Part shown: positions 1 to 64,000 of the stretch, one piece after another
Position numbering within the stretch: position 1 is the first letter of the stretch
How the letters are laid out: every line of letters begins with the position of its first letter
Assembly: GCF_041248615.1 (NCBI RefSeq)
Contig: NZ_CP158426.1
DNA from: Escherichia coli
GTDB lineage: Bacteria; Pseudomonadota; Gammaproteobacteria; Enterobacterales; Enterobacteriaceae
Reading direction: 5' to 3' (one strand)
DNA: 64,000 nucleotides
Position numbers and translations under genes: made by a program
The notes under the pieces: generated by a model
The model's input: only the letters and a program-made list of their open reading frames with translations
What the model was told of the DNA's origin: nothing
Database searches by the model: none

Positions 1-883
1 AAATGTCGCCCGTCAGGCACTGAAGGTGGCGACCGGAGAGCGTAATAGTGTTGAGCATCTGAATCGCAGCGATGAGCTGGGGCTGACATTACGCGCGGTA
101 GGGCAGCTTGGCCTGATGTGCCGTTGGCTAATTAACGATGTCTCAAGCCAGGTGTCCAGTGTCAGAAACGGCAGTGAGACGCTGGCGAAAGGCACCGATG
201 AACTGAACGAACATACCCAGCAGACAGTTGATAACGTTCAGCAAACGGTGGCGACCATGAACCAAATGGCGGCGTCGGTGAAACAGAACTCTGCCACGGC
301 GTCGGCTGCCGATAAACTTTCTATCACTGCCAGTAATGCGGCAGTGCAGGGCGGGGAGGCGATGACCACGGTGATCAAGACAATGGACGATATCGCCGAC
401 AGTACCCAGCGCATTGGCACCATTACTTCGCTGATTAACGATATTGCGTTTCAGACCAATATTCTGGCCCTGAATGCGGCGGTGGAAGCGGCGCGTGCCG
501 GCAAACAAGGCAAAGGTTTTGCAGTGGTGGCAGGGGAAGTGCGTCATTTAGCCAGCCGCAGCGCCAATGCTGCCAACGATATTCGCAAGCTGATTGATGC
601 CAGTGCTGATAAGGTGCAATCCGGTTCGCAGCAGGTACATGCAGCCGGACGGACGATGGAAGATATTGTGGCACAGGTGAAAAACGTCACCCAATTGATC
701 GCCCAGATTAGCCATTCAACGCTGGAACAGGCCGATGGGCTTTCCAGCCTGACCCGTGCAGTGGATGAGCTTAACCTCATCACCCAGAAAAATGCCGAGC
801 TGGTGGAAGAGAGTGCGCAGGTGTCGGCGATGGTGAAACACCGCGCCAGCCGACTGGAAGACGCGGTGACGGTGCTGCATTAA
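1..883 (+). CDS. aer: Aerotaxis receptor Aer, C-terminal signalling domain (5' end outside window)
   Basis: ORF 26..883 is open to window start; methyl-accepting chemotaxis signalling domain ([28 protein letters not shown]); K-12 synteny aer-yqjI-yqjH. Confidence 0.8.
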
Positions 884-890
884 TCGATAT

Positions 891-980
891 GCCGGATCCG
901 GTGTTTGATACACGATGCCTGATGCGATGCTGGCGCATCTTATCAGGCCTACGGGGGGGTAGGGTACGCCGCATCCGGCA
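891..980. repeat. REP/BIME-like palindromic units between aer and yqjI
   Basis: gccggatccg ... cgcatcttatcaggcctac ... gccgcatccggc, classic REP-type imperfect palindromes. Confidence 0.55.
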
Positions 981-988
981 ATCGGTGA

Positions 989-1612
989 TTAATCCAGTTG
1001 CGTAATATCAAAAGCGGCGCGGTCGATCACCGCAATGATCTTTTTTATTTGTGCATCAGTGATATCGCTCTGGTTGACGCGTAAATCCAGCACCGCTTTA
1101 AAATTATCCAGTGCCCGCTTCATTTGCGGGTTCTGGCGCAGCGCAGCGCCAACGCAACGCGCTTTGATGCGTTCTTCAATCATCTCTACCTGTTCGCGGT
1201 TTTCTTCCAGCCACTGCGCGCCTTGTTCGGTCAACGCAATCTGCTTCTTACCACCTTCCTCTTCGCGGATGGTAATCAGCGACTGCTCCTGCAGAAAATC
1301 CAGCGTTGGGTAGATGACGCCCGGGCTTGGGGTGTAATTCCCCTGGGTTAGATTCTCAATCGCTTTAATCAATTCGTAACCGTGGCTGTCATCGCGCGAG
1401 AGAATATCCAGAATCACCAGACGTAATTCACCGTGACCAAAGAAACGTTGCCGACGACCGCCGCCGCGACCGTGGCGACCACCGCAGCATTGACCGTGTT
1501 CATGCTGGTGACCGTGTCCGCAGTGCTCATGTTCTGACTTCTCACCTTTGCAGCAGCCTTCATGGCGTGGCTGGCCTTCATGTTTACAACACCCTTCGTG
1601 ATGATGGCTCAT
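989..1612 (-). CDS. yqjI: PadR-family nickel-responsive transcriptional repressor YqjI
   Basis: 207-aa ORF with His/Cys-rich N-terminus (MSHHHEGCCKHEG...) and PadR-like wHTH; divergent from yqjH as in K-12. Confidence 0.9.
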   Translation of the reverse strand: MSHHHEGCCKHEGQPRHEGCCKGEKSEHEHCGHGHQHEHGQCCGGRHGRGGGRRQRFFGHGELRLVILDILSRDDSHGYELIKAIENLTQGNYTPSPGVIYPTLDFLQEQSLITIREEEGGKKQIALTEQGAQWLEENREQVEMIEERIKARCVGAALRQNPQMKRALDNFKAVLDLRVNQSDITDAQIKKIIAVIDRAAFDITQLD

Positions 1613-1632
1613 ATCAGCCTCCTTTTGCTTAA

Positions 1633-1646
1633 TTAGATATATCTAA
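1633..1646. promoter_or_regulatory. Perfect 14-bp palindrome TTAGATATATCTAA next to yqjI start; related motif TAGATATATCTGA at 1853..1865 next to yqjH
   Basis: Palindrome read directly; position between divergent yqjI/yqjH suggests a repressor (YqjI) operator. Confidence 0.35.
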
Positions 1647-1817
1647 TTTATATCTGATATGAGCGCTCTTGCAAGTATAAAAATGATTTTTAAACGTGAA
1701 TGCACCTCACATCCAGGCCGGATAATACGTTCACGCCGCATCCGCCAGCCTTTCTACGACGTTGAATGTCTTCTCATACCTCAGATATATCAGTTCTACA
1801 AATCGCTTGCATTTATC

Positions 1818-1836
1818 ATGATTAACAATCATTATC
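1818..1836. promoter_or_regulatory. Fur-box-like sequence upstream of yqjH
   Basis: ATGATTAACAATCATTATC matches the 19-bp Fur consensus GATAATGATAATCATTATC at about 13/19 positions; yqjH is an iron-regulated ferric reductase gene. Confidence 0.4.
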
Positions 1837-1888
1837 ATTTACGAAATTTATTTAGATATATCTGATTACTATCACGAAGGCGATAACA

Positions 1889-2653
1889 ATGAATAACTCC
1901 CCCCGCTACCCGCAGCGCGTTCGCAATGATCTGCGCTTCCGTGAACTGACTGTGCTACGCGTTGAGCGTATTAGCGCCGGTTTTCAGCGCATTGTCCTTG
2001 GCGGCGAGGCGCTGGACGGTTTTACATCGCGCGGCTTTGACGATCACAGCAAACTCTTCTTTCCTCAATCTGATGCTCACTTTGTGCCGCCAACGGTAAC
2101 GGAAGAGGGTATCGTCTGGCCGGAAGGACCACGCCCACCGTCGCGTGACTATACGCCGCTGTATGACGAACTACGCCATGAACTGGCGATTGATTTCTTT
2201 ATTCACGAAGGTGGCGTCGCCAGCAGCTGGGCAATGCAGGCGCAACCGGGCGATAAACTTACGGTGGCAGGTCCGCGCGGTTCGCTGGTGGTGCCAGAGG
2301 ATTACGCGTATCAGCTGTATGTCTGCGATGAATCCGGAATGCCCGCACTGCGCCGCCGCCTGGAAACGTTGAGCAAACTTGCCGTTAAACCGCAAGTTAG
2401 CGCACTGGTTAGCGTGCGGGATCACGCCTGCCAGGATTATCTCGCGCACCTTGATGGTTTTAATATCGAATGGCTGGCGCATGATGAGCAGGCGGTAGAT
2501 GCGCGTCTGGCGCAGATGCAAATCCCTGCCGATGATTACTTCATCTGGATAACCGGCGAAGGCAAAGTCGTTAAGAATTTAAGCCGCCGCTTTGAAGCGG
2601 AACAGTATGATCCACAGCGGGTACGTGCAGCGGCTTACTGGCACGCAAAGTAA
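1889..2653 (+). CDS. yqjH: Siderophore-interacting ferric reductase YqjH (NfeF)
   Basis: 254-aa ORF; FAD-binding siderophore-interacting protein family; K-12 synteny. Confidence 0.9.
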   Translation: MNNSPRYPQRVRNDLRFRELTVLRVERISAGFQRIVLGGEALDGFTSRGFDDHSKLFFPQSDAHFVPPTVTEEGIVWPEGPRPPSRDYTPLYDELRHELAIDFFIHEGGVASSWAMQAQPGDKLTVAGPRGSLVVPEDYAYQLYVCDESGMPALRRRLETLSKLAVKPQVSALVSVRDHACQDYLAHLDGFNIEWLAHDEQAVDARLAQMQIPADDYFIWITGEGKVVKNLSRRFEAEQYDPQRVRAAAYWHAK

Positions 2654-2660
2654 CTGATAT

Positions 2661-2700
2661 ATAAAAAGAAAAAGGCTGATGATTTCTCGTCAGCCTTTGC
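2661..2700 (-). terminator. Hairpin plus T-run (minus strand) immediately 3' of the tRNA fragment; likely the original ileX terminator, also closing yqjH
   Basis: aaaggctgatga / tcgtcagccttt stem with T-run on the minus strand (A-run 2661..2670 on plus). Confidence 0.5.
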
Positions 2701-2706
2701 TATATC

Positions 2707-2753
2707 TGGTGGCCCCTGCTGGACTTGAACCAGCGACCAAGCGATTATGAGTC
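2707..2753 (-). repeat. attR: displaced 47-nt 3' fragment of tRNA-Ile2 (acceptor/T-arm/anticodon-stem 3' side)
   Basis: Matches 43/47 nt of the intact tRNA at 51123..51169; homology stops abruptly at 2753. Confidence 0.85.
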
Positions 2754-2879
2754 ATGAGGCAAGTTCGTTCTATATTGTTTTTGTTTGTTCGTGATTGCTT
2801 TATTAGTTGTTTGTAATCAATAAATTATGTGATTTTCCCTGTCTCCGCTTGGTTCCGTTTTTTCTTCATTGTACGATCG

Positions 2880-2903
2880 TTACCTGACCCATTACCTGAC
2901 CCA
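2880..2903. repeat. 24-bp direct repeat TTACCTGACCCATTACCTGACCCA (left copy), 47 bp upstream of int
   Basis: Identical 24-mer at 51043..51066; contains an internal tandem of ACCTGACCCA. Confidence 0.8.
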
Positions 2904-2949
2904 AAATCACGAGTTATTCTGATTGTTACTGGTTTAGAAAAGAGGTTCT

Positions 2950-4266
2950 ATGGCCGTCAATCTTACTGAAACAGCCATCCGAGCATTGAAAGCAAAAAAG
3001 ACATCGTTCTATGTCTGGAGCAACAGCTCTCAACGTGGCACTGGACGACTTGGTGTCAAAGTTCAGCCTTCTGGCAGCAAGATTTTCTATTTCCGCTATT
3101 ACGTGGAAAAAGGGAAAAAAGAAAGATTCATTCAATTGGGTATATGGCCTGAGATGAAACTGGCCACAGCGAATGAACTGGCAAAAAAGTATGGTGCCTG
3201 GCTCATTGAAGGAAAGGCTCCCCAGGCAGAACTGGAACGACAACAGTTTGCAGAACAGCAGCGGATACAACTCCATCAATCACAGGGCTCATTTGAAGCA
3301 TTGATTCATGGTTATGTTAACAAAATGAAAATTGATAATAAGAGGACATGGCAGGATGTTCTGAAACGCCTTGAAAATGAATGCTATACAGTGATCCCCC
3401 GTGAAACTAAAGCTAAAGATGTGACTTCCGGACAGATTAAACATATCCTGGCCGGGATCATTCAGCGCGGTGCTGTGGTTCACTCTAACCGGATCCGTTC
3501 TTACCTGATGGCTGCATTTAACTATGGACTGAAAGCAGATAACGATCCGATGAACACAAGTGTAGGGATTACTTTTGGGCTGGAGGCAAATCCGGTGTCA
3601 GTGATACCGAAACAGTCATCTGCTGAAAAAGTCGGTGATACCTGGCTGACACTTGAAGAGTTGCGTTTTCTAATGGAACATTTTGCTGAAGCAACCAACG
3701 TTGGATTATTGATGCAACATTTGATCCGATTCTGTATCTATACCGGAGGGCAACGTCCTTTCGAAATGATCGCCAGTCAGTGGTGTGATGTTGATTTTCA
3801 ACAAAAAACGCTGCTGGTGACTGCTGATGTCTCTAAAAATAAACGAGAGCATTTGATACCGTTGACTGAATCAGCATTACAGGAATTATCCTGTGTGCAG
3901 GAGTTAACAAAAGAAAAATCCAGCCCTTACATTTTTCCACTTTCGACTAATGGTAAGCGTCCGGTTCGTACGGACAGTCTGGCTCGCGCTATCATGTATT
4001 TCCGGGCTTTTAATCCTGACTTTAAAATTTTTACAGCACGTGACTTACGTCGGACCTGTAAAACGTTAATGGGAGAAGCTGGGATCAGTAAGGAAATCCG
4101 CGATCGTATTCAAAATCATGCGTTGAACGATGTCAGTTCAAAACATTATGATCGATACGATTATTTGCCAGAAAAACGCAGAGCACTTGAGATCTGGGAG
4201 GACCGGGTTAATAACTATCAACAGCAAACAGGCAATAATGTTGTCAATCTGTTTGGCAGAAGGTGA
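2950..4266 (+). CDS. P4-like tyrosine integrase (N-terminal arm-binding domain plus C-terminal catalytic domain)
   Basis: 438-aa ORF; N-terminus MAVNLTETAIRALKAKK...; C-terminal R...HxxR...Y catalytic residues (DLRRT, NHAL, SKHYDRYDY). Confidence 0.9.
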   Translation: MAVNLTETAIRALKAKKTSFYVWSNSSQRGTGRLGVKVQPSGSKIFYFRYYVEKGKKERFIQLGIWPEMKLATANELAKKYGAWLIEGKAPQAELERQQFAEQQRIQLHQSQGSFEALIHGYVNKMKIDNKRTWQDVLKRLENECYTVIPRETKAKDVTSGQIKHILAGIIQRGAVVHSNRIRSYLMAAFNYGLKADNDPMNTSVGITFGLEANPVSVIPKQSSAEKVGDTWLTLEELRFLMEHFAEATNVGLLMQHLIRFCIYTGGQRPFEMIASQWCDVDFQQKTLLVTADVSKNKREHLIPLTESALQELSCVQELTKEKSSPYIFPLSTNGKRPVRTDSLARAIMYFRAFNPDFKIFTARDLRRTCKTLMGEAGISKEIRDRIQNHALNDVSSKHYDRYDYLPEKRRALEIWEDRVNNYQQQTGNNVVNLFGRR

Positions 4267-4395
4267 GGGAGTTCCTGGTTGCTGTACGAATTGTGTACAA
4301 TTGATGGGTATTGTTGATGCACTTGGTTCTTGTATTGTTTACTATAATTATTGAGGTAAATTTTCGTGCCGGTATTACTCAGAGGGGATTCAAAA

Positions 4396-4992
4396 ATGGC
4401 TGTAATTCCAATGTCTTACTCCCCTGCTACTGTAGCTCGTCGTTTTTCGATACTGGATGGAGTAACTATTCAGGGCGTGCTTTACCAGATCATCTGGGAT
4501 CCAAAGACTCCGTTTGCTGCGGTAATCGAAGCTGCACCTTCTGTTATTGATGGTGATGTTCGCCATAAGGTTGTTGCCACTCTGGAGCTTCAGCGTCGTC
4601 CCCGGCTTGAAGGCGTGTTTGTCCAGAAATTCTGGGAAGAACAGGATGTTGCTCAGATTGAAGGGATTGTTGTCGATGGCGCTGTACGTGATGTTGGTCT
4701 TGCAACGTTTGTTTATGAAACGATAGTCACAAAAGCGGGCGTTGTACTATTAAGTGATAACGAGCAATATGAAGGAGGTAAAGCTCTCTGGCAGCATATT
4801 GCGCGTCGTTCAACGAATCTGAAGGTGTTTATTTTAGATACTGATTCCGCACGGTATTACCCGTTTGATGGCGAACGGATCAGTTATGACGGGAAAAGCA
4901 TCCCGGAATCAGAAATCTGGAGTGAACATCCTGAGCGAAACAGACACGCTGTCGTTCTTGTGGCTGAATCTGTTAATGGTAAAGCCGCATAA
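4396..4992 (+). CDS. Hypothetical protein (198 aa from ATG 4396; ORF open from 4366)
   Basis: Long ORF with plausible RBS (gagggg) upstream of ATG 4396; no recognisable motif. Confidence 0.45.
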   Translation: MAVIPMSYSPATVARRFSILDGVTIQGVLYQIIWDPKTPFAAVIEAAPSVIDGDVRHKVVATLELQRRPRLEGVFVQKFWEEQDVAQIEGIVVDGAVRDVGLATFVYETIVTKAGVVLLSDNEQYEGGKALWQHIARRSTNLKVFILDTDSARYYPFDGERISYDGKSIPESEIWSEHPERNRHAVVLVAESVNGKAA

Positions 4993-5074
4993 TTTGCTGA
5001 GTGTCTCATTTTTTGAGATCTTGCTGGAAAGTCTCCTTTGGGGATAGCGAACTGCTATCCCCTTTCTCAGTGAG

Positions 5075-6679
5075 TTACTGTTCGACCAGACATTTTCCCC
5101 ATAAAGGTCGTATCGAGTATCTATCTTCGCTATATGGATTTATTTTATTTTTTTCCCTCTGTGCTATCAGCAACGTGTCGATCTCATCCTTAATAATGTG
5201 TTGAACTGCTTGACGGTAACGGTTAAGCGAAGTGTCACTGATATCTTGTGGAAGTTGTAGACTGCCATCTGCCTTGACAAGTTCATTCACACCATCTTTA
5301 ATTCTGCGTCCCTGACCATCAGGTATACCTTCATTCAGATCATAGCCTTTTAGTCCTGCAAGACGAATATTCACGTCAATCTTTTCTGTACGTATCTTTT
5401 TGTTACTTACCAACAGAATTTTATTGGCGTTATACCATTTTTCAAATATTTCCAGTTGTTTCATGATGTTTGTGAAGTTATTCAGTTCGCTCCTGAATTC
5501 AATAGATTTTCTAATTTTACGCTCTTTTGCATCAATGTTTATTCCTGGATAATTTATTTCCATTTTTAACGGTTCTGTGTATGCCTGTTGCAGGCAATCA
5601 GCAAGATTCATTGCTGCATCCTGCAGGGTATTGGTATAAATCAGTTTCAGAAGTTCATCACGCTGTATAGTGATTTGACAATAGTCTTTTTCCCATGCGG
5701 TGGTGTTTTCAATCGTGTCACTTTCATCGGAAATAATTGTTGTGAACTTCCAGGTGTAACGAATAAAATCATTTCCTTTAAAATATTGCACTAATTTATT
5801 TAACCATTCATATATTTCCAGAGCATAAAGTTTAACGTATCCATCATATATTATCTTTGTTGCATTTTTGTTGGCTAGCGAAAACATTTTGTCCACGAAT
5901 TCTGTACGCCCGATTGTTAGCAATTGTTTTCTAAGTTTACTCACATCGTTAGTATCTGGTTTCTCACAATTCCAGGGACTTTTGTATTCATTTTCAAAAG
6001 GAGAAAGCCATTCAGGAATCTCTGTTTCTGAGTGATAGCAGTTGTTAATAGCCAAACCAAGGGTTCTGGCAAGTATCGCTGATTCATCAATTTGATGGTA
6101 TCGGTTCAGTTGTTCCAGTAATTCTTTAGTACATGAGTGCGCAACAGAAAGATCCTGATGGCAATATCCTTGTCGAACCAGAGCGGGAAGTGGTGAGCAA
6201 TGAGCTTTACAATCTGTCAGAATATTGAACAAATCGTTTCTGACGAATTCTTCCATCTCAGGTGTTTTCCAGCCACCACTATTTTGGCCGACAAATTTTG
6301 CTGTTGGTTCCCTGTTCATATCTCCCCAGGTTTTCAGGCTGACGAGTCTGTTATCAAAACCATTGTATAAATGGCACATAACCTGAAAAGCAGCATACAG
6401 ATCTTTAGATAGTGGATTATCGGTCTCACTTATGGAGTAGTTCTCTCTGTTTTTCTCTAAAATACTTTGGAGTTTTGTGTTAGCGCGTAATGCCGAGAGA
6501 ATCCGATGTTGTTCATCAAACCAAGGACGATATTCTGGATCCAGATACAATCTGCGTGCTTTGAAAATGAGTAGAAGCAACTGTTCGGAAACAGCTTCAT
6601 GTATGTGGGGAAACGGCATGGAGGTGCCGGATAAAACACGATAGTACGGGTGGTTTGTTTTTACCTTTTTAGTTACCAT
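5075..6679 (-). CDS. Hypothetical 534-aa protein, AT-rich orphan; candidate accessory or defence gene
   Basis: 1.6-kb uninterrupted ORF in strongly AT-rich DNA, where chance ORFs this long are improbable; no Walker A, HTH or nuclease motif identified by eye. Confidence 0.55.
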   Translation of the reverse strand: MVTKKVKTNHPYYRVLSGTSMPFPHIHEAVSEQLLLLIFKARRLYLDPEYRPWFDEQHRILSALRANTKLQSILEKNRENYSISETDNPLSKDLYAAFQVMCHLYNGFDNRLVSLKTWGDMNREPTAKFVGQNSGGWKTPEMEEFVRNDLFNILTDCKAHCSPLPALVRQGYCHQDLSVAHSCTKELLEQLNRYHQIDESAILARTLGLAINNCYHSETEIPEWLSPFENEYKSPWNCEKPDTNDVSKLRKQLLTIGRTEFVDKMFSLANKNATKIIYDGYVKLYALEIYEWLNKLVQYFKGNDFIRYTWKFTTIISDESDTIENTTAWEKDYCQITIQRDELLKLIYTNTLQDAAMNLADCLQQAYTEPLKMEINYPGINIDAKERKIRKSIEFRSELNNFTNIMKQLEIFEKWYNANKILLVSNKKIRTEKIDVNIRLAGLKGYDLNEGIPDGQGRRIKDGVNELVKADGSLQLPQDISDTSLNRYRQAVQHIIKDEIDTLLIAQREKNKINPYSEDRYSIRPLWGKCLVEQ

Positions 6680-7458
6680 AATGTTAAATTCTTCCGTCTA
6701 TTGCATAGCTGTTTCCAGTAGAGAAACTTGATACAGTCCTTTGTCAGGACATTGATACAGAGTTAACAGCCTCTACGAAATGGGAATCAGTTATGCAGTG
6801 GCATTATACGATGCTGAATCTAATACGATATCCTTAGCGTTTATTCCTGATTTTTTTACGAGCATTCCCTTTTGTTGCATATTGCTCAGGACGCAAATGA
6901 TTTTACGGTTATAGCCCTCTACAGTCACGTCACTTTCATCTGAAAATATGTATCGTTTTCATTCAATTATTATCTTTTGTCTGCACTTTAGCTTTAGAAA
7001 GTTGGCAAAAATCAACTCCCTCTTACAAGTTCTATTATCGCCAGAAGATAATTTTGTGAACTTCGTCACGTTTTCAAACTAATGTTGTGGGGGCTTTTCT
7101 GGGGAGAATTTTTGGTCACTACCCCTCCTCTTGATATCATAGATTATAACAAGATTTTTTTTGTTTTTGTCTGCATAAAATAACCTACGAATATTGTGAT
7201 TTTGATTTTTATTTTGTATACCAAAAAGCATTGTTTAAGTTATTTTTATATTGTGACTTTCTTTGTTGTTATTGTGTTATTAGAAGTCAGTTAATTAAAT
7301 CATTTCTCGCAATTTGATTTCTTGGTTGTGCAAATGTATTGTTTTGCTCGTGAGTTGCTGGTGCTGTTCAACAGCATACCACTACAGATAGATGTAGTGA
7401 TTTGAGCAGCTCACATGCATATACAATCTGAAAATCATGAATATATAAGGAGAGCAAT

Positions 7459-7686
7459 ATGTGGAAGCCGTTAAGAGATGAGAACCGTTTATCAATTTTG
7501 AAGATCTATGGATACACCTGTGACAGACTGGTACGAGAAAAGGAACGCCAGAAAATTACGTCTATTTCTCGTTCACAAGCCTGGAAACTGGAACGTGAAG
7601 GAAAATTCCCGCCACGTAAAACTATTGGAAAGAAATCCTGTGGGTGGTTATTAAGTGATCTATTGTGGTGGATTAGTCAGTATTAA
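7459..7686 (+). CDS. AlpA-family phage regulatory/excisionase-like DNA-binding protein
   Basis: 75 aa; AGGAG RBS; HTH plus EREGKFPPRK..G.....W...L..W motif typical of AlpA/Phage_AlpA. Confidence 0.7.
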   Translation: MWKPLRDENRLSILKIYGYTCDRLVREKERQKITSISRSQAWKLEREGKFPPRKTIGKKSCGWLLSDLLWWISQY

Positions 7687-7748
7687 CCTTATAGTATCAG
7701 AATAATATATATTTCTATATTTTAATTTTATAATTAAAAAGGAGTTTC

Positions 7749-8495
7749 ATGATGAAACGTGTCTCTTTCTCTCTTGCAGAAACATATGAAGCTGATGTAA
7801 TTAAAAAGTATCAGCATTTAAAAAAATGCTCATTTTCAGCAGCGATTAAAGAGTGTTTAAAGCTAGGGGCTCCTGTTTTAAACAGGATAAATGAAAATAT
7901 TGCTGCTATAACTGATATAGAGGATAAGCTACGTCAGTTTTTTAATGAGGAACCATTTGTGCAACGGACAAAGCCTGAAATAACAAAAGGAGAGTTTTTT
8001 CATAGCATTTATAAATCGCATATCAAATATGAATATGATGTTCTCGATAGAAAGATATTTCCTCATGAAAGCACCAGAAATGCTATGGGAGTTGCAGAGA
8101 AAAAGGGAATTAAAGAGAATGCGACCTTAATGCTGGAATATTATAAAGTTGAGAAGGCAATTTGTATTTACACGAACAGAAAAGTTTCCCATACCCTGAA
8201 TCGTGCAGGAGGGTTTTATAAAACCATTCTGATTAAAACCAGTGTTTTTGGGGATTATTTTTTTGACTTTTGCAATTCAGTTTGCCTGCCGATAGATGAG
8301 TTGATTGAGTATGGTACGAAAGAAACAGTGAGGCGACATCAGATTCGTAGTACAGGATTTTGTACTTTTCATATTCCGATTTTTTATATCAATAATAAGG
8401 CTGTAATAGTGCCTGTTCTGAGAACAGAGGAAGTTTCACAAAGTTCCAGAACAGGTGGAGATGTTATTATTATTAACCCATTTGAAGATGAATGA
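7749..8495 (+). CDS. Hypothetical 248-aa protein (possible N-terminal ribbon-helix-helix-like segment)
   Basis: ORF with AAGGAG RBS in AT-rich DNA; N-terminus KRVSFSLAETYEADVIKKY resembles RHH regulators; remainder unassigned. Confidence 0.5.
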   Translation: MMKRVSFSLAETYEADVIKKYQHLKKCSFSAAIKECLKLGAPVLNRINENIAAITDIEDKLRQFFNEEPFVQRTKPEITKGEFFHSIYKSHIKYEYDVLDRKIFPHESTRNAMGVAEKKGIKENATLMLEYYKVEKAICIYTNRKVSHTLNRAGGFYKTILIKTSVFGDYFFDFCNSVCLPIDELIEYGTKETVRRHQIRSTGFCTFHIPIFYINNKAVIVPVLRTEEVSQSSRTGGDVIIINPFEDE

Positions 8496-8716
8496 TTATG
8501 GCCCGCGTAGATTTATTCATAACCCAGAAATCGTGGTGTAAATGATGAACAGAAACCGCTTTCTGAGGTTAAAGAGAGCAATCATTACCCGGGAGTGGCC
8601 AACTCTTTTATCGAGTACTTTTCCGATGTATCTGGAGAGCCTCCCTTAGAAAAGAGTAATGCGACTCAGGAAAAAACAGGTTCAATAATTAATTCATGAC
8701 ACCAGTTTGAGGCATT

Positions 8717-9277
8717 ATGGCGAGTTTTGCATACATAGACTCTGAAAAATGGTCAAAACTTAATCGCTTAAAATCCATGATTCAGAGATATTTTAAAGAA
8801 CCACTATTGCAGTTAACAGGCGAATTGGGTCGCCCGGATTATACTCTGGCAGACAGAAAACGGTTAGTTCGACTCCTGACGCAGGATATGCAAAGGGGTG
8901 ATATTCTGATTACTAAATCGTTAACTTGTTTTGGTAATACGCCGGAAAAAATACAGGAGGTTTTATCTTTAAGTATCAGACAAGGTATTAATATTTGCTT
9001 TTTTACGTCATCAGAGTTGCCGGATGGTGATGATATTCCTGTGGTACTCACCGGGATGATTTTACCTACAGATATTAGAGGAAAAATTCCCGACATCAGT
9101 ATCCGGAAAATTAAAAGAAAACCAGGAAGGAAAGAAGGGAGTATTCATAGTAAAAATATCAGACAGTTGAAATTGCAGGGGTTCAGTCAGTCACAAACAG
9201 CCAGAAAATTAAGCATCAGTTTATCCACTGTAAAAAGACACTGGGATAAAGGTATTGTTGATCTAACTGCAGAGTAA
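8717..9277 (+). CDS. Small serine-recombinase-like protein (resolvase/invertase size and layout, divergent)
   Basis: 186 aa; N-terminal YIDSE segment, central GDILITKSLTCFGNTPEKIQEVLSLSIRQGINICF resembling resolvase core, C-terminal HTH (SQSQTARKLSISLSTVKRHW). Confidence 0.4.
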   Translation: MASFAYIDSEKWSKLNRLKSMIQRYFKEPLLQLTGELGRPDYTLADRKRLVRLLTQDMQRGDILITKSLTCFGNTPEKIQEVLSLSIRQGINICFFTSSELPDGDDIPVVLTGMILPTDIRGKIPDISIRKIKRKPGRKEGSIHSKNIRQLKLQGFSQSQTARKLSISLSTVKRHWDKGIVDLTAE

Positions 9278-9658
9278 CATTTTATAGTCCTTGTAGCTAT
9301 TGGCAATGGAGTTATAAATACATGTGCGTTGGATAGGTAATATATATTATATCTGTGATGTATAGTATATGTGTAATGATGGATATGATGTACTAATAGA
9401 GCTAATGGTATTCTGATACCAAATAATTAGTTGTGTGTAGATCATAACTCTGTTTAATGTTTTAGAACGTTCTAATGTAACTGTGTAACATCATCCTGTT
9501 CTCTAATGTAACAATAGGCAGTAGCGTTTTTCTTAATTGACGCCCAGAGGGTTATATATCCCTCTGGGAACTACTGATACGAATATTAATATCTGCTTCT
9601 GTTGTGTATTGGGTAGGTTAACTATTAGCTTATCTCTGAAAGCAAAAGGAATATTAAC

Positions 9659-10273
9659 ATGATTACGATTGAAACTCTTTACGGTGAATGTCATGAGGCT
9701 CACGGGTTAAAAATAAGAAACCAGGTGAATAACCTCTTCCAGAAACATCCCAGAATAACGGCAATACGGGTGGATCTCCATTATCCTCCCGTGATTGACA
9801 ACGGGGATACCATTACCTGTTTTCCTAACCTGAGTCCCGGAGAGATATCTCGTTTCCGTAACTCGCTGAATGCGAAAATTAATGCAGATCAACACCGTAA
9901 AAAACAACAAGGCAAACGCACCTACGCAACGTCGGTTTGTATTATCTGGGCGAAAGAATATACGCAGTCCTTTAAATGTCATTATCACGTCTGCCTTTTT
10001 TTTAACAAAGACGCCTATTACCACCTGGGAGACTATGAGCGCTCTGACACCCTGAGAGGGTTAATTACCGGAGCCTGGTACAGTGCCTTAGGGTTAGAAC
10101 TGGAAGATCACCAGGGACTAGTTCATTTCCCTGCTAATGGACGTTACATCCTGGATATTAACGATCCTGATTTCCCTGAGCAATATCAGCGCTTATTGGC
10201 ACGTCTGGATTATCTGACGAAGCTCGACACTAAAGCATCAGGCCAGCGTAACTTTGGCTACAGCGGTTTTTGA
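9659..10273 (+). CDS. HUH-motif protein (rolling-circle Rep-like / YagK-YfjJ inovirus-Gp2-like family)
   Basis: 204 aa; HUH-type motif CHYHVCLFF and downstream Y-x-x-K (DYLTK); family assignment from memory only. Confidence 0.45.
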   Translation: MITIETLYGECHEAHGLKIRNQVNNLFQKHPRITAIRVDLHYPPVIDNGDTITCFPNLSPGEISRFRNSLNAKINADQHRKKQQGKRTYATSVCIIWAKEYTQSFKCHYHVCLFFNKDAYYHLGDYERSDTLRGLITGAWYSALGLELEDHQGLVHFPANGRYILDINDPDFPEQYQRLLARLDYLTKLDTKASGQRNFGYSGF

Positions 10274-10300
10274 CCTATTGTAACTGTAAGGTGATTTATT

Positions 10301-10867
10301 ATGTATACAGAATCAAACGTTAAGCTTTCCTGTAACGCCCTCTGGCAAAAGTATGTCCTTGCAACTCTGTATCGGGCTGCAGCTACACATCCTAAAATTA
10401 AATTATTACAATTTAAATTAATACCTTGCCCAGGTATGAACAAGGCAATTCCCTCTCTGATGGCTGATTTTACTGGTGAACTGCATAGACTAATTTCTGA
10501 ATATTTGCAGTGCAAGCGACGTAAAGATAAATCTGTTGAGCCCGCCCCTTTATATTATCTCTGGAGTAGGGAAGCTGTGGCTAACGATACCACTCCTTAT
10601 CTTATGGTACTGCTACTTAATAACGATGTCTGGTGTAAGAGTCGTGAGGTGGTGGCTCTCAGAAATCTGATTGAGCAGGCGTGGGGAAAAGTATTGGGTG
10701 AAGATAACTCCATTACACATCTGGTTGTGTATCCTGAAGTGCTGTCGTTGGTATTTGATGCAGCTAACACATACAACGCTGAGCCTGGTGTACTGGAACA
10801 GACGGCCCAGGCTTACATTGAATCGCATGGTGCCATTGAACGTCATCTTGGGTGTAGTGACTTTTAA
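10301..10867 (+). CDS. Hypothetical 188-aa protein, probably co-transcribed with the HUH gene
   Basis: ORF 27 bp downstream of the previous gene with RBS taaggtga. Confidence 0.45.
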   Translation: MYTESNVKLSCNALWQKYVLATLYRAAATHPKIKLLQFKLIPCPGMNKAIPSLMADFTGELHRLISEYLQCKRRKDKSVEPAPLYYLWSREAVANDTTPYLMVLLLNNDVWCKSREVVALRNLIEQAWGKVLGEDNSITHLVVYPEVLSLVFDAANTYNAEPGVLEQTAQAYIESHGAIERHLGCSDF

Positions 10868-10977
10868 CGACGTCAGGTGATGCATAAGGGCCTTTCGCTG
10901 AGAGGCCCTGTTTACACAATTAAATAAGTCGAGCCCGACCAGCAATTTTGACGTTGACGGCAGGATTATTGAGGGGC

Positions 10978-11062
10978 AATCAATGTGTTCTTCGGCAGCG
11001 ATTACGGTAGTGAACGGACCTGCTGTCTGAATGGTATCGATCCGCAAGCGTATCTGCGCCAT
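10978..11062 (+). mobile_element. IS66-family transposase (TnpC) 3' remnant, truncated by IS2
   Basis: In-frame translation FFGSDYGSERTCCLNGIDPQAYLRH resembles the conserved IS66 TnpC C-terminal region; ends at the IS2 boundary. Confidence 0.35.
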
Positions 11063-12151
11063 TGGATTTGCCCCTATATTTCCAGACACCTGTTATCACT
11101 TAACCCATTACTGGCCCGCTGCCGTAGATATTCCCGTGGCGAGCGATAACCCAGTGCACTATGCGGATGCCATTCGTTATAATGCTCGAACGCCTCTGCA
11201 AGGTTCTTTGCTGCCGTTAACCCGTCTGGTTTGGGCATGATACTGATGTAATCACGCTTTATCGTTTTCACGAAGCTCTCTGCTATGCCGTTACTCTCCG
11301 GACTCCGCACCGCCGTGTTCTTCGGTTCAAGTCCCAGCATCCGGGCGAACTGGCGTGTTTCATTAGCCCGGTAGCATGAACCATTATCCGTCAGCCACTC
11401 CACTGGAGATGTCGGAAGCTCGCTGCCGAAGCGGCGTTCCACCGCTCCCAGCATGACGTCCTGTACTGTTTCACTGTCGAAGCCGCCCGTAGTGACCGCC
11501 CAGTGCAGTGCCTCACGGTCACAGCAGTCCAGCGCGAACGTGACCCCCAGTTTTTCTCCGTTATCACAGCGGAACTCGAACCCGTCAGAGCACCATCGTT
11601 GATTGCTTTCTTTCACGGCCACTTTGCCAGTATGTGCCCGTTTCGATGGCGGTACAGCGGTTTTTCGCTCAAGCAACAGCGCATTCTGGCGCATGATCCG
11701 GTAAACACGTTTGGCATTGATAGCAGGCATACCATCAAGTTCGGCCTGTCTGCGAAGCAGCGCCCATACCCGACGATAACCATACGTGGGCAGCTCTCCG
11801 ATAACATGGTGTATACGGAGAAGCACATCCGTATCATCTGAGTGACGGCTGCGGCGACCATCTTTCCAGTCATCGGTTCGTCTGAGAATGACGTGCAACT
11901 GCGCACGCGACACCCGGAGACAACGGCTGACTAAGCTTACTCCCCATCCCCGGGCAACAAGGGAGACCGTCATTCCCGGTTCAAAGCTCTGCTGAACAAT
12001 AGCGATCTTTTCCTGTGTAGTACGCCGTCTGCGTTTCTCCGGCCCTAAGACATCAATCATCTGTTCTCCAATGACTAGTCTAGAAACTAGTATTAAGACT
12101 ATCACTTATTTAAGTGATATTGATTGTCTGGAGATTCAGGGGGCCAGTCTA
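11063..12151 (-). mobile_element. IS2 deletion derivative (about 1.09 kb instead of 1.33 kb)
   Basis: IS2 terminal sequences at both ends (revcomp TAGACTGGCCCCCTGAATCTCCAGACA at 12122..12151; TGGATTTGCCCCTATATTTCCAGACA at 11063); internal deletion of about 240 bp. Confidence 0.85.
11074..12105 (-). CDS. IS2 transposase, in-frame InsC(N-terminal 36 aa)-InsD fusion created by the internal deletion
   Basis: 343-aa ORF: [36 protein letters not shown] joined directly to [18 protein letters not shown]... (InsD). Confidence 0.7.
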
Positions 12152-12485
12152 TATATCAATTAATCATTAGTTTAAAAGCTTGTTCAACTGCATACATCAT
12201 TAGCGTTTAAGCCAGTGAACAGGAAGTTTACTGGCTTAATTACAGTAATATAGTGTATCGCTATGCTCACTGAGTCTTAGATCTCCACCGTCGGTCTAAT
12301 ATTCGCACTCCTGCTAACAACCGGTAATCAAATCGTCCTCCGGTATTGAAAGTTAATACACAAATCAGGATGATGGAGGCTCATACTGGTACAGCGCGAC
12401 CACTTATGCAGGCGTCTCTGTCAGGTTTGTTGCCCGGATCACCCGCATCAGGGACAGGGCTGTTCAGTTATCCGCAGGAGAAAAT

Positions 12486-13496
12486 ATGTCACTCAAGGCT
12501 ATCGCCGCCGAACTCGGGATCTCTGTCACCACAGTCAGCCGGGCGCTTGGCGGATTTTCGGACGTTTCCGCTTCGACCCGTGCACGTGTAGAAGCGGAAG
12601 CTCGGCGTCGTGGTTATCGCCCGAATACCCTGGCAAGACGTCTCAAAACCGGTAAAACCGATGCGGTCGGCCTGGTCTTCCCTGAACATGCTGTACTGTT
12701 CAGCAGTAGTGTGTTTGTGGATATGGTCAGTTGTATCAGCCGGGAACTGGCCCGCCATGATATTGACTTACTGCTGATAGCCGATGATGAACGGGCTGAC
12801 AGCCACAGCTATATGCGTCTGGTCGAAAGCCGCCGGGTTGATGCCCTTATCGTGGCGCACACGATGGATAATGACCCGCGTCTTACACACCTGCAGGAGG
12901 CCGGTATTCCGTTTCTGGCACTCGGTCAGGTGCCGTCCGGTCTTCCCTGTGCCTGGTTTGACTTTGATAACCATGCAGGAACCTGGCAGGCCACACAGCA
13001 CCTGATTGCCCTGGGCCATCAGCGAATTGCCCTGCTGAGTGAGGACAACTCCCGTGCCTATGTCACTGCACGACGTCAGGGATGGCGCGATGCCCTGAGT
13101 GAACATGGTCTGCCTGAGACCTGGCTACGCCGGGTCTCTCCCACCCGACGCTCAGGTTTCCAGGCAGTGACTGAGTTAATGTCACTTCCGCTTCCCCCGA
13201 CGGCCATTATTACCGACAGTGACCTGATCGGTGATGGCGCGGCCATGTCGCTGCAGTTATCCGGTCATCTGTCCGGAGAGGATGCCGTCTCTCTTGTGGT
13301 TTATGATGGTCTGCCGCAGGACAGTATTATTGAACAGGATGTGGCTGCAGTTCTTCAGTCAACACGACATCGCGTCGGTCGTCAGATTGCCGACATGATA
13401 CGCCAGCTGGTCACGAATGTTTCACCTGAAATGCTACAAGTACTCTGGCAGCCGGAATTTCATCCTGGCAAGACAACGCTTGCTCCCTCCGCCTGA
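12486..13496 (+). CDS. rafR: LacI-family repressor of the raffinose operon
   Basis: 336 aa; N-terminal HTH MSLKAIAAELGISVTTVSRAL; immediately upstream of alpha-galactosidase/permease/invertase genes. Confidence 0.8.
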   Translation: MSLKAIAAELGISVTTVSRALGGFSDVSASTRARVEAEARRRGYRPNTLARRLKTGKTDAVGLVFPEHAVLFSSSVFVDMVSCISRELARHDIDLLLIADDERADSHSYMRLVESRRVDALIVAHTMDNDPRLTHLQEAGIPFLALGQVPSGLPCAWFDFDNHAGTWQATQHLIALGHQRIALLSEDNSRAYVTARRQGWRDALSEHGLPETWLRRVSPTRRSGFQAVTELMSLPLPPTAIITDSDLIGDGAAMSLQLSGHLSGEDAVSLVVYDGLPQDSIIEQDVAAVLQSTRHRVGRQIADMIRQLVTNVSPEMLQVLWQPEFHPGKTTLAPSA

Positions 13497-13518
13497 TTTT
13501 TAATCCCGCTCACAAATT

Positions 13519-13551
13519 CGAATCGTTTCGGTTGCTATCCGAAACGATTCG
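13519..13551. promoter_or_regulatory. Paired operator-like inverted repeat upstream of rafA (CGAATCGTTTCGG - 7 bp - CCGAAACGATTCG)
   Basis: Perfect 13-bp inverted repeat; each arm is itself a near-palindrome of LacI-family operator type. Confidence 0.45.
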
Positions 13552-13589
13552 GATCAACAGTAAGGCATACCCGAAAACGGAGATGTCTT

Positions 13590-15716
13590 ATGGAACCGAT
13601 GTACCGCAGGCTGACCAGTCCCCACTCAGACCTGATTATTAAAACCCACCCGTATGCAGAGATTGTCTGGTGGGGATCCACCCTGAAACACTTTTCACCG
13701 GATGACTGTATCAGCCTGGAAAGGCCGGTTGCGAATGGTCGTCTGGATACCGACACCCCACTGACGCTGATGGCCGAAAACGGCGCGGGACTTTTTGGCT
13801 CGCCGGGGCTGGAGGGACACCGCAACGGGCTGGATGCGTCCCCTGTGTTCCGTACCATCAGCGTGGTACAGGCCGGAGAATCACTCACCCTGACCAGTGA
13901 GGATGCAGTGGCGGGTCTGCGCATGGTCAGTGAACTGGTGCTGACATCGTCCGGTGTGCTGAAGATGCGTCATGCCCTGACGAACCTCCGTGAAGGGGAC
14001 TGGCAGGTGAACCGCTTCGCCATCACGCTCCCTGTGGCTGAAAGGGCAGAGGAAGTCATGGCCTTCCACGGACGCTGGACTCGTGAGTTTCAGCCGCACA
14101 GGGTCCGTCTCACACATGACGGTTTTGTGCTGGAGAACCGCCGGGGCCGCACGTCCCATGAGCATTTTCCGGCACTGATTGCCGGTGCCCCCGGTTTCTC
14201 AGAACAGCAGGGCGAGGTGTGGGCCGTACATCTGGGCTGGAGTGGCAACCATCGCATGAAATGTGAGGTCAAAACTGACGGACGGCGTTACCTCCAGGCG
14301 GAAGCACTGTGGATGCCCGGAGAAAAAGCCCTGAAGAAGGATGAGACCGTGTACACGCCGTGGCTGTACGCCAGCTATTCCCCGGAGGGGCTCAATGGTA
14401 TGAGTCAGCAGTACCACCGTTTTCTGCGCGATGAAATCATCCGTTTTCCTGAGCAGAAACCCCGTCCGGTGCACCTCAATACCTGGGAAGGTATTTATTT
14501 TGACCACGACCCGAACTACATCATGCAGATGGCCGGACGTGCGGCAGCGCTTGGCGTTGAACGTTTCATTATCGACGACGGCTGGTTTAAGGGACGCAAT
14601 GATGACCATGCGGCTCTGGGCGACTGGTATCTGGATGAACAGAAGTATCCGGACGGACTGATGCCGGTGATTAACCATGTGAAATCACTCGGCATGGAGT
14701 TCGGTATCTGGGTGGAACCGGAAATGATTAACCCGGACTCTGACCTCTTTCGCCGCCATCCTGACTGGGTACTGTCAATGCCGGGGTACACACAACCAAC
14801 CGGGAGACATCAGTATGTTCTCAACCTGAACATTCCTGAGGCCTTTGCTTACATTTATGAACGCTGTTTATGGCTGCTGGGCGAACACCCAGTTGACTAT
14901 GTGAAATGGGACATGAACCGCGAGCTGGTCCAGGCCGGGCATGAAGGTCGGGCGGCGGCGGACGCGCAGACCCGTCAGTTTTACCGGCTGCTGGATCTCC
15001 TGCGCGAACGTTTTCCCCGTGTTGAGTTTGAGTCCTGCGCTTCCGGCGGTGGACGTATCGACTTTGAGGTTCTGACCCGCACGCACCGCTTCTGGGCTTC
15101 TGACAACAATGACGCCCTGGAGCGCTGCACCATACAGCGTGGCATGAGTTACTTTTTCCCGCCGGAGGTTATGGGGGCACACATCGGTCATCATCGCTGC
15201 CATGCCACCTTCCGGCAGCACAGCATTGCCTTTCGCGGTCTGACGGCCCTGTTCGGTCATATGGGACTGGAGCTGGATCCGGTAACGGCCGGAGAAGAGG
15301 AATCCGCCGGTTACCGCCGCTATGCCTCGCTCTACAAAGAATGGCGGCAGCTTATCCACACGGGCACCCTATGGCGGGTGGATATGCCGGATGCGGCGAC
15401 ACAGGTGCAGGGGGTGGTCAGCCCGGATCAGTCGCAGGCGCTCTTCCTGGTGAGCCAGCTTGCCATGCCGGATCACACCCTGCCGGGTGCTCTACGTTTT
15501 CCGGGGCTGGCACCACAGGCCCGTTACCGGCTTCGTGTTGTTGACCATCCGGATATTCAGCTGGTCGGTGAAGGCGGGCATACCATGCGCAGGCTGCCCG
15601 GCTGGATGAACCAGACCTCCGACATCAGTGGGGAATGGCTGGCGCAGGCCGGTATTCAGCTTCCCGTACTGGATCCGGAAAGCGCCATGCTGATTGCCCT
15701 TGAACGTTTGGCATAA
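13590..15716 (+). CDS. rafA: Alpha-galactosidase (GH36)
   Basis: 708 aa; GH36 melibiase-type catalytic region (DDGWF...WVEPEM); raf operon context. Confidence 0.85.
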   Translation: MEPMYRRLTSPHSDLIIKTHPYAEIVWWGSTLKHFSPDDCISLERPVANGRLDTDTPLTLMAENGAGLFGSPGLEGHRNGLDASPVFRTISVVQAGESLTLTSEDAVAGLRMVSELVLTSSGVLKMRHALTNLREGDWQVNRFAITLPVAERAEEVMAFHGRWTREFQPHRVRLTHDGFVLENRRGRTSHEHFPALIAGAPGFSEQQGEVWAVHLGWSGNHRMKCEVKTDGRRYLQAEALWMPGEKALKKDETVYTPWLYASYSPEGLNGMSQQYHRFLRDEIIRFPEQKPRPVHLNTWEGIYFDHDPNYIMQMAGRAAALGVERFIIDDGWFKGRNDDHAALGDWYLDEQKYPDGLMPVINHVKSLGMEFGIWVEPEMINPDSDLFRRHPDWVLSMPGYTQPTGRHQYVLNLNIPEAFAYIYERCLWLLGEHPVDYVKWDMNRELVQAGHEGRAAADAQTRQFYRLLDLLRERFPRVEFESCASGGGRIDFEVLTRTHRFWASDNNDALERCTIQRGMSYFFPPEVMGAHIGHHRCHATFRQHSIAFRGLTALFGHMGLELDPVTAGEEESAGYRRYASLYKEWRQLIHTGTLWRVDMPDAATQVQGVVSPDQSQALFLVSQLAMPDHTLPGALRFPGLAPQARYRLRVVDHPDIQLVGEGGHTMRRLPGWMNQTSDISGEWLAQAGIQLPVLDPESAMLIALERLA

Positions 15717-15755
15717 AAGGACCGGAGCCGGTCACGGCTCCCTGCACTCAGTCCC

Positions 15756-17048
15756 GTGAGGATAACAATAATGAATACTGTCAGTACTCATAAAAACCCC
15801 GATTTCTGGATATTTGGTCTGTTCTTTTTTCTCTACTTTTTCATCATGGCAACCTGTTTCCCGTTTCTGCCCGTCTGGCTGTCAGACATTGTGGGGCTGA
15901 GTAAAACGGATACCGGGATTGTTTTTTCATGCCTCTCCCTGTTTGCCATCAGCTTCCAGCCGCTGCTGGGGGTCATCTCAGACCGTCTTGGCCTGAAAAA
16001 ACACCTGATGTGGATCATCAGCCTGCTGCTGGTCCTGTTTGCACCGTTCTTTCTGTACGTTTTTGCGCCGCTGCTGCGGTTCAACATCTGGGCCGGAGCA
16101 CTGAGCGGCGGGATTTTTATCGGCTTCGTTTTTTCTGCGGGAGCCGGTGCCATCGAAGCCTATATTGAACGTGTCAGCCGCAGCAGCGGATTTGAATACG
16201 GTAAGGCCCGGATGTTCGGCTGTCTGGGCTGGGCGCTGTGTGCCACCACGGCAGGGCTGCTTTTCAACGTGGATCCGTCCCTGGTATTCTGGATGGGGTC
16301 CGGCTGCGCATTGCTGCTGGTCCTTCTGGTGGCGCTGGCGCGTCCCGGAACCAGTCAGACAGCGATGGTCATGAATGCGCTGGGTGCCAACTCGCCCGTG
16401 ATTTCCGCCGGAATGGTGTTCAGTCTGTTTCGTATGCGTCAGATGTGGATGTTCGTGCTTTACATGATTGGGGTGGCCTGCGTCTATGACGTGTTTGACC
16501 AGCAGTTTGCCACGTTCTTCCGTGCATTTTTTGACACGCCGCAGGCGGGGATCCGGGCATTTGGTTTTGCCACCACGGCTGGCGAGATTTGCAATGCCAT
16601 CATCATGTTCTGCTCCCCCTGGATAATCAACCGCATTGGTGCCAAAAACACACTGCTTGTCGCGGGTCTGATTATGACCATCCGCATCACAGGGTCGGCC
16701 TTTGCCACCACGGCTACTGAAGTGGTGATCCTGAAAATGCTGCATGCCCTTGAAGTCCCATTCCTGCTGGTTGGTGCGTTCAAGTATATCACCGGCGTGT
16801 TTGATACCCGGCTGTCGGCCACCATTTATCTGATTGGCTTTCAGTTCTCCAAACAACTGGCGGCGATATTCCTCTCAACCTTTGCAGGTCACCTGTATGA
16901 CCGCATGGGGTTCCAGAACACCTATCTGGTTCTGGGCGGTATTGTCCTTGCGGTCACCGTGTTATCGGCTTTCACCCTGAGCAGTACCCGTAAAACGGCT
17001 GCCCCGTCAGCAGAAACCGCTACAGCACAGACGGAGGTTCGCTTATGA
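15756..17048 (+). CDS. rafB: Raffinose permease, LacY-family oligosaccharide:H+ symporter (true start possibly ATG 15771)
   Basis: 430 aa, LacY-like (FWIFGLFFFLYFFIMATCFPFLPVWL...). Confidence 0.85.
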   Translation: MRITIMNTVSTHKNPDFWIFGLFFFLYFFIMATCFPFLPVWLSDIVGLSKTDTGIVFSCLSLFAISFQPLLGVISDRLGLKKHLMWIISLLLVLFAPFFLYVFAPLLRFNIWAGALSGGIFIGFVFSAGAGAIEAYIERVSRSSGFEYGKARMFGCLGWALCATTAGLLFNVDPSLVFWMGSGCALLLVLLVALARPGTSQTAMVMNALGANSPVISAGMVFSLFRMRQMWMFVLYMIGVACVYDVFDQQFATFFRAFFDTPQAGIRAFGFATTAGEICNAIIMFCSPWIINRIGAKNTLLVAGLIMTIRITGSAFATTATEVVILKMLHALEVPFLLVGAFKYITGVFDTRLSATIYLIGFQFSKQLAAIFLSTFAGHLYDRMGFQNTYLVLGGIVLAVTVLSAFTLSSTRKTAAPSAETATAQTEVRL

Positions 17049-18475
17049 AACAGCGTCTTGCCTCTGCACAGGTTGCACTTGATACACTCCGCGCCCGTCG
17101 TGGTGATACCTGGTACCCGGTTTTTCATCTGGCTCCACCTGCCGGATGGATGAATGATCCGAACGGGCTTATTTATTTCAGCGGTCGCTATCACGCATTC
17201 TTTCAGCACCATCCGGCAAGTGAACATCAGGGGCCGATGCACTGGGGACATGCCACCAGTCCGGACATGCTGCACTGGCAGCATGAGCCGGTTGCGCTGG
17301 CACCCGGTGATGAATATGACCGGGATGGCTGTTTTTCCGGCAGCGCAGTGGACGACAACGGCGTGCTGTCGCTTATCTACACCGGTCATCTCTGTCTGGA
17401 GGATCGGGGGGATGACAGCATCATCCGCGAAGTCCAGTGTCTGGCAACCAGCCGTGACGGCATTCACTTTGAGAAACAGGGCTGCGTGCTGACGCCACCG
17501 GAAGGCATCATGCATTTCCGTGACCCGAAGGTCTGGCGGGAAGGGGGATACTGGTGGATGGTTATCGGCGCGCGGGATACCTCTGACACCGGTCAGGTGC
17601 TGCTGTATCGCGGCACATCCCTGCGGGACTGGCGCCAGGAACGGGTTCTAGCGCAGTCGGCAGCCGGAGAAAGCTATATGTGGGAATGTCCGGACTTTTT
17701 CCGCTGTGGCGACCATCACTGGCTGATGTTCTCCCCGCAGGGGATGACGCCCGGCGGATACCGGTTCCGCAACCGCTTTCAGAGCGGAGTTTTACCGGGT
17801 CACTGGCAGCCGGGGGCCGCCTTTGCCCTGAGCGGGGCATTTGAAGAACTGGATCACGGTCATGATTTTTATGCCCCGCAGTCCCTGGTCGCGGAGGACG
17901 GACGGCGCATCATCATGGCCTGGATGAATATGTGGGACTCCCCGATGCCTACAAAGCGTGAGGCCTGGGCCGGATGTCTGACCCTGCCGAGGGAACTTTT
18001 TGAACGCCATGGTCGTCTGTGTCAGCGTCCGGTTCGCGAAGCCGAATCCCTTCGCGGGACGTGCCAGCCGTTACACCCTGTAAGGCTCAGTGGCACGCAG
18101 TTGCTGGCTGAGGACGCACAGGCCGTGGAACTGGTGCTGACGTGGCATACCCTCGACAGTCAGGCAGAGCATTACGGCATCCACCTGGGAGACGGGCTCC
18201 GGCTGTATGTGGATAACCAGGCAGGACGGCTGGTGCTTTGGCGTCACTACCCGGATGAGGGGCTGGACGGTTACCGCAGTATCGCGCTGCCTGGCGCAGA
18301 ATATCTGACGCTACGGGTTTTCCTGGACCGTTCATCGGTGGAAGTGTTCGTTAACGATGGCGATGCCACCCTGTCCAGCCGTATTTACCCGCAGCCCGGA
18401 ACCCGCCGGTTGTCGCTATATGCAGCTCACGGCGAGGCTGTGCTGACGGACGGCTCACTGTGGACGCTGGCCTGA
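17045..18475 (+). CDS. rafD: Sucrose/raffinose hydrolase (GH32 invertase)
   Basis: 476 aa; GH32 N-terminal motif WMNDPNGL; overlaps rafB stop by 4 bp. Confidence 0.85.
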   Translation: MKQRLASAQVALDTLRARRGDTWYPVFHLAPPAGWMNDPNGLIYFSGRYHAFFQHHPASEHQGPMHWGHATSPDMLHWQHEPVALAPGDEYDRDGCFSGSAVDDNGVLSLIYTGHLCLEDRGDDSIIREVQCLATSRDGIHFEKQGCVLTPPEGIMHFRDPKVWREGGYWWMVIGARDTSDTGQVLLYRGTSLRDWRQERVLAQSAAGESYMWECPDFFRCGDHHWLMFSPQGMTPGGYRFRNRFQSGVLPGHWQPGAAFALSGAFEELDHGHDFYAPQSLVAEDGRRIIMAWMNMWDSPMPTKREAWAGCLTLPRELFERHGRLCQRPVREAESLRGTCQPLHPVRLSGTQLLAEDAQAVELVLTWHTLDSQAEHYGIHLGDGLRLYVDNQAGRLVLWRHYPDEGLDGYRSIALPGAEYLTLRVFLDRSSVEVFVNDGDATLSSRIYPQPGTRRLSLYAAHGEAVLTDGSLWTLA

Positions 18476-18486
18476 AATAATTCCAC

Positions 18487-18512
18487 TGCCGTCGGTGACG
18501 GCAGTACTTTCG
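18487..18512 (+). terminator. Hairpin downstream of rafD
   Basis: ctgccgtc ggtg acggcag followed by a T-containing tract. Confidence 0.4.
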
Positions 18513-18523
18513 GTTCACCCGTA

Positions 18524-19054
18524 ATGAAGGAAAGCACAATGGGATTACTGGGCAGGATTAAACAACTGATAAGTGAAAATGAGAAACCGGCGGAAGTCAC
18601 CCGCGTGATGGCACCGCTGTCCGGTGAAATTGTCCCTCTGGACACGGTTCCGGATGCTGTGTTTGCCGGGAAAATAGTGGGGGATGGTATTGCTATCCGT
18701 CCTTCCGGCGGCGATACCTTGATGGCTCCTGTCAGCGGCACTATCGGTAAAATACTGGAGACAAACCACGCGTTTTCCATCCGCACCGACAGTGGCACTG
18801 AACTGTTCGTGCACTTCGGTATTAACACAGTTGACCTCAGGGGAGAGGGTTTCCGGCGTATTGCCCAGGAAGGCCAGCTGATCAGCACCGGTGACCCCGT
18901 CATCGGGTTTGACCTTGCGTTACTTCAGCAGAAAGCACAGTCCACGCTGACACCGGTGATTGTGGCGGACTCTGACCGTGTCCAGGAGATAACCCTGTTC
19001 TCCGGCCCGGTCATCGCCGGAGAAACACCGGTTTTTGATATCAGCAGCCAGTAA
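18524..19054 (+). CDS. PTS EIIA-Glc (Crr-like) domain protein
   Basis: 176 aa with EIIA-Glc-type sequence (DAVFAGKIVGDGIAI...FVHFGINTVDL). Confidence 0.6.
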   Translation: MKESTMGLLGRIKQLISENEKPAEVTRVMAPLSGEIVPLDTVPDAVFAGKIVGDGIAIRPSGGDTLMAPVSGTIGKILETNHAFSIRTDSGTELFVHFGINTVDLRGEGFRRIAQEGQLISTGDPVIGFDLALLQQKAQSTLTPVIVADSDRVQEITLFSGPVIAGETPVFDISSQ

Positions 19055-19324
19055 GCGCCATGAGTGACAATATCGCCAGCGGGCAGCTGGTATCAGGGAA
19101 AGCCGCACATCTGGCCTGGTGCGGGCTGGTAGCCCTGCATCTGGCCCGCCGGGATGGCCGGATTGCGTCAAAAATCCAGGAAAACCTGTTTCTAAACCGC
19201 TGGCGGAGCACAGCACTGAAACAGCACCGTTTTCCCCGCACATATCAGAGCCCTGCAGAGTGAAAGCGGGGCGAAAGATATCCGCAGCAGGCTGGAGTAT
19301 CTGTGGCAGGCCTGCTCTGGTGAT

Positions 19325-19636
19325 GTGTCGGTACAGACTGACCTGTTCCGCCTGACATTCGCCCTGGAAACCATCAGGGAGCAGGGCTGGTGCTGGCGGA
19401 TACTGAGCGACCGGAAATGGGAGGGGCGTAATGTCGTGGTTCCGAACGGGGATGCCGGCAGCTTTTATCTTTCCCGCTCACGTCTTGAGGCGGCATTTGA
19501 TTATCAGGGGAGGTTGCTGCATCCCCTGACCGGCGATGTGTCTGCCCTCGCTGCCCTGCTCCGGAATGCGGGTTGGTATCCAATTCCAGCCGGAACCACG
19601 GATATGGCGATGTTTGAGCTGTCTGTCATCCGCTGA
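19325..19636 (+). CDS. Hypothetical 103-aa protein
   Basis: ORF only; no motif recognised. Confidence 0.3.
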   Translation: MSVQTDLFRLTFALETIREQGWCWRILSDRKWEGRNVVVPNGDAGSFYLSRSRLEAAFDYQGRLLHPLTGDVSALAALLRNAGWYPIPAGTTDMAMFELSVIR

Positions 19637-19665
19637 ATATGACTGATGAAAATCATGGAGTATGA

Positions 19666-20592
19666 ATGAGTACAGTAAAAGTATGGGGTCTCGGTGATGC
19701 CGTGGTGGATTTATTACCGGAGAAGCCGGGCACGCTGTTGCAGTGCCCTGGTGGTGCGCCTGCCAATGTTGCCGTGGGCGTGGCCCGACTGGGGGGCCTG
19801 AGCGGGTTTGTCGGGTGTGTGGGGGATGACCCTTTCGGGCGTTTTATGCGCAAAACCCTGGCTGATGAGGGTGTGGACACGGCGTATATGCATACCGACC
19901 CTCTGTACCGGACTTCCACAGTGGTGGTGTCGCTGGTGCCGGGTGGTGAACGAACCTTCACATTTATGGTGCGCCCTTCGGCAGACCTTTTCCTTACCCC
20001 TGATGATTTACCGCCCTTTCGTGCCGGTGAATGGCTGCATACCTGCTCCAATGCCCTGAGTGCAGAGCCCTGCCGCAGCGCCACGTTTCAGGCCATGGAG
20101 AACATCCGGCAGGCTGGCGGCAGGGTCAGCTTTGACCCCAACATCCGGACTGACCTGTGGCAGAGCACATCGCAACTGCGTGAGTGTCTGCACCGGGCGC
20201 TCATGCTGGCGGATGTGGCAAAGGTATCGGAAGAGGAACTGTTCTTTATCAGCGGTGAACAGGATGTCCGGAAGGGAACCGATGTTCTGGCATCACATTA
20301 TCCCCTGGCACTGCTGCTGGTAACCCAAGGAAAGGATGGCGTGATGGCTCGCTGGCAGGGAAAAAACCTGTACTTCCCGGCAACACCGGTGGTGAGTGTG
20401 GACACGACCGGTGCCGGTGACGCCTTCGTGGCAGGTCTGCTGGCAGCGCTGGCGGCAGAGGGGATGCCCTCCGGTGAGCAGGCACTCGCATCCGTCATCG
20501 AACAGGCCCAGCGCTGTGGTGCGCTTGCCACGACAGCAAAAGGTGCCATGACAGCGTTACCCCGTCGCCAGGATTTACTGAAACACCCCTGA
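19666..20592 (+). CDS. Fructokinase (PfkB/ribokinase family, ScrK/CscK-like)
   Basis: 308 aa; N-terminal VWGLGDAVVDLLPE and C-terminal DTTGAGDAF PfkB signature. Confidence 0.8.
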   Translation: MSTVKVWGLGDAVVDLLPEKPGTLLQCPGGAPANVAVGVARLGGLSGFVGCVGDDPFGRFMRKTLADEGVDTAYMHTDPLYRTSTVVVSLVPGGERTFTFMVRPSADLFLTPDDLPPFRAGEWLHTCSNALSAEPCRSATFQAMENIRQAGGRVSFDPNIRTDLWQSTSQLRECLHRALMLADVAKVSEEELFFISGEQDVRKGTDVLASHYPLALLLVTQGKDGVMARWQGKNLYFPATPVVSVDTTGAGDAFVAGLLAALAAEGMPSGEQALASVIEQAQRCGALATTAKGAMTALPRRQDLLKHP

Positions 20593-20640
20593 CCGTTTCC
20601 TGCCCGTAACCGTTGTGCACGTCATTTTTGTTGCGGGTGA

Positions 20641-22188
<1,548 letters not shown>

Positions 22189-22193
22189 ACACT

Positions 22194-22219
22194 AACGCTC
22201 CCGGTGTACCGGGAGCGTT
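22194..22219 (+). terminator. Perfect hairpin 6 bp after the glycoporin stop
   Basis: aacgctcccgg tgta ccgggagcgtt. Confidence 0.4.
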
Positions 22220-22424
22220 GCCGGTCATTGTCCCGTAAATGAAAGCGTTGTTCATCAATAGGAATTTAAACCCCAAAAAGATTAAAAAAACACCTGAAAA
22301 AGGGCGCTTTCTCAGCATCGTCACACATGCCATAACTTCGACGTCATCAATTAAATGGACTTCATTGATTGATACCGGGTATCGTGACGGGAGCCTGTTT
22401 AGGATTCTGTGTAAATGCCTTTTC

Positions 22425-23204
22425 TCAGAAGTGACCGTCCAGGCGGTCACCGAACTCGATAATAAAGCGGCTCATTGCCATTCGCCAGTCCTTCAACGGC
22501 ATCGTCCATTTCTGGGACGCAGACTGGATTGCCAGCCACACCACTTTTTTCACCGAGTCGTCTGTCGGGAACACTTTACGCTTTTTGATCGCATGGCGGA
22601 TCACGCTGTTTAGCGACTCGATGGCATTCGTCGTATAGATCACTTTGCGGATGTCCGTTGGATAAGCGAAGAACGTGGCAAGATTCGGCCAGTTAGCCTG
22701 CCAGCTTCGGCTTATCTGAGGATAGCGACTGTCCCAGGCCGCAGCGAACGCTTCCAGTGCCTGCTGACCTGCCTCTTCCGTGGGAGCTTGATAAATCGCT
22801 TTCAGGTCGCGAGTGACGGCCTTGTAGTCCTTCCATGACACGAAGCGCAGGCTGTTGCGCACCATATGCACGATGCATAACTGGATGCGGGCCTTCGGAT
22901 ATACTGTGTTGATGGCATCCGGGAAGCCTTTCAGGCCATCCACACAGGCGATGAGGATATCGTTCAGACCGCGGTTTTTCAGTTCAGTCAGCACATTGAG
23001 CCAGAACTTCGCCCCTTCATTTTCGGCCAGCCACATACCCAGCAGTTCCTTCTGACCTTCGATATTGATGCCCAGTGCCAGGAACACCGATTTGTTGATG
23101 ACGCGACTGTCCTGCCGAACTTTCAGGACGATACAGTCAAGATAAACAATGGGGTAAACAGCATCCAGTGGTCTGTTTTGCCATTCTACAACCTGCTCCA
23201 TCAC
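22425..23204 (-). pseudogene. IS256-family transposase, N-terminally truncated (about 140 aa missing) by insertion of the IS629-like element
   Basis: 259-aa ORF matching the C-terminal two thirds of IS256-family transposases; upstream end abuts the IS629-like inverted repeat at about 23218. Confidence 0.7.
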
Positions 23205-23271
23205 GGCATCGGTGACCTGAGCCGCCCCGGGAATCCTGGAGACTAAACTCCCTGAGAAAGAGGTAAACAGA

Positions 23272-23598
23272 ATGACTAAAAATACTCGTTTTTCCCCCGA
23301 AGTCCGTCAGAGGGCGATTCGTATGGTTCTGGAAAGTCAGGGCGAATATGACTCACAGTGGGCGGCAATTTGTTCCATTGCCCCAAAGATTGGCTGTACA
23401 CCGGAGACTCTGCGTGTCTGGGTGCGCCAGCATGAGCGGGATACCGGAGGCGGTGATGGCGGGCTCACCACCGCTGAACGTCAGCGTCTGAAAGAGCTGG
23501 AACGTGAAAATCGTGAACTGCGCCGCAGTAACGATATCCTTCGCCAGGCTTCCGCTTATTTTGCGAAGGTGGAGTTCGACCGCCTCTGGAAAAAGTGA
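23272..23598 (+). CDS. IS629-like OrfA (HTH transposase subunit)
   Basis: 108 aa [21 protein letters not shown]...; leucine-zipper region; overlaps orfB in the -1 frame. Confidence 0.8.
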
Positions 23599-24012
23599 TG
23601 CCACTGCTGGATAAGCTGCGTAAGCTGTACGGGGTCGGACCGGTATGCAGTGAACTACATATTGCCCCGTCAACGTATTACCACTGTCAGCAACAGCGAC
23701 ATCATCCTGATAAACGCAGTGCCCGTGCGCAGCGCGATGACTGGCTGAAGAAAGAGATACTGCGCGTATACGATGGGAATCATCAGGTATACGGTGTGCG
23801 TAAAGTCTGGCGTCAGTTGTTACGGGAAGGAATCAGGGTAGCCAGATGTACAGTGGCGCGCCTCATGGCGGTTATGGGACTTGCCGGTGTTCTCCGGGGT
23901 AAAAAGGTCCGCACTACCGTCAGCCGGAAAGCCGTTGCCGCAGGCGACCGCGTAAACCGTCAGTTTGTGGCAGAACGTCCTGACCAGTTGTGGGTGGCTG
24001 ATTTTACTTACG
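23595..24012 (+). pseudogene. IS629-like OrfB, interrupted after ...QLWVADFTY by a group II intron
   Basis: Transposase homology ends at 24012; intron consensus GTGTG follows at 24013. Confidence 0.7.
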
Positions 24013-26769
<2,757 letters not shown>

Positions 26770-26837
26770 GTGGGTGGTGGTGTTAAGAGCATGCGGTCTG
26801 CGTAAGAGAAAGGGGTGAGCATTTTACGCTGCTGTTG

Positions 26838-26940
26838 CTGCCGGATGCGGCTCGCGCCTTATCCGGCCTATAAATGAGCGTGAAACGCAGGCCTACAAAT
26901 GAGTGTGAAATGTAGGCCTGATAAGCGAAGCGCCATCAGG
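26838..26940. repeat. Cluster of REP-like palindromic units
   Basis: gccggatgcggctcgcgccttatccggcctat and gcaggcctacaaatgagtgtgaaatgtaggcctgataagcgaagcgccatcagg. Confidence 0.6.
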
Positions 26941-27142
26941 AATAAGTGCCAGGTATTACACGCGGAAGTAGCGTGGTGGAATCAACGCGGAAAAGGCGTC
27001 GAACTTCTTCACCATCTTTTTCCAGAACAACATAACAACAATCCTCGATTTGAAACATCGGCGCTATTTTAGTCAGCGCCGACAAATCGTAAAGCCTGTC
27101 GCCTTGTTCCGTTTCTGGGGTGGTATAAACCTTTTTGGTCAC
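26936..27142 (-). CDS. Possible small protein (68 aa) downstream of the lactate permease gene
   Basis: ORF only; hydrophilic composition; could be non-coding. Confidence 0.25.
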   Translation of the reverse strand: MTKKVYTTPETEQGDRLYDLSALTKIAPMFQIEDCCYVVLEKDGEEVRRLFRVDSTTLLPRVIPGTYS

Positions 27143-27190
27143 TGTGTCGTCAAATACGATTGCCGCGAATTTGACGGGGTTGACAATGGC

Positions 27191-28744
27191 TTACGCCATA
27201 AACCAGTAATAAAAGAGACCGACTTTCAGGCCAAGGATCACAATGTAGGCACAGCAGTATTTCATGGTGCCAGACATGATCTGATTGGCCTGACCGTCCA
27301 TTTTGGTGGCAGAAACCGCGATGGCGATGCTTTGCGGCGAAATCATTTTGCCCCCCGTAGCGCCAGAGGTATTGGCCGCCGCCAGCCAGTTGGGATCGAT
27401 ATGTAACTTGCTGGCAGCTATGGTTTGCAGCTTGCCAAACAGAATGTTCGAGTTGGTATCGCTGCCGGTAACGAACGTGCCCAGCGCGCCAATCACCGGG
27501 GCGAGGAAGACGTACGAGCTGCCGGTCAGATCGACAATCGACTGCGCCAGTGTGGAGATAATCCCGCTGAGATCCATCACCGTGGCCAGCGCGACGATCG
27601 CCATAATTGCCACGATAGAGTTTTTAAGCTGGAAAATCGTTTTGATAAATACTTCCAGCATCCCGCGTGCGGACGCTCCCTGAATAAAACCGCCGATAAT
27701 GGTCGCAAAGATAATCAGCATCCCTGGTGTGGTCACCCATTCAACTTTCAGTGCCATCGTTTTGCCGTCAGCCAACGTGAAATGCAGCACCGAAGCCAGT
27801 TGGGATGCCGCGCCTTTTATTGTCGGAAACAGCGGCGAACACAGCAGGATAAACACAAAAATAAACAGATAGATAGAGCCCACGCGGAACAACACTTTTG
27901 CCGAGCGCGGCGTGGTTTCGCGGGTATGGCTGACCTCAATGCGCCACTCTGGATCGGTTTTCCCTTTGCGCAGGCGACTGACCATCGCCACGGCAAACAG
28001 GCTGACCAGGCTACCGGCAAAAGCGGGTAATTCCGCGCCAAGATGGATGGCGACAAAATATTGCGGAATCAGCGTGGAAATGCCGCAAATCAACGTGATC
28101 AGAAATACGCCGCGAATGGCTTTCAGGCCACCGCCAATAATGCAGACAATCACAAACGGCAGCAGGATATTAAACAGCGCGAGCTGCAAAATAATGGTTC
28201 CGCCTAAGGTATAAACCGGCAGATTAACCTGCTCTGCCAGAATAGAAACCGGGATCCCAACCGCGCCAAATGCGGTCGGAACGGTATTTGCTACGAGGGA
28301 AGCAATCGCCGCCTTCAACGGGTTGAATCCCAGCGCAATGAGAATACCGATCGGAATAGCGACCGCCGTGCCATAGCCCGCAGCGGCTTCAAGAAATCCA
28401 CCAAAACACCATGAAATCAGCAGCACCTGAATACGCTTATCTTCGCTAATGCTGGCGAGAATATCGCGCAGAATATCCAGCGCTTTGGTCGCCTGCATGA
28501 CGTTATAACTGAAGATAGCGCCGAGGATAACAATTACGATCGGCCATAGTCCCTTCAGTGCACCATAGCCTATCGCGGCTTTCAAATTTTGTACGGGCAT
28601 TTCCCAGAATATTGCCGATAGTGCAGCGGTGAATACCAAAGAGATCAGTACGGAATAATGGATGGGCATTTTTAATTTCAGTATTAAAAATACCATCAGC
28701 AGCAAAGGAGAGAGTGCCAGAGCAAACATTAAATATTCGTGCAT
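27191..28744 (-). CDS. Lactate permease (LctP family)
   Basis: 517-aa polytopic membrane protein with LctP-family conserved segments; divergent from the dld-like gene. Confidence 0.8.
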   Translation of the reverse strand: MHEYLMFALALSPLLLMVFLILKLKMPIHYSVLISLVFTAALSAIFWEMPVQNLKAAIGYGALKGLWPIVIVILGAIFSYNVMQATKALDILRDILASISEDKRIQVLLISWCFGGFLEAAAGYGTAVAIPIGILIALGFNPLKAAIASLVANTVPTAFGAVGIPVSILAEQVNLPVYTLGGTIILQLALFNILLPFVIVCIIGGGLKAIRGVFLITLICGISTLIPQYFVAIHLGAELPAFAGSLVSLFAVAMVSRLRKGKTDPEWRIEVSHTRETTPRSAKVLFRVGSIYLFIFVFILLCSPLFPTIKGAASQLASVLHFTLADGKTMALKVEWVTTPGMLIIFATIIGGFIQGASARGMLEVFIKTIFQLKNSIVAIMAIVALATVMDLSGIISTLAQSIVDLTGSSYVFLAPVIGALGTFVTGSDTNSNILFGKLQTIAASKLHIDPNWLAAANTSGATGGKMISPQSIAIAVSATKMDGQANQIMSGTMKYCCAYIVILGLKVGLFYYWFMA

Positions 28745-29174
28745 TACAATTCCCGATTTACTTTTTTAGACTGAGCTATATTTATGGGGAAGGAAGCTAC
28801 CTGAATAATAAAATAAAAAATGCTAACTGAATCGCTTCAGTGAAATAAAGTTATAAAGGTTAATAATTGTATAAATAATGTTATTTTTTTATTAAATATG
28901 AATAACCACTAAATATTACAACACCCATTAGAGTTAATCATTAATAGGTATGGGATGATCTTTGCAATAAATAAGTGTTTTGGCATCCCCTCAAAGGGCG
29001 AGGTATGAATTATATGGCGGTGGTAATTTCATTAAAAAATGTGAGCGGTACCGAAAGAAATAAAATGGGGTATTGCATGTGGATATTGATTGAGGGAATA
29101 TTCTGCTTTGTCATACAAATGAACTTATAGCCATTTTCACTGGCCCTGATATAAGGAGCGGAGAGCCGCCCTCC

Positions 29175-30872
29175 ATGAAACATACTGATAATAAGACCTT
29201 TTTGACGACTCTTACCCAATTGGTTGGCCCTGCTCATATCCTCACCGAACCGTCAAAAACTGCGTGTTACCGTAAGGGATTCCGCTCGGGTCAGGGTGAT
29301 GCTCTGGCGGTGGTTATCCCCGGCTCTTTGCTTGAACTCTGGAAAGTCCTCAGCGCCTGCGTTGAGGCTGATAAAATAATCCTGATGCAGGCGTCGAACA
29401 CAGGCCTGACCGAGGGTTCGACGCCAAATGGTAATGACTACGACCGCGAGATCGTCATTATCAGCACGCTGCGGCTGGACAGTCTGCATGTGCTGGATGA
29501 GGGCAAGCAGGTGCTGGCTTATCCGGGCACCACGCTGTACTCGCTGGAAAGGGCGCTGAAGCCGTTTGGCCGTGAGCCGCATTCGGTGATCGGCTCTTCG
29601 TGCATCGGCGCGTCGGTTATCGGCGGTATCTGTAATAACTCGGGCGGTTCTCTGGTCCAGCGAGGCCCGGCTTACACCGAGATGTCGCTGTTTGCCCGCA
29701 TTGATGAACAGGGACGCTTGCAGCTGGTCAATCACCTTGGCATTGAGCTAGGTCAGACGCCAGAGCAAATCCTTGCCCGGCTGGATAACAATGTGATTGA
29801 AGCCGCGCTCGTCAACCATGACGGACGTCACGCGCACGATCACGACTATGTTAGCCGCGTGCGGGACATCAATGCCGACACGCCAGCACGTTACAACGCT
29901 GACCCGGATCGCCTGTTTGAATCCTCTGGCTGCGCGGGCAAGTTAGCGGTGTTTGCCGTACGTCTGGATACCTTTGAAGCCGAGAAGAACCAGCAGGTCT
30001 TTTATATCGGTACCAATCAGACTGATGTCCTGACTGAGATTCGCCGCCACATCCTGGCGAATTTTACAAACCTGCCGGTTGCTGGGGAGTATATGCACCG
30101 CGATATCTATGATATTGCAGAGAAATACAGCAAAGATACCTTCCTGATGATCGACAAACTTGGCACGGACAAAATGCCGTTCTTCTTCAACCTGAAGGGG
30201 CGTACCGAGGCCATACTTGAGAAGGTGAAGATCTTTCGCCCGCACTTTACTGACCGCGCGATGCAGGCTTTTAGCCATCTGTTCCCGAGCCATCTCCCGG
30301 CGCGGATGAAGACCTGGCGCGATAACTATGAACACCATCTGATGTTGAAAATGTCCGGCGAGGGTGTGGCCGAAGCCCAGGCATGGTTAACGGACTATTT
30401 TAAATCGGCCGAGGGCGCGTTCTTTACCTGTACCGCGGAAGAGGGCAGTAAGGCGTTTCTGCATCGTTTTGCCGCCGCGGGTGCTGCCATTCGTTATCAG
30501 GCCGTTCATTCTGACGAGGTTGAGGATATTCTCGCGCTGGATATTGCATTACGCCGCAATGATACCGAATGGTATGAGTATTTACCTGCGGAAATTGACA
30601 GTCAGTTGGTGCATAAACTCTATTACGGCCATTTTATGTGCCATGTATTCCATCAGGATTATATCGTTAAAAAAGGCGTAGATGCCCACGCGTTAAAAGA
30701 ACAGATGCTGGAATTACTGCGCCAACGCGGAGCGCAATATCCGGCGGAACACAATGTCGGCCATCTGTATAAAGCGCCGGAAAATTTGGCACGTTTTTAT
30801 CAGGAAAATGATCCGACCAACACTATGAATCCAGGTATTGGTAAAACCAGCAAACATAAAAACTGGGCATGA
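29175..30872 (+). CDS. dld: FAD-dependent, quinone-linked D-lactate dehydrogenase (Dld-like)
   Basis: 565 aa, collinear with E. coli Dld (DNK.FL..L..LVG..H.LT.P.KTA.YRKGFRSGQGDALAVV...). Confidence 0.85.
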   Translation: MKHTDNKTFLTTLTQLVGPAHILTEPSKTACYRKGFRSGQGDALAVVIPGSLLELWKVLSACVEADKIILMQASNTGLTEGSTPNGNDYDREIVIISTLRLDSLHVLDEGKQVLAYPGTTLYSLERALKPFGREPHSVIGSSCIGASVIGGICNNSGGSLVQRGPAYTEMSLFARIDEQGRLQLVNHLGIELGQTPEQILARLDNNVIEAALVNHDGRHAHDHDYVSRVRDINADTPARYNADPDRLFESSGCAGKLAVFAVRLDTFEAEKNQQVFYIGTNQTDVLTEIRRHILANFTNLPVAGEYMHRDIYDIAEKYSKDTFLMIDKLGTDKMPFFFNLKGRTEAILEKVKIFRPHFTDRAMQAFSHLFPSHLPARMKTWRDNYEHHLMLKMSGEGVAEAQAWLTDYFKSAEGAFFTCTAEEGSKAFLHRFAAAGAAIRYQAVHSDEVEDILALDIALRRNDTEWYEYLPAEIDSQLVHKLYYGHFMCHVFHQDYIVKKGVDAHALKEQMLELLRQRGAQYPAEHNVGHLYKAPENLARFYQENDPTNTMNPGIGKTSKHKNWA

Positions 30873-30946
30873 AATACGAATGAACATTTGTTTGATATCG
30901 CGATATCAAGCGCAATAAACAGAAATGAAGCAATGGAGTAGTTATT

Positions 30947-31666
30947 GTGAATGTAAATTTCTTTGTCACCTGTATTGGTGACGCACTGAAATCACGGATG
31001 GCACGAGACTCCGTATTGCTGCTGGAAAAACTGGGTTGTCGCGTTAATTTCCCCGAGAAGCAAGGGTGTTGCGGTCAGCCAGCCATCAACAGCGGTTACA
31101 TCAAAGAGGCGATCCCCGGGATGAAAAACCTGATCGCCGCGCTGGAAGACAACGACGATCCGATTATCTCCCCGGCGGGCTCCTGCACCTACGCGGTTAA
31201 AAGCTACCCGACGTATCTGGCCGATGAACCGGAATGGGCGCTGCGTGCTGAGAAAGTTTCCGCGCGTATGCAGGATCTCACCTCCTTTATCGTCAACAAA
31301 CTGGGTGTGGTGGACGTTGGTGCCAGCCTGCAGGGCCGCGCTGTGTATCATCCTTCCTGTAGCCTGACCCGCAAACTGGGAGTGAAGGAAGAGCCGCTTA
31401 CGCTGCTGAAAAACGTGCGCGGACTGGAGCTGTTGACGTTTGCCGATCAGGATACCTGTTGCGGCTTTGGCGGGACGTTCTCGGTCAAGATGGCCGAGAT
31501 ATCCGGTGAGATGGTGAAAGAGAAAGTATTACATCTGATGGACGCAAAGCCGGAATTTTTGATTGGCGCAGACGTTAGCTGCCTGCTGAACATTGGCGGT
31601 CGACTGCAACGGGAAGGCCAGCCGGTCAAAGTGATGCATATTGCTGAAGTGCTGATGAGCCGCTGA
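30947..31666 (+). CDS. lutA: Lactate utilisation protein A (YkgE-like; CCG-domain Fe-S oxidoreductase subunit)
   Basis: 239 aa with two cysteine-rich CCG motifs; collinear with K-12 YkgE. Confidence 0.85.
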   Translation: MNVNFFVTCIGDALKSRMARDSVLLLEKLGCRVNFPEKQGCCGQPAINSGYIKEAIPGMKNLIAALEDNDDPIISPAGSCTYAVKSYPTYLADEPEWALRAEKVSARMQDLTSFIVNKLGVVDVGASLQGRAVYHPSCSLTRKLGVKEEPLTLLKNVRGLELLTFADQDTCCGFGGTFSVKMAEISGEMVKEKVLHLMDAKPEFLIGADVSCLLNIGGRLQREGQPVKVMHIAEVLMSR

Positions 31667-31676
31667 GGGGAAAGAG

Positions 31677-33104
31677 ATGTCGATAAAAACCAGCGATGTA
31701 GAATTTAAACTGCGTATTCGTCAGCAGATAGAAGATCCGATTATGCGCAAAGCCGTGGCTAATGCGCAGGAGCGTATCGGCGCGAATCGGCAAAAAATGG
31801 TCGATGAGTTAGGCCACTGGGAAGAATGGCGCGATCGTGCCAGCCAGATCCGCGATCACGTTCTGAGCAACCTCGACGCTTACCTGTACCAACTCTCCGA
31901 GAAAGTGACGGAAAACGGCGGACACGTCTATTTCGCCAAAACCAAAGAAGATGCCACTCGCTACATTTTGCAGGTCGCGCAGAGTAAAAATGCGCAGAAG
32001 GTGGTGAAGTCCAAGTCGATGGTGACCGAAGAAATCGGCGTCAACCATGTGTTGCAGGATGCCGGAATCCAGGTGATCGAAACCGATCTCGGGGAATATA
32101 TCCTGCAGTTGGATCAGGATCCGCCTTCGCACGTCGTGGTTCCGGCGATTCATAAAGATCGCTACCAGATCCGCCGCGTGCTGAACGAACGTCTGGGGTA
32201 CGACGGCCCGGAAACCCCGGAAGCTATGACCTTGTTCATTCGTCAGAAGATCCGCGAGGATTTCCTCAGTGCCGAAATCGGTATTACTGGCTGTAACTTT
32301 GCCGTGGCGGAAACCGGCTCGGTGTGTCTGGTGACCAACGAAGGCAACGCGCGCATGTGCACCACGCTACCGAAAACGCACATTGCGGTGATGGGCATGG
32401 AGCGTATCGCGCCGACCTTTGCCGAGGTGGATGTGCTGATTACCATGCTGGCGCGCAGCGCCGTGGGCGCACGTCTGACGGGCTACAACACCTGGCTGAC
32501 CGGCCCGCGTGATGCGGACAACGTTGACGGACCGGAAGAGTTCCATCTGGTGATTGTCGATAACGGTCGCTCGCAGGTGCTGGGCTCAGAGTTTCGCGAT
32601 GTGCTGCGCTGCATCCGCTGCGGAGCCTGTATGAACACCTGTCCGGCGTACCGCCACATCGGCGGGCACGGCTATGGCTCTATCTATCCCGGCCCTATCG
32701 GCGCGGTGATTTCTCCGCTGCTCGGCGGCTATAAAGATTTTAAAGACCTGCCGTACGCCTGTTCTTTGTGCACGGCTTGTGACAGCGTCTGCCCGGTGCG
32801 TATTCCGTTGTCAAAACTGATCCTGCGTCATCGCCGGGTGATGGCCGAGGAGGGCATTACGCCGAAAGCCGAGCGACGGGCGATCAAGATGTTCGCCTAT
32901 GCCAATAGCCATCCGGGGCTGTGGAAAGTCGGGATGATGGCGGGCGCGCATGCGGCGAGCTGGTTTATCAATGGCGGCAAAACCCCGCTCAAGATTGGCG
33001 CGATTGGTGACTGGATGGAGGCGCGCGATCTGCCTGATGCTGACGGCGAGAGCTTCCGCAGCTGGTTTAAGAAACATCAGGCGCAGGAGAAAAAGAATGG
33101 ATAA
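31677..33104 (+). CDS. lutB: Lactate utilisation protein B (YkgF-like; 4Fe-4S ferredoxin-type with LUD domain)
   Basis: 475 aa; CxxCxxCxxxCP motifs (CIRCGACMNTCP, CSLCTACDSVCP). Confidence 0.85.
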   Translation: MSIKTSDVEFKLRIRQQIEDPIMRKAVANAQERIGANRQKMVDELGHWEEWRDRASQIRDHVLSNLDAYLYQLSEKVTENGGHVYFAKTKEDATRYILQVAQSKNAQKVVKSKSMVTEEIGVNHVLQDAGIQVIETDLGEYILQLDQDPPSHVVVPAIHKDRYQIRRVLNERLGYDGPETPEAMTLFIRQKIREDFLSAEIGITGCNFAVAETGSVCLVTNEGNARMCTTLPKTHIAVMGMERIAPTFAEVDVLITMLARSAVGARLTGYNTWLTGPRDADNVDGPEEFHLVIVDNGRSQVLGSEFRDVLRCIRCGACMNTCPAYRHIGGHGYGSIYPGPIGAVISPLLGGYKDFKDLPYACSLCTACDSVCPVRIPLSKLILRHRRVMAEEGITPKAERRAIKMFAYANSHPGLWKVGMMAGAHAASWFINGGKTPLKIGAIGDWMEARDLPDADGESFRSWFKKHQAQEKKNG

Positions 33105-33792
33105 CCGTACCGCGTTTTTAAACACCATCGCCCAGGCGCTGGGTCGCCCGCTGCGCTTCGAACCGCAAGCGGATGCCGCACCGGTTAACAACTATGCCAA
33201 CGAGCGCCTGACCGAGCTTAGCCCCGAGCAGCGCTGCTCTGCGTTTATCCAGTTTGCCAGCGAAGTGATGCTGGCCCGCTGCGAACTGACCAGCGAGGAC
33301 CAGGCCGCAGACGCGGCACTGCGCCTGTGCGAAGAATTGGGTCAGCAGCCGGTGGTGCTGAGCGGCGACAGCCGGCTGGTGGAGCTGGGCATCACCGAAC
33401 GCTTGCAGCAGGAATGCAACGCCGTGGTCTGGGATCCGGCGCGTGGTAGCGAAAATATTACCCAGGCCGAGCAGGCGAAAGTCGGCGTGGTGTATGCCGA
33501 ATATGGCCTGACCGAGTCCGGCGGCGTGGTGCTGTTTTCCGCACCGGAGCGCGGGCGCTCCCTGAGCCTGTTGCCGGAGTCCTCTATTTTCGTGCTGCGT
33601 AAAAGCACCATCCTGCCGCGCGTGGCGCAGCTGGCAGAAAAACTGCATCAGAAAGCACAGGCCGGTGAGCGTATGCCATCGTGCATTAATATCATCAGTG
33701 GACCCAGCTCGACGGCGGATATTGAGCTTATCAAGGTGGTTGGGGTGCATGGTCCGGTGAAGGCGGTATATCTGATTATTGAGGATTGTTGA
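33097..33792 (+). CDS. lutC: Lactate utilisation protein C (YkgG-like; LUD domain); ORF-track start 32950 is an upstream extension
   Basis: ATG at 33097 preceded by aggagaaaaag RBS and overlapping lutB stop; product MDNRTAFLNTIAQALG... Confidence 0.8.
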   Translation: MDNRTAFLNTIAQALGRPLRFEPQADAAPVNNYANERLTELSPEQRCSAFIQFASEVMLARCELTSEDQAADAALRLCEELGQQPVVLSGDSRLVELGITERLQQECNAVVWDPARGSENITQAEQAKVGVVYAEYGLTESGGVVLFSAPERGRSLSLLPESSIFVLRKSTILPRVAQLAEKLHQKAQAGERMPSCINIISGPSSTADIELIKVVGVHGPVKAVYLIIEDC

Positions 33793-33841
33793 GGCAGGAT
33801 GGAAAACCGCTCTGGCGCTGTGGGCCAGAGCGGTATCAACG

Positions 33842-34300
33842 TTATGCAATCATGCTGATGATCAACACGATTATCAGGCCAACCACGGAGTTTACCAGCT
33901 CCAGCAGACCCCAGGTTTTCAGCGTATCCTTCACCGACAGATCAAAGTAGCCTTTGAACAGCCAGAACGAAGCATCGTTGATATGGGTCAGCGTGTTGGA
34001 GCCAGCCGCTGTTGCCAGCACCAGCAACGCCGGGTCGACGCCCACCAGTTGACCGGTTGCCGGGTCGAGGATTGCTGCGCTAATAATCCTCGCCGCCGTC
34101 ATGGCTGAGACCACGCCCTGACCCGTTGCCAGACGGATCAGCACGGTTATCAACCACGCCATGATGTAGGGAGAAATATTGCCGTGTGACATCAGCATGC
34201 CGATGGTATCGCCGATGCCGGTATCGATAATGGTTTGCTTCAGTACGCCGCCTGCCACTGACTGCCGGAGCAGGGACTGCGCTGACTCTGTAAATCCGCC
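33842..34300 (-). pseudogene. GntP-family permease, C-terminal remnant only (about 150 aa)
   Basis: GntP-like C-terminal segments (IDTGIGD...[22 protein letters not shown]...); homology lost upstream of about 34300; the ORF continues spuriously into IS5. Confidence 0.5.
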
Positions 34301-34436
34301 GCTCTGTACGTTGGGATTGTTAATCCGAGTAACTAAGTAACACGCTATACCTTGACTCCTTATGCTTACATGCTTGCACATCGTTACGGCACAAAATTCA
34401 ACTGTGGCAAAGCAAGTGCGCTGTTGCGTTCTCTTG

Positions 34437-35632
<1,196 letters not shown>

Positions 35633-38600
35633 CTAAATCTTTCCACCCACCCCCTTAAATTTTTCAATAAATGCGCTAATTTTTTGAAAAACAGTCTGTT
35701 TTTTCGTTTTATATTGCGGATTTAAAGGACTGAGTCTGGGCAGTGTCTCGTTTAATTCCGTGCCATTTTCGGTGGCGTATTCGCGTTTTAAAGATGTGCG
35801 AATATAGCGTTTCGCCGCCTCTTCATTGAGATTTTCTTCTTTGATCAAGGCTTCTGCTTCACGTTGCTGTTCGCGTTGAGCAAACGTAAAGAATGCGTCA
35901 ATGATGCTGGCTTTGTCCGGTAAATCATCCAGGTTCGTTTGCTGAATAAAATCGACCACCAGGCCCTCTTTAGCACGGTTCCCCAGGCTTGAACGAATTA
36001 AGCGTTTGACCTCTTCGATCATTTCGCTCTTACCTTTGTTTTGTCTGTTGTGCTCGAAAATCAGACCAAGGATATAATCCAGGTTTATTTCCTGAGATTT
36101 CAGCAAATCGACCTCAAAAACTACGTCATCCCAGTCAGTGGTTGATTTCTCTTTTTTCTCAGCTTCTTTCTCACGGCGCTGCCAGTCGCGAATATCGTTA
36201 TAGGCAGAACGATAATCCTGAATCTTGCGATCAGCAGGGAGACGAATTGTTTGCAATTCAGCGAGCTTTTCATCATCCACATAATGTTCTGCTTTGAATT
36301 TTTCTACTGCAACAGGATCGCTAAGATCGATTTGTTGCAGGGCTTTCAGCGTGGCAAATTCATCATAGTTTTGCAGGATGTTCTCGGCACGCAGGTATTC
36401 ACCAAACAGTTTAACGAAGTCTTTCTTCTCTTTTTCACTTTCAATACTGGCAGGGTCAGGGAACCGTTGTTCCAGTTCTGCAACTACTGCCATAAAGCCG
36501 CGCTTAGCTTCACCAGTAGCAGCATCAGTAAAGCCTTCCATATACTCTGCATAACTCTTTTCTAACACTACATTTTTGGTGTTTTTGTCACCAAACAGCG
36601 TTATGGCATCGATGGTTGAGCGTTCCAGATCGCGGAAAGTGACGATATTACCGAAGGTTTTAGTTGCATCATAAATACGGTTGGTGCGGGAAAATGCCTG
36701 CATCAGGCCGTGAAAACGCAAGTTTTTATCGACGAATAGCGTGTTCAATGTTGGAGCATCGAAACCGGTTAAAAACATCCCCACGACAATTAACAGATCG
36801 ATATCCTGATTTTTAACCCGTTGGGCTAAATCACGATAGTAGTTCTGAAAACCCTTACTGTCGGTGCTGAAGTTAGTTTTAAAATAGCTGTTATACTCAC
36901 GAATTGCAGCGTCAAGAAACTCTTTAGCACTGCTGTCCATTGCGCTGGTATCAAAAGTTTCATCGGATATTTCACCAATCGCATTTTGTTCTTCATTAGC
37001 GGCAAAGGAGAAGATTGTCGCAACACGCAGTGGTTTACAGGTAGTAGATTTATTAGCGGCTTCCTCTTGTAACCGTTTAAACGTCGCGTAATAGGCTTTC
37101 GCGGCATCCACGCTGCTTACTGCCAGCATGGCATTAAAACCTTTGGAGCCAGGGAAAGTACGGTGGGTTTTCTGGCGGAAATTATTCAGAATATATTGCG
37201 TGATTTCCTGAATACGCATGGGATGAAGAAACGCCTGCTGATTTTCAGCCGCACTTAGTTTTTTCTCGTCAGTTTCTGTCTCTAAAGACTTAAACTGTGG
37301 TCGCACATCGTTGTAGTCCACCTTGAATTTGAGCACTTTTTCGTCACGAATCGCATCGGTAATTACATACGAATGCAATTCACGACCAAATACGCTGGCG
37401 GTTGTTTCTGAGCCTAAGGCGTTTTCCGGGAAAATAGGGGTGCCGGTAAAACCAAACTGATAATAGCGTTTGAATTTCTTCTTCAGGTTTTTCTGCGCTT
37501 CTCCAAACTGGCTGCGGTGGCATTCATCAAATATAAACACCACTTGCTGATTATATACAGGCAGGTCGCTTTCTGCTTTCATCAGGTTATTGAGTTTCTG
37601 AATAGTAGTGACGATAATTTTGTTATCGTCCTTATCCAGATTTCGTTTAAGGCCTGCGGTATTTTCCGAGCCGTTGACGCTGTCTGGCGAAAAACGCTGA
37701 TATTCCTTCATGGTCTGGTAATCGAGGTCTTTCCTGTCGACCACAAAGAAGACTTTATCAATAAAGTCCAGCTCTGTTGCCAGACGCGCGGCTTTAAAGC
37801 TGGTGAGGGTTTTACCAGAACCGGTAGTGTGCCAGATATACCCACCGCTTTCCGGTTTTGACCAGTTCTTCGCTGTAAAGGAACTCTTAATTTTCCACAG
37901 AATGCGCTCGGTGGCGGCAATCTGGTACGGTCGCATCACCAGTAGCGTCTGACTACTGTCAAAAACGCTGTAGTTCACCAGAACATTCAGCAGAGTATGT
38001 TTCTGGAAAAAGGTAGCGGTAAAGTCTTTGAGGTCTTTAATCAGCGTGTTGTCTGATTTCGCCCAGTTCATGGTGAAGTCAAAACTGTTTTTATCGCGCT
38101 TTGTTGTGTTGGCAAAATAACGGGTATCGGTGCCGTTAGAAATGACAAACAGTTGCAGATACTTAAACAGAGAATTTTCGCTGTTAAAACTCTCTTTGCT
38201 GTAACGGTGTATCTGGTTGAACGCTTCACGAATCGCCACGCCGCGCTTTTTCAGTTCGATTTGCACCAGCGGCAAGCCATTAACCAGGATCGTGACGTCA
38301 TAACGGTTAGCGTGAGAGCCTGCCTGTTCAAACTGCTGGATAATCTGCACTTTATTGCGCATGAGATTCTTTTTATCTATCAAATAGATGTTCTCAAGAC
38401 GCCCGTCGTCAAAAATAAAGTCGCAGATGTAGTCGATATGAATTTTACGGGTTTTATCCAGGATGCCATCGCTCGGATTATCCAGAAACTGCTCCGTGAA
38501 ACGCCGCCACTCGCTGTCATTAAACACCACACCATTGAGGTTCTGAAGCTGTTCCCGAACGTTGGCCAGCATCGCTGACTGTGATTTTACGGGTATAAAT

Positions 38601-38749
38601 TCATAGCCCTGATTCCGCAGGTCCTGAATCAGTTCACGTTCCAGGTCCGATTCGCTCTGGTAGCTGTCGCCTGTTTGCTCAGCTTTGATGTACTTATCAA
38701 GAACGATAAAGTTATTGGATTCAGCAATGGTGTGTGTTTGATGAGTCAT
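35633..38749 (-). CDS. hsdR: Type I restriction enzyme R subunit (EcoR124-like, Type IC)
   Basis: 1038 aa; Walker A TTGSGKT, DECH box ([10 protein letters not shown]), helicase motifs; same length as EcoR124I HsdR (from memory). Confidence 0.9.
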
Positions 38750-38870
38750 AGCGCATCCTTTGTGCCGTCTGGCAAGGGTCGGAAGGGAGTTAATGGTGAC
38801 TTCCGGCGTGTAAAAAATAGTCTATATACAGACCGGATGTTAAGGTGATCCGGTCTGTAATAATGGTCAA

Positions 38871-40064
38871 TTAATTACTGACAGTTTCAGGTTTCGGGAA
38901 ACTGAACAGTAAATCACGGTAGTACTCGTATTGTTTCTGGCGTAACTCGATTTCACGCGGGAGACCTTCGGTGATGGAGTTGGTCAGGGTGTCGAATTTA
39001 TCGAGAATAGATACAATTCGTTTTTGTTCAGCTATGCATGGAATTGGGATTCGGAACTGTCTAAGATTTGTCAGATTGAGCATTCCATAGTTACGCATTT
39101 CAGATTTAAGTGTATTGTATAAATTTGTCAAGAAATAGAATATGAATTTATCAGTAATAATATTTTCTTTAGTGGACTTTATGCTGGCTATATTTTGATT
39201 GGTTGTTGCTTCAAACTCAAGAAATGCAGTTTTAAATATAGTTGCACCAACAAGTGCGATTAAAGTGGTATTCTTAGGAAGAAGTTTTGCAGTGGATTTT
39301 TTTAATCCTAGCTCGCTTATAAAATCTTTCGCAAAATAAACAGATTCATTATTACATGATTCCGATTTTAACCATGGAATTGACCCATTATCCCAGTATT
39401 CTGCTTTAGATTTTGAGGGGGTTCCTCCAGCGCAAATATGAAATAACTCTTCATTTCCCAAAGTTGTCCAATTAACCTCACCCTCTTTAAAACTCAACAA
39501 CTGGTCGCGATAGTAGTTGTACTGTTTTTTACGCATGTTAAGCTCAGCGGTAAGCTCAGCGGTAAGTGCAGTAAATTTATCCAGAATCCGAACGATTTCA
39601 GACTGGATGGCAAGGGACTTTTCCGGGTTGTCCGGACTAGGAATGGGAACTTTAAATCCTTCCAGCATGGGTTTTCTTATCGAAATGGCGGTAGCACCCA
39701 CACTTTTTGTCAAGATGTACTGCTTAAAGCTAGATGACATGAAGTAATACAAAAACTTCGTGTCTACGGCATTAGTTGTGATACGAATTCTATACGCCCT
39801 TTGATGTAGAGCATATTTCCCCTCAACATAGTGAAATATGTCGCCAATTCCACCTTCACCAGGAATGACTATTGCTACCTCATCAAATTCAAAGGTATCT
39901 GACTTCAAGATATTCTTTGAGCGAACATAGAATGGATAAATTCCATTTTCGCTTTCATCCTGACGATTTGAACTTCCAGTACCGATATCTGCCATAGAAC
40001 CCAATGTTACCCACTCAACCTCAACCCCATCCAACAGTTTTTCCAGATAGCTCAGCTCGCTCAT
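38871..40064 (-). CDS. hsdS: Type I restriction-modification specificity subunit (Type IC; two target-recognition domains with a TAEL-repeat central region)
   Basis: 397 aa; conserved N-terminus [18 protein letters not shown] and central ...[33 protein letters not shown]; second conserved repeat ...[16 protein letters not shown]... Confidence 0.85.
39541..39564. repeat. 12-bp tandem repeat x2 (agctcagcggta) inside hsdS, encoding TAEL-TAEL
   Basis: Two perfect adjacent 12-bp units followed by a diverged third unit (agtgcagtaaat). Confidence 0.85.
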
Positions 40065-41617
40065 TTCTGCACCTCGCAGCCTTCAATTTCAGCCACAATC
40101 GCATCAATATCTTTGCGCAACTGGTCGATTTTGCTGACCGTGGTTTTCAGTTCAGCATTCAGCTCATCGATATCGATAATTTCGCGGTTATCTTTCGCTT
40201 CCACATAGCTGCTCACCGACAGGTTATAGTCATTCGCGACAACGGCTTCGAACGCGACAGATTTTGCCAGATGAGCAACATCTTCCTTGCTGGCAAATAC
40301 CTGCATAATCTGTTCGATATGGGCATCGGTCAGGATATTGTTGTTAGTCTCTTTTTTGAACAGTTCGCTGGCGTCAATAAACTGAACTTTGGTATCCGTT
40401 TTATGTTTAGACAGCACCAGAATATTTACGGCAATGGTGGTGCCAAAGAACAGGTTCGGTGCGAGTGAAATCACGGTTTCGACATAGTTATTGTCGACCA
40501 GATACTGACGGATTTTCTGCTCTGCGCCGCCACGGTAAAAAATACCCGGGAAGCAGACAATCGCAGCACGACCTTTGGCCGAAAGATAGTTCAGCGCATG
40601 TAGTACAAACGCAAAGTCAGCTTTGGATTTGGGGGCCAGAACGCCAGCCGGGGCAAAACGTTCATCGTTAATCAGCGTCGGGTCATCGCTGCCAATCCAT
40701 TTCACCGAATACGGTGGGTTAGATACGATGGCGTCAAACGGTTTTTCATCTCTGAAGTGCGGCTCAGTCAGTGTATTACCCAGCTTGATATCAAACTTGT
40801 CGTAGTTGATATTGTGCAAAAACATGTTCATACGCGCCAGGTTATAGGTCGTATGGTTGATTTCCTGACCGAAAAAGCCTTCTTCGATGATATGGTTATC
40901 AAACTGTTTTTTCGCCTGCAACAACAGTGAGCCGGAACCCGCTGCCGGGTCGTAGATTTTGTTAACGCTGGTCTGCCCGTGCATAGCCAGTTGTGCAATC
41001 AGCCTGGAGACGTGCTGCGGTGTAAAGAACTCACCGCCTGACTTACCGGCATTTGCGGCATAGTTAGAAATCAGGAACTCATAGGCATCGCCGAACAGGT
41101 CAATCTGATGTTCGTTAAAGTCGCCAAGCTTTAACCCTTCAACCCCTTTCAGAACCGCAGCCAGGCGGGCATTTTTATCCTTAACGGTGTTACCCAGGCG
41201 GTTACTGGTGGTATCGAAATCAGCAAACAAACCTTTGATGTCTGCTTCTGAAGGGTAGCCGTAAGCAGAACTTTCGATAGCAACGAAGATGCTGTTTAAA
41301 TCTGCATTCAGTCTGTCATTGGTATTTGCTTTCGCAGCTACGTTGCAGAAAAGCTGACTGGGGTAGATGAAGTAGCCTTTGGTTCTGATGGCATCGTCTT
41401 TAATGTCATCAGTAATTACGCTGTCATCCAGTTTCGCATAACAGATACTGTCATCACCGGCTTCAATATAACTGGAAAAATTTTCGCTGATAAAACGGTA
41501 GAAAAGTGCGCCCAGAACGTATTGCTTAAAATCCCATCCGTCAACAGAACCTCTGACATCATTGGCAATTTGCCATATCTGGCGGTGCAGTTCTGCTCGT
41601 TGTTGAATACTTGTCAT
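40061..41617 (-). CDS. hsdM: Type I restriction-modification N6-adenine DNA methyltransferase subunit
   Basis: 518 aa; motif [11 protein letters not shown], motif IV NPPY (SNPPYSVKW); stop overlaps hsdS start. Confidence 0.9.
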
Positions 41618-41880
41618 TTTTAATCCATTTTCCTGGTTTGGACCTGAATCATTGAGGGCAATTCTACAGCAATCTTGTGGTTCAGGCAGCCCCGGAGTAA
41701 GTCGGTGTACATTGTGAGATACCTGGGGTATTCACGACAAGGAGGAGGAACGGAATATTGCCTTTCCTTTGCAGTGCACCAGGTGCATTCTAAATAATTT
41801 CAGACAGATATTATCTCCGTGAATCCCCCGCCACCTTTCCGGTGCGCGGGGTTTTGTCTTTTTTCACCGGGAATACATGT

Positions 41881-42753
41881 ATGAATCCGTCTGATGCCAT
41901 TGAGGCAATTGAAAAACCACTTTCTTCCCTGCCTTACTCACTTTCCCGTCACATCCTGGAACATCTGCGCAAACTCACCAGCCACGAACCCGTGATTGGC
42001 ATTATGGGGAAAAGCGGGGCCGGTAAATCCTCACTCTGTAATGCACTGTTTCAGGGGGAGGTCACCCCGGTCAGTGATGTTCACGCCGGCACCCGGGAAG
42101 CGCAGCGCTTCCGTCTGAGTGGCCATGGTCACAGCATGGTTATCACTGACCTGCCCGGGGTGGGCGAGAGCCGGGACAGGGATGCAGAGTATGAAGCCCT
42201 GTACCGTGACATTCTGCCTGAACTTGACCTGGTACTGTGGCTGATTAAAGCCGATGACCGTGCCCTGTCTGTGGATGAGTATTTCTGGCGACACATCCTG
42301 CACCGGGGACATCAGCGGGTACTGTTTGTGGTGACGCAGGCCGATAAAACGGAGCCCTGCCATGAATGGGATATGGCCGGTATTCAGCCTTCTCCCGCAC
42401 AGGCACAGAACATTCGCGAAAAAACGGAGGCGGTATTCCGTCTGTTCCGGCCCGTACATCCGGTTGTGGCCGTATCGGCCCGCACCGGCTGGGAACTGGA
42501 TACGCTGGTCAGTGCGCTCATGACAGCACTTCCCGACCATGCCGCCAGTCCCCTGATGACCCGCCTGCAGGACGAGCTGTGCACGGAATCTGTCCGGGGG
42601 CAGGCCCGTGAACAGTTTACCGGTGCGGTGGACCGGATATTTGACACGGCGGAGAGCGTCTGTGTTGCCTCTGTGGCTCGTACGGTTCTGCGTGCCGTCC
42701 GTGACACGGTGGTCTCTGTTGCCCGCGCTGTATGGAACTGGATTTTCTTCTGA
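41881..42753 (+). CDS. YeeP/YkfA/YfjP-like GTPase (ORF open from 41842)
   Basis: G1 motif GIMGKSGAGKSS, G3 DLPG; conserved position immediately upstream of antigen 43 as in CP4-type prophages. Confidence 0.7.
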   Translation: MNPSDAIEAIEKPLSSLPYSLSRHILEHLRKLTSHEPVIGIMGKSGAGKSSLCNALFQGEVTPVSDVHAGTREAQRFRLSGHGHSMVITDLPGVGESRDRDAEYEALYRDILPELDLVLWLIKADDRALSVDEYFWRHILHRGHQRVLFVVTQADKTEPCHEWDMAGIQPSPAQAQNIREKTEAVFRLFRPVHPVVAVSARTGWELDTLVSALMTALPDHAASPLMTRLQDELCTESVRGQAREQFTGAVDRIFDTAESVCVASVARTVLRAVRDTVVSVARAVWNWIFF

Positions 42754-42871
42754 ACACTCTGCCAGGGGAAATGCCTGATTACATTGCGTTAACCAACTGA
42801 AAACATGACACAAACACCTCATACCCACCTCTTTCTCTTGCGTGACTGCCTTGCTGTTAATAGAATAAAAC

Positions 42872-42907
42872 GATCGATAAAACAGGTATCGATCGTTGTA
42901 ATCGATC
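42872..42907. promoter_or_regulatory. Three GATC sites in the agn43 regulatory region (Dam/OxyR phase-variation switch)
   Basis: GATC at 42872, 42891 and 42904 within aacGATCgataaaacaggtatcGATCgttgtaatcGATCgtt, about 220 bp upstream of the antigen 43 start. Confidence 0.6.
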
Positions 42908-43124
42908 GTTTATGGTGGTTAATGGTCTGCGAAAAGGCAGCTGAATCTCTTCATCATGCAGAACGGAATTGCACACAACGGACTGATACTTCTCTGGCGG
43001 ATGAGAGAGGGGAAGCATTTATGTCCGGGAAAAACCACTTTATCTGACCATGCTGTTTTGTACCTGCCGGTATCCACATTTGTGGGTACCGGCTTTTTTA
43101 TTCACCCTCTGTAAGGAAAAGCTG

Positions 43125-45971
43125 ATGAAACGACATCTGAACACCAGCTACAGGCTGGTATGGAATCACATTACGGGCACCCTGGTGGTGGCTTCCGAAC
43201 TGGCCCGCTCACGGGGAAAACGCGCCGGTGTGGCGGTTGCGCTGTCTCTTGCTGCTGTCACGCCAGTCCCGGCACTGGCTGCTGACACGGTTGTAGAGGC
43301 GGGAGAAACCGTGAACGGCGGAACACTGACAAATCATGACAACCAGATTGTCTTCGGTACGACCAACGGAATGACCATCAGTACCGGGCTGGAGTATGGG
43401 ACGGATAACGAGGCCAATACCGGCGGACAATGGATACAAAATGGCGGTATCGCCAACAACACTACTGTCACCGGTGGTGGTCTTCAGAGAGTGAATGCCG
43501 GAGGAAGCGTTTCAGACACGGTTATCAGTGCCGGAGGCGGACAGAGCCTTCAGGGGCAGGCAGTGAACACCACTCTGAACGGCGGTGAGCAGTGGGTACA
43601 TGAAGGCGGGATTGCAACGGGTACCGTCATTAATGAGAAGGGCTGGCAGGCCGTCAAATCCGGCGCAATGGCAACCGACACGGTTGTGAATACCGGCGCG
43701 GAAGGGGGACCGGATGCAGAAAATGGTGATACCGGGCAGTTTGTTCGCGGAAATGCCGTACGTACCACTATCAATGAAAATGGTCGTCAGATTGTGGCTG
43801 CTGAAGGAACAGCAAATACCACTGTGGTTTATGCCGGCGGCGACCAGACTGTACATGGTCACGCACTGGATACTACGCTGAATGGGGGGTACCAGTATGT
43901 GCACAACGGCGGTACGGCGTCTGACACTGTTGTAAACAGTGACGGCTGGCAGATTATCAAGGAAGGTGGTCTGGCGGATTTCACCACCGTTAACCAGAAA
44001 GGCAAACTGCAGGTGAACGCCGGTGGTACCGCCACACATGTCACCCTGAAACAGGGTGGAGCACTGGTCACCAGTACTGCGGCAACGGTTCTTGGCAGCA
44101 ACCGTCTGGGCAATTTCACGGTGGAAAACGGTAAGGCTGACGGCGTTGTTCTGGAGTCCGGCGGTCGCCTGGATGTACTGGAAGGCCATTCAGCGCAGAA
44201 AACACGGGTGGATGACGGCGGAACCCTGGCAGTGTCTGCCGGTGGTAAGGCAACAGGTGTCACCATGACATCCGGTGGTGCCCTGATTGCAGACAGTGGT
44301 GCCACTGTTGAGGGGACCAATGCCAGCGGTAAGTTCAGTATTGATGGCATATCCGGTCAGGCCAGCGGCCTGCTGCTGGAAAATGGCGGCAGCTTTACGG
44401 TTAATGCCGGGGGACAGGCCAGCAACACCACTGTCGGACATCGTGGAACACTGATGCTGGCTGCCGGGGGAAGTCTGAGTGGCAGAACACAGCTCAGTAA
44501 AGGCGCCAGCATGGTACTGAATGGTGATGTGGTCAGTACCGGCGATATTGTTAACGCAGGGGAGATTTACTTTGACAATCAGACAACACCGGATGCCGCG
44601 CTGAGCCGTGCTGTTGCAAAAGGCGACTCCCCGGTAACGTTCCATAAACTGACCACCAGTAACCTCACCGGTCAGGGGGGCACCATCAATATGCGTGTTC
44701 GCCTTGATGGCAGCAATGCCTCTGACCAGCTGGTGATTAATGGTGGCCAGGCAACCGGCAAAACCTGGCTTGCGTTCACAAATGTCGGAAACAGTAACCT
44801 CGGGGTGGCAACCTCCGGACAGGGTATCCGGGTTGTGGATGCACAGAATGGTGCCACCACAGAAGAAGGTGCGTTTGCCCTGAGTCGCCCGCTTCAGGCC
44901 GGTGCCTTTAACTACACCCTGAACCGTGACAGCGATGAAGACTGGTACCTGCGCAGTGAAAATGCTTATCGTGCTGAAGTCCCCCTGTATGCCTCCATGC
45001 TGACACAGGCAATGGACTATGACCGGATTCTGGCAGGCTCCCGCAGCCATCAGACCGGTGTAAACGGTGAAAATAACAGCGTCCGTCTCAGCATTCAGGG
45101 CGGTCATCTCGGTCACGATAACAACGGCGGTATTGCCCGTGGGGCCACGCCGGAAAGCAGCGGCAGCTATGGCTTCGTCCGTCTGGAGAGTGACCTGCTG
45201 AGAACAGAGGTTGCCGGTATGTCTGTGACCGCAGGGGTATATGGTGCTGCTGGCCATTCTTCCGTTGATGTTAAGGATGATGACGGCTCCCGCGCCGGCA
45301 CGGTCCGGGATGATGCCGGCAGCCTGGGCGGATATCTGAATCTGGTACACACGTCCTCCGGCCTGTGGGCTGACATTGTGGCACAGGGAACCCGCCACAG
45401 CATGAAAGCGTCATCGGACAATAACGACTTCCGCGCCCGGGGCTGGGGCTGGCTGGGCTCACTGGAAACCGGTCTGCCCTTCAGTATCACTGACAACCTG
45501 ATGCTGGAACCACAACTGCAGTATACCTGGCAGGGACTCTCCCTGGATGACGGCCAGGATAACGCCGGTTATGTGAAGTTCGGGCATGGCAGTGCACAAC
45601 ATGTGCGTGCCGGTTTCCGTCTGGGCAGCCACAACGATATGAGCTTTGGTGAAGGCACCTCATCCCGTGACACCCTGCGCGACAGTGCAAAACACAGTGT
45701 GAGTGAACTGCCGGTAAACTGGTGGGTACAGCCTTCTGTTATCCGCACCTTCAGCTCCCGGGGTGACATGAGCATGGGTACAGCTGAAGCCGGCAGTAAC
45801 ATGACGTTCTCACCGTCACAGAATGGCACGTCACTGGACCTGCAGGCCGGACTGGAAGCCCGTGTCCGGGAAAATATCACTCTGGGCGTTCAGGCCGGTT
45901 ATGCCCACAGTGTCAGCGGCAACAGCTCTGAAGGCTATAACGGTCAGGCCACGCTGAATGTGACTTTCTGA
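43125..45971 (+). CDS. flu: Antigen 43 self-associating autotransporter adhesin
   Basis: 948-aa product from ATG 43125; extended signal peptide MKRHLNTSYRLVWNHITGTLVVASELARS..., repetitive beta-helix passenger, C-terminal beta-barrel ending ...TLNVTF. Confidence 0.85.
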   Translation: MKRHLNTSYRLVWNHITGTLVVASELARSRGKRAGVAVALSLAAVTPVPALAADTVVEAGETVNGGTLTNHDNQIVFGTTNGMTISTGLEYGTDNEANTGGQWIQNGGIANNTTVTGGGLQRVNAGGSVSDTVISAGGGQSLQGQAVNTTLNGGEQWVHEGGIATGTVINEKGWQAVKSGAMATDTVVNTGAEGGPDAENGDTGQFVRGNAVRTTINENGRQIVAAEGTANTTVVYAGGDQTVHGHALDTTLNGGYQYVHNGGTASDTVVNSDGWQIIKEGGLADFTTVNQKGKLQVNAGGTATHVTLKQGGALVTSTAATVLGSNRLGNFTVENGKADGVVLESGGRLDVLEGHSAQKTRVDDGGTLAVSAGGKATGVTMTSGGALIADSGATVEGTNASGKFSIDGISGQASGLLLENGGSFTVNAGGQASNTTVGHRGTLMLAAGGSLSGRTQLSKGASMVLNGDVVSTGDIVNAGEIYFDNQTTPDAALSRAVAKGDSPVTFHKLTTSNLTGQGGTINMRVRLDGSNASDQLVINGGQATGKTWLAFTNVGNSNLGVATSGQGIRVVDAQNGATTEEGAFALSRPLQAGAFNYTLNRDSDEDWYLRSENAYRAEVPLYASMLTQAMDYDRILAGSRSHQTGVNGENNSVRLSIQGGHLGHDNNGGIARGATPESSGSYGFVRLESDLLRTEVAGMSVTAGVYGAAGHSSVDVKDDDGSRAGTVRDDAGSLGGYLNLVHTSSGLWADIVAQGTRHSMKASSDNNDFRARGWGWLGSLETGLPFSITDNLMLEPQLQYTWQGLSLDDGQDNAGYVKFGHGSAQHVRAGFRLGSHNDMSFGEGTSSRDTLRDSAKHSVSELPVNWWVQPSVIRTFSSRGDMSMGTAEAGSNMTFSPSQNGTSLDLQAGLEARVRENITLGVQAGYAHSVSGNSSEGYNGQATLNVTF

Positions 45972-45994
45972 TAATCAGGTCACTCCCCTTCAGG

Positions 45995-46021
45995 CCCCGG
46001 TCATAATGACCGGGGCTTTTT
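45995..46021 (+). terminator. Rho-independent terminator after flu
   Basis: ccccggtcat a atgaccgggg followed by cttttt. Confidence 0.55.
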
Positions 46022-46297
46022 ACTTTCAGGGAGCAACAGATATGCCGGGTTGTACATCACGTTTATTGCCGAAGGCTCTTTTGCTGCCAAATGGCATCTG
46101 AATCGTTCACAATTTGGCCGGTTATTGCCCGATCCCGATGGGGTTATTGGGTGATCTCCTTCCATAAAAATACGCAGCTCGCCAGTGAAGGGCTTCTCAG
46201 ACAATAAACGTCATTCATTTCGTCCATCAGGCCGCGTCTTCTCCGGGAGACGCGGCTTTTTCATTTACACCGCTAACTCATTCATAAGGAATAAATC

Positions 46298-47116
46298 ATG
46301 CGATTAGCCAGTCGTTTTGGTTATGCGAACCAGATACGCCGTGACCGCCCCTTAACCCGTGAAGAACTGATGCAGGTCGTCCCCAGCGTATTCGGGGAAG
46401 AGAAACACACATCCAGAAGCGAGAACTATACCTGGATCCCCACCATCACCGTGCTGGAAAGCCTGCAGCGGGAAGGCTTCCAGCCATTCTTCGCCTGCCA
46501 GACCCGCGTGCGCGACCCGGGCCGCCGGGGATACACCAAACACATGCTGCGTCTGCGCCGTGACGGGGAGATAAACGGACAACATGTCCCTGAAATCATC
46601 CTGCTGAACTCCCATGACGGTACCTCCAGCTACCAGATGCTGCCGGGTTACTTCAGGTTCGTCTGCCAGAACGGATGCGTCTGTGGTCAGTCTCTGGGGG
46701 AAGTGCGTGTTCCACACCGGGGAGACGTAGTGGAGAAAGTTATCGAAGGGGCTTACGAGGTGGTGGGGGTTTTTGACCGGATTGAGGAGAAGCGTGATGC
46801 CATGCAGTCGCTGGTCCTGCCGCCACCGGCACGCCAGGCGCTGGCACAGGCGGCACTGACTTACCGTTATGGTGACGAACATCAGCCCGTCACCACTGCT
46901 GACATTCTGACACCGCGACGCCGGGAGGATTACGGTAAGGACCTGTGGAGTGCTTATCAGACCATCCAGGAGAATATGCTGAAAGGCGGGATTTCCGGTC
47001 GCAGTGCCAGAGGAAAACGTATCCATACCCGTGCCATTCACAGCATCGACACGGACATTAAGCTCAATCGCGCATTGTGGGTGATGGCAGAAACACTGCT
47101 GAAGAGTATGCGCTGA
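46298..47116 (+). CDS. DUF932-type protein (YfjQ/YafZ-like)
   Basis: 272 aa; family and position typical of CP4-type prophage ends (assignment from memory). Confidence 0.55.
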   Translation: MRLASRFGYANQIRRDRPLTREELMQVVPSVFGEEKHTSRSENYTWIPTITVLESLQREGFQPFFACQTRVRDPGRRGYTKHMLRLRRDGEINGQHVPEIILLNSHDGTSSYQMLPGYFRFVCQNGCVCGQSLGEVRVPHRGDVVEKVIEGAYEVVGVFDRIEEKRDAMQSLVLPPPARQALAQAALTYRYGDEHQPVTTADILTPRRREDYGKDLWSAYQTIQENMLKGGISGRSARGKRIHTRAIHSIDTDIKLNRALWVMAETLLKSMR

Positions 47117-47206
47117 TGCCTTTTCCCTGAAAGCGCAGTTCTGACTCATGTCCGTCCCTGCCCCGCGACTTCTTCCCTTCATTTACTTTTTATAAGGAAT
47201 AATCTC

Positions 47207-47692
47207 ATGACAACCGTTTTGCATAATTCCACCACATCTTCTGTTTCCGTAACCGCTGTATCAGAGAATAACCCGACTCAACTGGTTGCCACCCTCGTCC
47301 CTGATGAACAGCGCATCAGCTTCTGGCCGCAGCATTTTGGCCTCATTCCACAGTGGGTGACCCTGGAGCCCCGTGTCTTCGGCTGGATGGACCGTCTGTG
47401 CGAAGACTACTGCGGTGGTATCTGGAATCTGTACACCCTGAACAACGGCGGGGCATTTATGGCCCCCGAACCGGATGACGATGATGACGAAACATGGGTA
47501 CTGTTCAGTGCCATGAACGGTAACCGCGCTGAAATGAGCCCGGAAGCTGCCGGTATTGCCGCCTGTCTGATGACGTACAGCCATCATGCCTGTCGTACGG
47601 AGTGTTATGCCATGACGGTCCATTATTACCGTCTGCGGGATTACGCCCTGCAGCATCCGGAATGCAGCGCCATTATGCGTATCATCGACTGA
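47207..47692 (+). CDS. Putative antirestriction protein (YfjX/YafX-like)
   Basis: 161 aa; acidic stretch EPDDDDDE; conserved position upstream of radC-like gene. Confidence 0.5.
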   Translation: MTTVLHNSTTSSVSVTAVSENNPTQLVATLVPDEQRISFWPQHFGLIPQWVTLEPRVFGWMDRLCEDYCGGIWNLYTLNNGGAFMAPEPDDDDDETWVLFSAMNGNRAEMSPEAAGIAACLMTYSHHACRTECYAMTVHYYRLRDYALQHPECSAIMRIID

Positions 47693-48184
47693 ATGGAGAG
47701 AAGCATAATGCAACAGCTTTCCTTTCTGCCCGGAGAGATGACGCCTGGCGAGCGCAGCCTCATTCAGCGGGCCCTGAAAACCCTGGACCGCCATCTTCAT
47801 GAACCCGGCGTGGCCTTCACCTCCACGCATGCGGCACGGGAGTGGCTGATTCTGAACATGGCGGGACTGGAGCGGGAAGAGTTCCGGGTGCTGTATCTGA
47901 ACAACCAGAATCAGCTGATTGCCGATGAAACCCTCTTCACCGGCACCATCAACCGCACGGAAGTCCATCCCCGTGAAGTGATTAAACGCGCCCTGTATCA
48001 CAATGCCGCTGCTGTGGTGCTGGCACACAATCACCCGTCCGGTGAAGTCACACCCAGCAAGGCAGACCGCCTTATCACGGAACGTCTGGTACAGGCACTG
48101 GCCCTGGTGGATATCCGGGTACCGGACCATCTGATAGTTGGTGGCAACCAGGTTTTCTCCTTTGCGGAACACGGTCTGCTTTAA
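47693..48184 (+). CDS. RadC-like JAB/MPN-domain protein (YeeS/YkfG/YfjY-like)
   Basis: JAB motif HNHPSGEVTPSKAD. Confidence 0.75.
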   Translation: MERSIMQQLSFLPGEMTPGERSLIQRALKTLDRHLHEPGVAFTSTHAAREWLILNMAGLEREEFRVLYLNNQNQLIADETLFTGTINRTEVHPREVIKRALYHNAAAVVLAHNHPSGEVTPSKADRLITERLVQALALVDIRVPDHLIVGGNQVFSFAEHGLL

Positions 48185-48252
48185 CCCGTCACCGTTACAA
48201 CCACATCACACCTGTTTTCACTTTTATCTTCTGTCTTCAGAGGTATCCCACT

Positions 48253-48474
48253 ATGAAAATCATCACCCGTGGCGAAGCCATGCGTATTCATCAACAACAT
48301 CCTGCATCCCGTCTTTTCCCGTTCTGTACCGGCAAATACCGCTGGCACGGCAGCACTGAAGCGTATACCGGTCGTGAAGTGCAGGATATTCCCGGTGTGC
48401 TGGCCGTGTTTGCTGAACGCCGTAAGGACAGTTTTGGCCCATATGTCCGGTTGATGAGCGTCACCCTGAACTGA
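48253..48474 (+). CDS. DUF987-type small protein (YeeT/YkfH-like)
   Basis: 73 aa; conserved position between radC-like and antitoxin genes. Confidence 0.5.
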   Translation: MKIITRGEAMRIHQQHPASRLFPFCTGKYRWHGSTEAYTGREVQDIPGVLAVFAERRKDSFGPYVRLMSVTLN

Positions 48475-48553
48475 GTCTGGAAGGGCATTCAGATGAGCAG
48501 AATTATCGCCACCACCGGACCATTCTTAACCGATTTTCTGTGAGGACTTTATC

Positions 48554-48922
48554 GTGTCAGACACACTGCCCGGGACAACGCATCCCGACAACAACAACGA
48601 CCGCCCCTGGTGGGGGCTGCCCTGCACCGTGACGCCCTGTTTCGGGGCACGTCTGGTGCAGGAGGGTAACCGGTTGCATTACCTTACAGACCGCGCCGGT
48701 ATCAGAGGGCGGTTCAGCGATGCGGATGCGAACCATCTGGACCAGGCCTTTCCGCTGCTGATGAAACAACTGGAACTCATGCTCACCAGCAGTGAACTGA
48801 ATCCCCACCGTCAGAATACCGTCACGCTGTATGTTAAAGGGCTGACCTGCCATGCGGACACCCTCGGCAGCTGTGGTTACGTTTATCTGGCTGTTTATCC
48901 GACGCCCGAAATGAAAAATTAA
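48554..48922 (+). CDS. cbeA: CbeA/YeeU-family type IV antitoxin
   Basis: 122 aa; gene pair arrangement with downstream CbtA-like toxin. Confidence 0.7.
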
Positions 48923-49011
48923 CTCTCCAGAATAGCCTTCTGCTACGGCCTGGTGCTTTCACCACGCCACTTTTCCATTTTTCATCTCTGCATATCAGGA
49001 AAATCTTCAGT

Positions 49012-49395
49012 ATGAAAACATTACCTGTATTACCCGGGCAGGCGGCCAGTTCACGCCCGTCTCCGGTTGAAATCTGGCAGACACTGCTCACCCGACTGCT
49101 GGACCAGCACTACGGCCTTACGCTGAATGACACACCGTTCGCCGATGAACGTGTGATTGAGCAGCATATTGAAGCTGGCATTTCACTGTGTGATGCGGTG
49201 AACTTTCTCGTTGAAAAATACGCACTGGTACGTACCGACCAGCCGGGATTCAGCGCCTGTACCCGCTCTCAGTTAATAAACAGTATTGATATTCTCCGGG
49301 CTCGCCGGGCAACCGGCCTGATGACCCGCGACAATTACAGAACGGTAAATAACATTACCCTGGGTAAGCATCAGGAGTCGAAACGATGCAACTGA
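49012..49395 (+). CDS. cbtA: CbtA/YeeV-family toxin (cytoskeleton-binding toxin)
   Basis: 127 aa [43 protein letters not shown]... Confidence 0.7.
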
Positions 49396-49874
49396 CCCTG
49401 ACACTGGAAGCCGACAGCGTTAACGTACAGGCACTGAATATGGGGCGAATTGTCGTTGACATTGATGGTGTTAATCTCGCTGAACTGATTAACATGATCT
49501 GCGATAACGGCTACTCCCTTCGTGTTGTTGATGAATCTGACCGGACCTCAGCAGACTGCACGCCACCATTTGCTGCCCTTACCGGCATACGCTGCAGTAC
49601 CGCACATATCACGGAAACGGACAACACCTGGCTGTACTCGCTGTCGCATCAGACGAATGACACCGGCGAATCAGAATGGATTCATTTTACAGGCAGAGGG
49701 TATCTGTTACGTACCGATGCTTTGTCGTATCCGGTGCTACACCTTAAACGTCTGGGCCTGTCAAAAACCTTCCGCCGTCTGGTTGTCACTCTCATCCGGC
49801 GTTATGGCGTCAGTCTTATTCATCTGGATGCCAGCGCCGGGTGTCTGCCGGATTTACCCACTTTCGACTGGTAA
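49386..49874 (+). CDS. YeeW-like hypothetical protein, overlapping the toxin gene 3' end
   Basis: 162-aa ORF starting 10 bp before the cbtA stop. Confidence 0.4.
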
Positions 49875-49885
49875 CCAGAAACAAC

Positions 49886-50083
49886 ATGAAATCATTAACC
49901 ACGGAAACAGCGCTGGATATTCTGATTGCGTGGCTGCAGGACAATATCGACTGTGAATCCGGAATTATCTTTGACAACGATGAGGATAAAACGGATTCGA
50001 CAGCCCTGTTGTCCTGTATTGAACAGGCCAGGGAGGATATCCGTACCCTGCGCCAACTGCAGCTTCAGCCCCCGAACCGGTGA
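49886..50083 (+). CDS. Small hypothetical protein (DUF957-like); ORF open from 49841
   Basis: ATG at 49886 gives MKSLTTETALDILIAWLQDNID... Confidence 0.4.
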   Translation: MKSLTTETALDILIAWLQDNIDCESGIIFDNDEDKTDSTALLSCIEQAREDIRTLRQLQLQPPNR

Positions 50084-50179
50084 GTTTCACTCATCATCTC
50101 ACTCACCAGACTTCATTCCACTGACGCCAGCCTGAACAGGGCTGGCGTTTTCATTTATCTGCAAAAAGGAATATCGATT

Positions 50180-51025
50180 ATGTCTGATATCACAGCCTCC
50201 CGTCCGGAAGTAGTCAACGGGCATACGGACGTTATCTGCTCAACCAGTATCCGCCACATTCTGGCTGTACGAAAAAGTACACTGCTGCAAATCAACACAC
50301 TTATCCGGCAACTGGCTGAAATCTCAGCAATGACAGAAAGTATTGGCGGTAAAACCGCACTGGACTGGGCGATGAAACAGGATTTTCGCTGTGGCTGCTG
50401 GCTCATGGAGAAACCTGAAACGGCAATGAAAGCCATCACACACAATCTCGATCGTGAAATCTGGCGTGACTTGATGCAACGTTCCGGGATGCTTTCCTTA
50501 ATGGATGCACAGGCCCGTGAGACATGGTACCGGTCACTGGAGTACGATAATTTTCCGGAAATCAGCGAAGCGAACATCCTGAGCACATTTGAACAACTGC
50601 ACCAGAATAAGGATGAGGTGTTTGAGCGAGGGGTGATCAACGTCTTCAGAGGGCTGAACTGGAATTACAAAACCAATTGCCCCTGTAAATTTGGCAGTAA
50701 AATTATCGTCAACAATCTGGTGAGATGGGACCGGTGGGGATTTCATCTTATCACCGGACAACAGGCTGACCGACTCGCCGATCTGGAAAGAATGTTGCAC
50801 CTGTTCAGCGGTAAACCAATCCCCGACAATCGGGAAAACATCACTATTCGTCTGGATGAGCACATTCAGTCTGTTCAGGGTAAAGAGAGCTATGAAGATG
50901 AGATGTTCAGCATCAGATACTTTAAGAAGGGCTCCGCGCATATCACATTCAGAAAACCAGAACTGGTTGATCGGCTAAATGACATCATTGCAAAGCGTTA
51001 TCCGGGACAATTATCAGCCATCTGA
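50180..51025 (+). CDS. Hypothetical 281-aa protein at the tRNA-proximal end of the island
   Basis: ORF only; last gene before the reconstituted tRNA. Confidence 0.5.
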   Translation: MSDITASRPEVVNGHTDVICSTSIRHILAVRKSTLLQINTLIRQLAEISAMTESIGGKTALDWAMKQDFRCGCWLMEKPETAMKAITHNLDREIWRDLMQRSGMLSLMDAQARETWYRSLEYDNFPEISEANILSTFEQLHQNKDEVFERGVINVFRGLNWNYKTNCPCKFGSKIIVNNLVRWDRWGFHLITGQQADRLADLERMLHLFSGKPIPDNRENITIRLDEHIQSVQGKESYEDEMFSIRYFKKGSAHITFRKPELVDRLNDIIAKRYPGQLSAI

Positions 51026-51042
51026 GTCAGATGGAAAAAAGC

Positions 51043-51066
51043 TTACCTGACCCATTACCTGACCCA
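51043..51066. repeat. 24-bp direct repeat TTACCTGACCCATTACCTGACCCA (right copy), 57 bp from the tRNA 3' end
   Basis: Identical to 2880..2903. Confidence 0.8.
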
Positions 51067-51070
51067 ATTC

Positions 51071-51113
51071 AAAGGAAAAAGAAAAAGGGTTAGCTGGTTT
51101 ATTAGCTAACCCT
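51071..51113 (-). terminator. Island-borne rho-independent terminator directly downstream of the reconstituted tRNA
   Basis: Minus strand: stem agctaaccct / agggttagct followed by tttttcttttt. Confidence 0.55.
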
Positions 51114-51122
51114 TTGTTGTGT

Positions 51123-51198
51123 ATGGTGGCCCCTGTTGGGTTTGAACCAACGACCAAGCGATTATGAGTCGCCTGCTCTAACCACTGAGCTAAGGGGC
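51123..51198 (-). tRNA. ileX: tRNA-Ile2 (anticodon CAU, lysidine-modified), attL side of the island
   Basis: 76-nt cloverleaf GGCCCCTTAGCTCAGTGGTTAGAGCAGGCGACTCATAATCGCTTGGTCGTTGGTTCAAACCCAACAGGGGCCACCA with encoded CCA; K-12 position between mug and yqjH. Confidence 0.9.
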
Positions 51199-51323
51199 CA
51201 TGGTAGCGGATTATAAAGTAACTCCGTGTCGCAATCCAGCCATTACCGCGCGCCTGCTGTTTTTATAAACAATGTATTTTCAATCCGTTATACTTTTCCT
51301 GGTGATGTTAGAAAGGAGTAAAT

Positions 51324-51830
51324 ATGGTTGAGGATATTTTGGCCCCAGGGCTACGGGTCGTGTTTTGCGGTATCAACCCTGGGCTTTCATCCGCCGGAAC
51401 GGGTTTTCCCTTTGCTCATCCGGCAAATCGCTTCTGGAAGGTGATATATCAGGCCGGGTTTACCGACCGTCAGTTGAAGCCGCAGGAGGCACAGCATCTG
51501 CTGGATTATCGTTGTGGCGTCACCAAACTGGTAGACCGTCCAACGGTGCAAGCCAATGAAGTTTCAAAGCAAGAACTACACGCAGGCGGGCGTAAGCTGA
51601 TTGAAAAAATTGAAGATTATCAGCCGCAGGCGTTGGCGATTCTGGGCAAACAAGCATATGAACAGGGATTCAGCCAGCGCGGTGCACAGTGGGGGAAACA
51701 AACTCTCACCATTGGTTCGACGCAGATTTGGGTGCTGCCAAATCCCAGCGGTTTAAGTCGCGTTTCACTGGATAAACTGGTTGAAGCGTATCGCGAGCTG
51801 GACCAGGCGCTGGTAGTGCGTGGGCGATAA
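51324..51830 (+). CDS. mug: G/U mismatch-specific DNA glycosylase
   Basis: 168 aa [38 protein letters not shown]... Confidence 0.9.
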
Positions 51831-51832
51831 AA

Positions 51833-51857
51833 AACGCCACCGAAAAGGTGGCGTTTG
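51833..51857. terminator. Bidirectional terminator between convergent mug and rpoD
   Basis: aacgccacc gaaaa ggtggcgtt; T-run on the rpoD strand. Confidence 0.55.
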
Positions 51858-51900
51858 TGCAGAGGGACTAGTGCCGGGTGCGGCGTAACGCCTCTACCGA

Positions 51901-53742
51901 TTAATCGTCCAGGAAGCTACGCAGCACTTCAGAACGGCTCGGGTGACGCAGTTTGCGCAGCGCCTTCGCTTCGATCTGACGGATACGTTCGCGGGTAACG
52001 TCGAACTGTTTACCCACTTCTTCCAGCGTGTGGTCGGTGTTCATATCGATACCGAAGCGCATACGCAGAACTTTCGCTTCACGCGCGGTCAGGCCAGCCA
52101 GCACGTCGTGCGTTGCCGCACGCAGGCTTTCGGTGGTCGCAGAATCCAGCGGCAGCTCGAGGGTGGTATCCTCGATGAAATCCCCCAGATGCGAATCTTC
52201 ATCATCACCGATCGGCGTTTCCATGGAGATTGGCTCTTTGGCGATCTTCAGCACTTTGCGGATCTTGTCTTCCGGCATCAGCATACGTTCAGCCAGTTCT
52301 TCCGGCGTCGGTTCACGGCCCATCTCTTGCAGCATCTGGCGAGAAATACGGTTGAGTTTGTTGATAGTCTCAATCATATGCACCGGAATACGGATGGTGC
52401 GCGCCTGATCCGCGATAGAACGGGTGATCGCCTGACGGATCCACCAGGTTGCGTAGGTGGAGAACTTGTAACCACGGCGGTATTCGAATTTATCAACCGC
52501 TTTCATCAGGCCGATGTTACCTTCCTGAATCAGGTCAAGGAACTGCAAGCCACGGTTGGTGTATTTCTTGGCGATAGAAATAACCAGACGTAAGTTCGCT
52601 TCAACCATCTCTTTCTTCGCACGGCGGGCTTTTGCTTCACCGATGGACATACGACGGTTGATATCTTTAACCTGCTCGATGGTCAGGCCGGTTTCTTCTT
52701 CAATCTGCTGCAGTTTCTGCAGGGCGCGATGCACTTCTTCAGAGACATCGTGCAGTTTTTCCGACCACGGCTTGTTCATTGCAATTGCCGCGTTGAACCA
52801 GGTATCGCTGGTTTCGTTGCCGGTAAACAGGGTAATGAAGTTTTTCTTCGGCATTTTGCACTGCTCAACGCAGAGCTTCATGATCAGACGTTCTTGCGTA
52901 CGAACGCGGTCCATCATGACGCGCATGCTGTTGACCAGGTAGTCAAACTGCTTCGGCACCAGGCGGAACTGTTTGAATACTTCAGACAGTTTCAGGATCT
53001 CTTCCTGAGCGGCAGCGTGACTGCGACCTTTCGCTTTGATGGTGTCACGCGTTACAACGTACTGAGCGCGCAGTTCCGCAAATTTTTCACGAGCCAGTTC
53101 CGGGTCGATGCTGTTGTCATCATCGGCGCTGTCGTCATCGCCATCTTCTTCGTCTTCATCTTCGTCATCGTCCAGATCTTCCTGGGAAAGCTCAGAACCG
53201 ACGTGAGTGGCGGTAGGTGCCAGATCTTCTTCTGCGTTCGGGTCAACAAAGCCGGTGATCAGATCGGACAGACGCGCTTCTTCTGCTTCAACACGATCGT
53301 ACTGTTCCAGCAGATAGGTGATCGCTTCCGGATATTCAGCAACGGAGCATTGAACCTGGTTGATCCCGTCTTCAATACGCTTAGCGATGTCAATTTCGCC
53401 TTCGCGGGTCAACAGTTCAACGGTGCCCATTTCACGCATGTACATGCGTACCGGGTCAGTCGTGCGCCCGATTTCAGATTCCACGCTGGAAAGCACCTGC
53501 GCGGCGGCTTCGGCAGCATCTTCGTCCGCGGTGTTTTCAGCCAGCATCAGATCATCGGCATCCGGTGCTTCTTCCATCACCTGAATGCCCATGTCGTTGA
53601 TCATTTGGATGATGTCTTCGATCTGATCTGAATCGACGATATCTTCCGGCAGATGGTCATTGACCTCGGCATAGGTCAGATAGCCTTGCTCCTTACCACG
53701 GGTGACAAGAAGTTTCAGCTGTGACTGCGGGTTTTGCTCCAT
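51901..53742 (-). CDS. rpoD: RNA polymerase sigma-70 factor
   Basis: 613 aa with acidic region and regions 1-4. Confidence 0.95.
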
Positions 53743-53936
53743 AAGACGGTATCCACACTTATTTCATGAGGTTGGTGTTGGGCGATTGACCCGATGTCCT
53801 TCAGCCGTTAACGCTGAAATCCAACGGTTGTTTACCGCCAACGATAATTACGAGGGCGTACTTATATATTTGCCGCTGCCTCTCAGTGCGGCTGTCGGGG
53901 GCTTCCCGATCGCTCTTCGGCACTTAAGCCGTTAAA

Positions 53937-55682
53937 TCACTTTTTCGCCAGCTCCTGGTTTAATGTCCAGAGCTCCAGGCGTTCTTCGTTGCTTAAACCA
54001 TGCGTGCGCTCACGAGCGATTAACTCTTCCTGGCGCAGTTCAAGCAGCGAATCAAACATATGGTTGAGTGAGTCGGTGAAGGTTTGCTCAGCAATATTCT
54101 TATCTGCTATATCGTCCCACATCGACAGTTTTTCAAGGGTGGCAGCATTATTTGTACCACGATAGTGCTCTAAAAGTTGCCCGGTGGTCAGACCTGGCTG
54201 AGAGAGACAAGTGTTGACCAGTTCTCTGAATAAGCCAAGTCCAGGGAGCTTATTTTCATCCAGATTCTCAAGCGGCGGGACCAACGTCGCTAATTCTGGA
54301 TTTTGCACCAGCAACCCTATAAGTATACGCATGGTCGTGCGTTTTAGCTGCGGAACAGGGCGAGAAACGCCGCTCTCTGCCGCTTTTGGCATTAATCGTT
54401 CAAGCTGGCTGTCATCAAGTATGCCTAATTTGTTGCCTAATTCCTGACGAAGATATATTCGCAGCGTTTCGCCCGGCACTTGCGATATTAATGGCAGTGC
54501 CAGCGTACTCAAACGTGCGCGCCCGTCAGGGGTACTCAGATCAACTTGCGGCATCAGACTGTTAAACAGAAATGCGGAGAGTGGCATCGCCTGCTCCATC
54601 CGCGCTTCAAACGCTTCTTTACCTTCTTTTCGTACCAGCGTGTCAGGGTCTTCGCCATCAGGCAAAAACATAAAGCGTAGCTGACGACCGTCTGTCATGT
54701 AAGGCAGCGCCGTTTCCAGCGCTCGCCAGGCGGCATCGCGGCCTGCACGGTCGCCGTCATAACAGCAAATGACATTGTTGGTCGCGCGGAACAACAGTTG
54801 TATGTGATCGGCGGTGGTTGACGTACCTAACGACGCAACGGCGTAATTAATGCCGTATTGCGCCAGCGCCACCACGTCCATATAGCCTTCGACCACAAGC
54901 AGACGATTGGGTTCAGCGTTATCCTGCTGCGCTTCATAAAGACCGTAAAGCTGGCGGCCTTTATGGAAAATGTCCGTTTCCGGCGAGTTCAGGTATTTGG
55001 GTGTATCGTTGCCCAGCACACGCCCGCCAAAACCAATCACCCGACCGCGTTTATCGCGAATGGGGAACATCACCCGCTCGCGGAAACGATCGTAACTGCG
55101 TCCCTGATCGTTAGTGACCAACATCCCCGCATCAATCAATGACTGGCGATTTTCTGGATTGCCGCCAAACCGCTTCAGGACGTTGTCCCAGCCAGGGGGG
55201 GCAAAACCAATCGCAAAGCGGGCGATAACCTCGTGGCTTAATCCGCGTTTTTCCAGATACTGGCGCGCAGACGTGGCAACAGGTTGCTGTAAAGATTGTT
55301 GGTAAAACGTATTCAGACCGTCCATCAACTGATAAAGCGTTTGCCGCTGATGGCGCTCGATCTGGCTGGGGCCGCTGCCTGCTTCAAATGGCACTTCAAG
55401 ATTGTGCATTGCTGCCAGCTCTTCGACCGTTTCGACGAACTCGAGCTTGTCGTAGTTCATCAGGAAGTCGATCGCGTTGCCGTGCGCGCCACATCCAAAG
55501 CAGTGGTAAAACTGTTTCTCACCGTTAACGGTGAATGATGGGGTTTTCTCGTTGTGGAATGGACAACACGCGTGGAAATTCTTGCCCTGCTTTTTCAGCT
55601 TCACACGGGCATCGATCAGATCGACGATGTCAGTGCGTGCCAGCAGATCATTAATGAATACGCGTGGGATTCGTCCAGCCAT
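53937..55682 (-). CDS. dnaG: DNA primase
   Basis: 581 aa; zinc-binding CPFHNEKTPSF and TOPRIM domain. Confidence 0.95.
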   Translation of the reverse strand: MAGRIPRVFINDLLARTDIVDLIDARVKLKKQGKNFHACCPFHNEKTPSFTVNGEKQFYHCFGCGAHGNAIDFLMNYDKLEFVETVEELAAMHNLEVPFEAGSGPSQIERHQRQTLYQLMDGLNTFYQQSLQQPVATSARQYLEKRGLSHEVIARFAIGFAPPGWDNVLKRFGGNPENRQSLIDAGMLVTNDQGRSYDRFRERVMFPIRDKRGRVIGFGGRVLGNDTPKYLNSPETDIFHKGRQLYGLYEAQQDNAEPNRLLVVEGYMDVVALAQYGINYAVASLGTSTTADHIQLLFRATNNVICCYDGDRAGRDAAWRALETALPYMTDGRQLRFMFLPDGEDPDTLVRKEGKEAFEARMEQAMPLSAFLFNSLMPQVDLSTPDGRARLSTLALPLISQVPGETLRIYLRQELGNKLGILDDSQLERLMPKAAESGVSRPVPQLKRTTMRILIGLLVQNPELATLVPPLENLDENKLPGLGLFRELVNTCLSQPGLTTGQLLEHYRGTNNAATLEKLSMWDDIADKNIAEQTFTDSLNHMFDSLLELRQEELIARERTHGLSNEERLELWTLNQELAKK

Positions 55683-55792
55683 AGGCCCCGATTTTTAGCA
55701 ATTCATAAACGAAAATAAGCCGCGCATTCCTTTCGGAAGCACGGCCTTACAACTACAACTCGGTCTGATCGGAGAGCAACGCTCTCGGGGAA

Positions 55793-56047
<255 letters not shown>

Positions 56048-56245
56048 TCAACGCCAGCTTATTTCAAAATGGTGCGGAATTTTACTGCAATTGCTGCTGC
56101 TTTGTAAAGCACCGCGGCCTTTTTTGAAAGGGACTTTTATAAGGGTGAGGAGTATACACGAGGCTTTCTCCAGGGGCGAACAAAGTTTTACATCAACCCG
56201 CATTGGTCCTACACTGCGCGGTAATAAAGCGAGGTAAAACAAGTC

Positions 56246-57259
56246 ATGCGTGTACTGGGTATTGAAACTTCCTGCGATGAAACCGGCATCGCCATTTACG
56301 ACGATGAAAAAGGTTTGTTAGCCAACCAATTGTATAGTCAGGTGAAATTGCACGCTGACTACGGCGGCGTAGTGCCTGAGCTGGCCTCCCGCGATCATGT
56401 GCGTAAAACCGTACCGTTGATCCAGGCGGCGCTAAAGGAGTCTGGTTTAACGGCAAAAGACATTGATGCTGTGGCCTATACCGCAGGCCCTGGATTAGTC
56501 GGCGCGCTGCTGGTTGGCGCGACCGTGGGGCGTTCTCTGGCGTTTGCCTGGGGCGTTCCGGCGATCCCGGTACACCATATGGAAGGGCATCTGTTAGCGC
56601 CGATGCTGGAAGATAACCCACCGGAATTTCCGTTTGTCGCGCTACTGGTTTCCGGCGGTCATACGCAGTTAATCAGCGTCACTGGCATTGGTCAGTATGA
56701 GCTGCTCGGCGAGTCTATTGATGATGCCGCCGGGGAAGCGTTTGACAAAACCGCGAAGCTGCTGGGGCTGGATTATCCGGGCGGGCCGTTACTGTCGAAA
56801 ATGGCGGCTCAGGGTACAGCCGGACGCTTTGTCTTCCCGCGCCCGATGACCGACCGTCCGGGGCTGGATTTCAGCTTCTCTGGTCTGAAAACCTTCGCGG
56901 CAAATACCATTCGTGACAACGGCACCGACGACCAGACGCGTGCTGATATCGCCCGCGCCTTTGAAGATGCGGTGGTCGATACGTTGATGATTAAGTGTAA
57001 GCGAGCGCTGGATCAGACGGGCTTTAAGCGACTGGTAATGGCAGGCGGCGTGAGTGCTAACCGCACGTTACGGGCGAAGCTGGCTGAAATGATGAAAAAA
57101 CGCCGTGGCGAAGTGTTCTACGCGCGTCCGGAATTTTGTACTGATAACGGCGCGATGATCGCCTATGCCGGAATGGTGCGGTTTAAAGCAGGCGCGACGG
57201 CGGATCTCGGCGTTAGCGTGCGTCCGCGCTGGCCGCTGGCGGAGTTACCGGCTGCGTAA
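56246..57259 (+). CDS. tsaD: tRNA N6-adenosine threonylcarbamoyltransferase
   Basis: 337 aa [21 protein letters not shown]... Confidence 0.9.
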
Positions 57260-57301
57260 AACTATTGGGTGCCGGAGAGTCACTTCCGGCACCGTCCTCA
57301 C

Positions 57302-58765
57302 TTAAAGCAACACCACGGGCATCCACAGTAAGCCGGTAATCACCAGCAATACGAGGAATATCAGCCCAAAAATCGCCCCCAGTCGCCAGTAATCCGCCGT
57401 TGGCAGATAACCACTGCCGTAGTAAATCGGACTGGGGCCGGTGGCGTATGGTGTAAGAATGCTCCCCAGACCAATTGCCGCACCAACCATCAGGCAGAAC
57501 ACCGGCAGCGGGATTTCCGGCATCGCCAGCGCAGCGGCAATCATCATCGGTGCGAGGGCGGAGGTATACGCCGTGGCGCTGGCAAAGAAGTAGCGCAGCA
57601 GATAAAAGACCACAATCAACGCCACCATCACCATCGTTGGCGAATAACCGTTTAAGCTGCCTGCTAACAGTTTGCCAAACCAGCTAATAAAACCGGTGTT
57701 GTTGAGTCCGGTAGCGAGGGTGATAAGCGAGGCCAGCCAGAAGAAAACGTTCCACGCCGCTTTATTACTGACAATGTCGTCCCAACTGATAATGCGCAGA
57801 AGCAGCATCAGTGCCACCACGCTGTAACCGACCATCGCGGCATCGATATAATCACCGCCGAAAATCCACAGCACCAGTGCGCCTACCATCAGCCCCAGCA
57901 TCCGTTTTTCACGAGAACAGAGCGGGCCCATTGCCTGCAGTTCCGTCTCTGCCCAGCGCGGCACCTGATCACCAGACTTCAGTACCGGCGGGTACAGCAC
58001 GTAAGCCAGCCAGGGAACCAGCAGAACCAGTAAAATACTGAGCGGCAACATCCCGAGGAACCAGTCGCCCCAGCTCAGCGTGGCGTGAGATGCGCTTTTC
58101 ATCAGTCCAATTAACAGCAAATTTGGAGCCATCGCCGTCAGGAAAATGGCGCTGGTCACGCAGTCGGCAATAATCCCCATCCACATGATGTACGAGCCAA
58201 TGCTGCGCGAACTGCTGTCGTTTGGTTGTGATTGATAGAGCGGTGGCAGGTTACGGATGATGGGATAGATAATCCCCGCACCGCGCGCCGAGTTGGACGG
58301 TGTTACAGGTGCGAGGATCAGCTCGGAGAACATCACCGCATAGCCGAGAAACAGCGTACGATGCCCCATCTTTTTCACCAGAATCAGCGCGATACGTCGC
58401 CCCAGCCCGGTTTTTTCATAGCCTGTGCCAAACATAAAGGCGGCGAAAATCAGCCAGATAACCGAATTAGAAAAACCAGAAACCGCCCAGGAGAGGGATT
58501 TGGCGGTGAACTTAAAACCTGGCTGGGCGAGCTGCTCCGGGCTAAACAGCAGCCACGGCGAGAGAATGGCGATAATGGAGATACCCACCATCGCCACCAC
58601 GGCACCCGGCACGGGTTCGAGGATCAGTCCAACGATCACGCCAGTAAAAACGGTAAAGTAGAGCCAGGTATGACTCTCCAGCCCTGCGGGAACCGGAATT
58701 AGAGCAATAATGGCGATGACCGCCAGCGGCGCAAGGTATCGCCACCATTCAGTGGAAGGTTTCAT
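57302..58765 (-). CDS. ttdT: L-tartrate/succinate antiporter
   Basis: 487-aa membrane transporter; ttd operon context. Confidence 0.85.
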   Translation of the reverse strand: MKPSTEWWRYLAPLAVIAIIALIPVPAGLESHTWLYFTVFTGVIVGLILEPVPGAVVAMVGISIIAILSPWLLFSPEQLAQPGFKFTAKSLSWAVSGFSNSVIWLIFAAFMFGTGYEKTGLGRRIALILVKKMGHRTLFLGYAVMFSELILAPVTPSNSARGAGIIYPIIRNLPPLYQSQPNDSSSRSIGSYIMWMGIIADCVTSAIFLTAMAPNLLLIGLMKSASHATLSWGDWFLGMLPLSILLVLLVPWLAYVLYPPVLKSGDQVPRWAETELQAMGPLCSREKRMLGLMVGALVLWIFGGDYIDAAMVGYSVVALMLLLRIISWDDIVSNKAAWNVFFWLASLITLATGLNNTGFISWFGKLLAGSLNGYSPTMVMVALIVVFYLLRYFFASATAYTSALAPMMIAAALAMPEIPLPVFCLMVGAAIGLGSILTPYATGPSPIYYGSGYLPTADYWRLGAIFGLIFLVLLVITGLLWMPVVLL

Positions 58766-58813
58766 CGTGTTATGCCTGCGAAAAAGGAGAGGGGGTGAGC
58801 CTCTCCGGGAGGG

Positions 58814-59419
58814 TTATTTGATGTAGTGGACGTGCTCGCAAATCTCTTCCACGATGGGATCGCGGCGTTCGGCGAACAGCTTTTTGTTTTCGGCTATCAG
58901 GTTGTTGCCGTGGGTATCAATAGAGACAATCAGCGGACCGAACTCTTTGACCCGGCAGACCCACAGCGACTCCGGCATCCCGAGTTCTGTCCAGTGCACC
59001 TCTTCAATCTCTTCCACCTGGGTTGCCGCCAGTACTGCGCAGCCTGCCGGGAAAATCACATGCAGCGCCTTGAATTTCTGGCAGCCTTCTTCGGTCAGCG
59101 GCCCCATTCCGCCTTTGCCGACCACCAGTTTCACGCCGGTCTGTTCGATAAATTCACGTTCAAAACTTTCCATACGCATACTGGTTGTCGGGCCGACGGA
59201 TACCATCTCCCATTTGTCGCCGTTTTTGCGCACGATGGGGCCAGCGTGGAAAATCGCTTTGCCGTTGAGATCGTAAGGGATCGGACGTTTGAGTTCGATC
59301 AAGCGACGGTGGCAAACGTCACGGCAGGTCACCAGCGTACCGGTCAGGTAGATCACATCGCCGACGCGAATATCTTGCAGATCTTCAGCTTTGATCGGGG
59401 TTGTCAGGATCTTTTTCAT
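58814..59419 (-). CDS. ttdB: L(+)-tartrate dehydratase beta subunit
   Basis: 201 aa; fumarase-type hydrolyase beta domain. Confidence 0.85.
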
Positions 59420-60327
59420 AACGCGCTCCGGGTGTGAGACAGATTTTCAAAGGAGAGATCGGCATGAACCAGCAGTGTGCCGCGACGATGCGCCCAGCAG
59501 CCTGTAGAAACAGCAACGCCGATGGTTGACGGATGGCGGGCGGCAGATTCGATATGCACGCCCATCACTGAACTGTTGCCAGTCAGCCCTTGTGGACCAA
59601 TCCCCAGACGGTTGAGTCCTTCTTCCAGGCGTACTTCCAGCTCTGCCGCTTTTGGATTTGGATGGCGGCTGCCAATCGGGCGCAAAATGGCTTTTCGCGA
59701 GAGCACGGCGGCGGTTTCCACCGAGGTGGCGATGCCCACGCCCACCAGTACCGGTGGACAGGCGTTTACGGCGAGGGTGGAGATATTTTCGAAGACGAAT
59801 TTCACTACGCCTTCGTAGCCTTCCGACGGCATTAACACTTTCGAGCGGCCTGGTAGCGTGCAGCCGCCGCCTGCCATGTAAACTTCGATTTCCGCATCGT
59901 CATTGTCGGGGATGATGTCCCAGGTGACCCACGGTACGCCGCTACCGGTATTTTTGCCGGTATTTACTTCGTCAAAAATTTCTACCGCATTGTGACGCAG
60001 TGGCGCTTTGACGGTTGCCTCTTCCACGGCTTGTTTGAGTATGCTTTGCAGCTCGCCAAGCAGTGGGAAGCGGGAACCGACTTTAACGAAGAACATAATC
60101 TCCCCGGTGTCCTGACAGGCAGGACGATTCAGGTCAATCGCTTTTTGCATGTTGTCGAACATCGTATGGTAGATAATTTTCCCCATCGACGACGTTTCGG
60201 CATCCTTTAGCTGTTTTAGTTTATCCACCACGTCATCAGGCATTCGGGTAGAAATCATGGCGGTAAAGTTAGCGACAATCTCCGTCAACTTATTCACTGC
60301 CTGTTGCTTATTACTTTCGCTCATCAT
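59416..60327 (-). CDS. ttdA: L(+)-tartrate dehydratase alpha subunit (start at MMSESNKQQ; ORF track extends 18 codons upstream)
   Basis: 303 aa; overlaps ttdB start. Confidence 0.85.
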
Positions 60328-60533
60328 GGCAACTCCAGTTTCTTTATTTGTCTGGAAAAATTCACCGCAACAAACTACCACTAAAAATGTGGTTTTATAT
60401 TTTTTGCCACCGTGAATATGTAATTAACAGTTCGTGAATCAACGCGAAAATAAGAATGAATATTGCGCCAGAGCAGGGAATGGCAATGTTTTGCGAAATA
60501 CACTGCGCTTATCACAACTGCGGATAATTAACG

Positions 60534-61466
60534 ATGCTGAATAGCTGGCCTTTAGCCAAAGACTTGCAGGTACTGGTAGAAATCGTCCACAGCGGGAGTT
60601 TTAGTGCTGCAGCGGCGACGCTTGGGCAAACGCCTGCATTTGTCACCAAGCGGATCCAAATCCTTGAAAATACGCTGGCAACAACGCTGTTGAACCGCTC
60701 CGCCCGCGGCGTGGCGCTGACTGAAAGTGGCCAACGTTGTTACGAGCATGCGCTGGAAATCCTCACCCAATATCAGCGACTGGTCGATGACGTCACGCAA
60801 ATCAAAACGCGCCCGGAGGGGATGATTCGTATTGGCTGTAGTTTTGGTTTTGGGCGCAGCCATATTGCGCCAGCTATTACCGAACTGATGCGCAATTATC
60901 CTGAGTTACAGGTGCATTTTGAATTGTTCGATCGGCAAATTGATTTAGTGCAGGATAATATTGATCTGGATATTCGGATTAATGACGAAATTCCTGATTA
61001 TTATATTGCGCATCTGTTAACGAAAAATAAACGAATATTATGCGCAGCACCTGAGTATCTGCAAAAATATCCGCAGCCACAATCCTTACAGGAATTAAGT
61101 CGTCATGATTGTCTGGTGACCAAAGAGCGCGATATGACCCACGGAATATGGGAGTTGGGGAACGGTCAGGAGAAAAAATCGGTGAAGGTAAGCGGGCACC
61201 TTTCCTCCAATAGCGGTGAGATTGTGCTGCAATGGGCGCTGGAAGGAAAAGGAATTATGCTGCGTTCTGAGTGGGATGTTTTACCGTTTCTGGAGAGTGG
61301 CAAACTGGTGCGAGTATTGCCGGAGTATGCACAAAGCGCCAATATCTGGGCTGTTTACCGGGAGCCGCTCTATCGCAGCATGAAATTACGTGTCTGCGTG
61401 GAATTTCTGGCGGCATGGTGCCAGCAACGGCTGGGCAAGCCCGACGAAGGCTATCAGGTTATGTAG
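60534..61466 (+). CDS. ttdR: LysR-family activator of the ttd operon
   Basis: 310 aa; LysR HTH plus substrate-binding domain; divergent from ttdA. Confidence 0.85.
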
Positions 61467-61478
61467 ATCCACCAGAAA

Positions 61479-62096
61479 TCACTCGGGATCCTTTTCGCGC
61501 TTTCTTTTGAATTTCGTCCAGATTTTTGTCTCCTGACGACGCCACAGACGCTGGATGTTGTCATGATGACGCAGCAGGATCAGGCAAGAGAGCATCGAAA
61601 CCGGGAAGGTGAATTGTGGCTTAAACCACCAGACATAAAACGGAGCAATCAGTGCGCTTACAATCGCTCCCAGCGACGAGTATCCGCTCAATAGCACGGT
61701 CAGTAACCAGGTTCCCGCCATTACTCCGGTGAGATCCCAGCCAATTGGTGCGATGGCACCAAAAGCGGTAGCAACGCCTTTTCCTCCTTTAAAACCGAAG
61801 AAAACGGGCCAGATGTGTCCAAGGCAGGCGGCGATGGCAATTAAGCCTAGCCAGAAGGGGCTGACACCTAATTCATACGCACCCCAGACGGGCAACATTC
61901 CTTTCAGAACGTCGAAAATCAGTACTGCTACGGCTGCTCCCTTGCCACCGATACGTAACACATTGGTTGCGCCTGGATTGCCGGAGCCGCTGGTTCGCGG
62001 ATCGGGCAGCCCACACAAGCGGCAAACCAGAATGGCACTGGAAATGGAGCCGCAGAGGTACGCGATGAGGATCATTCCAGGCGCGATTGCACTCAT
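61479..62096 (-). CDS. plsY: Glycerol-3-phosphate acyltransferase PlsY
   Basis: 205-aa membrane protein [26 protein letters not shown]... Confidence 0.9.
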
Positions 62097-62200
62097 AAGC
62101 TGTTCCGTTTTGAAAATTCGTGTTCAACGATGAATCTGTGGATAATACGCACATTTCGCCGGAAGTGGTATCCGGTTAGCCAAAAAGCAGGCAGGACGTG

Positions 62201-62569
62201 ATGGATATTGTATTTATAGAGCAACTTTCGGTAATCACCACCATTGGTGTTTACGACTGGGAACAGACCATCGAACAGAAGTTAGTGTTCGATATCGAAA
62301 TGGCGTGGGATAACCGTAAAGCGGCGAAAAGTGATAATGTGGCGGATTGCCTCAGTTACGCTGACATTGCAGAAACGGTAGTCAGCCACGTCGAGGGGGC
62401 GCGTTTTGCGCTGGTGGAACGTGTGGCGGAAGAGGTGGCGGAGCTGCTGTTAGCACGCTTCAACTCGCCGTGGGTGCGTATCAAACTCAGCAAGCCAGGC
62501 GCAGTGGCGCGGGCGGCGAATGTTGGCGTCATCATTGAGCGTGGCAATAATCTGAAAGAAAATAATTAA
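62201..62569 (+). CDS. folB: Dihydroneopterin aldolase
   Basis: 122 aa MDIVFIEQLSVITTIGVYDWEQT... Confidence 0.9.
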   Translation: MDIVFIEQLSVITTIGVYDWEQTIEQKLVFDIEMAWDNRKAAKSDNVADCLSYADIAETVVSHVEGARFALVERVAEEVAELLLARFNSPWVRIKLSKPGAVARAANVGVIIERGNNLKENN

Positions 62570-62659
62570 TTTTACAGCTGTTAAACCAAACGGTTATAAC
62601 CTGGTCATACTGCAGTAGTTCGGACAAGCGTTACATTTTTATAATTTAGGGGTTTATTG

Positions 62660-63481
62660 ATGAGCGATATGCACTCGCTGCTGATAGCGGCAATATTGGG
62701 TGTGGTCGAAGGATTGACAGAATTTCTGCCGGTATCCAGCACGGGCCATATGATTATTGTCGGTCACTTGTTGGGGTTTGAGGGCGACACGGCGAAAACC
62801 TTTGAAGTCGTGATCCAGTTAGGATCAATTCTGGCAGTGGTTGTCATGTTCTGGCGACGTCTGTTTGGCCTTATTGGTATTCACTTTGGTCGCCCGTTGC
62901 AGCACGAAGGAGAAAGCAAAGGCCGTTTAACGCTGATCCACATTCTGCTTGGCATGATCCCAGCGGTAGTACTGGGGCTATTGTTCCACGACACGATTAA
63001 ATCATTGTTTAACCCGATAAATGTGATGTATGCACTGGTCGTTGGCGGTCTGTTGCTGATTGCCGCTGAATGCCTGAAGCCGAAAGAGCCGCGTGCGCCG
63101 GGTCTTGATGATATGACCTATCGTCAGGCGTTTATGATTGGCTGTTTCCAGTGTCTGGCGCTGTGGCCGGGTTTCTCCCGTTCCGGGGCGACCATTTCAG
63201 GTGGGATGCTGATGGGGGTGAGCCGTTACGCTGCTTCCGAGTTTTCGTTCCTGCTGGCGGTGCCGATGATGATGGGCGCAACGGCGCTCGATCTCTACAA
63301 AAGCTGGGGCTTCCTGACAACCGGCGATATCCCGATGTTTGCCGTTGGGTTTATCACCGCTTTTGTGGTGGCGCTGATAGCGATTAAAACCTTCCTGCAA
63401 TTGATTAAGCGCATTTCGTTTATCCCGTTTGCCATTTATCGCTTTATTGTGGCGGCTGCGGTGTATGTCGTGTTCTTTTGA
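62660..63481 (+). CDS. bacA: Undecaprenyl-diphosphate phosphatase
   Basis: 273 aa [30 protein letters not shown]... Confidence 0.9.
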
Positions 63482-63561
63482 TTGAGGAATAGTGTCGGAT
63501 ATGACGCTTGTGCGTCTTATCCGACCTGGCCGGTGTTTGCAATAAATTGAAATTCAAGTGC

Positions 63562-64000
63562 TTAATCAGGCTTTGGACAACGTTGTTCCTTCCAGCTGGC
63601 TACCGCCGCAATCCGCCGTCGGGTCAGCTCCTCGCGAATCTCCGCACCTTTAAATCCCGCTTCAACGACGGCTTTTGTCGGCACTGACTGTGCCACTTCC
63701 CAGGCTTCGCGCAACCAGCGGCCTTGCGGGTAGTCCGCTGATTCAAAACCGGTTCTGCCGCGCACATCAGCCTCGCTGGTCAGCGCCAGTTGCTCGACAC
63801 GCTGCGGTTTACGCCAGGCGTCGATGGAATCAAACAATTTGACGATGGTTTTTGGGTTCAGCATTGGGAAGGTGTGGATGAGATCGTGAAACTCAGCCAC
63901 CAGTCTGGCTAAATCGCGAATTTCATTTGGCACGCGCAGACGCTGACAGAGTTGTTCCACTAACTTAACACCCGCCGGGCCATGACCATGATGACGCGGC
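63562..64000 (-). CDS. cca: CCA tRNA nucleotidyltransferase, C-terminal part (5' end beyond window)
   Basis: Frame open to window end; C-terminal HD-domain region of Cca; K-12 synteny. Confidence 0.8.

Follow-up and report, generated by a model that had tools for sequence, protein, structure and literature searches.

The DNA stretch analysed here (the window, 64,000 nt from Escherichia coli NRZ14408) very probably carries one integrative genomic island of CP4 type, 48,417 bp long, that was put into the tRNA gene ileX by its own tyrosine integrase. The length is given by the spacing of two repeats. One is an intact tRNA-Ile2 gene with anticodon CAT (annotated product tRNA-Ile), which lies on the minus strand at 51124-51199 (ARAGORN; Rfam tRNA, 72 bits) and forms the attL core. 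The initial annotation had recognised this tRNA, but placed it one base off, at 51123-51198. The other, the attR core, is the 47-nt copy of the tRNA 3' portion already reported at 2707-2753. It is also on the minus strand, comprises tRNA positions 30-76, and is identical to 51124-51170 at 43 of 47 positions in the same orientation. Weaker similarity between 2659-2706 and 51076-51123 carries on beyond the tRNA 3' end, for about 48 nt, into a terminator hairpin. The core genes on either side are nfeF (also named yqjH; 1889-2653) and mug (51324-51830).

Deleting positions 2754-51170 predicts an empty site with the order nfeF-ileX-mug. We searched for this site with a query in which window positions 2300-2753 were fused to 51171-51600, and 4955 of the 5426 complete E. 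coli genomes gave an uninterrupted match, at 100% identity in one case (NZ_OW967178.1). This comparison with insertion-free genomes, which had been asked for at the outset, confirms that the insertion is in ileX, between yqjH and mug. The 47-nt fragment is identical to the corresponding part of ileX in the empty-site genomes. Because these genomes share its T-arm, the fragment is the native 3' half of ileX in a displaced position, rather than a piece of another element. The locus thus has the features sought by Islander (PMC4383910): an intact tRNA and a same-orientation 3' fragment displaced downstream, a tyrosine integrase within the interval, a length between 2 and 200 kb, and genomes in which the target is uninterrupted.

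The two copies of ileX also reveal where recombination occurred. They share a 20-nt block of identity (2734-2753, equivalent to 51151-51170) that spans tRNA positions 30-49 and includes the anticodon loop. All four mismatches (positions 50, 59, 60, and 64) are on the 3' side of this block, in the T-arm. The fragment has the host bases (GCTGG/CCAGC), whereas the rebuilt tRNA has those of the island (GTTGG/CCAAC). The latter is therefore made of an island-derived part (51124-51150), the common block (51151-51170), and a host part (51171-51199). Pair 50-64 has changed in a compensatory way, from C-G to U-A, and E. coli AH04 and other genera also have the island-type T-arm. Given this distribution of host and island versions, strand exchange must have taken place inside the 20 identical bases. 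The site fits the anticodon-loop ("A") sublocation class, in which att identity begins at the anticodon stem-loop and the remainder of the gene, to its 3' end, comes from the element (Williams 2002, summarised in PMC4383910): here the repeat covers tRNA positions 30-76 and the crossover lies within 30-49. If the 47-nt repeat were instead a chance match, or a local tRNA duplication unrelated to the intervening DNA, its one point of appeal would be that the copies differ at four positions. Yet these differences are systematic host and island types of T-arm, the empty site is exactly reconstructed, and the chance expectation is negligible (by our own estimate, about 1e-16 such matches in 64 kb). 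We regard this reading as refuted and give it practically no weight.

The integrase (438 aa; 2950-4266, plus strand) starts 196 nt from the partial ileX copy. It matches the Pfam families Arm-DNA-bind_3, Phage_int_M, and Phage_integrase, as well as phrog_1 of PHROG, and thus has the N-terminal arm-DNA-binding and catalytic domains (PF13356, PF22022, PF00589) of a heterobivalent integrase. The catalytic R, K, second R, second H, and Y can be aligned, their positions being set by alignment to IntF only. By the same single alignment, the position of the first catalytic histidine, conserved in most tyrosine recombinases, is occupied by an arginine (ARDLRRT) in the whole integrase family. The protein is related to the CP4-57-type integrases but is not one of them (NCBIfam PRK09692, 72.3 bits against a cut-off of 434). 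Its gene is present in 459 of the 5426 E. coli genomes, on chromosomes only, and full-length orthologues with 82-87% identity occur in other genera. A scan for consensus promoters found no sigma-70 promoter upstream of int.

Each end of the island contains what we propose to be arm-type integrase sites. The P' arm, together with the int upstream region, corresponds to 2754-2949 (plus strand) and the P arm to 51026-51123 (plus strand); the latter includes the island's own copy of the hairpin terminator of ileX (51084-51115). In the P' arm, two tandem copies of the 12-mer TTACCTGACCCA are found at 2880-2904 (plus strand), 45 nt upstream of the int start codon (ATG). They recur at 51043-51067, so that a perfect 25-nt direct repeat lies just inside each island end, and the repeated arm-type sites of a heterobivalent system are present, as candidates, in both arms. 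The 12-mer has four matches in the window, where 0.27 are expected, and these are confined to the two island ends. The P' arm has diverged between island variants except for a footprint around these repeats, which are unchanged in AH04 and O157 Anguil despite diverged flanks and show no change in an island where int has only 75% DNA identity. The exact 25-mer is found at 22 loci in other species of Enterobacterales and Vibrionaceae (Enterobacter, E. albertii, Siccibacter, Citrobacter, Kluyvera, Kosakonia, Brenneria, Phytobacter, Erwinia, Vibrio, and Salinivibrio). A Salinivibrio integrase with 50% identity has another tandem 12-mer, TTGTTTGACTAA twice, in the equivalent place upstream of the start codon. 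Judging from the sequences, the TTACCTGACCCA repeats are likely to be the arm-binding site of the integrase. A second likely component of the recombination machinery is an AlpA-like helix-turn-helix protein (7459-7686, plus strand), which matches phrog_2790 ("excisionase and transcriptional regulator", E=3e-22) and has homologues in three related islands (L009, L016, and L028). We predict that it is the excisionase, or recombination directionality factor, of the island.

These elements suggest the following scenario. The attP of the island carries a copy of tRNA positions 30-76 together with a terminator, and exchange with the chromosome occurred in the identity block around the anticodon loop. 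The 3' half of the host ileX was thereby pushed 48 kb off, to 2707-2753, and the island copy, with its different but base-pair-compensated T-arm, completed a functional ileX. The catalytic domain of the integrase would bind the core sites and its N-terminal domain the tandem repeats in both arms, while the AlpA-like protein would drive excision, possibly to this day. The int promoter region overlaps an att arm with arm-type sites, as in KplE1/CPS-53 (Panis et al. 2010, PMC2951348), although the overlap is there with attL at the intact argW and here with attR at the displaced fragment. By analogy, int would be expected to repress its own expression and the excision factor to be controlled separately.

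The integrase thus lies at the end far from the intact tRNA, and the toxin-antitoxin/RadC module (47207-51025, from the antirestriction gene to DUF4942) adjoins ileX. The initial annotation had pointed out both facts and called the layout unlike that of most tRNA-integrated elements, which is accurate for K-12: four of its five tRNA- or tmRNA-linked elements (CP4-57, PR-Y, CPS-53, and DLP12) have int at the intact gene. CP4-57 and other P4-like islands with int at the tRNA share with the ileX island an arm-binding tyrosine integrase, an AlpA-type factor, and the same backbone order from int to toxin-antitoxin genes. CP4-57 differs in that it recombines at the extreme 3' end of ssrA, with intA directly after the intact gene. 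Relative to int, the tRNA-derived core of attP is inverted in the ileX integrase lineage when compared with islands such as CP4-57. This inversion leaves int and the promoter-proximal arm beside the fragment after integration, and the antirestriction/RadC/CbtA end beside the rebuilt tRNA. At least six other species show the layout; AH04 and at least four other species do so with both ends of the island recovered. Nine loci of the integrase side have a partial tRNA only, and six loci with the toxin-antitoxin side (RadC/YeeU/CbtA) have an intact tRNA(CAT). The layout is a fixed, lineage-wide trait of a widespread island family and not an anomaly.

The likeness to CP4-6, inserted in thrW of K-12, also stands. 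In both islands, the target runs from the anticodon to the tRNA's 3' end (repeats of 49 nt in CP4-6 and 47 nt here), and next to the intact tRNA come toxin/antitoxin, RadC, antirestriction, DUF932, and GTPase genes (ykfI/yafW/ykfG side in CP4-6). In both, int is at the far end with its 5' end toward the displaced fragment (intF lies beside the thrW fragment), YagK/L/M-like genes are located close to int, and IS elements abound in the cargo. Ten proteins of the backbone have homologues in the other island. The islands differ in target tRNA, in cargo, and in the neighbour of int, which is yagN in CP4-6 and ORFs of 198 and 534 aa here. Because IntF is only a distant relative of the ileX integrase (catalytic domains about 25% identical, pairwise E of 1e-5), the common layout was not inherited along with a common integrase.

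From int onwards, the island follows the CP4-type order of AlpA-type, YagK/YfjJ-type, GTPase, DUF932, antirestriction, RadC, and YeeU/CbtA genes. The int-proximal backbone (7749-10867, plus strand) encodes YagM-like, YagL-like, YagK/inovirus-Gp2-like, and YagK/YfjJ-domain proteins (31%, 36%, 57%, and 28% identical, respectively, to those of CP4-6 in tblastn searches against K-12). The GTPase (YeeP/YkfA-like; 41881-42753, plus strand) is 49% identical to K-12 YkfA. The tRNA-proximal backbone (46298-51025, plus strand) is annotated as DUF932, antirestriction, RadC/JAB, DUF987, YeeU antitoxin, CbtA toxin, DUF5983, DUF957, and DUF4942; from DUF932 to CbtA, its proteins share 61-83% identity with K-12 YafZ, YafX, YkfG, YkfH, YafW, and YkfI. 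The element is not a satellite phage P4: its annotation lists neither the alpha primase-helicase nor the capsid-size and helper-control genes sid, psu, delta, and epsilon, and PHROG gave no match of this kind for the int-proximal ORFs; YfjI or primase-domain genes are present in some related islands. Nor does the annotation of the island show the relaxase or type IV secretion genes of an integrative conjugative or mobilizable element, or any phage structural genes.

The cargo is, as first described, a mosaic of modules separated by IS elements, with differing histories, and was assembled by IS activity and recombination. An IS3-family transposase (11074-12060, minus strand; RefSeq annotation) bounds a raffinose/sucrose (raf/scr) module (12486-22188, plus strand), annotated as a regulator, an alpha-galactosidase, an MFS permease, a GH32 invertase, an IIA-Glc-like protein, a fructokinase-like kinase, and a porin. 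Plasmids of E. coli and Salmonella carry copies of the raf module that are 99.8-100% identical to it over 9.9 kb. Annotated IS remnants follow (22425-26761): an IS1414 fragment (22425-23222) and an IS3-family element (23272-24011 and 26273-26761; Rfam ALIL at 23553-23669) split by a group II intron with ltrA (24684-26192; Rfam Intron_gpII at 26196-26282). The lactate module (27191-33792) is annotated with an L-lactate permease, a D-lactate dehydrogenase, and LutABC. Beyond it lie a gntP-family permease fragment (33842-34255), ISKpn26 (34505-35485), a type I restriction-modification system (hsdR-hsdS-hsdM; 35633-41617, minus strand), and, after the GTPase gene, an IS102/isrC-like RNA (42870-43106, plus strand; Rfam RF00124) and an Ag43 autotransporter (43125-45971, plus strand), all but the RNA from annotation. 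Ag43 and the backbone genes around it make up the last module (41881-51025).

Comparison with strain 165 indicates that the island was acquired horizontally. The flanks are 97.2% and 98.0% identical between the two strains, while island positions 2754-34300 (32 kb) are 99.93-99.99% identical, and SNP density switches within about 100 nt of each att site. One could propose instead that the island is an immobile, fixed remnant, spread by vertical descent and homologous recombination of large fragments. Its many IS elements and lack of transfer genes would agree with this, as would the classification of K-12 relatives such as CP4-6 as cryptic and our failure to recover an excised circle or tandem (attP-like) junction among the 5426 E. 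coli genomes or among metagenome and viral contigs. However, the island retains an intact integrase, an intact alpA-like gene, and two intact att sites, and an empty site with 100% identical flanks exists. The SNP switch falls at the att sites and not in the flanking core genes, which is the signature of site-specific insertion rather than of flanking homologous exchange. Furthermore, the same integrase is associated at ileX with quite different cargo in O157 Anguil (urease, phosphoethanolamine transferase, traT), AH04 (Klebsiella dha genes), and PN43 (mcr-1). We therefore consider an immobile remnant very improbable. Since it has no transfer genes of its own, the island must spread with outside help. 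Relaxase-less oriT "hitcher" transfer has been proposed for other E. coli islands (bioRxiv 10.64898/2026.01.13.699239), and by analogy the ileX island may move in this way.

The right third of the island, from the restriction-modification system to Ag43, is only 97.6-98.4% identical to strain 165, against 99.9% for the left two thirds, and the middle of hsdS cannot be aligned. This difference would suit a composite of at least two elements, inserted in tandem at ileX and fused by loss of an internal att site, with the int end and the RadC/CbtA end of different origin. Tandem arrays do occur at ileX elsewhere: in Escherichia sp. ESNIH1, a P2/186-like prophage comes after the island, and Salinivibrio has a second island. 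The Ag43/RadC/CbtA backbone is common to many other islands per genome. A composite is nevertheless unlikely: the same perfect 25-nt arm repeat is at both ends, the window contains no third tRNA fragment, further arm repeat, or second integrase, and the pairing of int with the tRNA-proximal end recurs in AH04, E. albertii, Enterobacter, Siccibacter, Escherichia sp. ESNIH1, and CP4-6.

The island is real but ordinary; islands "downstream of ileX" have already been described in STEC (PMC9144400, PMC9729726, PMC5539235, PMC7545054). These STEC islands (the tellurite-resistance island TRI-2 and LAA variants) share the insertion site but have other cargo; the raffinose/sucrose, lactate, and type I restriction-modification modules belong to the present one. 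The same papers give 12-bp direct repeats and not a 47-nt tRNA fragment, a crossover interval, or arm repeats. An O157:H7 strain has a 96%-identical integrase at ileX; its island carries genes for urease, phosphoethanolamine transferase, and traT.

The region next to int (4396-6679; GC content of 35-40%) is a variable slot. Here it contains the ORFs of 198 aa (4396-4992, plus strand) and 534 aa (5075-6679, minus strand), neither with matches in NCBIfam, PADLOC, Pfam, or PDB; in relatives, it holds PDC-S04 (a PADLOC candidate, Fic-like) or ZorB of Zorya. We suggest, tentatively and with less confidence than we would need to favour the idea, that the ileX family is a widespread integration platform in Enterobacterales and Vibrionaceae whose int-adjacent slot is a hotspot of anti-phage defence, and that the 534-aa protein could be a new single-gene determinant of phage exclusion. 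This last point is raised by its orphan fold, a confident structure model without solved structural neighbours, and by a homologue in a Klebsiella P2-like prophage, which occupies the position for accessory genes ("moron" slot) that separates tail genes S and V.

ARAGORN, Rfam, and the RefSeq annotation agree on a single tRNA gene in the window, ileX (tRNA-Ile, anticodon CAT), at 51124-51199 (minus strand). The initial annotation had identified this tRNA properly, with coordinates shifted by one base. The 47-nt partial copy it reported at 2707-2753 is present, lies in the same orientation as the tRNA, and is identical to it at 43 of 47 positions; the core genes it named on either side, nfeF (= yqjH) and mug, agree with the annotation. 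We modelled the empty site by fusing positions 2300-2753 of the window to 51171-51600 (884 nt). Of 5426 complete E. coli genomes, 4955 have one match spanning at least 80% of the length of this model, and the model is 100% identical in NZ_OW967178.1. The T-arm of the fragment is exactly reproduced in the two empty-site genomes that we aligned. Hence, the fragment is the original 3' half of ileX, which an insertion of 48,417 bp has moved away, and not a piece of another element, so that the proposed insertion in ileX stands. An island-borne version of the terminator hairpin behind ileX is present as well. A resemblance of empty-site genomes to the tRNA-proximal end of the island was rejected because the alignment came from the partly similar terminator region. 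Overall, the observation and its interpretation are correct, and the island is a regular representative of an already known type of element.

The two copies of ileX differ at four tRNA positions (50, 59, 60, and 64). Positions 50 and 64 pair in the T-stem, where a compensatory change has turned C-G into U-A, and positions 59 and 60 are in the T-loop. The rebuilt gene at the opposite end of the island has the island bases and the displaced fragment has the host bases, which places strand exchange within 20 identical bases. Judging from these differences, the exchange interval must be 2734-2753 (= 51151-51170), i.e., tRNA positions 30-49, with the anticodon loop included. The crossover interval in ileX is now exactly defined for this island family. 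This anticodon-centred type of integration is a common class among tRNA-associated islands, accounting for 2083 of the 3919 in the Islander database (PMC4383910). The T-arm borne by the island (51124-51150) reads GTTGG TTCAAAC CCAAC. The island-type T-arm is also found in the rebuilt tRNA of AH04, an E. coli with a related ileX island, and of several other genera. It is native in the displaced fragments of Enterobacter sp. Bisph1, Kluyvera sichuanensis, Brenneria alni, and Escherichia sp. ESNIH1 (loci L009, L019, L026, and L030). This distribution suggests that hosts of the Enterobacter/Kluyvera/Brenneria kind may have preceded E. coli, and hints that the attP copy could have been captured in a host with such a native T-arm.

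The integrase gene (2950-4266, plus strand) encodes arm-DNA-binding, central, and catalytic domains, and matches the CP4-57-type NCBIfam model weakly (72 bits, for a cut-off of 434). When aligned to IntF, the integrase of the K-12 element CP4-6, it has Arg at the expected place of the first catalytic His (residues about 363-369); the entire family, including a Salinivibrio relative, has ARDLRRT or PRDIRRT where IntF reads LHGLRRS. Inside both ends of the island lies a perfect direct repeat of 25 nt, TTACCTGACCCATTACCTGACCCAA (2880-2904 and 51043-51067). Its 12-mer unit, TTACCTGACCCA, occurs four times in the window, always within the two end repeats, against 0.27 copies expected by chance. AH04, with an integrase gene only 75% identical in DNA sequence and with diverged arms, nevertheless keeps the repeat and a few adjoining bases unchanged at both ends. 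Among species-representative genomes, the exact 25-mer is present in 22 loci, from Enterobacter, E. albertii, Siccibacter, Citrobacter, Kluyvera, Kosakonia, Brenneria, Phytobacter, Erwinia, Tenebrionibacter, Vibrio, and Salinivibrio. The 50%-identical integrase of Salinivibrio sharmensis has another tandem 12-mer, two copies of TTGTTTGACTAA, at an equal distance upstream of its start codon, the co-variation that would be expected of arm-type binding sites. We thus regard TTACCTGACCCA as a candidate arm-binding motif of the integrase. The island also encodes a 75-aa AlpA-like protein of the excisionase/regulator family (7459-7686; phrog_2790, E=3e-22), and from the sequence we infer that the integrase binds the arm repeats and that the island can excise. 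Scanning for consensus promoters revealed no sigma-70 promoter from the att core to int, which leaves autoregulation by Int as an analogy only. The system suggests a possible use as a site-specific integration tool for ileX.

The literature on Shiga-toxin-producing E. coli already contains islands "downstream of ileX"; it gives them 12-bp direct repeats, and the 47-nt fragment, the crossover interval, and the arm repeats are absent from those papers. Our literature search found no paper on the raffinose/lactate version of the ileX island. The wider importance is small: this is a clean textbook case with useful specifics, which should aid the annotation of island boundaries in E. coli genomes and the tracking of clinically interesting cargo.

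The arrangement of the island is as initially described, with the integrase at the end far from the intact tRNA. It starts 196 nt from the partial copy, and the block next to the intact tRNA (an antirestriction gene, RadC, YeeU, CbtA, and DUF4942) ends 98 nt from it. This was said to be unlike most tRNA-integrated elements, and in K-12 the integrases of CP4-57, PR-Y, CPS-53, and DLP12 do adjoin the intact gene. Of 8368 integrase genes surveyed in 1014 genomes, 1273 adjoined a tRNA gene, for the most part in one of two orientations (PMC2951348). The parallel drawn with CP4-6 also holds: this thrW element has the same layout, with a 49-nt fragment beside intF. Homologues of ten CP4-6 backbone proteins occur in the island (28-83% identity), whereas IntF and the island integrase are only about 25% identical over the catalytic domain. 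The 22 loci with the 25-mer include nine integrase sides with only a partial tRNA and six YeeU/CbtA or DUF4942 ends holding an intact tRNA(CAT). Both ends are available from four species, on separate contigs or at separate loci of one contig, and AH04 has an identical layout across its complete 56-kb island. Given this recurrence in the 22-locus set and in AH04, the layout is a fixed property of the integrase lineage. One could suppose that a crossover in the anticodon loop forces the integrase to the distal end. We rejected this explanation on account of DLP12, which starts at position 33 of argU and has intD beside the intact gene. Most simply, all these islands would share one gene order running from int to the toxin-antitoxin end and would differ in which way the tRNA-derived core is turned with respect to int.

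Comparison with E. coli strain 165 (NZ_CP020509.1; loci L042/L043) speaks for horizontal movement of the island. The left and right flanks differ by 2.8% and 2.0%, respectively, whereas 2754-34300 of the island shows 14 changes (99.93-99.99% identity). The change in SNP density falls no more than about 100 nt from either att site: on the left, differences stop in the flank at 2680 and resume in the island at 2783; on the right, a single change falls in 50000-51200 and a dense run starts at 51249. Such a switch at the att sites is the signature of site-specific acquisition, and not of exchange through flanking homology. The third of the island with the restriction-modification (R-M), Ag43, and backbone genes (35600-51123) is only 97.6-98.4% identical to strain 165, and the middle part of hsdS is unalignable. 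This higher divergence relative to 2754-34300 shows that the island was itself pieced together from parts with two or more histories.

The integrase is present in 459 of 5426 E. coli genomes, on the chromosome in every case. The nfeF-fragment-int junction occurs in 359 genomes, and 345 have the DUF4942-tRNA-mug junction. The window's first 25 kb is shared by only 113 genomes, and positions 25001-50000 by only 45. A pattern search for an excised or tandem attP junction, defined by a spacing of 215-245 nt between two arm repeats, found none in metagenome and viral contigs, and a reconstructed 548-nt attP reached at least 80% coverage in none of the 5426 E. coli genomes. No relaxase, secretion system, or phage structural genes are annotated in the window. 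In other species, tandem arrays occupy ileX (L018, 3524-8743; L014; L013). In Escherichia sp. ESNIH1, a tRNA fragment ending in ...TTATGAG separates the tRNA-proximal end of the island from a P2/186-like prophage that carries integrase, CI-like, and CII-like genes. Siccibacter has a junction of the same kind, and in Salinivibrio the island is followed by a second one with the 50%-identical integrase.

The cargo had been described as a mosaic, and it is one: its GC content varies, being 35% beside the integrase and reaching 59% in the modules for sugar and lactate use, and its left and right parts differ in divergence from strain 165. The raffinose/sucrose module (12400-22300, 9.9 kb) is 99.8-100% identical to plasmid copies from E. 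coli and Salmonella, which shows a recent exchange between plasmids and the island. A group II intron lies within an IS3-family element at 23272-26761 (Rfam Intron_gpII at 26196-26282); its ltrA (24684-26192) is intact here and has an internal stop in strain 165. Rfam also places an IS102 RNA (72 bits) at 42870-43106, between the GTPase and Ag43 genes, the position at which K-12 CP4-44 has isrC, upstream of flu. The ileX islands of other E. coli carry urease, a phosphoethanolamine transferase, and traT (O157:H7), a Klebsiella-type glycerol/1,3-propanediol regulon (AH04), or ISApl1-mcr-1 (PN43). In NZ_MG591698.1 (L031, 99000-148500), ISApl1-mcr-1.1 sits between the R-M and GTPase genes of a variant of the island. 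This 354-kb sequence is labelled "plasmid", but the presence of dnaG, rpoD, and mug led us to reject a plasmid-borne island in favour of a chromosome fragment. One integration platform thus serves many cargos: raffinose, lactate, and restriction-modification here, and urease, glycerol/propanediol, and mcr-1 elsewhere.

Between int and the alpA-like gene lies a slot whose content differs among relatives. It contains PDC-S04 (Fic-like) genes, a PADLOC candidate, in Enterobacter, Kosakonia, and one metagenome bin, and a ZorB gene in Escherichia sp. ESNIH1. In the window it holds ORFs of 198 and 534 aa, which gave no informative match in the libraries searched; the sole match of the 198-aa ORF is phrog_7522, a family of unknown function, and it has none in the PDB. 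A homologue of the 534-aa ORF occupies an accessory slot between tail genes S and V of a Klebsiella P2-like prophage, and in P2 the S-V interval carries the non-essential fun(Z) genes. This gene pair beside the integrase, a possible lead towards phage defence, is the only part of the island that could grow into something new. Between the 534-aa ORF and the alpA-like gene lies a 780-nt stretch without annotated genes (6680-7458).

Follow-up and report, generated by a model that had tools for sequence, protein, structure and literature searches.

The 24-bp direct repeat that lies just inside both ends of a 48-kb island in Escherichia coli consists of four 12-bp units, two at each end, and on the available sequence evidence these units are very likely arm-type sites at which the tyrosine integrase (Int) encoded by the island docks with its N-terminal Arm-DNA-binding domain. 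Integrase arm-type sites had been suggested in a first-pass annotation, and the reading is supported by a fixed geometry, by a word common to both arms and by covariation of that word with the Int N-domain. The window (the whole stretch of DNA analyzed, 64,000 nucleotides of contig NZ_CP158426.1) matched NZ_LT599825 at 100%, and its host DNA is that of E. coli. The island occupies ileX (tRNA-Ile, CAU anticodon), between nfeF and mug. Features used below are given by position in the window, with strand in parentheses.

2707..2753 (-): displaced native 3' part of ileX (47 nt), with the native terminator before it; chromosomal half of attL, identical to the tRNA 3' half of the K-12 empty site
2734..2753 (no strand): attL copy of the 20-bp core CGACCAAGCGATTATGAGTC, with the crossover inside it, from junction/empty-site alignment
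2815..2827 (+): predicted IHF-consensus site AATCAATAAATTA (WATCAANNNNTTR), between core and arm sites, at a conserved position
2849..2877 (+): candidate int promoter with conserved hexamers, -35-like TTGGTT (2849-2854), 17-bp spacer and -10-like TACGAT (2872-2877)
2880..2891 (+): putative arm-type site P'1 (TTACCTGACCCA) on the int-proximal arm, exact match at a conserved position
2892..2903 (+): putative arm-type site P'2 (TTACCTGACCCA) on the int-proximal arm, 46 bp short of the int ATG
2950..4266 (+): tyrosine integrase, 438 aa, from Pfam and translation
7459..7686 (+): AlpA-like helix-turn-helix protein, 75 aa, candidate excisionase (recombination directionality factor), from the RefSeq call of a helix-turn-helix regulator and from homologues
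51043..51054 (+): putative arm-type site P1 (TTACCTGACCCA) on the distal (tRNA-proximal) arm, starting 108 bp before the core
51055..51066 (+): putative arm-type site P2 (TTACCTGACCCA) on the distal arm, exact match at a conserved position
51084..51115 (-): element-supplied terminator hairpin and T-run for the regenerated tRNA, a terminator-like site between arm sites and tRNA that differs from the native terminator beside the left fragment
51124..51199 (-): intact hybrid ileX, with chromosomal 5' half and element-supplied 3' half, from ARAGORN, RefSeq and alignments
51151..51170 (no strand): attR copy of the 20-bp core, from junction/empty-site alignment

The crossover was mapped by aligning the K-12 empty site to both island junctions. 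At the left junction the K-12 match covered the native terminator and the 3' half of the tRNA and ran to ...GATTATGAGTC at 2753, and at the right junction it resumed at CGACCAAGCG (51151); a 20-bp core was the sole stretch that both junctions and the empty site had exactly in common. These match limits place the crossover inside the core CGACCAAGCGATTATGAGTC (2734-2753 / 51151-51170), in the anticodon stem-loop of the tRNA. The junction alignments also showed compensatory T-stem changes in the element-supplied tRNA 3' half. The intact tRNA at 51124-51199 was called tRNA-Met (CAT) by ARAGORN and tRNA-Ile by RefSeq. Both 24-mers were missing from the K-12 attB; they are island DNA and therefore not the recombining termini.

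The repeat TTACCTGACCCATTACCTGACCCA (2 x 12 bp) was found by exact search at 2880-2903 and 51043-51066, both times on the + strand and nowhere else in the window, which confirmed the identical, same-orientation copies first annotated; no third copy with 3 or fewer mismatches was present in the window. The number of copies of the 24-mer expected by chance was 0, and no match arose in 100 dinucleotide-preserving shuffles. An internal tandem of ACCTGACCCA had been described within it. The tandem was real; its unit was not that 10-mer and proved to be 12 bp (TTACCTGACCCA x2), and exact 12-mers occurred at these four positions only in the window. As annotated, the left copy lies between the displaced 47-nt 3' fragment of ileX (2707-2753) and int (ATG at 2950), and on the right, 57 bp separate the end of the 24-mer from the 3' end of the intact minus-strand tRNA (51124-51199). 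Measured against the core, the distal-arm 24-mer begins 108 bp ahead of it and the int-proximal one 146 bp past the core start, with a 126-bp gap left after the core end (tandem start at +127). The 24-mers are thus outside the crossover region, on both arms, and are dissimilar to the core sequence. DNA flanking the two copies is unrelated, and the sole alignable block is a separate, tRNA-derived stretch of ~47 bp. Because the flanks do not align, the repeat is not part of a longer duplication, and such a duplication was ruled out as its carrier.

The integrase was assigned the Pfam domains Arm-DNA-bind_3 (PF13356; residues 5-97, E = 4.9e-13), Phage_int_M (residues 115-195) and Phage_integrase (residues 232-391), so that a separate N-terminal arm-DNA-binding domain stands beside central and catalytic ones. 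Residues 35-98 gave a weak match to the solved integrase N-domain 3JU0. The catalytic residues of a tyrosine recombinase (R269, K296/K298, R364-D-L-R367, H390 and Y400) were invariant across 16 homologues. Box II (window 4036-4050, Int residues 363-367) reads A-R-D-L-R-R-T, and an Arg (R364) replaces the first His of H-x-x-R; this Arg was invariant in the 16 homologues, down to 51% identity. The first-pass annotation had called the element P4-like, a description that fits the domain architecture and fails against the curated P4-type model, since NCBIfam PRK09692 scored 72.3 bits against a family cut-off of 434. By these sequence measures the integrase is a separate family, distantly related to the P4 type and of the same architecture.

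Like P4 and CP4-57, CP4-6 and CP4-44, the island combines this integrase architecture with insertion in a tRNA gene, and it shares a backbone of the CP4 type: AlpA-like helix-turn-helix protein, YfjI, inovirus Gp2/YfjJ, GTPase, Ag43, DUF932, antirestriction, RadC/JAB, YeeU/CbtA and DUF4942 genes. It differs from P4 and the CP4 elements in the PRK09692 score (72 bits vs 434), in a crossover at the anticodon stem-loop and not at the extreme 3' end, and in box II, with R-D-L-R instead of H-x-x-R. P4 attP reportedly contains several arm repeats, as Pierson and Kahn are said to have described in 1987. Besides Ag43 and a type I restriction-modification system, the cargo includes genes for sugar and lactate utilization. 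Inside the island, an IS3-family transposase remnant contains a group II intron reverse transcriptase/maturase (ltrA; window 24684-26192), and the cargo is broken up by several further IS elements (IS2/IS3, IS1414, ISKpn26).

For comparison among relatives, 79 loci, one genome per species, were gathered by integrase homology alone and not by motif. In all 20 species with an Int at least 84% identical, tandem 12-mers stood at -71/-59 from the int ATG (-67/-55 in locus L026), and the core lay at -213 to -217 from the ATG in 19 of these 20, that is, wherever it was detected. Other cargo is found in E. coli relatives with an int region of about 76% nucleotide identity, and one is apparently at ileY; in these relatives the int-proximal arm has diverged save for the 24-mer and the bases just upstream, and the exact 24-mer is kept on both arms at the same spacing, with a different intervening terminator. 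An independent sample came from IMG/VR, in which 33 independent stretches contained the exact 24-mer, all in one of two contexts: the distal one, with the core 108 bp downstream of the 24-mer (17/33), and the proximal one, with the core 146 bp upstream and int 71-72 bp after the start of the tandem array (16/33). None of the 33 stretches had the 24-mer outside these two arm contexts. In the distal context, the 24-mer marks exactly where elements become similar to one another, and two of the proximal arms had three or four tandem units. The check proposed at first pass, a search for the motif in att regions of related islands, found it at fixed positions on both arms, with 33 of 33 IMG/VR occurrences in the arm contexts.

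The number of int-proximal 12-mers varies, with three in L090 (5384-5419) and four in L099 (554-601) and in L049. An extra, inverted 12-mer was present at -37 (-34 in L026) in 19 of the 20 close species, the exception being the E. coli/E. albertii lineage. In the 84-87% relatives (L002, L003, L009-L026) this third copy lies 10 bp past the tandem, as TTACCTGACCCn-N10-nGGGTCAGGTAA, and would give the int 5' UTR a 12-bp hairpin as well. In the window lineage (E. coli and E. albertii, at least 96%), 2904-2949 has been replaced and the inverted copy is gone; not every copy is therefore indispensable. Two loci labelled as Flavobacterium/Flavobacteriales MAGs (L013 and L060) carried integrases and arms of Enterobacterales type (87% identity) and Aliivibrio type, and are probably mis-binned contigs.

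In relatives whose Int is 41-58% identical, the tandem pair of 12-bp units was kept at +124 to +150 from the core with a different word. Most of these elements use the same anticodon-loop target, and an inverted third copy often follows the pair. Lineage-specific words included TTACGTCACCCA/CTACATCACCCA, AAGTACACTT, TAACTACACCCA, TTAGATCACCC, TTGTTTGACTAA and TTACTTGACTAA, together with TAACTGCAGTAA, TTACTACAGGCA, TAACTAGACCC and others; the word of an Aeromonas element was AAGTACACTT and that of a Motilimonas element TACTTGACTAA. At least ten lineage-specific words occupy the same positions. Six small islands, for which both ends fell in one locus, carried their own word on both arms, at -108/-96 and at about +127/+139. 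The longest string common to the two arms of one element was 12-31 nt; between elements with different words it was 6-10 nt, and in shuffles at most 12 nt. The distal arm was read for about six distinct words, and the Pantoea/Erwinia group (57-58%), whose islands exceed the 10-kb flanks, was left out.

A hybrid junction was observed in Salinivibrio sharmensis (L042:5872-6190), where an exact E. coli-type 24-mer in distal geometry is followed by the core and by a proximal arm with another word (TTGTTTGACTAA x2 plus an inverted copy), the integrase being 50% identical. Here two family members that differ in arm word stand in tandem, and the E. coli-type word is shown to occur in Vibrionaceae as well. 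In two Aeromonas loci (L039 and L041), the tRNA gene ~210 bp upstream of int is complete and not a 3' fragment, so that each 6-kb island has a full tRNA-Ile(CAU)-like gene on either side; either these elements target tRNA genes in tandem or their attP contains an entire tRNA.

Covariation of the arm word with the proteins of the element was assessed by Mantel analysis of 18 dereplicated, phylogenetically related loci. Over these 18 loci, word similarity correlated with the Int N-domain (r = 0.67), the Int catalytic region (r = 0.57) and AlpA (r = 0.41). The correlation with the N-domain persisted when the catalytic region was controlled (partial r = 0.44, permutation p about 0.0005; 18 loci). 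With the N-domain controlled, neither the catalytic region (partial r = 0.09, non-significant) nor AlpA (partial r = 0.03, non-significant) added anything in the same 18 loci; with AlpA controlled, the partial for the N-domain was 0.59. In these 18 related loci the motif therefore changed with the arm-binding domain and did not covary with the candidate excisionase. Loci L056-L063, whose word resembles the E. coli one, had N-domains relatively well conserved against the window Int; the N-domain was not so conserved in most intermediate lineages with other words, and a few unscored distant loci also gave a ratio of ~1.0. Since the sample is small and the loci are related, the covariation is supportive rather than decisive. 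To that degree it indicates that the arm word tracks the Int N-domain, and not the catalytic domain or the AlpA-like protein.

The strongest competing explanation, that the 12-mers bind the AlpA-like excisionase, or both AlpA and Int, instead of being Int arm sites, is unlikely on balance. Excisionase sites such as those of lambda Xis and TorI are typically direct repeats in tandem, spaced by about one helical turn. AlpA-like homologues were found in 46 examined loci (one annotated as AlpA family, in strain ET881), AlpA sequence broadly follows lineage, and the window (7459-7686) shares the gene with nearly all relatives and with every island examined in detail; an argument from absence failed, since even 4-kb minimal islands encode such a protein. 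Matched sites on both arms are nevertheless characteristic of Int arm sites, while characterized excisionases typically act on one arm, and the 12-mers stand on both arms with matched words. The partial correlations given above (0.03 for AlpA with the N-domain controlled, 0.59 for the reverse) point the same way, as does a natural swap: L052 resembles L049, L050 and L054 in the catalytic region (72%) and in AlpA (61-66%), yet departs from them in its word and in its N-domain (only 39-44% identical).

Between core and arm sites, a perfect match to the IHF consensus was found in the window, and the site stood at +62 from the core end in 20 of 21 arms of the window clade (Int at least 84% identical) and was absent in L026; its four N positions vary within the clade and its specified positions are constant. 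Over the wider family a match was present in 27 of 63 arms, vs about 1.1 in shuffles, and was absent or degenerate in many distant lineages. Downstream of this site, promoter-like hexamers (2849-2877) abut the first 12-mer. They are conserved in relatives of ~75% nucleotide identity amid diverged surroundings, with TACTAT as the -10 there, and the predicted transcription start falls inside P'1. A block of the form CATTnnnTAC/T...ATC directly upstream of the first arm site (window 2867-2879; L027-L072) was seen family-wide, even with other words. As it does not co-vary with the word, a host factor may bind this block, or it may represent the int promoter's -10 region. The first-pass annotation had proposed that the left 24-mer may overlap the int promoter; the conserved, abutting -35/-10-like hexamers favor this, and a consensus promoter scan of 2600-3100, which gave no site at threshold, does not. 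An overlap with the int promoter is plausible for the left copy.

A position 46 bp upstream of the int ATG, directly past conserved -35/-10-like hexamers, would also suit an operator or promoter element of int with no role in recombination, and the inverted copy of the 84-87% relatives makes an operator-like palindrome. Such an exclusive role is very unlikely when the right copy is considered. At ~48 kb from the left one, convergent with the tRNA and downstream of DUF4942, that copy precedes no gene when the island is integrated; it is exactly 108 bp from the core in every relative with a readable distal arm; and a pure operator would have no need of a second, matched copy on the opposite arm with a set distance to the crossover.

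The other possibility raised at first pass, that the element itself recombines at the 24-mers as its true termini, is highly improbable, and so is the variant in which they are crossover sites of a nested element. They are same-orientation direct repeats near both ends, and 16 E. coli genomes carry a tandem island pair joined through a single 24-mer. The K-12 empty site, however, has no 24-mer; similarity to it stops at the tRNA core, with the crossover inside the 20 bp mapped above, and the regenerated tRNA has an element-derived 3' half. The collapsed junction of the tandem pairs is near-identical among strains mostly of one collection and fits a single deletion between 24-bp repeats. The 24-mer was likewise rejected as an att core or integration-generated direct repeat, attB lacking it and the breakpoints lying at the tRNA core. 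Origin by chance, or as the neutral remnant of an ancient duplication, has nothing in its favor beyond the small size of the repeat, and its probability is negligible given that 0 matches are expected by chance, that the positions are fixed in 20 species amid diverging neighbors and that other words stand there in diverged relatives.

The tandem pair was examined in E. coli ET881 (NZ_CP100890; L121, L005:930-1100), where a ~23-kb island of the 76% type is followed by one of the 96% type at ileX. The two are joined by a single 24-mer, and the tRNA core, the terminator and the proximal arm between the repeats have been deleted. The same collapsed junction was found in 16 of 5,426 complete genomes, mostly frog-associated ET/ES strains, and so is probably the product of one event. 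Among complete E. coli genomes, no intact attP-like tandem junction of this lineage covering at least 80% of the query was found.

Arm-type sites are textbook elements of lambda-like integrases; those of lambda (P1, P2 and P'1-P'3) are part of its intasome. As in lambda, the tyrosine integrase is of the heterobivalent kind, its N-terminal arm-binding domain being separate; short repeats unlike the core sequence lie on both arms ~100-150 bp from the crossover, the int-proximal (P') arm has them in tandem, and a predicted IHF-type bend site falls between core and arm. Unlike in lambda, the arm domain is of another Pfam family (Arm-DNA-bind_3 / DUF4102 type), the arm units are 12 bp and two per arm, and the target is a tRNA anticodon stem-loop, the tRNA 3' half being regenerated by the element; these features are read here from sequence. 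To our knowledge, arm-type sites have been mapped for very few DUF4102-type integrases, which mobilize many enterobacterial and vibrio islands. In the searchable literature, no binding or recombination experiment was found for this integrase family, and searches covering the motif string, ileX islands and P4, CP4 or DUF4102 arm sites returned general precedents only and no account of these sites.

The integrase-arm mechanism of the lambda kind is summarized in PMC2951348. In the KplE1 (CPS-53) prophage, the P' arm sites of IntS overlap the intS promoter and IntS was shown experimentally to repress its own gene (PMC2951348). As in KplE1 IntS/TorI, int of the island points away from attL and its candidate promoter lies inside the recombination region (PMC2951348), and the autorepression layout of KplE1 corresponds to the arrangement proposed for 2849-2903 of the window. 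The two differ in that KplE1 uses an argW site, a conserved TAAA arm motif and the TorI directionality factor with mapped attL sites, and in that int of the island adjoins the displaced tRNA fragment, not the intact tRNA.

From the observed sequence, geometry, conservation, covariation and crossover location, we infer Int binding, a role for IHF, a promoter and autoregulation, and these would combine as follows. In the excised circle attP would read P1-P2 (51043-51066), 57 bp with the tRNA terminator, the tRNA 3' half with the core, 126 bp with the IHF-like site, P'1-P'2 (2880-2903), 46 bp and int. Int would bridge arm and core, with its N-domain on an arm site and its catalytic domain on a core site, and a DNA bend, probably made by IHF at 2815-2827, would join arms and core into an intasome. 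Within this complex the core would undergo recombination with the anticodon stem-loop of ileX or ileY. Integration would split the sites, leaving P' in attL beside int and P in attR beside the regenerated tRNA; excision would require both sets again, probably with the AlpA-like protein. Int bound at P'1/P'2 would probably also repress its own promoter, autorepression being proposed because these sites lie directly downstream of the conserved -35/-10-like hexamers.

The feature is ordinary in kind but unusually well backed by the comparison of related islands, and its added value is a family-wide set of matched words and N-domains at fixed geometry. If the sites are read as proposed, the full functional attP, ~300 bp running from 51043 via the core to 2903, can be read from sequence. 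The integrase family spans ~8% of complete E. coli genomes (about 455 of 5,426 for this integrase), many Enterobacterales, Vibrionaceae and Aeromonas. In these hosts the arm sites help to delimit islands, to predict excisability and to explain tandem or fused islands at ileX and ileY, and the at least ten words linked to N-domains are a ready set with which to study DNA reading and to build orthogonal integration systems. More speculatively, the family may be a natural library of pairs of N-domain and 12-bp word whose diversification was driven by competition for the tRNA-Ile(CAU) site, an idea that we consider less probable than not. If it is true, islands with different words could sit in tandem and excise independently, as the Salinivibrio L042 junction suggests, and islands with the same word would cross-react and could fuse by deletion between repeats, as in ET881-type strains. 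The words would then be determinants of incompatibility and orthogonality, and a readable recognition code for the Arm-DNA-bind_3 domain.

Follow-up and report, generated by a model that had tools for sequence, protein, structure and literature searches.

A 534-residue protein encoded in an Escherichia coli island represents, in Escherichia, a small protein family that had not been described before. Judging from gene neighbourhoods and sequence comparisons, this family could form the constant core of a modular conflict system borne by mobile elements, most likely one of anti-phage defence, and we give that reading an even chance. The assignment of sensor and effector roles to the parts of such a system we rank below the defence or conflict role itself.

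The gene and its island

The window is the whole 64-kb stretch of E. coli DNA that we analysed. The open reading frame that the initial annotation had placed at 5075..6679 is found there, on the minus strand and with an ATG start. Its product is WP_000256688.1, which RefSeq names a hypothetical protein. The gene is the largest of a low-GC island; the GC content of this segment (about 3–11 kb) is 0.34–0.45, against about 0.55 in the flanks. It is indeed convergent with the gene for a 198-residue protein (4396..4992, plus strand; WP_000268404.1, phrog_7522), the gap between the two being 82 bp. Between them lies a GC-rich hairpin, GGGGATAGC-gaact-GCTATCCCC (5040-5062), which from its sequence is likely to be the transcription stop for the 198-residue gene; its T-run is weak, and for that reason the terminator scan passed it over. 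Upstream of the gene is an AT-rich intergenic region (6680..7458; 779 bp, GC 0.34) that contains no open reading frame and is, as the annotation had it, the longest such gap of the window, the next longest being 381 bp. It separates the gene from a divergent one for an AlpA-family regulator/excisionase (alpA; 7459..7686, plus strand).

What kind of island is this? The gene of its tyrosine integrase (2950..4266, plus strand) is inserted beside nfeF (yqjH). At an identical E. coli locus in RefSeq the genes run in the order nfeF (yqjH), integrase, 198-residue hypothetical protein, WP_000256688.1 and AlpA-type HTH protein, followed by two hypothetical proteins and then by two inovirus-Gp2/YfjJ-type genes. 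CP4-57-type islands, like CP4-57 of E. coli K-12 itself, have the order int–alpA–yfjI–yfjJ. Of this set the window contains int, AlpA and a pair of Gp2/YfjJ-type genes, and other E. coli alleles of the island add YfjI (DUF3987), so that the island is of the CP4-57 type. Its right side is interrupted in the window by an IS3 element, after which come raffinose-utilisation genes. No direct repeats of an att site were found within 2600-11400, an Rfam scan of the island gave nothing above noise, and promoter and terminator scans stayed at chance level and were uninformative.

Might the 198-residue neighbour be a partner of the larger protein? It may have a GNAT-like RxxGxA motif; its match to Pfam Acetyltransf_1 is weak (E 0.16), and one NCBI record labels it ‘N-acetyltransferase’. 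Its gene occurs in 693 complete E. coli genomes, compared with about 679 for the 534-residue gene, so that in E. coli the two are closely linked. Between the window and a second locus (L008), dS is 0.12 for int and 0.05 for the 198-residue gene, as against 1.16 for the 534-residue gene and 1.77 for alpA. The divergence history of the large gene thus matches that of alpA and not that of int or of the 198-residue gene, and it follows from this difference in synonymous divergence that the two convergent genes have a recombination breakpoint between them. In the P1-like phage-plasmids SJ46 and RCS47, copies of the 198-residue gene at 87% identity occur where the 534-residue gene is absent. We conclude that the 198-residue protein is not an obligate partner.

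An orphan family under purifying selection

The initial annotation had seen no recognisable motif in the protein and had named remote homology search as a check. At the level of databases its description stands. The protein has zero matches in Pfam, NCBIfam and PHROGs, none of the PADLOC-DB v2 HMMs matches it at E up to 0.01, and searches of the PDB by sequence and by family profile returned noise only. Pfam gave no match over all 25 aligned family members, a second, profile-based homology search added no members to the family, and tblastn found no match in 50,697 phage genomes. Homology to a characterised non-defence family, which according to the annotation would have spoken against its proposal, was likewise not found. 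The lack of homology to any validated defence protein is, for its part, a point against a defence reading. The papers and supplements searched, by protein accession and by sequence string, had no mention of the family, and the hotspot and island papers held nothing specific to the locus.

How large, then, is the family? With phmmer, run exhaustively over 1.84 billion cluster representatives, there were 39 family matches, many of them fragments, and a word-indexed search of 5.8 billion clusters gave 20. Among about 100,000 species, represented by one genome each, there were 10 loci, distributed over nine genera of the Enterobacterales and Photobacterium. Within E. coli, megablast with the window allele detected this or diverged alleles in 433 complete genomes, and with a second allele as query the figure rises to about 679 of 5426. 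The integrase of the island is present in 438 complete E. coli genomes, against 433 for the gene in the window-allele search, from which we conclude that the gene is fixed in the Escherichia island. E. coli O157:H7 has a 537-residue allele at the same site.

The dN/dS ratio of the gene is 0.23–0.45 (Nei–Gojobori); for comparison, int gives 0.05–0.08, the 198-residue gene mostly 0.06–0.19 and alpA about 0.1–0.2 at informative divergence. The gene is therefore under purifying selection, weaker than that on int, the 198-residue gene or alpA. Across about ten genera the protein is conserved over its full length, from 100% down to 18% identity. The possibility, raised by the annotation, that related islands would reveal a degraded pseudogene remnant does not hold: hundreds of genomes carry the gene intact, and purifying selection acts on it.

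Predicted structure and conserved residues

If sequence libraries hold nothing similar, does the predicted structure say more? Structure prediction, also named as a check, gave a confident model and revealed no nuclease fold. AlphaFold2 returned a pLDDT of 78.9 and a pTM of 0.80 for the whole protein, and 89.3 and 0.83 for residues 1–300. The model has a predicted all-α N-terminal domain (residues ~1–300), a predicted α/β middle region of lower confidence (residues ~300–400) and a basic C-terminal region (residues 401–534, pI 9.0). A search of AFDB50 with Foldseek matched uncharacterised members of the same family and two remote uncharacterised proteins only; current structure libraries thus have no precedent for the fold. 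Pfam detected no HTH, GerE or other regulator domain in the protein or its family; a non-canonical HTH in the C-terminal region is possible.

Conservation is blocky, residues 16–60, 151–195, 331–360, 406–450 and 466–510 being kept and the segments between them strongly variable. Invariant down to 18% identity are E32, Q33, R42, D109, R169, Y172 and H174 in the N-terminal domain, W310, and D447, S481, R487, Q507, P525 and W527 in the C-terminal region. It is at this level that the description of a protein without recognisable motif gives way: with an invariant R169-x4-H174 and other invariant polar residues in its N-terminal domain, the protein is not featureless.

Is the R-x4-H pair the mark of a HEPN RNase? 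The HEPN superfamily motif is Rx4-6H, and the stretch R169-Q-G-Y-C-H174 agrees with it, its R, Y and H being invariant in 25 sequences down to 18% identity. However, the model lacks the four-helix up-and-down fold in which the motif starts the last core helix, and we found no profile similarity to HEPN, either by Pfam over the 25 members or by hhalign against a HEPN_LA2681 protein (probability 0.3%). On these tests of fold and profile we rejected the identity. The ‘nuclease-type effector’ of the initial annotation is left unsupported as well, the motif having neither fold nor profile behind it and no nuclease fold having been found.

Genomic contexts

Escherichia copies are found at nfeF, where CP4-57-type islands carry the gene with int on one side and alpA on the other, and also at the thrW/proA site, where no integrase accompanies them. 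In CP4-57 of K-12 the equivalent slot is occupied by yfjH, and that island also carries AbpAB and RnlAB. We considered YfjH as a relative of the 534-residue protein and ruled it out (hhalign probability 0.4%). A Salmonella ‘plasmid’, CP101363.1 (11.7 kb), was similarly considered as an excised form of the island, but it proved to be a linear piece of chromosome with aer, nfeR and nfeF, and the idea was rejected.

Outside Escherichia the settings are different ones. A 41%-identical homologue in Klebsiella sits between the tail genes S and V of a P2-like prophage, and a defence hotspot has been reported within P2 late genes (preprint 10.64898/2026.02.27.708500). A member on an IncFII plasmid lies between IS elements, near a type II restriction–modification system and a DUF4145 protein. 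Another is at the end of a prophage, adjoining umuDC (an assignment made by reading the open reading frames), and one is flanked by a pPIWI-RE system and a HEPN_LA2681 protein. Members of clade C (defined below) adjoin mnmE in small chromosomal islets with no recognisable mobile element. Islands, the S–V slot of P2, prophage ends, plasmids and islets: taken together, these settings make the family gene an accessory one, carried by mobile elements.

PADLOC identified several of the immediate neighbours: GajA (E 1.8e-269) and GajB (8.8e-230) of Gabija, AbiO/Nhi (4.9e-173), an EcoRII-type restriction enzyme (1.9e-234), a type II methyltransferase (1.5e-182) with its restriction enzyme (8.3e-176), and a restriction-enzyme-like AAA protein (2.7e-18) that is McrB-like by its sequence motifs. 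Type II restriction–modification neighbours occur at two loci. As a raw count, a recognised defence system lies no more than ~5 kb away in 7–8 of about 17 distinct contexts. The homologues thus stand recurrently beside known defence systems in flanks that are unrelated to one another, which is what guilt by association asks for. Two observations belong beside this count. About half of the distinct contexts are without a recognised defence gene within ~5 kb, and this speaks against the defence reading; and association with defence genes does not tell defence apart from counter-defence or other functions of mobile elements.

Small divergent partners

In every non-Escherichia clade the family gene is divergently paired with conserved small proteins that are specific to the clade. 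Partner and family gene are without exception on opposite strands, separated by 270–375 bp. Clade B (about 42% identity; Klebsiella, Enterobacter, Buttiauxella, Siccibacter, Pantoea, Pectobacterium and viral contigs) has a divergent gene for an acidic protein of 145–153 residues in all nine distinct contexts; this partner has a pI of about 4 and 31–32% D+E, and is 60–82% identical among loci. In clade C (Citrobacter, Atlantibacter, Photobacterium and others) a divergent operon encodes a protein of 88–93 residues and a hydrophobic, Gly/Ala-rich protein of about 105 residues. The latter is 74–85% identical across loci at which the large proteins are only 22–37% identical, a similarity that is inflated by its low complexity. 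Some other members have a small HTH protein resembling sigma-70 region 4 as partner, and some a second family of acidic proteins (L040/L044). Apart from a weak match to PDC-M09A, the NCBIfam, PADLOC and PHROGs libraries have no family for the partners.

And in Escherichia? None of the known partner families is present at its loci. A hidden small partner within 6680..7458 was considered and rejected, since no such open reading frame is conserved between the E. coli alleles and tblastn with the partner families gave no match. A type II-like toxin–antitoxin pair, with a small co-transcribed partner, does not describe the family: the partners are on the opposite strand and the window has no dedicated one. 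The initial annotation had read the gene as a single-gene abortive-infection or nuclease-type effector. Of this reading the part that survives is that the context fits a defence or conflict gene; the nuclease type is not supported, and ‘single-gene’ has become doubtful because of the conserved small divergent partners outside Escherichia.

A palindrome upstream of the family gene

An unbiased k-mer analysis of 19 upstream regions, drawn from all clades, singled out TTGTGAT/ATCACAA, with 21 occurrences against 2.8 expected (z 10.5) at 13 of the 19 loci. The words belong to a perfect palindrome, TGTGA-N6-TCACA or in its extended form TTGTGAT-N4-ATCACAA, which is found upstream of the family gene across clades. 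Its distance from the start codon is 14–42 bp in clades B and C, and 305–352 bp in two other E. coli alleles. Among the 46 loci fetched, 18 carry the 12-base form TGTGAT-N4-ATCACA, each a single time; every copy is at this place upstream of the family gene, and there is none elsewhere in the loci. The window itself has a palindrome of this type with one mismatch (TGTGAACTTCGTCACG, 7055..7070), positionally homologous to the perfect boxes elsewhere. It falls within the spacer of a promoter-like TTGAAA-18-AATTAT (7048..7077, minus strand), which is a consensus match only, such matches being no more frequent in the region than in shuffled sequence. Two direct repeats with a ATATTGTGA(T/C) half-site, 57 bp apart, lie nearby (7191-7213 and 7248-7270).

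What might bind here? The arms of the palindrome are invariant and its spacer is free to vary, which argues for a protein-binding site in DNA and not for an RNA hairpin; the hairpin is disfavoured by the variable spacer and by the lack of compensatory changes. The core is identical to the CRP consensus, and a TGTGA-N6-TCACA site near a promoter is what membership of the cAMP–CRP regulon calls for. Since CRP is present in all the host genera, cAMP–CRP would be the simplest candidate for the binder. Alternatively, the palindrome may be an operator through which the large protein regulates its own synthesis, this protein being the only component that all clades have in common.

A possible mechanism and its rivals

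How might a conflict system of this design operate? The large protein, which is predicted to be cytoplasmic, would serve as sensor or switch, and its basic C-terminal region might bind DNA. The small partners, swapped from clade to clade, would act as effectors or modulators, with the hydrophobic Gly/Ala-rich protein perhaps an effector active at the membrane and the acidic proteins perhaps inhibitors or adaptors. The palindrome would gate expression, either through host cAMP–CRP or through the large protein itself. The E. coli version in the window, having no dedicated partners, would act alone or through alpA and the genes that follow it. A bolder form of this proposal, which we think quite improbable, would make the family a new class of immune sensor-switch, in which a large protein that senses infection acts on divergent small effectors, a consensus CRP box couples expression to the physiology of the host and defence is tied to mobilisation of the island. 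The helical architecture might then include a death-fold-like oligomerisation bundle. The part of effector would fall to the glycine-zipper membrane protein or the acidic adaptors, or to the alpA excision operon where the island is of the CP4-57 type, so that one sensor would link abortive defence to phage-triggered mobilisation of the island.

The main rival to the defence reading is that the protein is the master regulator of its island, a DNA-binding sensor-regulator of the divergent alpA operon that controls excision and replication of CP4-57-type islands. We regard this as unlikely, though it has to be reckoned with; the same guarded weight goes to its extension to other contexts, where the protein would control whichever small operon faces it. 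The gene and alpA are divergently transcribed in every Escherichia allele as well as in a member of 29% identity, and the palindrome conserved between the two genes, together with the basic C-terminal region and its possible HTH, is what a regulator would be expected to bring. Its fixed presence in the Escherichia island and a divergence history common with alpA, rather than with int or the 198-residue gene, fit an island-regulatory role. There is a precedent as well in PIME1, where excision requires a regulator whose gene is divergent from alpA. Against this, members of the family are also found where int and alpA are lacking, in P2 late genes, prophage ends, plasmids and islets; one island has the gene co-oriented with alpA and upstream of it; the domain searches recovered no regulator domain; and host CRP would explain the palindrome equally well.

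Two further readings assign the acidic partners other roles, and both seem to us very unlikely. In one, the large protein would be a HEPN-like RNase toxin that cleaves RNA in abortive infection by means of its R169-x4-H174 dyad, with the acidic proteins, which are antitoxin-like in size and charge, as its antitoxins; the invariance and spacing of the dyad agree with this, but the fold and profile tests described above fail. In the other, the large protein and an acidic, possibly DNA-mimicking partner would help mobile elements to overcome the defences of hosts or competitors. DNA mimics of the Ocr/ArdA type are highly acidic, as is the clade-B partner, and such a counter-defence role would suit a family whose carriers include prophages, an IncFII plasmid and islands; on mobile elements, defence and anti-defence genes co-localise. 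But the clade-C copies beside mnmE have no recognisable mobile element around them, at 534 residues the protein is large for an anti-defence protein, those known being usually small, and the partners match no library family apart from the weak PDC-M09A hit. Finally, the absence of annotation, the low GC content and some truncated database copies could be taken as signs of a non-functional remnant or a chance reading frame in AT-rich DNA. A reading frame conserved over its full length among some ten genera, with dN/dS well below 1 and a confident structure prediction, effectively refutes this, and we consider it next to impossible.

What would follow if one or other reading were correct? A defence system would add to the repertoire a component that is present in about one-eighth of sequenced E. 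coli, including O157:H7, and that current defence finders miss. One conserved large protein with clade-specific partners would offer a natural experiment that separates sensor from effector, and a consensus CRP-type box would tie the expression of a mobile conflict gene to the metabolic state of the host. A regulator of alpA, on the other hand, would be the first control protein identified for the widespread cryptic islands of the CP4-57 type.

Comparison with known systems

Which known systems come closest? The HEPN RNases of abortive infection (RnlA/LsoA, the AbiD/F type and HEPN_LA2681) share with the family an R-x4-H motif in an all-helical domain and a defence-island context. The six-helix death-fold bundles (pyrin/CARD) of immune signalling proteins were also among the closest systems that we considered. 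Among defence candidates, component A of PADLOC's PDC-M09 matches the Gly/Ala-rich partner of clade C (E 6.5e-7) over a glycine-rich segment; this match concerns only a low-complexity region of a partner that is absent from the E. coli locus, and the 534-residue protein itself has none.

The regulators of mobile islands offer a second comparison. SaPI Stl and the LuxR-type regulator of PIME1 are likewise divergent, and the 534-residue gene faces alpA over a long, palindrome-bearing region and shares its history. Unlike these regulators, the protein is much larger and has no detectable GerE/LuxR or other HTH domain, and its family is also found where alpA and int are absent.

In the logic of its placement the gene resembles old, tin and fun of P2 and AbpAB and RnlAB of CP4-57, which are standalone low-GC genes in cargo slots, next to int or within P2 late genes. 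Like the genes of the hotspots of P2, P4-like and CP4-57-type elements, it is exchanged between mobile elements and adjoins other defence systems. It differs from the accessory genes of P2 and CP4-57 in having no similarity to them in sequence or structure, and in that its anti-phage role is only a candidate one; it differs from variable hotspot cargo in being fixed in its Escherichia island family. The kind of object is therefore a familiar one, an uncharacterised candidate defence gene in the cargo position of a mobile element, and DefensePredictor has listed thousands of candidate families, many of them awaiting test. What sets this family apart is the combination of a confident fold without precedent, a constant core with swappable partners, a CRP-type box of its own and a prevalence of about 12.5% among complete E. 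coli genomes.

The island and its neighbourhood in the window

Does the 198-aa neighbour, convergent with the 534-aa gene (window 4396-4992), also occur without it? Copies 87% identical to this neighbour are found in the P1-like phage-plasmids Salmonella phage SJ46 and Escherichia phage RCS47, and plasmids carry such copies as well; those on phage-plasmids and plasmids are independent of the 534-aa gene. The sequence VRDVGLAT in the neighbour fits the RxxGxA pattern seen in the acetyl-CoA loop of GNAT proteins, with Pfam support only at E 0.16.

Downstream of the divergent regulator/excisionase gene alpA lies a gene for a 186-aa protein (window 8717-9277). Weak NCBIfam and PHROG matches place a sigma-70-region-4/resolvase-like HTH at its C-terminus, and we regard it as another putative, uncharacterised regulator of the island. 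Two adjacent genes of the inovirus-Gp2/YagK-YfjJ type follow in tandem (204 and 188 aa; window 9659-10273 and 10301-10867); the pair may represent a duplicated or decaying replication-initiator-like island gene. The first of the two is apparently split in E. albertii (L034).

On its right side the island is broken into by an IS3-family transposase (window 11074-12105). Beyond it, to about 13600, lie genes for an alpha-galactosidase and a substrate-binding-domain protein, named from the annotation of identical E. coli records, which we read as a raffinose-utilisation cluster. Neither the right boundary nor the att site of the window island was found. Further segments of low GC (0.37-0.47 versus about 0.55) occupy window 28001-29000 and 36001-42000 and, together with a tRNA-Met gene (window 51124-51199), may mark other horizontally acquired regions.

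Partners and cargo at other loci

In clade C the operon divergent from the large gene encodes a Gly/Ala-rich, hydrophobic partner of about 100 residues (L006:7344-7667, L007:2274-2588, L016:5891-6217, L045:1261-1560). At 74-85% identity between loci, a figure inflated by low complexity, versus 22-37% for the large proteins of those loci, its conservation is unusually strong for so small a protein. The PADLOC candidate PDC-M09A matches it weakly.

In clade B a conserved inverted repeat, GCGAGG-N7-CCTCGC (L031:6484-6530 and aligned loci; alignment A4, columns 19-45), lies some 20-45 nt upstream of the start codon of the acidic partner. The Pectobacterium variant, GGAGC/GCTCC, is apparently compensatory. 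The repeat may act as an operator or form a hairpin in the 5'UTR.

Downstream of yfjI/yfjJ, other island alleles (L019:13477-14597, E. coli O157:H7; L014:133-2499) encode either a 'TOTE conflict system archaeo-eukaryotic primase' or a helicase of the DEAD/DEAH type, so the distal-end cargo of such islands is also conflict-related. At a prophage end, about 2 kb from a family member, lies a gene for a protein of 447 aa whose N-terminus is rich in Gly, Ser and Asn, and after it comes a small ORF for a hydrophobic product of 113 aa (L031:10676-12379, L032:11783-13486); from inspection of the sequences alone, the two genes look like a bacteriocin-immunity pair.

Follow-up and report, generated by a model that had tools for sequence, protein, structure and literature searches.

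An AT-rich non-coding gap upstream of alpA in an Escherichia coli mobile island holds one promoter-like site per strand at conserved positions

In Gram-negative PICIs such as EcCICFT073 and EcCIMP1, an integrase gene precedes a co-oriented AlpA-family gene, and a few hundred base pairs of non-coding DNA upstream of alpA carry the alpA promoter. In E. coli PICIs, this promoter region is induced by helper phage and positively autoregulated (PMC6092414; PMC11773190, reporter from -449 to +50). In the K-12 element CP4-57 (intA-yfjH-alpA-yfjI-yfjJ), the interval between the integrase gene and alpA is a variable cargo slot. The satellite P4 has a late left promoter, PLL, upstream of vis, which is activated by delta/Ogr through a TGT-N12-ACA dyad. 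In related satellites AlpA serves as the master switch, and what induces its promoter is, to our knowledge, not known; a short conserved inverted repeat near that promoter is therefore a cheap target for mutagenesis. We likewise know of no defined operator or inducer for the PICI PalpA, and thus the motifs described below are not comparable with PalpA.

We analyzed a 64-kb stretch of Escherichia coli contig NZ_CP158426.1 (assembly GCF_041248615.1), referred to as the window. It contains an island, absent from K-12, with an integrase gene (int, 2950-4266, plus strand) and an AlpA-family gene in the same orientation, separated in part by a long non-coding gap in which an alpA promoter is predicted, as in the PICIs. 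It differs from them in lacking a pri-rep/DUF3987 gene, in place of which stand orf248 and the HTH gene orf186, and in having no recognized packaging genes; its relatives do carry a DUF3987 gene (468-477 aa). Searches of the island for the cos sites of lambda/phi80 and P2/P4, the latter within set mismatch limits, were negative, and no sid, psu or delta domain appeared in a domain scan of the island proteins. The backbone shared by the relatives (integrase, leftward cargo, alpA, an approximately 470-aa DUF3987 protein and an approximately 205-aa YagK/YfjJ protein) has the same order as that of CP4-57, and both elements use the stretch between int and alpA as a variable cargo slot. The window island has two genes with YagK/YfjJ domains and no YfjI-like gene. 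CP4-57 differs in its location (at ssrA, whereas the window island adjoins nfeF), in yfjH, which is unrelated to orf534, and in AlpA, the K-12 protein matching that of the window over 28 residues only, at 36% identity. The yfjH-alpA gap is only 43 bp, so a long gap is not required for alpA control. CP4-57 was considered as a data-rich proxy and rejected, since with so short a gap and so distant an AlpA the K-12 data are not transferable.

The gap is bounded exactly by the start codons of orf534, on the minus strand, and alpA. Our reading is that two back-to-back modules, one serving alpA to the right and the other orf534 to the left, make up a divergent control region, and we consider this somewhat better than an even bet. 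The gap is most likely an ordinary regulatory spacer, not a new kind of element. Its features, and those of its neighbors, are as follows.

5075-6679, minus strand: orf534, an uncharacterized 534-aa cargo gene, served by the left half of the gap.
6680-7458, no strand: the whole non-coding gap, 779 bp, GC 0.34, with no credible or conserved ORF.
6680-7136, minus strand: predicted orf534 leader of approximately 457 nt, purine-rich on the RNA strand.
7055-7070, no strand: palindrome TGTGA-ACTTCG-TCACG, matching 9/10 of the CRP core TGTGA-N6-TCACA.
7130-7345, no strand: AT-rich, fast-evolving core between two predicted divergent transcription starts.
7143-7151, minus strand: predicted leftward promoter P_L, extended -10 TGtTATAAT, with positional homology in three lineages.
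7193-7216, no strand: ATTTTG in four copies, a weak repeat (TRF score 34) judged non-functional.
7254-7289, no strand: inverted repeat (TGACT-N26-AGTCA) positioned 24 bp before the alpA -35 hexamer; an activator or AlpA is the candidate binder.
7314-7342, plus strand: predicted weak sigma-70 alpA promoter, -35 TTGATT (7314-7319), 17-bp spacer, -10 TATTGT (7337-7342).
7349-7458, plus strand: predicted alpA leader of approximately 110 nt, Shine-Dalgarno AAGGAG at 7447-7452, with a hairpin of the window lineage at 7350-7414.
7459-7686, plus strand: alpA, an AlpA-family gene (PF05930, E = 2.5e-14; phrog_2790, excisionase and transcriptional regulator).

The gap is truly non-coding, AT-rich DNA in a mobile island. 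The original prediction that it has no credible ORF was borne out: the longest stop-to-stop frame spans at most 55 codons, no stop-to-stop fragment of the gap matched Pfam, and the small ORFs are disrupted or changed by 1-bp and 4-bp indels and by substitutions in sister E. coli strains (97-98.6% identical). Of 5426 complete E. coli genomes, 259 carry the gap at ≥97% identity, and it is annotated in none of them. It had also been called highly AT-rich, which is accurate for the core (GC 0.24 over 7130-7330) and not for the remainder, whose GC of 0.37-0.38 differs little from the 0.40 averaged over the island. The gap as a whole falls in the lowest 1% of 779-bp segments across the window (average GC 0.51). 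The AT-rich peak extends rightward past the gap, with a GC of 0.16 in the spacer downstream of alpA and 0.345 in the next gene. The multiple A/T tracts that had been reported are real (21 runs of at least 4, compared with 13.7 ± 3.2 in shuffled sequences).

Conservation was followed at two depths. Six sister strains, 97-100% identical, gave the variation within the lineage. Diverged copies in E. coli genomes were not found by blastn, which over those genomes showed no DNA similarity to other E. coli islands, so relatives were reached through their proteins; an AlpA scan of genome contigs gave four loci, of which one (E. albertii) was useful. A search of phage DNA gave no match. Relatives from E. 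coli, E. albertii and E. marmotae share the arrangement int-orf198-orf540(minus)-gap-alpA, their gaps measuring 690-780 bp. Conservation among related islands, the lack of which was to refute the original prediction, holds for short motifs and fails for the bulk sequence. Aligned identity in the gap is 30-45%, the minimum of the locus, whereas int and orf198 reach 93-100% and orf540 and alpA 65-80%. Among the six sister strains, 11.6% of columns vary in the core and 1.4-2.1% in the flanking genes; in the second lineage, the most variable DNA is the approximately 130 bp just upstream of the alpA -35 (57-73% identity, flanks >90%). This within-lineage variation spares every motif of a skeleton, TGACY-N16/26-AGTCA-N22-24-TTGAyy-N17-TAnnnT-116..123 nt-ATG, and is concentrated between the motifs. 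The skeleton is present in 13/13 loci, essentially once in each. Two promoter-like sites, one per strand, hold their positions in three diverged lineages while the DNA around them changes. As part of the divergent-control reading, and with the same slight preference that we give to it as a whole, the AT-rich core is simply fast-evolving DNA between two predicted promoters.

H-NS preferentially binds AT-rich, horizontally acquired DNA in E. coli, and the gap has the corresponding composition (AT 66%, and 76% in the core, well above the window average). The gap could thus be mainly a patch for H-NS nucleation and silencing, in which the island promoters, spurious ones included, are silenced and the short conserved motifs are incidental. 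We regard this as a serious competitor that falls short of even odds. The modest enrichment of A/T runs agrees with it, as do the many promoter-like hexamers on both strands, which are typical of AT-rich horizontally acquired DNA. The high-affinity H-NS motif TCGATAAATT, tested as tCGATAAATT, has no match within 2 mismatches in the gap, however, and helical phasing is not significant. AA/TT periodicity at 8-14 bp did not exceed that of shuffled sequences (best at 11 bp, p ~0.07, uncorrected for 13 periods), and A-tracts were not significantly phased, so a check for curvature, proposed with the original prediction, gave nothing at 10-11 bp. The "phased short repeats" described earlier did not survive either. 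Tandem Repeats Finder reported only the ATTTTG array in the gap, which had served as the example; other strains of the same lineage have three substitutions there (7192, 7196, 7198), and the array was not found in related islands. Because the whole island is AT-rich (60%), the gap is undistinguished within it and is not, by sequence, a special nucleation point. H-NS coating also leaves unexplained a strict palindrome with a free spacer and an inverted repeat whose spacing shifts by exactly 10 bp. H-NS may well coat the AT-rich core; this is compatible with divergent promoters and does not replace them. As first posed, the finding was routine, namely an AT-rich island spacer that is perhaps bound by H-NS.

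On the reading of the gap as a divergent control region, its left module (approximately 6680-7151) would belong to orf534 and consist of an extended -10 promoter and a long leader with the CRP-consensus palindrome. The orf534 product matched nothing in Pfam, NCBIfam, PADLOC or PHROG, and its confident AF2 model (pLDDT 79.8) has no fold match in PDB or BFVD. Homologues with 33-61% identity occur in Enterobacterales, among them a moron between tail genes S and V of P2-type prophages. Leftward transcription is predicted to start at approximately 7136. By position, P_L corresponds to TTGACA-17-TAGTAT (10/12 in the scan, 12.6 bits) in the second lineage and to TTGACT-17-TATAAA in locus L029. Sister strains with a substitution at 7145 read TATGAT, which is still -10-like. 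A second candidate leftward promoter, GTGACT-17-TAAAAT (6928-6900), lies within the leader. Indels that are not multiples of 3 among the relatives indicate that the leader is non-coding, and no terminator-like site was found in the gap.

No TGTGA-N6-TCAC other than the palindrome occurs in the 64-kb window, and its chance expectation is approximately 7e-4 per gap by our own base-composition calculation. Set against E. coli cAMP-CRP sites (consensus AAATGTGATCTAGATCACATTT), its core matches at 9/10 positions in the window and at 10/10 in one sister strain, where G7070A gives TCACA, and in most relatives (7/8 related loci checked, each with a free 6-bp spacer; L025 has the one-base variant TGTAA). 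Most variants have T at position 9, and the arms are kept. The flanks are TTT/AAA, whereas those of the consensus are AAA/TTT. The palindrome also precedes the orf534 homologues of P2-type prophages and of Serratia, giving five independent lineages or contexts, and is absent upstream of alpA in islands with other cargo. Copies of the cargo gene in K. pneumoniae P2 prophages lack it despite homologous flanks, so it is dispensable. Its center (7062.5) falls at +67 to +74 relative to the predicted start of P_L and at approximately -286 relative to that of alpA. Known sites activate from positions such as -41.5, -61.5 or -71.5 (class I/II); the palindrome occupies none of these with respect to either conserved promoter and is downstream of the predicted P_L. 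Other promoter candidates are positionally inconsistent. A literature search on CRP control of alpA or of excision found nothing relevant. We propose that the palindrome most likely binds cAMP-CRP as DNA and would thereby modulate leftward transcription, which hints that orf534 expression may be linked to the metabolic state of the host. The GTG inside the palindrome opens a mini-ORF (MTKITKIN in relatives), which was rejected as an explanation; the spacer varies at all codon positions while the arms are fixed, and neither length nor context is kept.

A transcribed palindrome could instead work as RNA, with TGTGA-N6-TCACA forming a hairpin in the orf534 leader (a stabilizer or a protein-binding stem-loop). 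In every context the best predicted promoters are upstream of it (+38 to +90), so that it would be transcribed, and in the P2-prophage and Serratia copies it precedes the Shine-Dalgarno sequence by approximately 5-10 nt. Complementarity reaches past the CRP core (AATTTGTGA / TCACAAATT), and the distance to either conserved promoter is wrong for CRP activation. These points are countered by the arms, which are invariant and show no compensatory change amid surroundings that cannot be aligned; this suggests sequence-specific recognition instead of selection on pairing alone. The stem is also weak, rich in A-U and G-U pairs, and the motif is exactly the CRP core in hosts that are all Enterobacterales, which have CRP. 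A hairpin function is unlikely, in our estimate by about three to one.

In the divergent arrangement that we prefer, the right module (approximately 7137-7458) would be the alpA control region, comprising a weak promoter, an upstream inverted repeat and a leader of approximately 110 nt that ends in a conserved RBS. The original prediction had placed promoters in the gap, and comparison across lineages upholds this as one promoter-like site per strand, its position kept in three diverged lineages. All 13 related loci have TTGAyy-N17-TAnnnT at a distance of 116-123 nt from the ATG, as TTGACT-17-TACCTT or TTGACC-17-TACATT in relatives, and both hexamers are invariant in sister strains. With hexamers 16-18 bp apart resembling TTGACA/TATAAT as the sigma-70 standard, TTGATT-17-TATTGT is a weak match: the window promoter scores 8/12, below the scan threshold, and that of L029 scores 9/12. 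The hexamers being weak, and the number of promoter-like matches in these AT-rich gaps no higher than in shuffled sequences, the case for the promoter is one of positional conservation across three deep lineages only. Transcription of alpA is predicted to start at approximately 7349.

The half-sites of the inverted repeat (TGACT, 7254-7258; AGTCA, 7285-7289) are invariant in sister strains, where the spacer varies. The repeat occurs once in the 64-kb window and essentially once per related locus. The window and L029 have an N26 spacer and the second lineage has N16, which is shorter by exactly 10 bp or one helical turn; the spacer sequence is free, and the half-sites would stay on one face of the helix. 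A weak promoter with an upstream inverted repeat fits an activator-dependent promoter of the PICI kind. By analogy with the characterized Gram-negative PICIs, the alpA promoter probably has low activity until an activator induces it, for which AlpA itself and/or a helper-phage protein would be the candidates at the inverted repeat. Once activated, the promoter would drive alpA and the downstream genes. The P4 promoter PLL offers a similar design, with an AlpA/Vis-type first gene in the operon, a weak activator-dependent promoter (predicted here), an activator at an upstream dyad (a candidate here) and a promoter divergent from another. The dyad is different, TGACY-N16/26-AGTCA centered at approximately -72 to -78 instead of TGT-N12-ACA at approximately -55. 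The sole TGT-N12-ACA in the gap (6742-6759) is far from both promoters and not conserved, unlike the arrangement expected of a P2/P4 late promoter under Ogr/delta. Because the window island lacks the DUF3987 primase-like gene of its relatives, its alpA circuit may be decaying, which counts against the model.

The comparative map places an alpA promoter and a candidate operator, both predicted, in a family of E. coli integrative islands. It also assigns the leftward half to an orphan cargo gene that is widespread and occupies phage and satellite accessory slots, and with which a CRP-type palindrome travels. There is a small chance that the gap holds two undescribed portable devices together, a TGTGA-N6-TCACA cassette and a TGACY-N16/26-AGTCA operator that preserves helical phase; we put it well below that of an RNA hairpin. 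If so, the cassette would travel with a fast-evolving cargo gene of approximately 540 aa among CP4-57/PICI-like islands, P2-type prophages and Serratia, and would tie it to cAMP-CRP from within the leader, an unusual downstream position. The operator would respond to AlpA or a helper-phage activator and would be a candidate for the undefined input site of Gram-negative satellite induction. Current understanding is unchanged unless experiments confirm these proposals.

The alpA leader bears on a further alternative, that the gap encodes an unrecognized small RNA, as had been suggested. A long non-coding stretch of conserved length with conserved promoters could accommodate one, and the window-lineage hairpin at 7350-7414 is more stable than expected (z = -3.1). 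The folds of the relatives are no better than those of shuffled sequences, and the sequence is poorly conserved. An alignment fold of the leader gave 87% pairing and six compensatory pairs, a weak covariation from an alignment dominated by one lineage. Rfam 15 gave no match in the gap at the gathering threshold in a search of the whole window, and only chance-level hits at E up to 10 over 6500-7800; with no terminator-like site in the gap of the window either, we consider a small RNA very improbable. The leader has two variable sites in 110 nt among sister strains, and the block AATCAT..ATATAT.AGGAG is kept in all lineages.

Slighter still is the likelihood that the AT-rich core, with three TATTGTG copies on one strand (7192, 7249, 7271), is a replication origin or an array for excisionase binding. 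Xis-type proteins bind T/G-rich direct repeats, a resemblance only, and YagK/YfjJ (Gp2/Rep-like) genes lie downstream. Yet the first copy (7192) is mutated in sister strains, the repeats are lineage- or strain-specific and missing from related islands, and the repeats considered as iterons are weak two-copy families, conserved neither in sister strains nor in relatives; the earlier suggestion of origin-like sequence is not sustained. The island also lacks a primase-like gene, the relatives offer a better origin candidate in another long non-coding stretch, located past their DUF3987 gene, and attP would be expected beside int. Least probable of all is a decayed protein-coding gene: islands with an AlpA of approximately 70% identity do carry a gene of 145 aa or 325-347 aa here, ending approximately 107-343 bp before alpA, but searching the gap and its relatives with those proteins by tblastn gave E = 0.09 at best (in a tiny database), no stop-to-stop fragment gave a Pfam signal, gap length is kept in three lineages without a shared ORF, and the left part is homologous in role to the DNA found upstream of orf534 in other contexts.

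A search of plasmid DNA returned a single match, a linear 11.7-kb record labeled as a Salmonella plasmid. It is not an excised circle and in fact contains aer-nfeR-nfeF together with the same island.

The island is inserted directly past nfeF (yqjH) in the E. coli chromosome and carries the following features. After alpA come, in order, orf248, the HTH protein orf186, two YagK/YfjJ-domain genes and an IS3-family transposase.

2950-4266, plus strand: tyrosine integrase (int) with an arm-binding domain
4366-4992, plus strand: orf198/208, PHROG 7522, an uncharacterised family
5075-6679, minus strand: orf534, uncharacterised
6680-7458: the gap, intergenic between orf534 and alpA
7459-7686, plus strand: AlpA-family gene (alpA; PF05930, E = 2.5e-14)

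The region singled out by the original prediction coincides exactly with the intergenic gap, and its description as non-coding and AT-rich stands because of the GC, ORF, Pfam and sister-strain indel checks. The 779 bp have a GC content of 0.34 (island mean, 0.40; window, 0.51), hold no ORF longer than 55 codons from stop to stop and give no Pfam signal. In sister strains (E. coli of the same lineage, 97-98.6% identical), indels and substitutions break or change the small ORFs of the gap. Of 5426 complete E. coli genomes, 259 carry the gap at an identity of at least 97%, and it is unannotated in every one of them. "Highly" AT-rich applies to a 200-bp core alone (7130-7330, GC 0.24), and the proposed multiple A/T tracts amount to a modest enrichment (21 runs vs 13.7 ± 3.2 in shuffles). 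The claim of phased short repeats was not borne out: AA/TT periodicity in the gap does not rise above shuffles, TRF reports only ATTTTG x4 (score 34), and the repeat quoted as an example has three substitutions in the other strains of the lineage. At 16% GC, the 62-bp alpA-orf248 spacer (7687-7748) is richer in AT than anywhere else in the locus, the gap included.

Protein-anchored searches recovered relatives of the island in E. coli, E. albertii and E. marmotae, all laid out as int-orf198-orf~540(minus)-gap-alpA-DUF3987-(YagK/YfjJ), with a gap that is always 690-780 bp long at a GC content of 0.33-0.39. The cryptic prophage CP4-57 of K-12 has the same backbone (intA-yfjH-alpA-yfjI-yfjJ), and the int-then-alpA order is likewise that of Gram-negative PICIs (PMC6092414). 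A sliding comparison showed the gap to be conserved less than any other part of the locus; identities between the window and its relatives are as follows.

int and orf198: 93-100%
orf540: 65-75%, mosaic
alpA: 72-80%
gap: 30-45%

Among strains of the window's lineage, variable columns make up 5.3% of the gap (11.6% of 7130-7345) vs 1.4-2.1% of the neighbouring genes. Relatives nearly identical to the window in int and orf198/208 lie much further from it in orf540, gap and alpA, which points to recombination breakpoints near the orf540 3' end. In more distant AlpA islands a protein gene occupies the position of the gap; the gap as a relic of that gene was rejected after comparison.

Conservation among related islands, the lack of which would have counted against the original prediction, is poor over the bulk of the gap; on the alpA side it takes the form of a skeleton of short motifs. 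The pattern TGACY-N16 or N26-AGTCA-N22-24-TTGAyy-N17-TAnnnT-116-123 nt-ATG is present in 13 of 13 loci from three lineages (the window's own, a second lineage and that of locus L029), with a single occurrence in the 64-kb window and essentially one in each related locus. Its elements in the window are these.

7254-7258: TGACT half-site
7285-7289: AGTCA half-site
7314-7319, plus strand: TTGATT, predicted -35
7337-7342, plus strand: TATTGT, predicted -10

The DNA between these motifs is hypervariable, and variation within a lineage leaves all of them untouched. One lineage has a dyad spacer of 16 bp and the other two have 26 bp, a difference of one helical turn that matches expectation for a protein-binding dyad. 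The weak promoter hexamers would fit an activator-dependent alpA promoter; in those E. coli PICIs that have been characterised, both the helper phage and AlpA itself activate the region upstream of alpA (PMC6092414; PMC11773190). The predicted alpA start lies near 7349, giving a leader of ~110 nt with two variable sites within the lineage. This leader folds stably in the window alone (z = -3.1); the folds of relatives do not surpass shuffles, and the covariation signal is weak.

A predicted promoter reading leftward, toward orf534, lies at a corresponding position in all three lineages.

7143-7151, minus strand: TGtTATAAT extended -10 (reverse complement), the window version
Second lineage, leftward: TTGACA-17-TAGTAT, 10/12 in the promoter scan
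L029, leftward: TTGACT-17-TATAAA, a positional match
6928-6900, minus strand: second candidate leftward promoter, from the promoter scan

The predicted leftward start, near 7136, is ~213 bp from that of alpA, and the two flank the AT-rich core. No terminator-like site was found downstream on the minus strand in the gap, and the leftward transcript probably runs ~457 nt into orf534. Our preferred reading of the gap is two regulatory modules back to back: on the left the promoter and leader of the cargo gene orf534, which would have been imported with it; on the right the alpA promoter and its upstream dyad; and between them a fast-evolving core that would be inter-promoter DNA. Every transcription start, binding protein and regulatory outcome named here is a prediction from sequence comparison across only three deep lineages, together with the cargo gene's other contexts.

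The sole long motif common to all lineages is a palindrome, TTTTGTGA-N6-TCAC(A/G), at 7055-7070, ~70 bp downstream of the predicted leftward start. Across lineages the arms stay constant and the spacer is free, and no second such site exists in the 64-kb window. Homologues of orf534 (33-61% identity, Enterobacterales) occupy, in K. pneumoniae and IMG/VR contigs, the interval separating tail genes S and V in P2-type prophages, an accessory-gene slot; in Serratia the homologue stands alone beside an IS110-family element. In several of these unrelated contexts TGTGA-N6-TCACA recurs upstream, preceded by very AT-rich DNA, its centre only ~22 nt before the ATG in non-island contexts; in K. pneumoniae copies it is lost from flanks that are still homologous. 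Because the palindrome accompanies the family in unrelated contexts, is absent from islands with other int-alpA cargo, and lies downstream of the best predicted promoter in every context, sequence comparison identifies it as a leader element of the orf534 family.

In most relatives the palindrome is a perfect match to the CRP core (9 of 10 positions in the window, whose right arm ends in G; one sister strain has a perfect TCACA), and all hosts of the family have CRP. It does not sit at a CRP activation distance from the promoter, and it could equally work as an RNA stem-loop. The arms show no compensatory change, which favours sequence-specific recognition, and we therefore rank a putative CRP binding site first and a hairpin second. 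To the right of the palindrome by ~58 bp, another GGTCAC stands in the window with CCCCTCC after it (7113-7129), resembling the DNA directly after the palindrome in relatives (e.g., locus L004, 3614-3640). This suggests an insertion or duplication of ~50 bp in the window's lineage, and the extra GGTCAC accounts for two minus-strand mini-ORFs starting MTK. A 9-mer, TTGATACAG, is present twice in the DNA 49-80 bp ahead of the orf534 start codon, at 6728-6736 and 6751-6759 (copies starting 23 bp apart); relatives keep just the second copy, as GTTGATACTGAG.

The orf534 product matched nothing in Pfam, NCBIfam, PADLOC or PHROG, and its confident all-alpha model (pLDDT 79.8) matched no fold in PDB or BFVD. 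The gene may act against phages or in exclusion. Among relatives it is mosaic and locally hypervariable, dipping to 54-63% identity inside stretches above 90%; as a moron between S and V its homologue is partnered by a divergent acidic protein of ~145 aa.

Of the roles first proposed for the gap, H-NS coating is plausible from composition and compatible with two modules, and no sequence feature marking a nucleation site was found in it. A small RNA and an origin-like sequence gained no support from the analysis, nor did a cos site or a P2/P4-type late promoter. The ~0.9 kb of non-coding DNA past the DUF3987 (YfjI-like) gene in relatives (L011, 5758-6714, with equivalents in L012, L013 and L030) is a better replication-origin candidate. 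The gap is a real feature but an ordinary one, most likely serving a CP4-57/PICI-like island as its control region. What is modestly interesting and testable about it is the conserved dyad, along with a CRP-type palindrome that travels with the cargo gene.

IS activity is eroding the island in E. coli E105 (L003, 7001-8385), where an IS3-family element is inserted 130 bp into the gap and pitB-side chromosome replaces all DNA rightward, from alpA onward. In L014 and L015, a 5'-truncated alpA is abutted by IS1 and the segment is inverted. A linear 11.7-kb record named 'Salmonella enterica plasmid pIndS102_4' (L002, CP101363.1) holds aer, nfeR, nfeF and the island, with a 779-bp gap 100% identical to that of the window; this record seems to be a chromosomal contig of E. 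coli, misassigned or a contaminant, and neither plasmid nor excised element. Elsewhere in the window, Rfam reports an ALIL frameshift pseudoknot (IS3 family), a group II intron catalytic domain and IS102 RNA, and ARAGORN and Rfam a tRNA with anticodon CAT (features at 23553-23669, 26196-26282, 42870-43106 and 51124-51199). By synteny with K-12, where ileX adjoins yqjH/nfeF, this tRNA is probably ileX; if so, nfeF and the tRNA are separated by ~48 kb of mobile DNA.

Follow-up and report, generated by a model that had tools for sequence, protein, structure and literature searches.

Organisation of the locus

The two genes considered here, ORF1 and ORF2, are located on the plus strand at positions 9659-10273 and 10301-10867 of the window (the whole 64,000-nt stretch of Escherichia coli DNA that was analysed), and both open reading frames of the initial annotation were confirmed. 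ORF1, whose ATG follows an AAGGA Shine-Dalgarno motif at a distance of about 9 nt, encodes a 204-aa protein of the YagK/YfjJ family with a predicted single HUH (Rep-class) domain, and ORF2 encodes a diverged YagK-like paralogue of 188 aa.

ORF1 is held by a tRNA-integrated island of about 48 kb. At its left end, sequence comparison showed a partial tRNA 3' end of 47 nt (2707-2753, minus strand), an att-type direct repeat which, apart from a few changes in the T stem, matches the corresponding end of an intact tRNA with a CAT anticodon found at the right end (51124-51199, minus strand; ARAGORN and sequence). Homology with strain EC-107 begins at window position 2704, and this strain carries the same left island end at a different chromosomal site. 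The island encodes a tyrosine integrase of 438 aa (2950-4266, plus strand; RefSeq annotation), 23% identical to IntA, and from 3 to 11 kb the GC content of the window is lowered to 0.34-0.45. The low GC content, the integrase and the direct repeats of the tRNA 3' end thus uphold the chromosomal-island setting initially proposed.

Between the integrase and ORF1, all on the plus strand, are an AlpA-family excisionase/transcriptional regulator (7459-7686; phrog_2790 at 3.1e-22, and AlpA family in CP101363), a YagM-like protein of 248 aa (7749-8495), 31% identical to K-12 YagM and with no match in NCBIfam, PHROGs or PADLOC, and a YagL-like protein of 186 aa (8717-9277), which has a C-terminal resolvase-type HTH and shares 36% identity with the C-terminal portion of YagL from K-12. 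ORF1 is part of the backbone conserved among the CP4-6/CP4-57-type tRNA/tmRNA islands (integrase - AlpA - YagM/YagL or YfjI - YagK). Directly after ORF2, an IS3-family element (11074-12105) cuts this backbone, and the island may no longer be mobile.

ORF1 as a Rep-class HUH protein

Judged by its sequence, ORF1 is an already catalogued E. coli island protein and not the founder of a new family: it is identical to RefSeq WP_000628304, titled "inovirus Gp2 family protein", and matches PF11726 (YagK_YfjJ_C) over model positions 2-170 of 170 with an i-Evalue of 4.6e-55, as well as phrog_25019 at 1.5e-59 and, again in Pfam, REP_ORF2-G2P. Its identity is 59% to YagK and 39% to YfjJ of K-12, both of which are still catalogued among the long-standing uncharacterised "y-ome" genes of that strain. 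NCBIfam and PADLOC gave zero matches for either ORF1 or ORF2, and no relative of ORF1 was found in PDB by single-protein or profile sequence searches.

The segments CHYHVCLFF (aa 107-115) and DYLTK (aa 184-188) had been read as the arrangement used by HUH endonucleases. When 137 representatives sharing 30-55% identity with ORF1 were aligned, no column was invariant apart from E100, H108, H110, W140, Y185 and K188, and the two segments are thus more than chance. Both histidines of motif II are present in 137 of 137 sequences, with Y, F or W at position 109, and in the AF2 model they sit on the beta-strand 107-116. The pair Y185-x-x-K188 is located on the alpha-helix 172-187 of the same model; according to the HUH definition, the catalytic tyrosine belongs to a YxxK/H motif and is alpha-helical (PMC5714925). 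The alternative tyrosine, Y163, is substituted in 30 of the 137 sequences. Furthermore, R37-x-D39-L40, on the strand 32-41, is nearly invariant, departing from the canonical uuTu pattern of motif I.

The AlphaFold model of ORF1 (pLDDT 94) has HUH Rep nucleases as its best structural matches, namely parvovirus NS1, AAV Rep, SIRV1 ORF119, Helraiser, RepB and microvirus VP4. By hhalign, ORF1 was aligned with microvirus Rep at 93% probability, E100 and H108-Y-H110 falling on SEYGG...PHYH (PHYHGVLFF); this ungapped alignment set the microvirus YVTKYIAK against the Y163 region, not Y185, and the C-terminal profile alone placed SYLAK on KYIAK without significance. The alignment-based correspondence of Y185 to a characterised catalytic tyrosine is consequently weak. 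Hence the predicted agreement with the HUH motifs was obtained by alignment for the histidines of motif II, and through conservation and topology only for the tyrosine of motif III. REP_ORF2-G2P was hit independently by 116 of the 137 relatives, Rep_1 weakly by seven, and the other recurring matches were rolling-circle Reps only.

Taken together, the alignment of H-Y-H with the HUH of microvirus Rep, the fold matches and the invariant, helical Y185-x-x-K188 bear out the HUH reading, and ORF1 is very probably a Rep-class HUH homologue, in which E100, H108 and H110 would be putative metal ligands and Y185 the putative nucleophile. Its nearest relatives are microvirus-type and ORF2/G2P-type Reps; the gpII of M13/f1 has been reported as Rep_trans-like rather than HUH.

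The initial annotation also contemplated a relaxase-like enzyme, and ORF1 could in principle be a Rep-like relaxase nicking an island origin of transfer, with the island mobilised by a co-resident conjugative plasmid. HUH chemistry is common to Rep and Mob proteins, and the family yielded 67 plasmid hits, all on large plasmids or mislabelled chromosome fragments, 41 of them on conjugative plasmids, with many homologues on large conjugative IncHI/IncF plasmids. However, the plasmid copies sit within int/AlpA island-like insertions, the conserved module is devoid of coupling-protein or T4SS genes, and the single related island that has been studied moves via phage transduction. Moreover, the motifs of ORF1 follow the order I-II-III (R37/D39, then H108/H110, then Y185), which is that of Rep proteins, whereas HUH Mob relaxases show the order III-II-I. 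The relaxase-like character was thus not borne out, and mobilisation of this kind is improbable.

As regards autonomous replicons, plasmid and phage searches did not find the family as the sole Rep of a small plasmid or phage, and tblastn against 50,697 phage records yielded nothing beyond a weak microvirus match and one unverified contig of 4.5 kb. Two records were set aside: CP101363.1 (Salmonella, 11.7 kb), labelled a "plasmid" and carrying the gene at 100% identity, was considered as an excised circle, but is a mislabelled fragment, since the contig is linear and has the chromosomal flanks of the window; and "Escherichia phage ECO111 5-P" was discarded as phage evidence, being an unverified 4.5 kb contig with 3.7x coverage.

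ORF2 and the selection acting on both genes

ORF2 had been described as an orphan, a description that does not hold, as it is an HUH-less paralogue belonging to the same Pfam family (PF11726, 7.7e-10). It is 23% identical to ORF1, the HYH being replaced by PYL, and it has lost H108, H110, K188, K192, R37 and D39, i.e. both histidines and both lysines among them, while W97, E100, N116 and W140 are retained. On these grounds ORF2 is predicted to be catalytically dead, and its role is probably that of a regulator or a non-catalytic partner. The relatives of ORF2 that could be detected come mostly from E. coli and share 73% identity or more with it, many copies being truncated; a Klebsiella plasmid also has a second copy without the HUH, which was considered as an orthologue of ORF2 but is only 23% identical to it.

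Both genes might also be decaying, functionless remnants of a phage or plasmid replication gene, in line with the term "relic" used at first for ORF1. The truncation of the backbone by the IS3-family element, the frequent truncation of ORF2 copies and the state of ORF1 elsewhere (a 65-aa stub in pheV-type islands, interrupted in other strains) would agree with decay. Nevertheless, ORF1 has a dN/dS of 0.17 and ORF2 one of 0.16-0.31, the latter range denoting purifying selection. The putative catalytic residues of ORF1 are all intact, many genomes have the full-length gene 100% conserved, and the YagK/YfjJ family, with its invariant motifs, comprises about 600 clusters when grouped at 50% identity. 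Decay is therefore a highly improbable explanation, and the relic status of ORF1 is contradicted by its dN/dS and its intact residues.

The DNA upstream of ORF1

The DNA 5' of ORF1 (9278-9658) has a GC content of 33% and includes, 330 nt upstream of the gene, a conserved 17-mer, TTGGATAGGTAATATAT (9329-9345, plus strand), which is the sole copy in the window even when up to 3 mismatches are allowed. The same or a near-identical motif is present in about ten lineages, 60-350 nt upstream of YagK-subfamily genes and always on the coding strand, the proteins of these lineages being 37-59% identical and the flanking DNA unalignable. When 100,044 species genomes were searched for the exact 17-mer, 42 matches were obtained, of which four are directly upstream of a YagK-family ORF; the other 38 are background from AT-rich genomes, so that a match carries information only where a YagK-family ORF accompanies it. 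The motif was not found upstream of the distant subfamily of about 190 aa, and for this reason the 17-mer is considered to track the protein lineage.

The 17-mer resembles the annotated phiX174 origin, CAACTTG|ATATTAATAAC, and the Rep_1 nick site CTTGATA, although the motif of the window reads TTGGATA and CTTGATA is exact only in the yfjJ-type version, CTTGATAGGTAATATAT. Overlapping it are imperfect 18-nt direct repeats (9337-9378, plus strand; 2.3 copies, Tandem Repeats Finder), which are iteron-like; clearer arrays exist in relatives, such as 17 nt x 3.4 copies with a 100% match in lineage L008 and 9 nt x 8 copies in lineage L014.

A nick-site hairpin had been suggested as something to look for in this AT-rich DNA. 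A local one exists 91 nt upstream of ORF1, CCCAGAGGG-TTATATAT-CCCTCTGGG (9543-9568, plus strand), with a 9-bp stem and an AT loop, but it was rejected as a conserved nick site: it is absent or degenerate in relatives, degenerate even in L014, whose ORF1 DNA is about 95% identical. Around the conserved motif itself, single-strand DNA folding in seven lineages gave a strong stem in L025 only, with the other z-scores near zero, so that a hairpin-loop nick site is not supported. Rfam gave no match within 6600-11100.

The motif also overlaps the predicted constitutive sigma-70 promoter of K-12 yagK, TTTAGA-16-TATAAT (PMC3946193), and owing to this overlap it may be a promoter/operator rather than an origin. 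ORF1 would then be mainly a DNA-binding island regulator, for instance an autorepressor, with nicking secondary or absent. The location of the motif within the spacer and -10 region of that promoter, its -10-like core GTA(A/T)TAT, its constant strand and its place 60-350 nt upstream of the gene, and the lack of a conserved hairpin are all consistent with regulation. On the other hand, the -35 elements differ between lineages, a promoter scan of 9278-9658 gave no plus-strand sigma-70-like site, and the invariant E/HxH/YxxK set in 137 diverse relatives is hard to explain without catalysis. Furthermore, a rep promoter and an origin frequently share the same DNA, so that a promoter at this place is compatible with a replication role. 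A mainly regulatory ORF1 is thus unlikely, and the 17-mer itself could be either a candidate HUH nick/binding site or a promoter/operator.

Proposed role in island replication

From the above we infer catalysis, a nick site and island replication, in a scheme where ORF1 nicks an island origin and starts rolling-circle replication. The scheme as a whole is put forward tentatively, its chances being somewhat short of even. The integrase and AlpA would excise the island. ORF1, with a divalent metal bound via H108, H110 and E100, would recognise the 17-mer and the adjoining short repeats just 5' of its own gene and nick one strand, becoming joined to the 5' phosphate via Y185. The free 3'-OH would then prime rolling-circle synthesis by the host polymerase and a helicase (Rep/UvrD of the host, or the neighbouring DUF3987/YfjI protein in islands of the CP4-57 type), and the product would be extra island circles or concatemers.

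A wider and more doubtful proposal is that YagK/YfjJ, the 17-mer and the repeats may form a minimal rolling-circle replicon (Rep plus origin), so far unrecognised as the replication module of the widespread integrase-AlpA islands and satellites, the amplified concatemers being packaged by helper phages and HUH-dead paralogues such as ORF2 taking part as non-catalytic partners. The class meant comprises CP4-6, CP4-57, pheV-type islands and the Pseudomonas I55-type islands.

Relatives of yagK and yfjJ belong to the backbone of integrase/AlpA islands with defence, virulence and metabolic cargo. Another explanation is that ORF1 is an interference nuclease, by which the host or the island would be protected through nicking of CTTGATA-like sites at the origins of rolling-circle elements that enter the cell. 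The targets named for such a nuclease are microviruses, inoviruses and RCR plasmids. Defence genes are abundant in these islands (AbpAB and RnlAB adjoin yfjJ, CBASS-like SAVED/ThiF genes adjoin the pNDM-CIT copy, and Pseudomonas islands carry defence cargo), and the likeness of the motif to the phiX174 and pC194 nick sites would also fit. However, no PADLOC defence model was matched, the gene is in the conserved backbone and not in the variable cargo, and the conserved self-copy of the target beside the gene suggests that ORF1 would act in cis, all of which makes interference very unlikely.

If ORF1 is indeed an active nickase on its upstream element, this would explain the post-excision replication of the island and the supply of substrates for phage packaging. 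In any case, a vague annotation is turned into a cheaply testable hypothesis, with predicted catalytic residues, a 17-nt candidate site and a predicted inactive paralogue.

Comparison with known systems

The closest systems are YagK of CP4-6 and YfjJ of CP4-57 (PF11726, formerly Inovirus_Gp2), of whose family ORF1 is a full-length member. The window and K-12 have in common the synteny int ... AlpA - YagM-like - YagL-like - YagK-like, and K-12 yagK and yfjJ share the upstream motif of the window. Unlike K-12, where there is none at that position, the window has the HUH-less ORF2 directly downstream, and its island is at another tRNA site than the K-12 islands.

Among characterised initiators, those of the Microviridae (VP4, phiX174 gpA), together with PF23343 (REP_ORF2-G2P), share with ORF1 the E...HUH block and, putatively, a YxxK-type motif III; the Microviridae initiators are also among the best predicted-structure matches and provide the origin which the nick-site-like motif resembles. 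Nevertheless, ORF1 is less than half their size, with about 29% identity over a partial region only, and it is encoded by an island with no phage structural genes. The phiX174 gpA uses two tyrosines, and motif III of the microvirus Rep aligned above also contains two (YVTKY), as against one invariant tyrosine in ORF1, which would accordingly fall in the 1Y class. As for inovirus G2P, the neighbours of ORF1 are int, AlpA, the YagM-like and YagL-like genes and the IS3-family element, not filamentous-phage genes.

The Rep_1 initiators of pC194/pUB110 have in common with ORF1 the HUH chemistry, predicted in the case of ORF1, and their dso nick site is CTTGATA; unlike them, ORF1 was not found as a small-plasmid replication gene and its motif carries TTGGATA. 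The solved nuclease domains of parvovirus NS1, AAV Rep, SIRV1 ORF119 and pMV158 RepB are close to the predicted ORF1 fold.

Finally, the tmRNA-integrated islands I23, I44 and I55 of Pseudomonas have a core of intY, alpA, RadC and an "inovirus Gp2-like protein" (PMC12595487). These islands excise, circularise or concatemerise, carry defence cargo and are transferred by a jumbo phage (PMC12595487). Their host and attachment site are other than those of the window, and the predicted Gp2-like gene is common to both.

The island and its integration sites

The initial annotation had placed in a chromosomal island a gene whose product carries CHYHVCLFF and DYLTK. This was confirmed: ORF1 (9659-10273, + strand, 204 aa), preceded by an AAGGA ribosome-binding site, encodes both segments (residues 107-115 and 184-188, respectively), and both it and its neighbour ORF2 (10301-10867, + strand, 188 aa) exist at the coordinates first described. 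The two genes lie inside a tract of low GC content (0.34-0.45, from 3 to 11 kb). The window is E. coli chromosome, and many complete genomes match its region 7400-11000 at 100% identity.

Beside a tyrosine integrase (2950-4266) lies a partial tRNA 3' end, a 47-nt copy (2707-2753) which matches, except for a few T-stem changes, the 3' end of an intact tRNA at 51124-51199, assigned by ARAGORN as Met (CAT) and, given its position near yqjH, presumably ileX (tRNA-Ile2). The T-stem differences between the partial and the intact tRNA are paired changes only (CTGGACTTGAACCAGCG vs TTGGGTTTGAACCAACG). Because of the integrase and the tRNA 3'-end repeats at both ends, the ~48 kb in between are read as a bracketed, tRNA-integrated island, which may combine several elements, since its low-GC blocks (28-29 kb, 36-42 kb) are several and separate. 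In strain EC-107 (L001, 4306-21601), 99.95% identical to window 2704-20000 over 17.3 kb, the left end of the island, with the partial tRNA repeat, and the module adjoin ypjA/ypjCB, whereas in the window they adjoin yqjH. The element has therefore inserted at two places in the chromosome, which are probably the two tRNA-Ile2 genes.

A perfect tandem duplication (TTACCTGACCCA x2, 2880-2903), ~50 nt 5' of the integrase start, may represent candidate arm-type integrase or AlpA binding sites. Two ORFs that separate the integrase from alpA, one of 208 aa (4366-4992, + strand) and one of 534 aa (5075-6679, - strand), gave no match in NCBIfam, PHROGs or PADLOC, and are followed by a strongly AT-rich intergenic region of ~780 nt (6680-7458). 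Upstream of ORF1, a 248-aa protein resembles YagM (31%) and a 186-aa protein the C-terminal part of YagL (36%); from this order, the module is of the CP4-6 type (int ... AlpA - YagM - YagL - YagK). Directly after ORF2, an IS3-family transposase ORF (11074-12105, - strand) splits the island backbone from a gene cluster (12486 onward: LacI-type regulator, alpha-galactosidase, MFS transporter, GH32 hydrolase), with a 78-nt pseudogene fragment (RefSeq annotation) between ORF2 and the IS.

Predicted catalytic residues and fold of ORF1

Pfam PF11726 (YagK_YfjJ_C) covers the whole of ORF1 (4.6e-55), and PF23343 (REP_ORF2-G2P) matches it weakly (5.8e-4, residues 77-122). The protein is identical to RefSeq WP_000628304 ('inovirus Gp2 family protein') and shows 59% identity to K-12 YagK and 39% to YfjJ. 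Searched exhaustively, 1.84 billion cluster representatives yielded 599 relatives at E<=1e-3; gene and family are already catalogued, and the finding as such is not novel.

When ORF1 is aligned with 136 full-length relatives (30-55% identity; n=137), the sole invariant columns are E100, H108, H110, W140, Y185 and K188, while the other candidate tyrosine, Y163, is substituted in 30 sequences. Independent matches to REP_ORF2-G2P at E<=1e-3 were obtained for 116 of the 137, and the other recurring families, all weak, are likewise rolling-circle initiators (RepSA, Rep_1, Phage_GPA, Rep_OBD). Profile comparison (hhalign) with a microvirus replication initiator reached 93% probability, pairing E100 and H108-Y-H110 with SEYGG...PHYHGVLFF; the alignment ran gapless and failed to bring Y185 opposite the microvirus motif III.

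No PDB entry was detectable for ORF1 by sequence search. In its confident AlphaFold2 model (pLDDT 94.3, pTM 0.90), strand 107-116 carries H108 and H110, the strand before it E100, and helix 172-187 Y185. Against viral models, Foldseek returned microvirus VP4/Rep, 'Inovirus Gp2' and parvovirus NS1, mostly with probability 1.00. A review (PMC5714925) names three motifs as defining HUH enzymes: motif I, the metal-binding HUH of motif II and, in motif III, the catalytic Tyr within a YxxK/H that invariably lies on an alpha-helix. Reps carry them in the order I-II-III, Mob relaxases in the order III-II-I. ORF1 has motif II, the fold and, by conservation and topology, motif III, in the order of Reps. 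Homology and fold thus support the HUH/Rep-like reading first proposed; the alignment of motif III is without significance, the C-terminal profile alone putting SYLAK on KYIAK.

The motif order also disfavours the suggestion that the protein is relaxase-like. A Rep-like relaxase acting in conjugative mobilisation is unlikely, transfer genes being lacking as well.

A further tyrosine, at alignment position 181, four residues ahead of Y185, occurs in 40 of the 137 members (Y-R-x-S-Y-L-A-K) with a spacing that recalls two-tyrosine Reps. It is missing from ORF1, YagK and YfjJ, and the family may therefore mix 1Y and 2Y forms.

ORF2, a paralogue with the HUH motif lost

ORF2, initially taken for an orphan, matches PF11726 at 7.7e-10 and is 23% identical to ORF1. 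Among the key columns of the family it retains W97, E100, N116 and W140, but has P and L at the positions of H108 and H110, and is without K188, K192, R37 and D39. The relatives that could be detected all share at least 73% identity with it and come essentially from E. coli; many of them are truncated. ORF1 is under purifying selection (dN/dS 0.17) and intact ORF2 copies give 0.16-0.31, all rough values owing to few substitutions. That both genes are decaying relics is very improbable, as the dN/dS and the invariant residues contradict it; the same evidence speaks against the 'relic' initially suggested for ORF1. In pheV-type islands (e.g. CFT073), ORF1 is a 65-aa stub and ORF2 intact, and a Klebsiella plasmid carries a second 188-aa copy with the same loss of His, His and Tyr, 23% identical to ORF2. 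ORF2 is best read as a paralogue, predicted to be catalytically dead and still maintained.

Moreover, pheV-type E. coli islands and Klebsiella IncHI/IncF plasmids (L012 6168-8747, L013 5933-8747, L017 2968-5684) have a common layout: an active-type YagK-like gene, (AlpA), two 'putative zinc ribbon' genes, (the ORF1 stub), the HUH-less 188-aa YagK-like gene and, often, DUF2913. HUH-dead YagK-like copies thus seem to recur as a component of the module.

The upstream region and a candidate target site

A hairpin, as looked for in the DNA near ORF1, is present (CCCAGAGGG-TTATATAT-CCCTCTGGG, 9543-9568) but not common to relatives. A conserved 17-mer, TTGGATAGGTAATATAT, lies at 9329-9345, its sole window copy at <=3 mismatches. 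The same or a near-identical motif occurs on the coding strand 60-350 nt upstream of K-12 yagK, K-12 yfjJ (as CTTGATAGGTAATATAT), an E. coli copy preceded by yfjI (L014), two metagenomic relatives (L007, L008) and the fresh loci pNDM-CIT (L016), L022, L025 and L027/L028. In these last, which lie outside the motif-discovery set, it is the best or tied-best match locus-wide, counting both strands. Across one genome each of 100,044 species, the exact 17-mer has 42 matches, near chance expectation and mostly in AT-rich phyla. In four of them a strong YagK-family ORF follows directly (in Cedecea, Tenebrionibacter and a MAG contig, mutually related, and in Proteus); the encoded proteins show 48-56% identity to ORF1, and the DNA on either side cannot be aligned. 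The upstream neighbour of motif-bearing genes varies (YagL-like, YfjI, HTH_36 or unknown). The motif was not found upstream of a distant ~190-aa subfamily, AlpA nearby notwithstanding, and therefore tracks the YagK lineage, not the upstream neighbour.

The motif is similar to the phiX174 viral-strand origin CAACTTG|ATATTAATAAC (annotated at A4306) and to the Rep_1 dso nick site CTTGATA (PMC10378824). Against an origin, the window version reads TTGGATA, not CTTGATA, a consistent hairpin around the motif was not found, and the K-12 motif falls in the spacer and -10 of a predicted constitutive yagK promoter, TTTAGA-16-TATAAT (PMC3946193). A rival explanation, that the motif is a promoter or operator and ORF1 mainly a regulator, is rather unlikely. 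The region is without any known RNA family.

Short direct repeats adjoin the motif in L008 (17 nt x 3.4), L014 (9 nt x 8) and the window (18 nt x 2.3). The L008 array (3685-3741), upstream of the YagK-family gene of a metagenomic AlpA-DUF3987-YagK locus, begins within the motif and has an iteron-like look, with three and a half perfect 17-nt repeats (GTATTATTAGACTAAAG). In L025 (3733-3775; 5.9 Mb genome), the motif, TTGGTATTATATAT, is one arm of a long AT-rich inverted repeat (DNA fold z-score -4.3), the sole lineage where a cruciform could present the site.

In L014 (1-1116, compared with window 7749-9277), the ORF1 orthologue (~95% DNA identity) has a YfjI-family (DUF3987) gene upstream, in place of the YagM-like and YagL-like genes of the window; the upstream partner has therefore been exchanged by recombination, motif and ORF1 staying together. 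Furthermore, many genomes have in common only the 3' third of ORF1 and ORF2, which indicates a putative recombination breakpoint within ORF1.

Distribution, proposed role and related systems

The order AlpA - (DUF3987 or others) - YagK, often with RadC and integrase, recurs in metagenomic and plasmid-borne copies. The family was not found as the replication gene of small plasmids or phages: its 67 plasmid matches lie in large plasmids or mislabelled chromosome fragments, and of its two phage matches one is an unverified contig and the other a weak match to a microvirus Rep. One 11.7 kb linear 'plasmid' (L002; CP101363.1, Salmonella enterica pIndS102_4) is colinear with window 1-11560 and carries E. 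coli chromosomal genes for a chemotaxis protein, a PadR regulator and a siderophore-interacting protein; it has the appearance of an E. coli chromosome fragment that was mislabelled and is possibly a contaminant.

The best-supported reading is that ORF1 would be an active 1Y HUH nickase of Rep topology. Acting on the conserved upstream element, it would initiate replication of the excised island by the rolling-circle mode, and ORF2 would be its non-catalytic partner. An interference nuclease directed against incoming rolling-circle elements is quite unlikely, as no PADLOC match was obtained.

Both yagK and yfjJ are counted among uncharacterised K-12 genes; the literature gave no paper characterising the family, mentions other than that gene list being annotation labels. 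What this analysis adds is a documented set of predicted catalytic residues, the Rep rather than Mob topology, the recognition of ORF2 as an HUH-dead paralogue under selection, and a conserved candidate target site of 17 nt, through which the function of the yagK/yfjJ family can be tested directly.

Among known systems, CP4-57 has alpA - yfjI (DUF3987) - yfjJ, whereas the window follows the CP4-6-type order. The most relevant study (PMC12595487) concerns tmRNA islands of Pseudomonas; intY, alpA, RadC and an 'inovirus Gp2-like protein' are among their likely core functions. These islands are reported to excise and to circularise or concatemerise, and concatemers would be the expected product of rolling-circle replication, a circumstantial argument.
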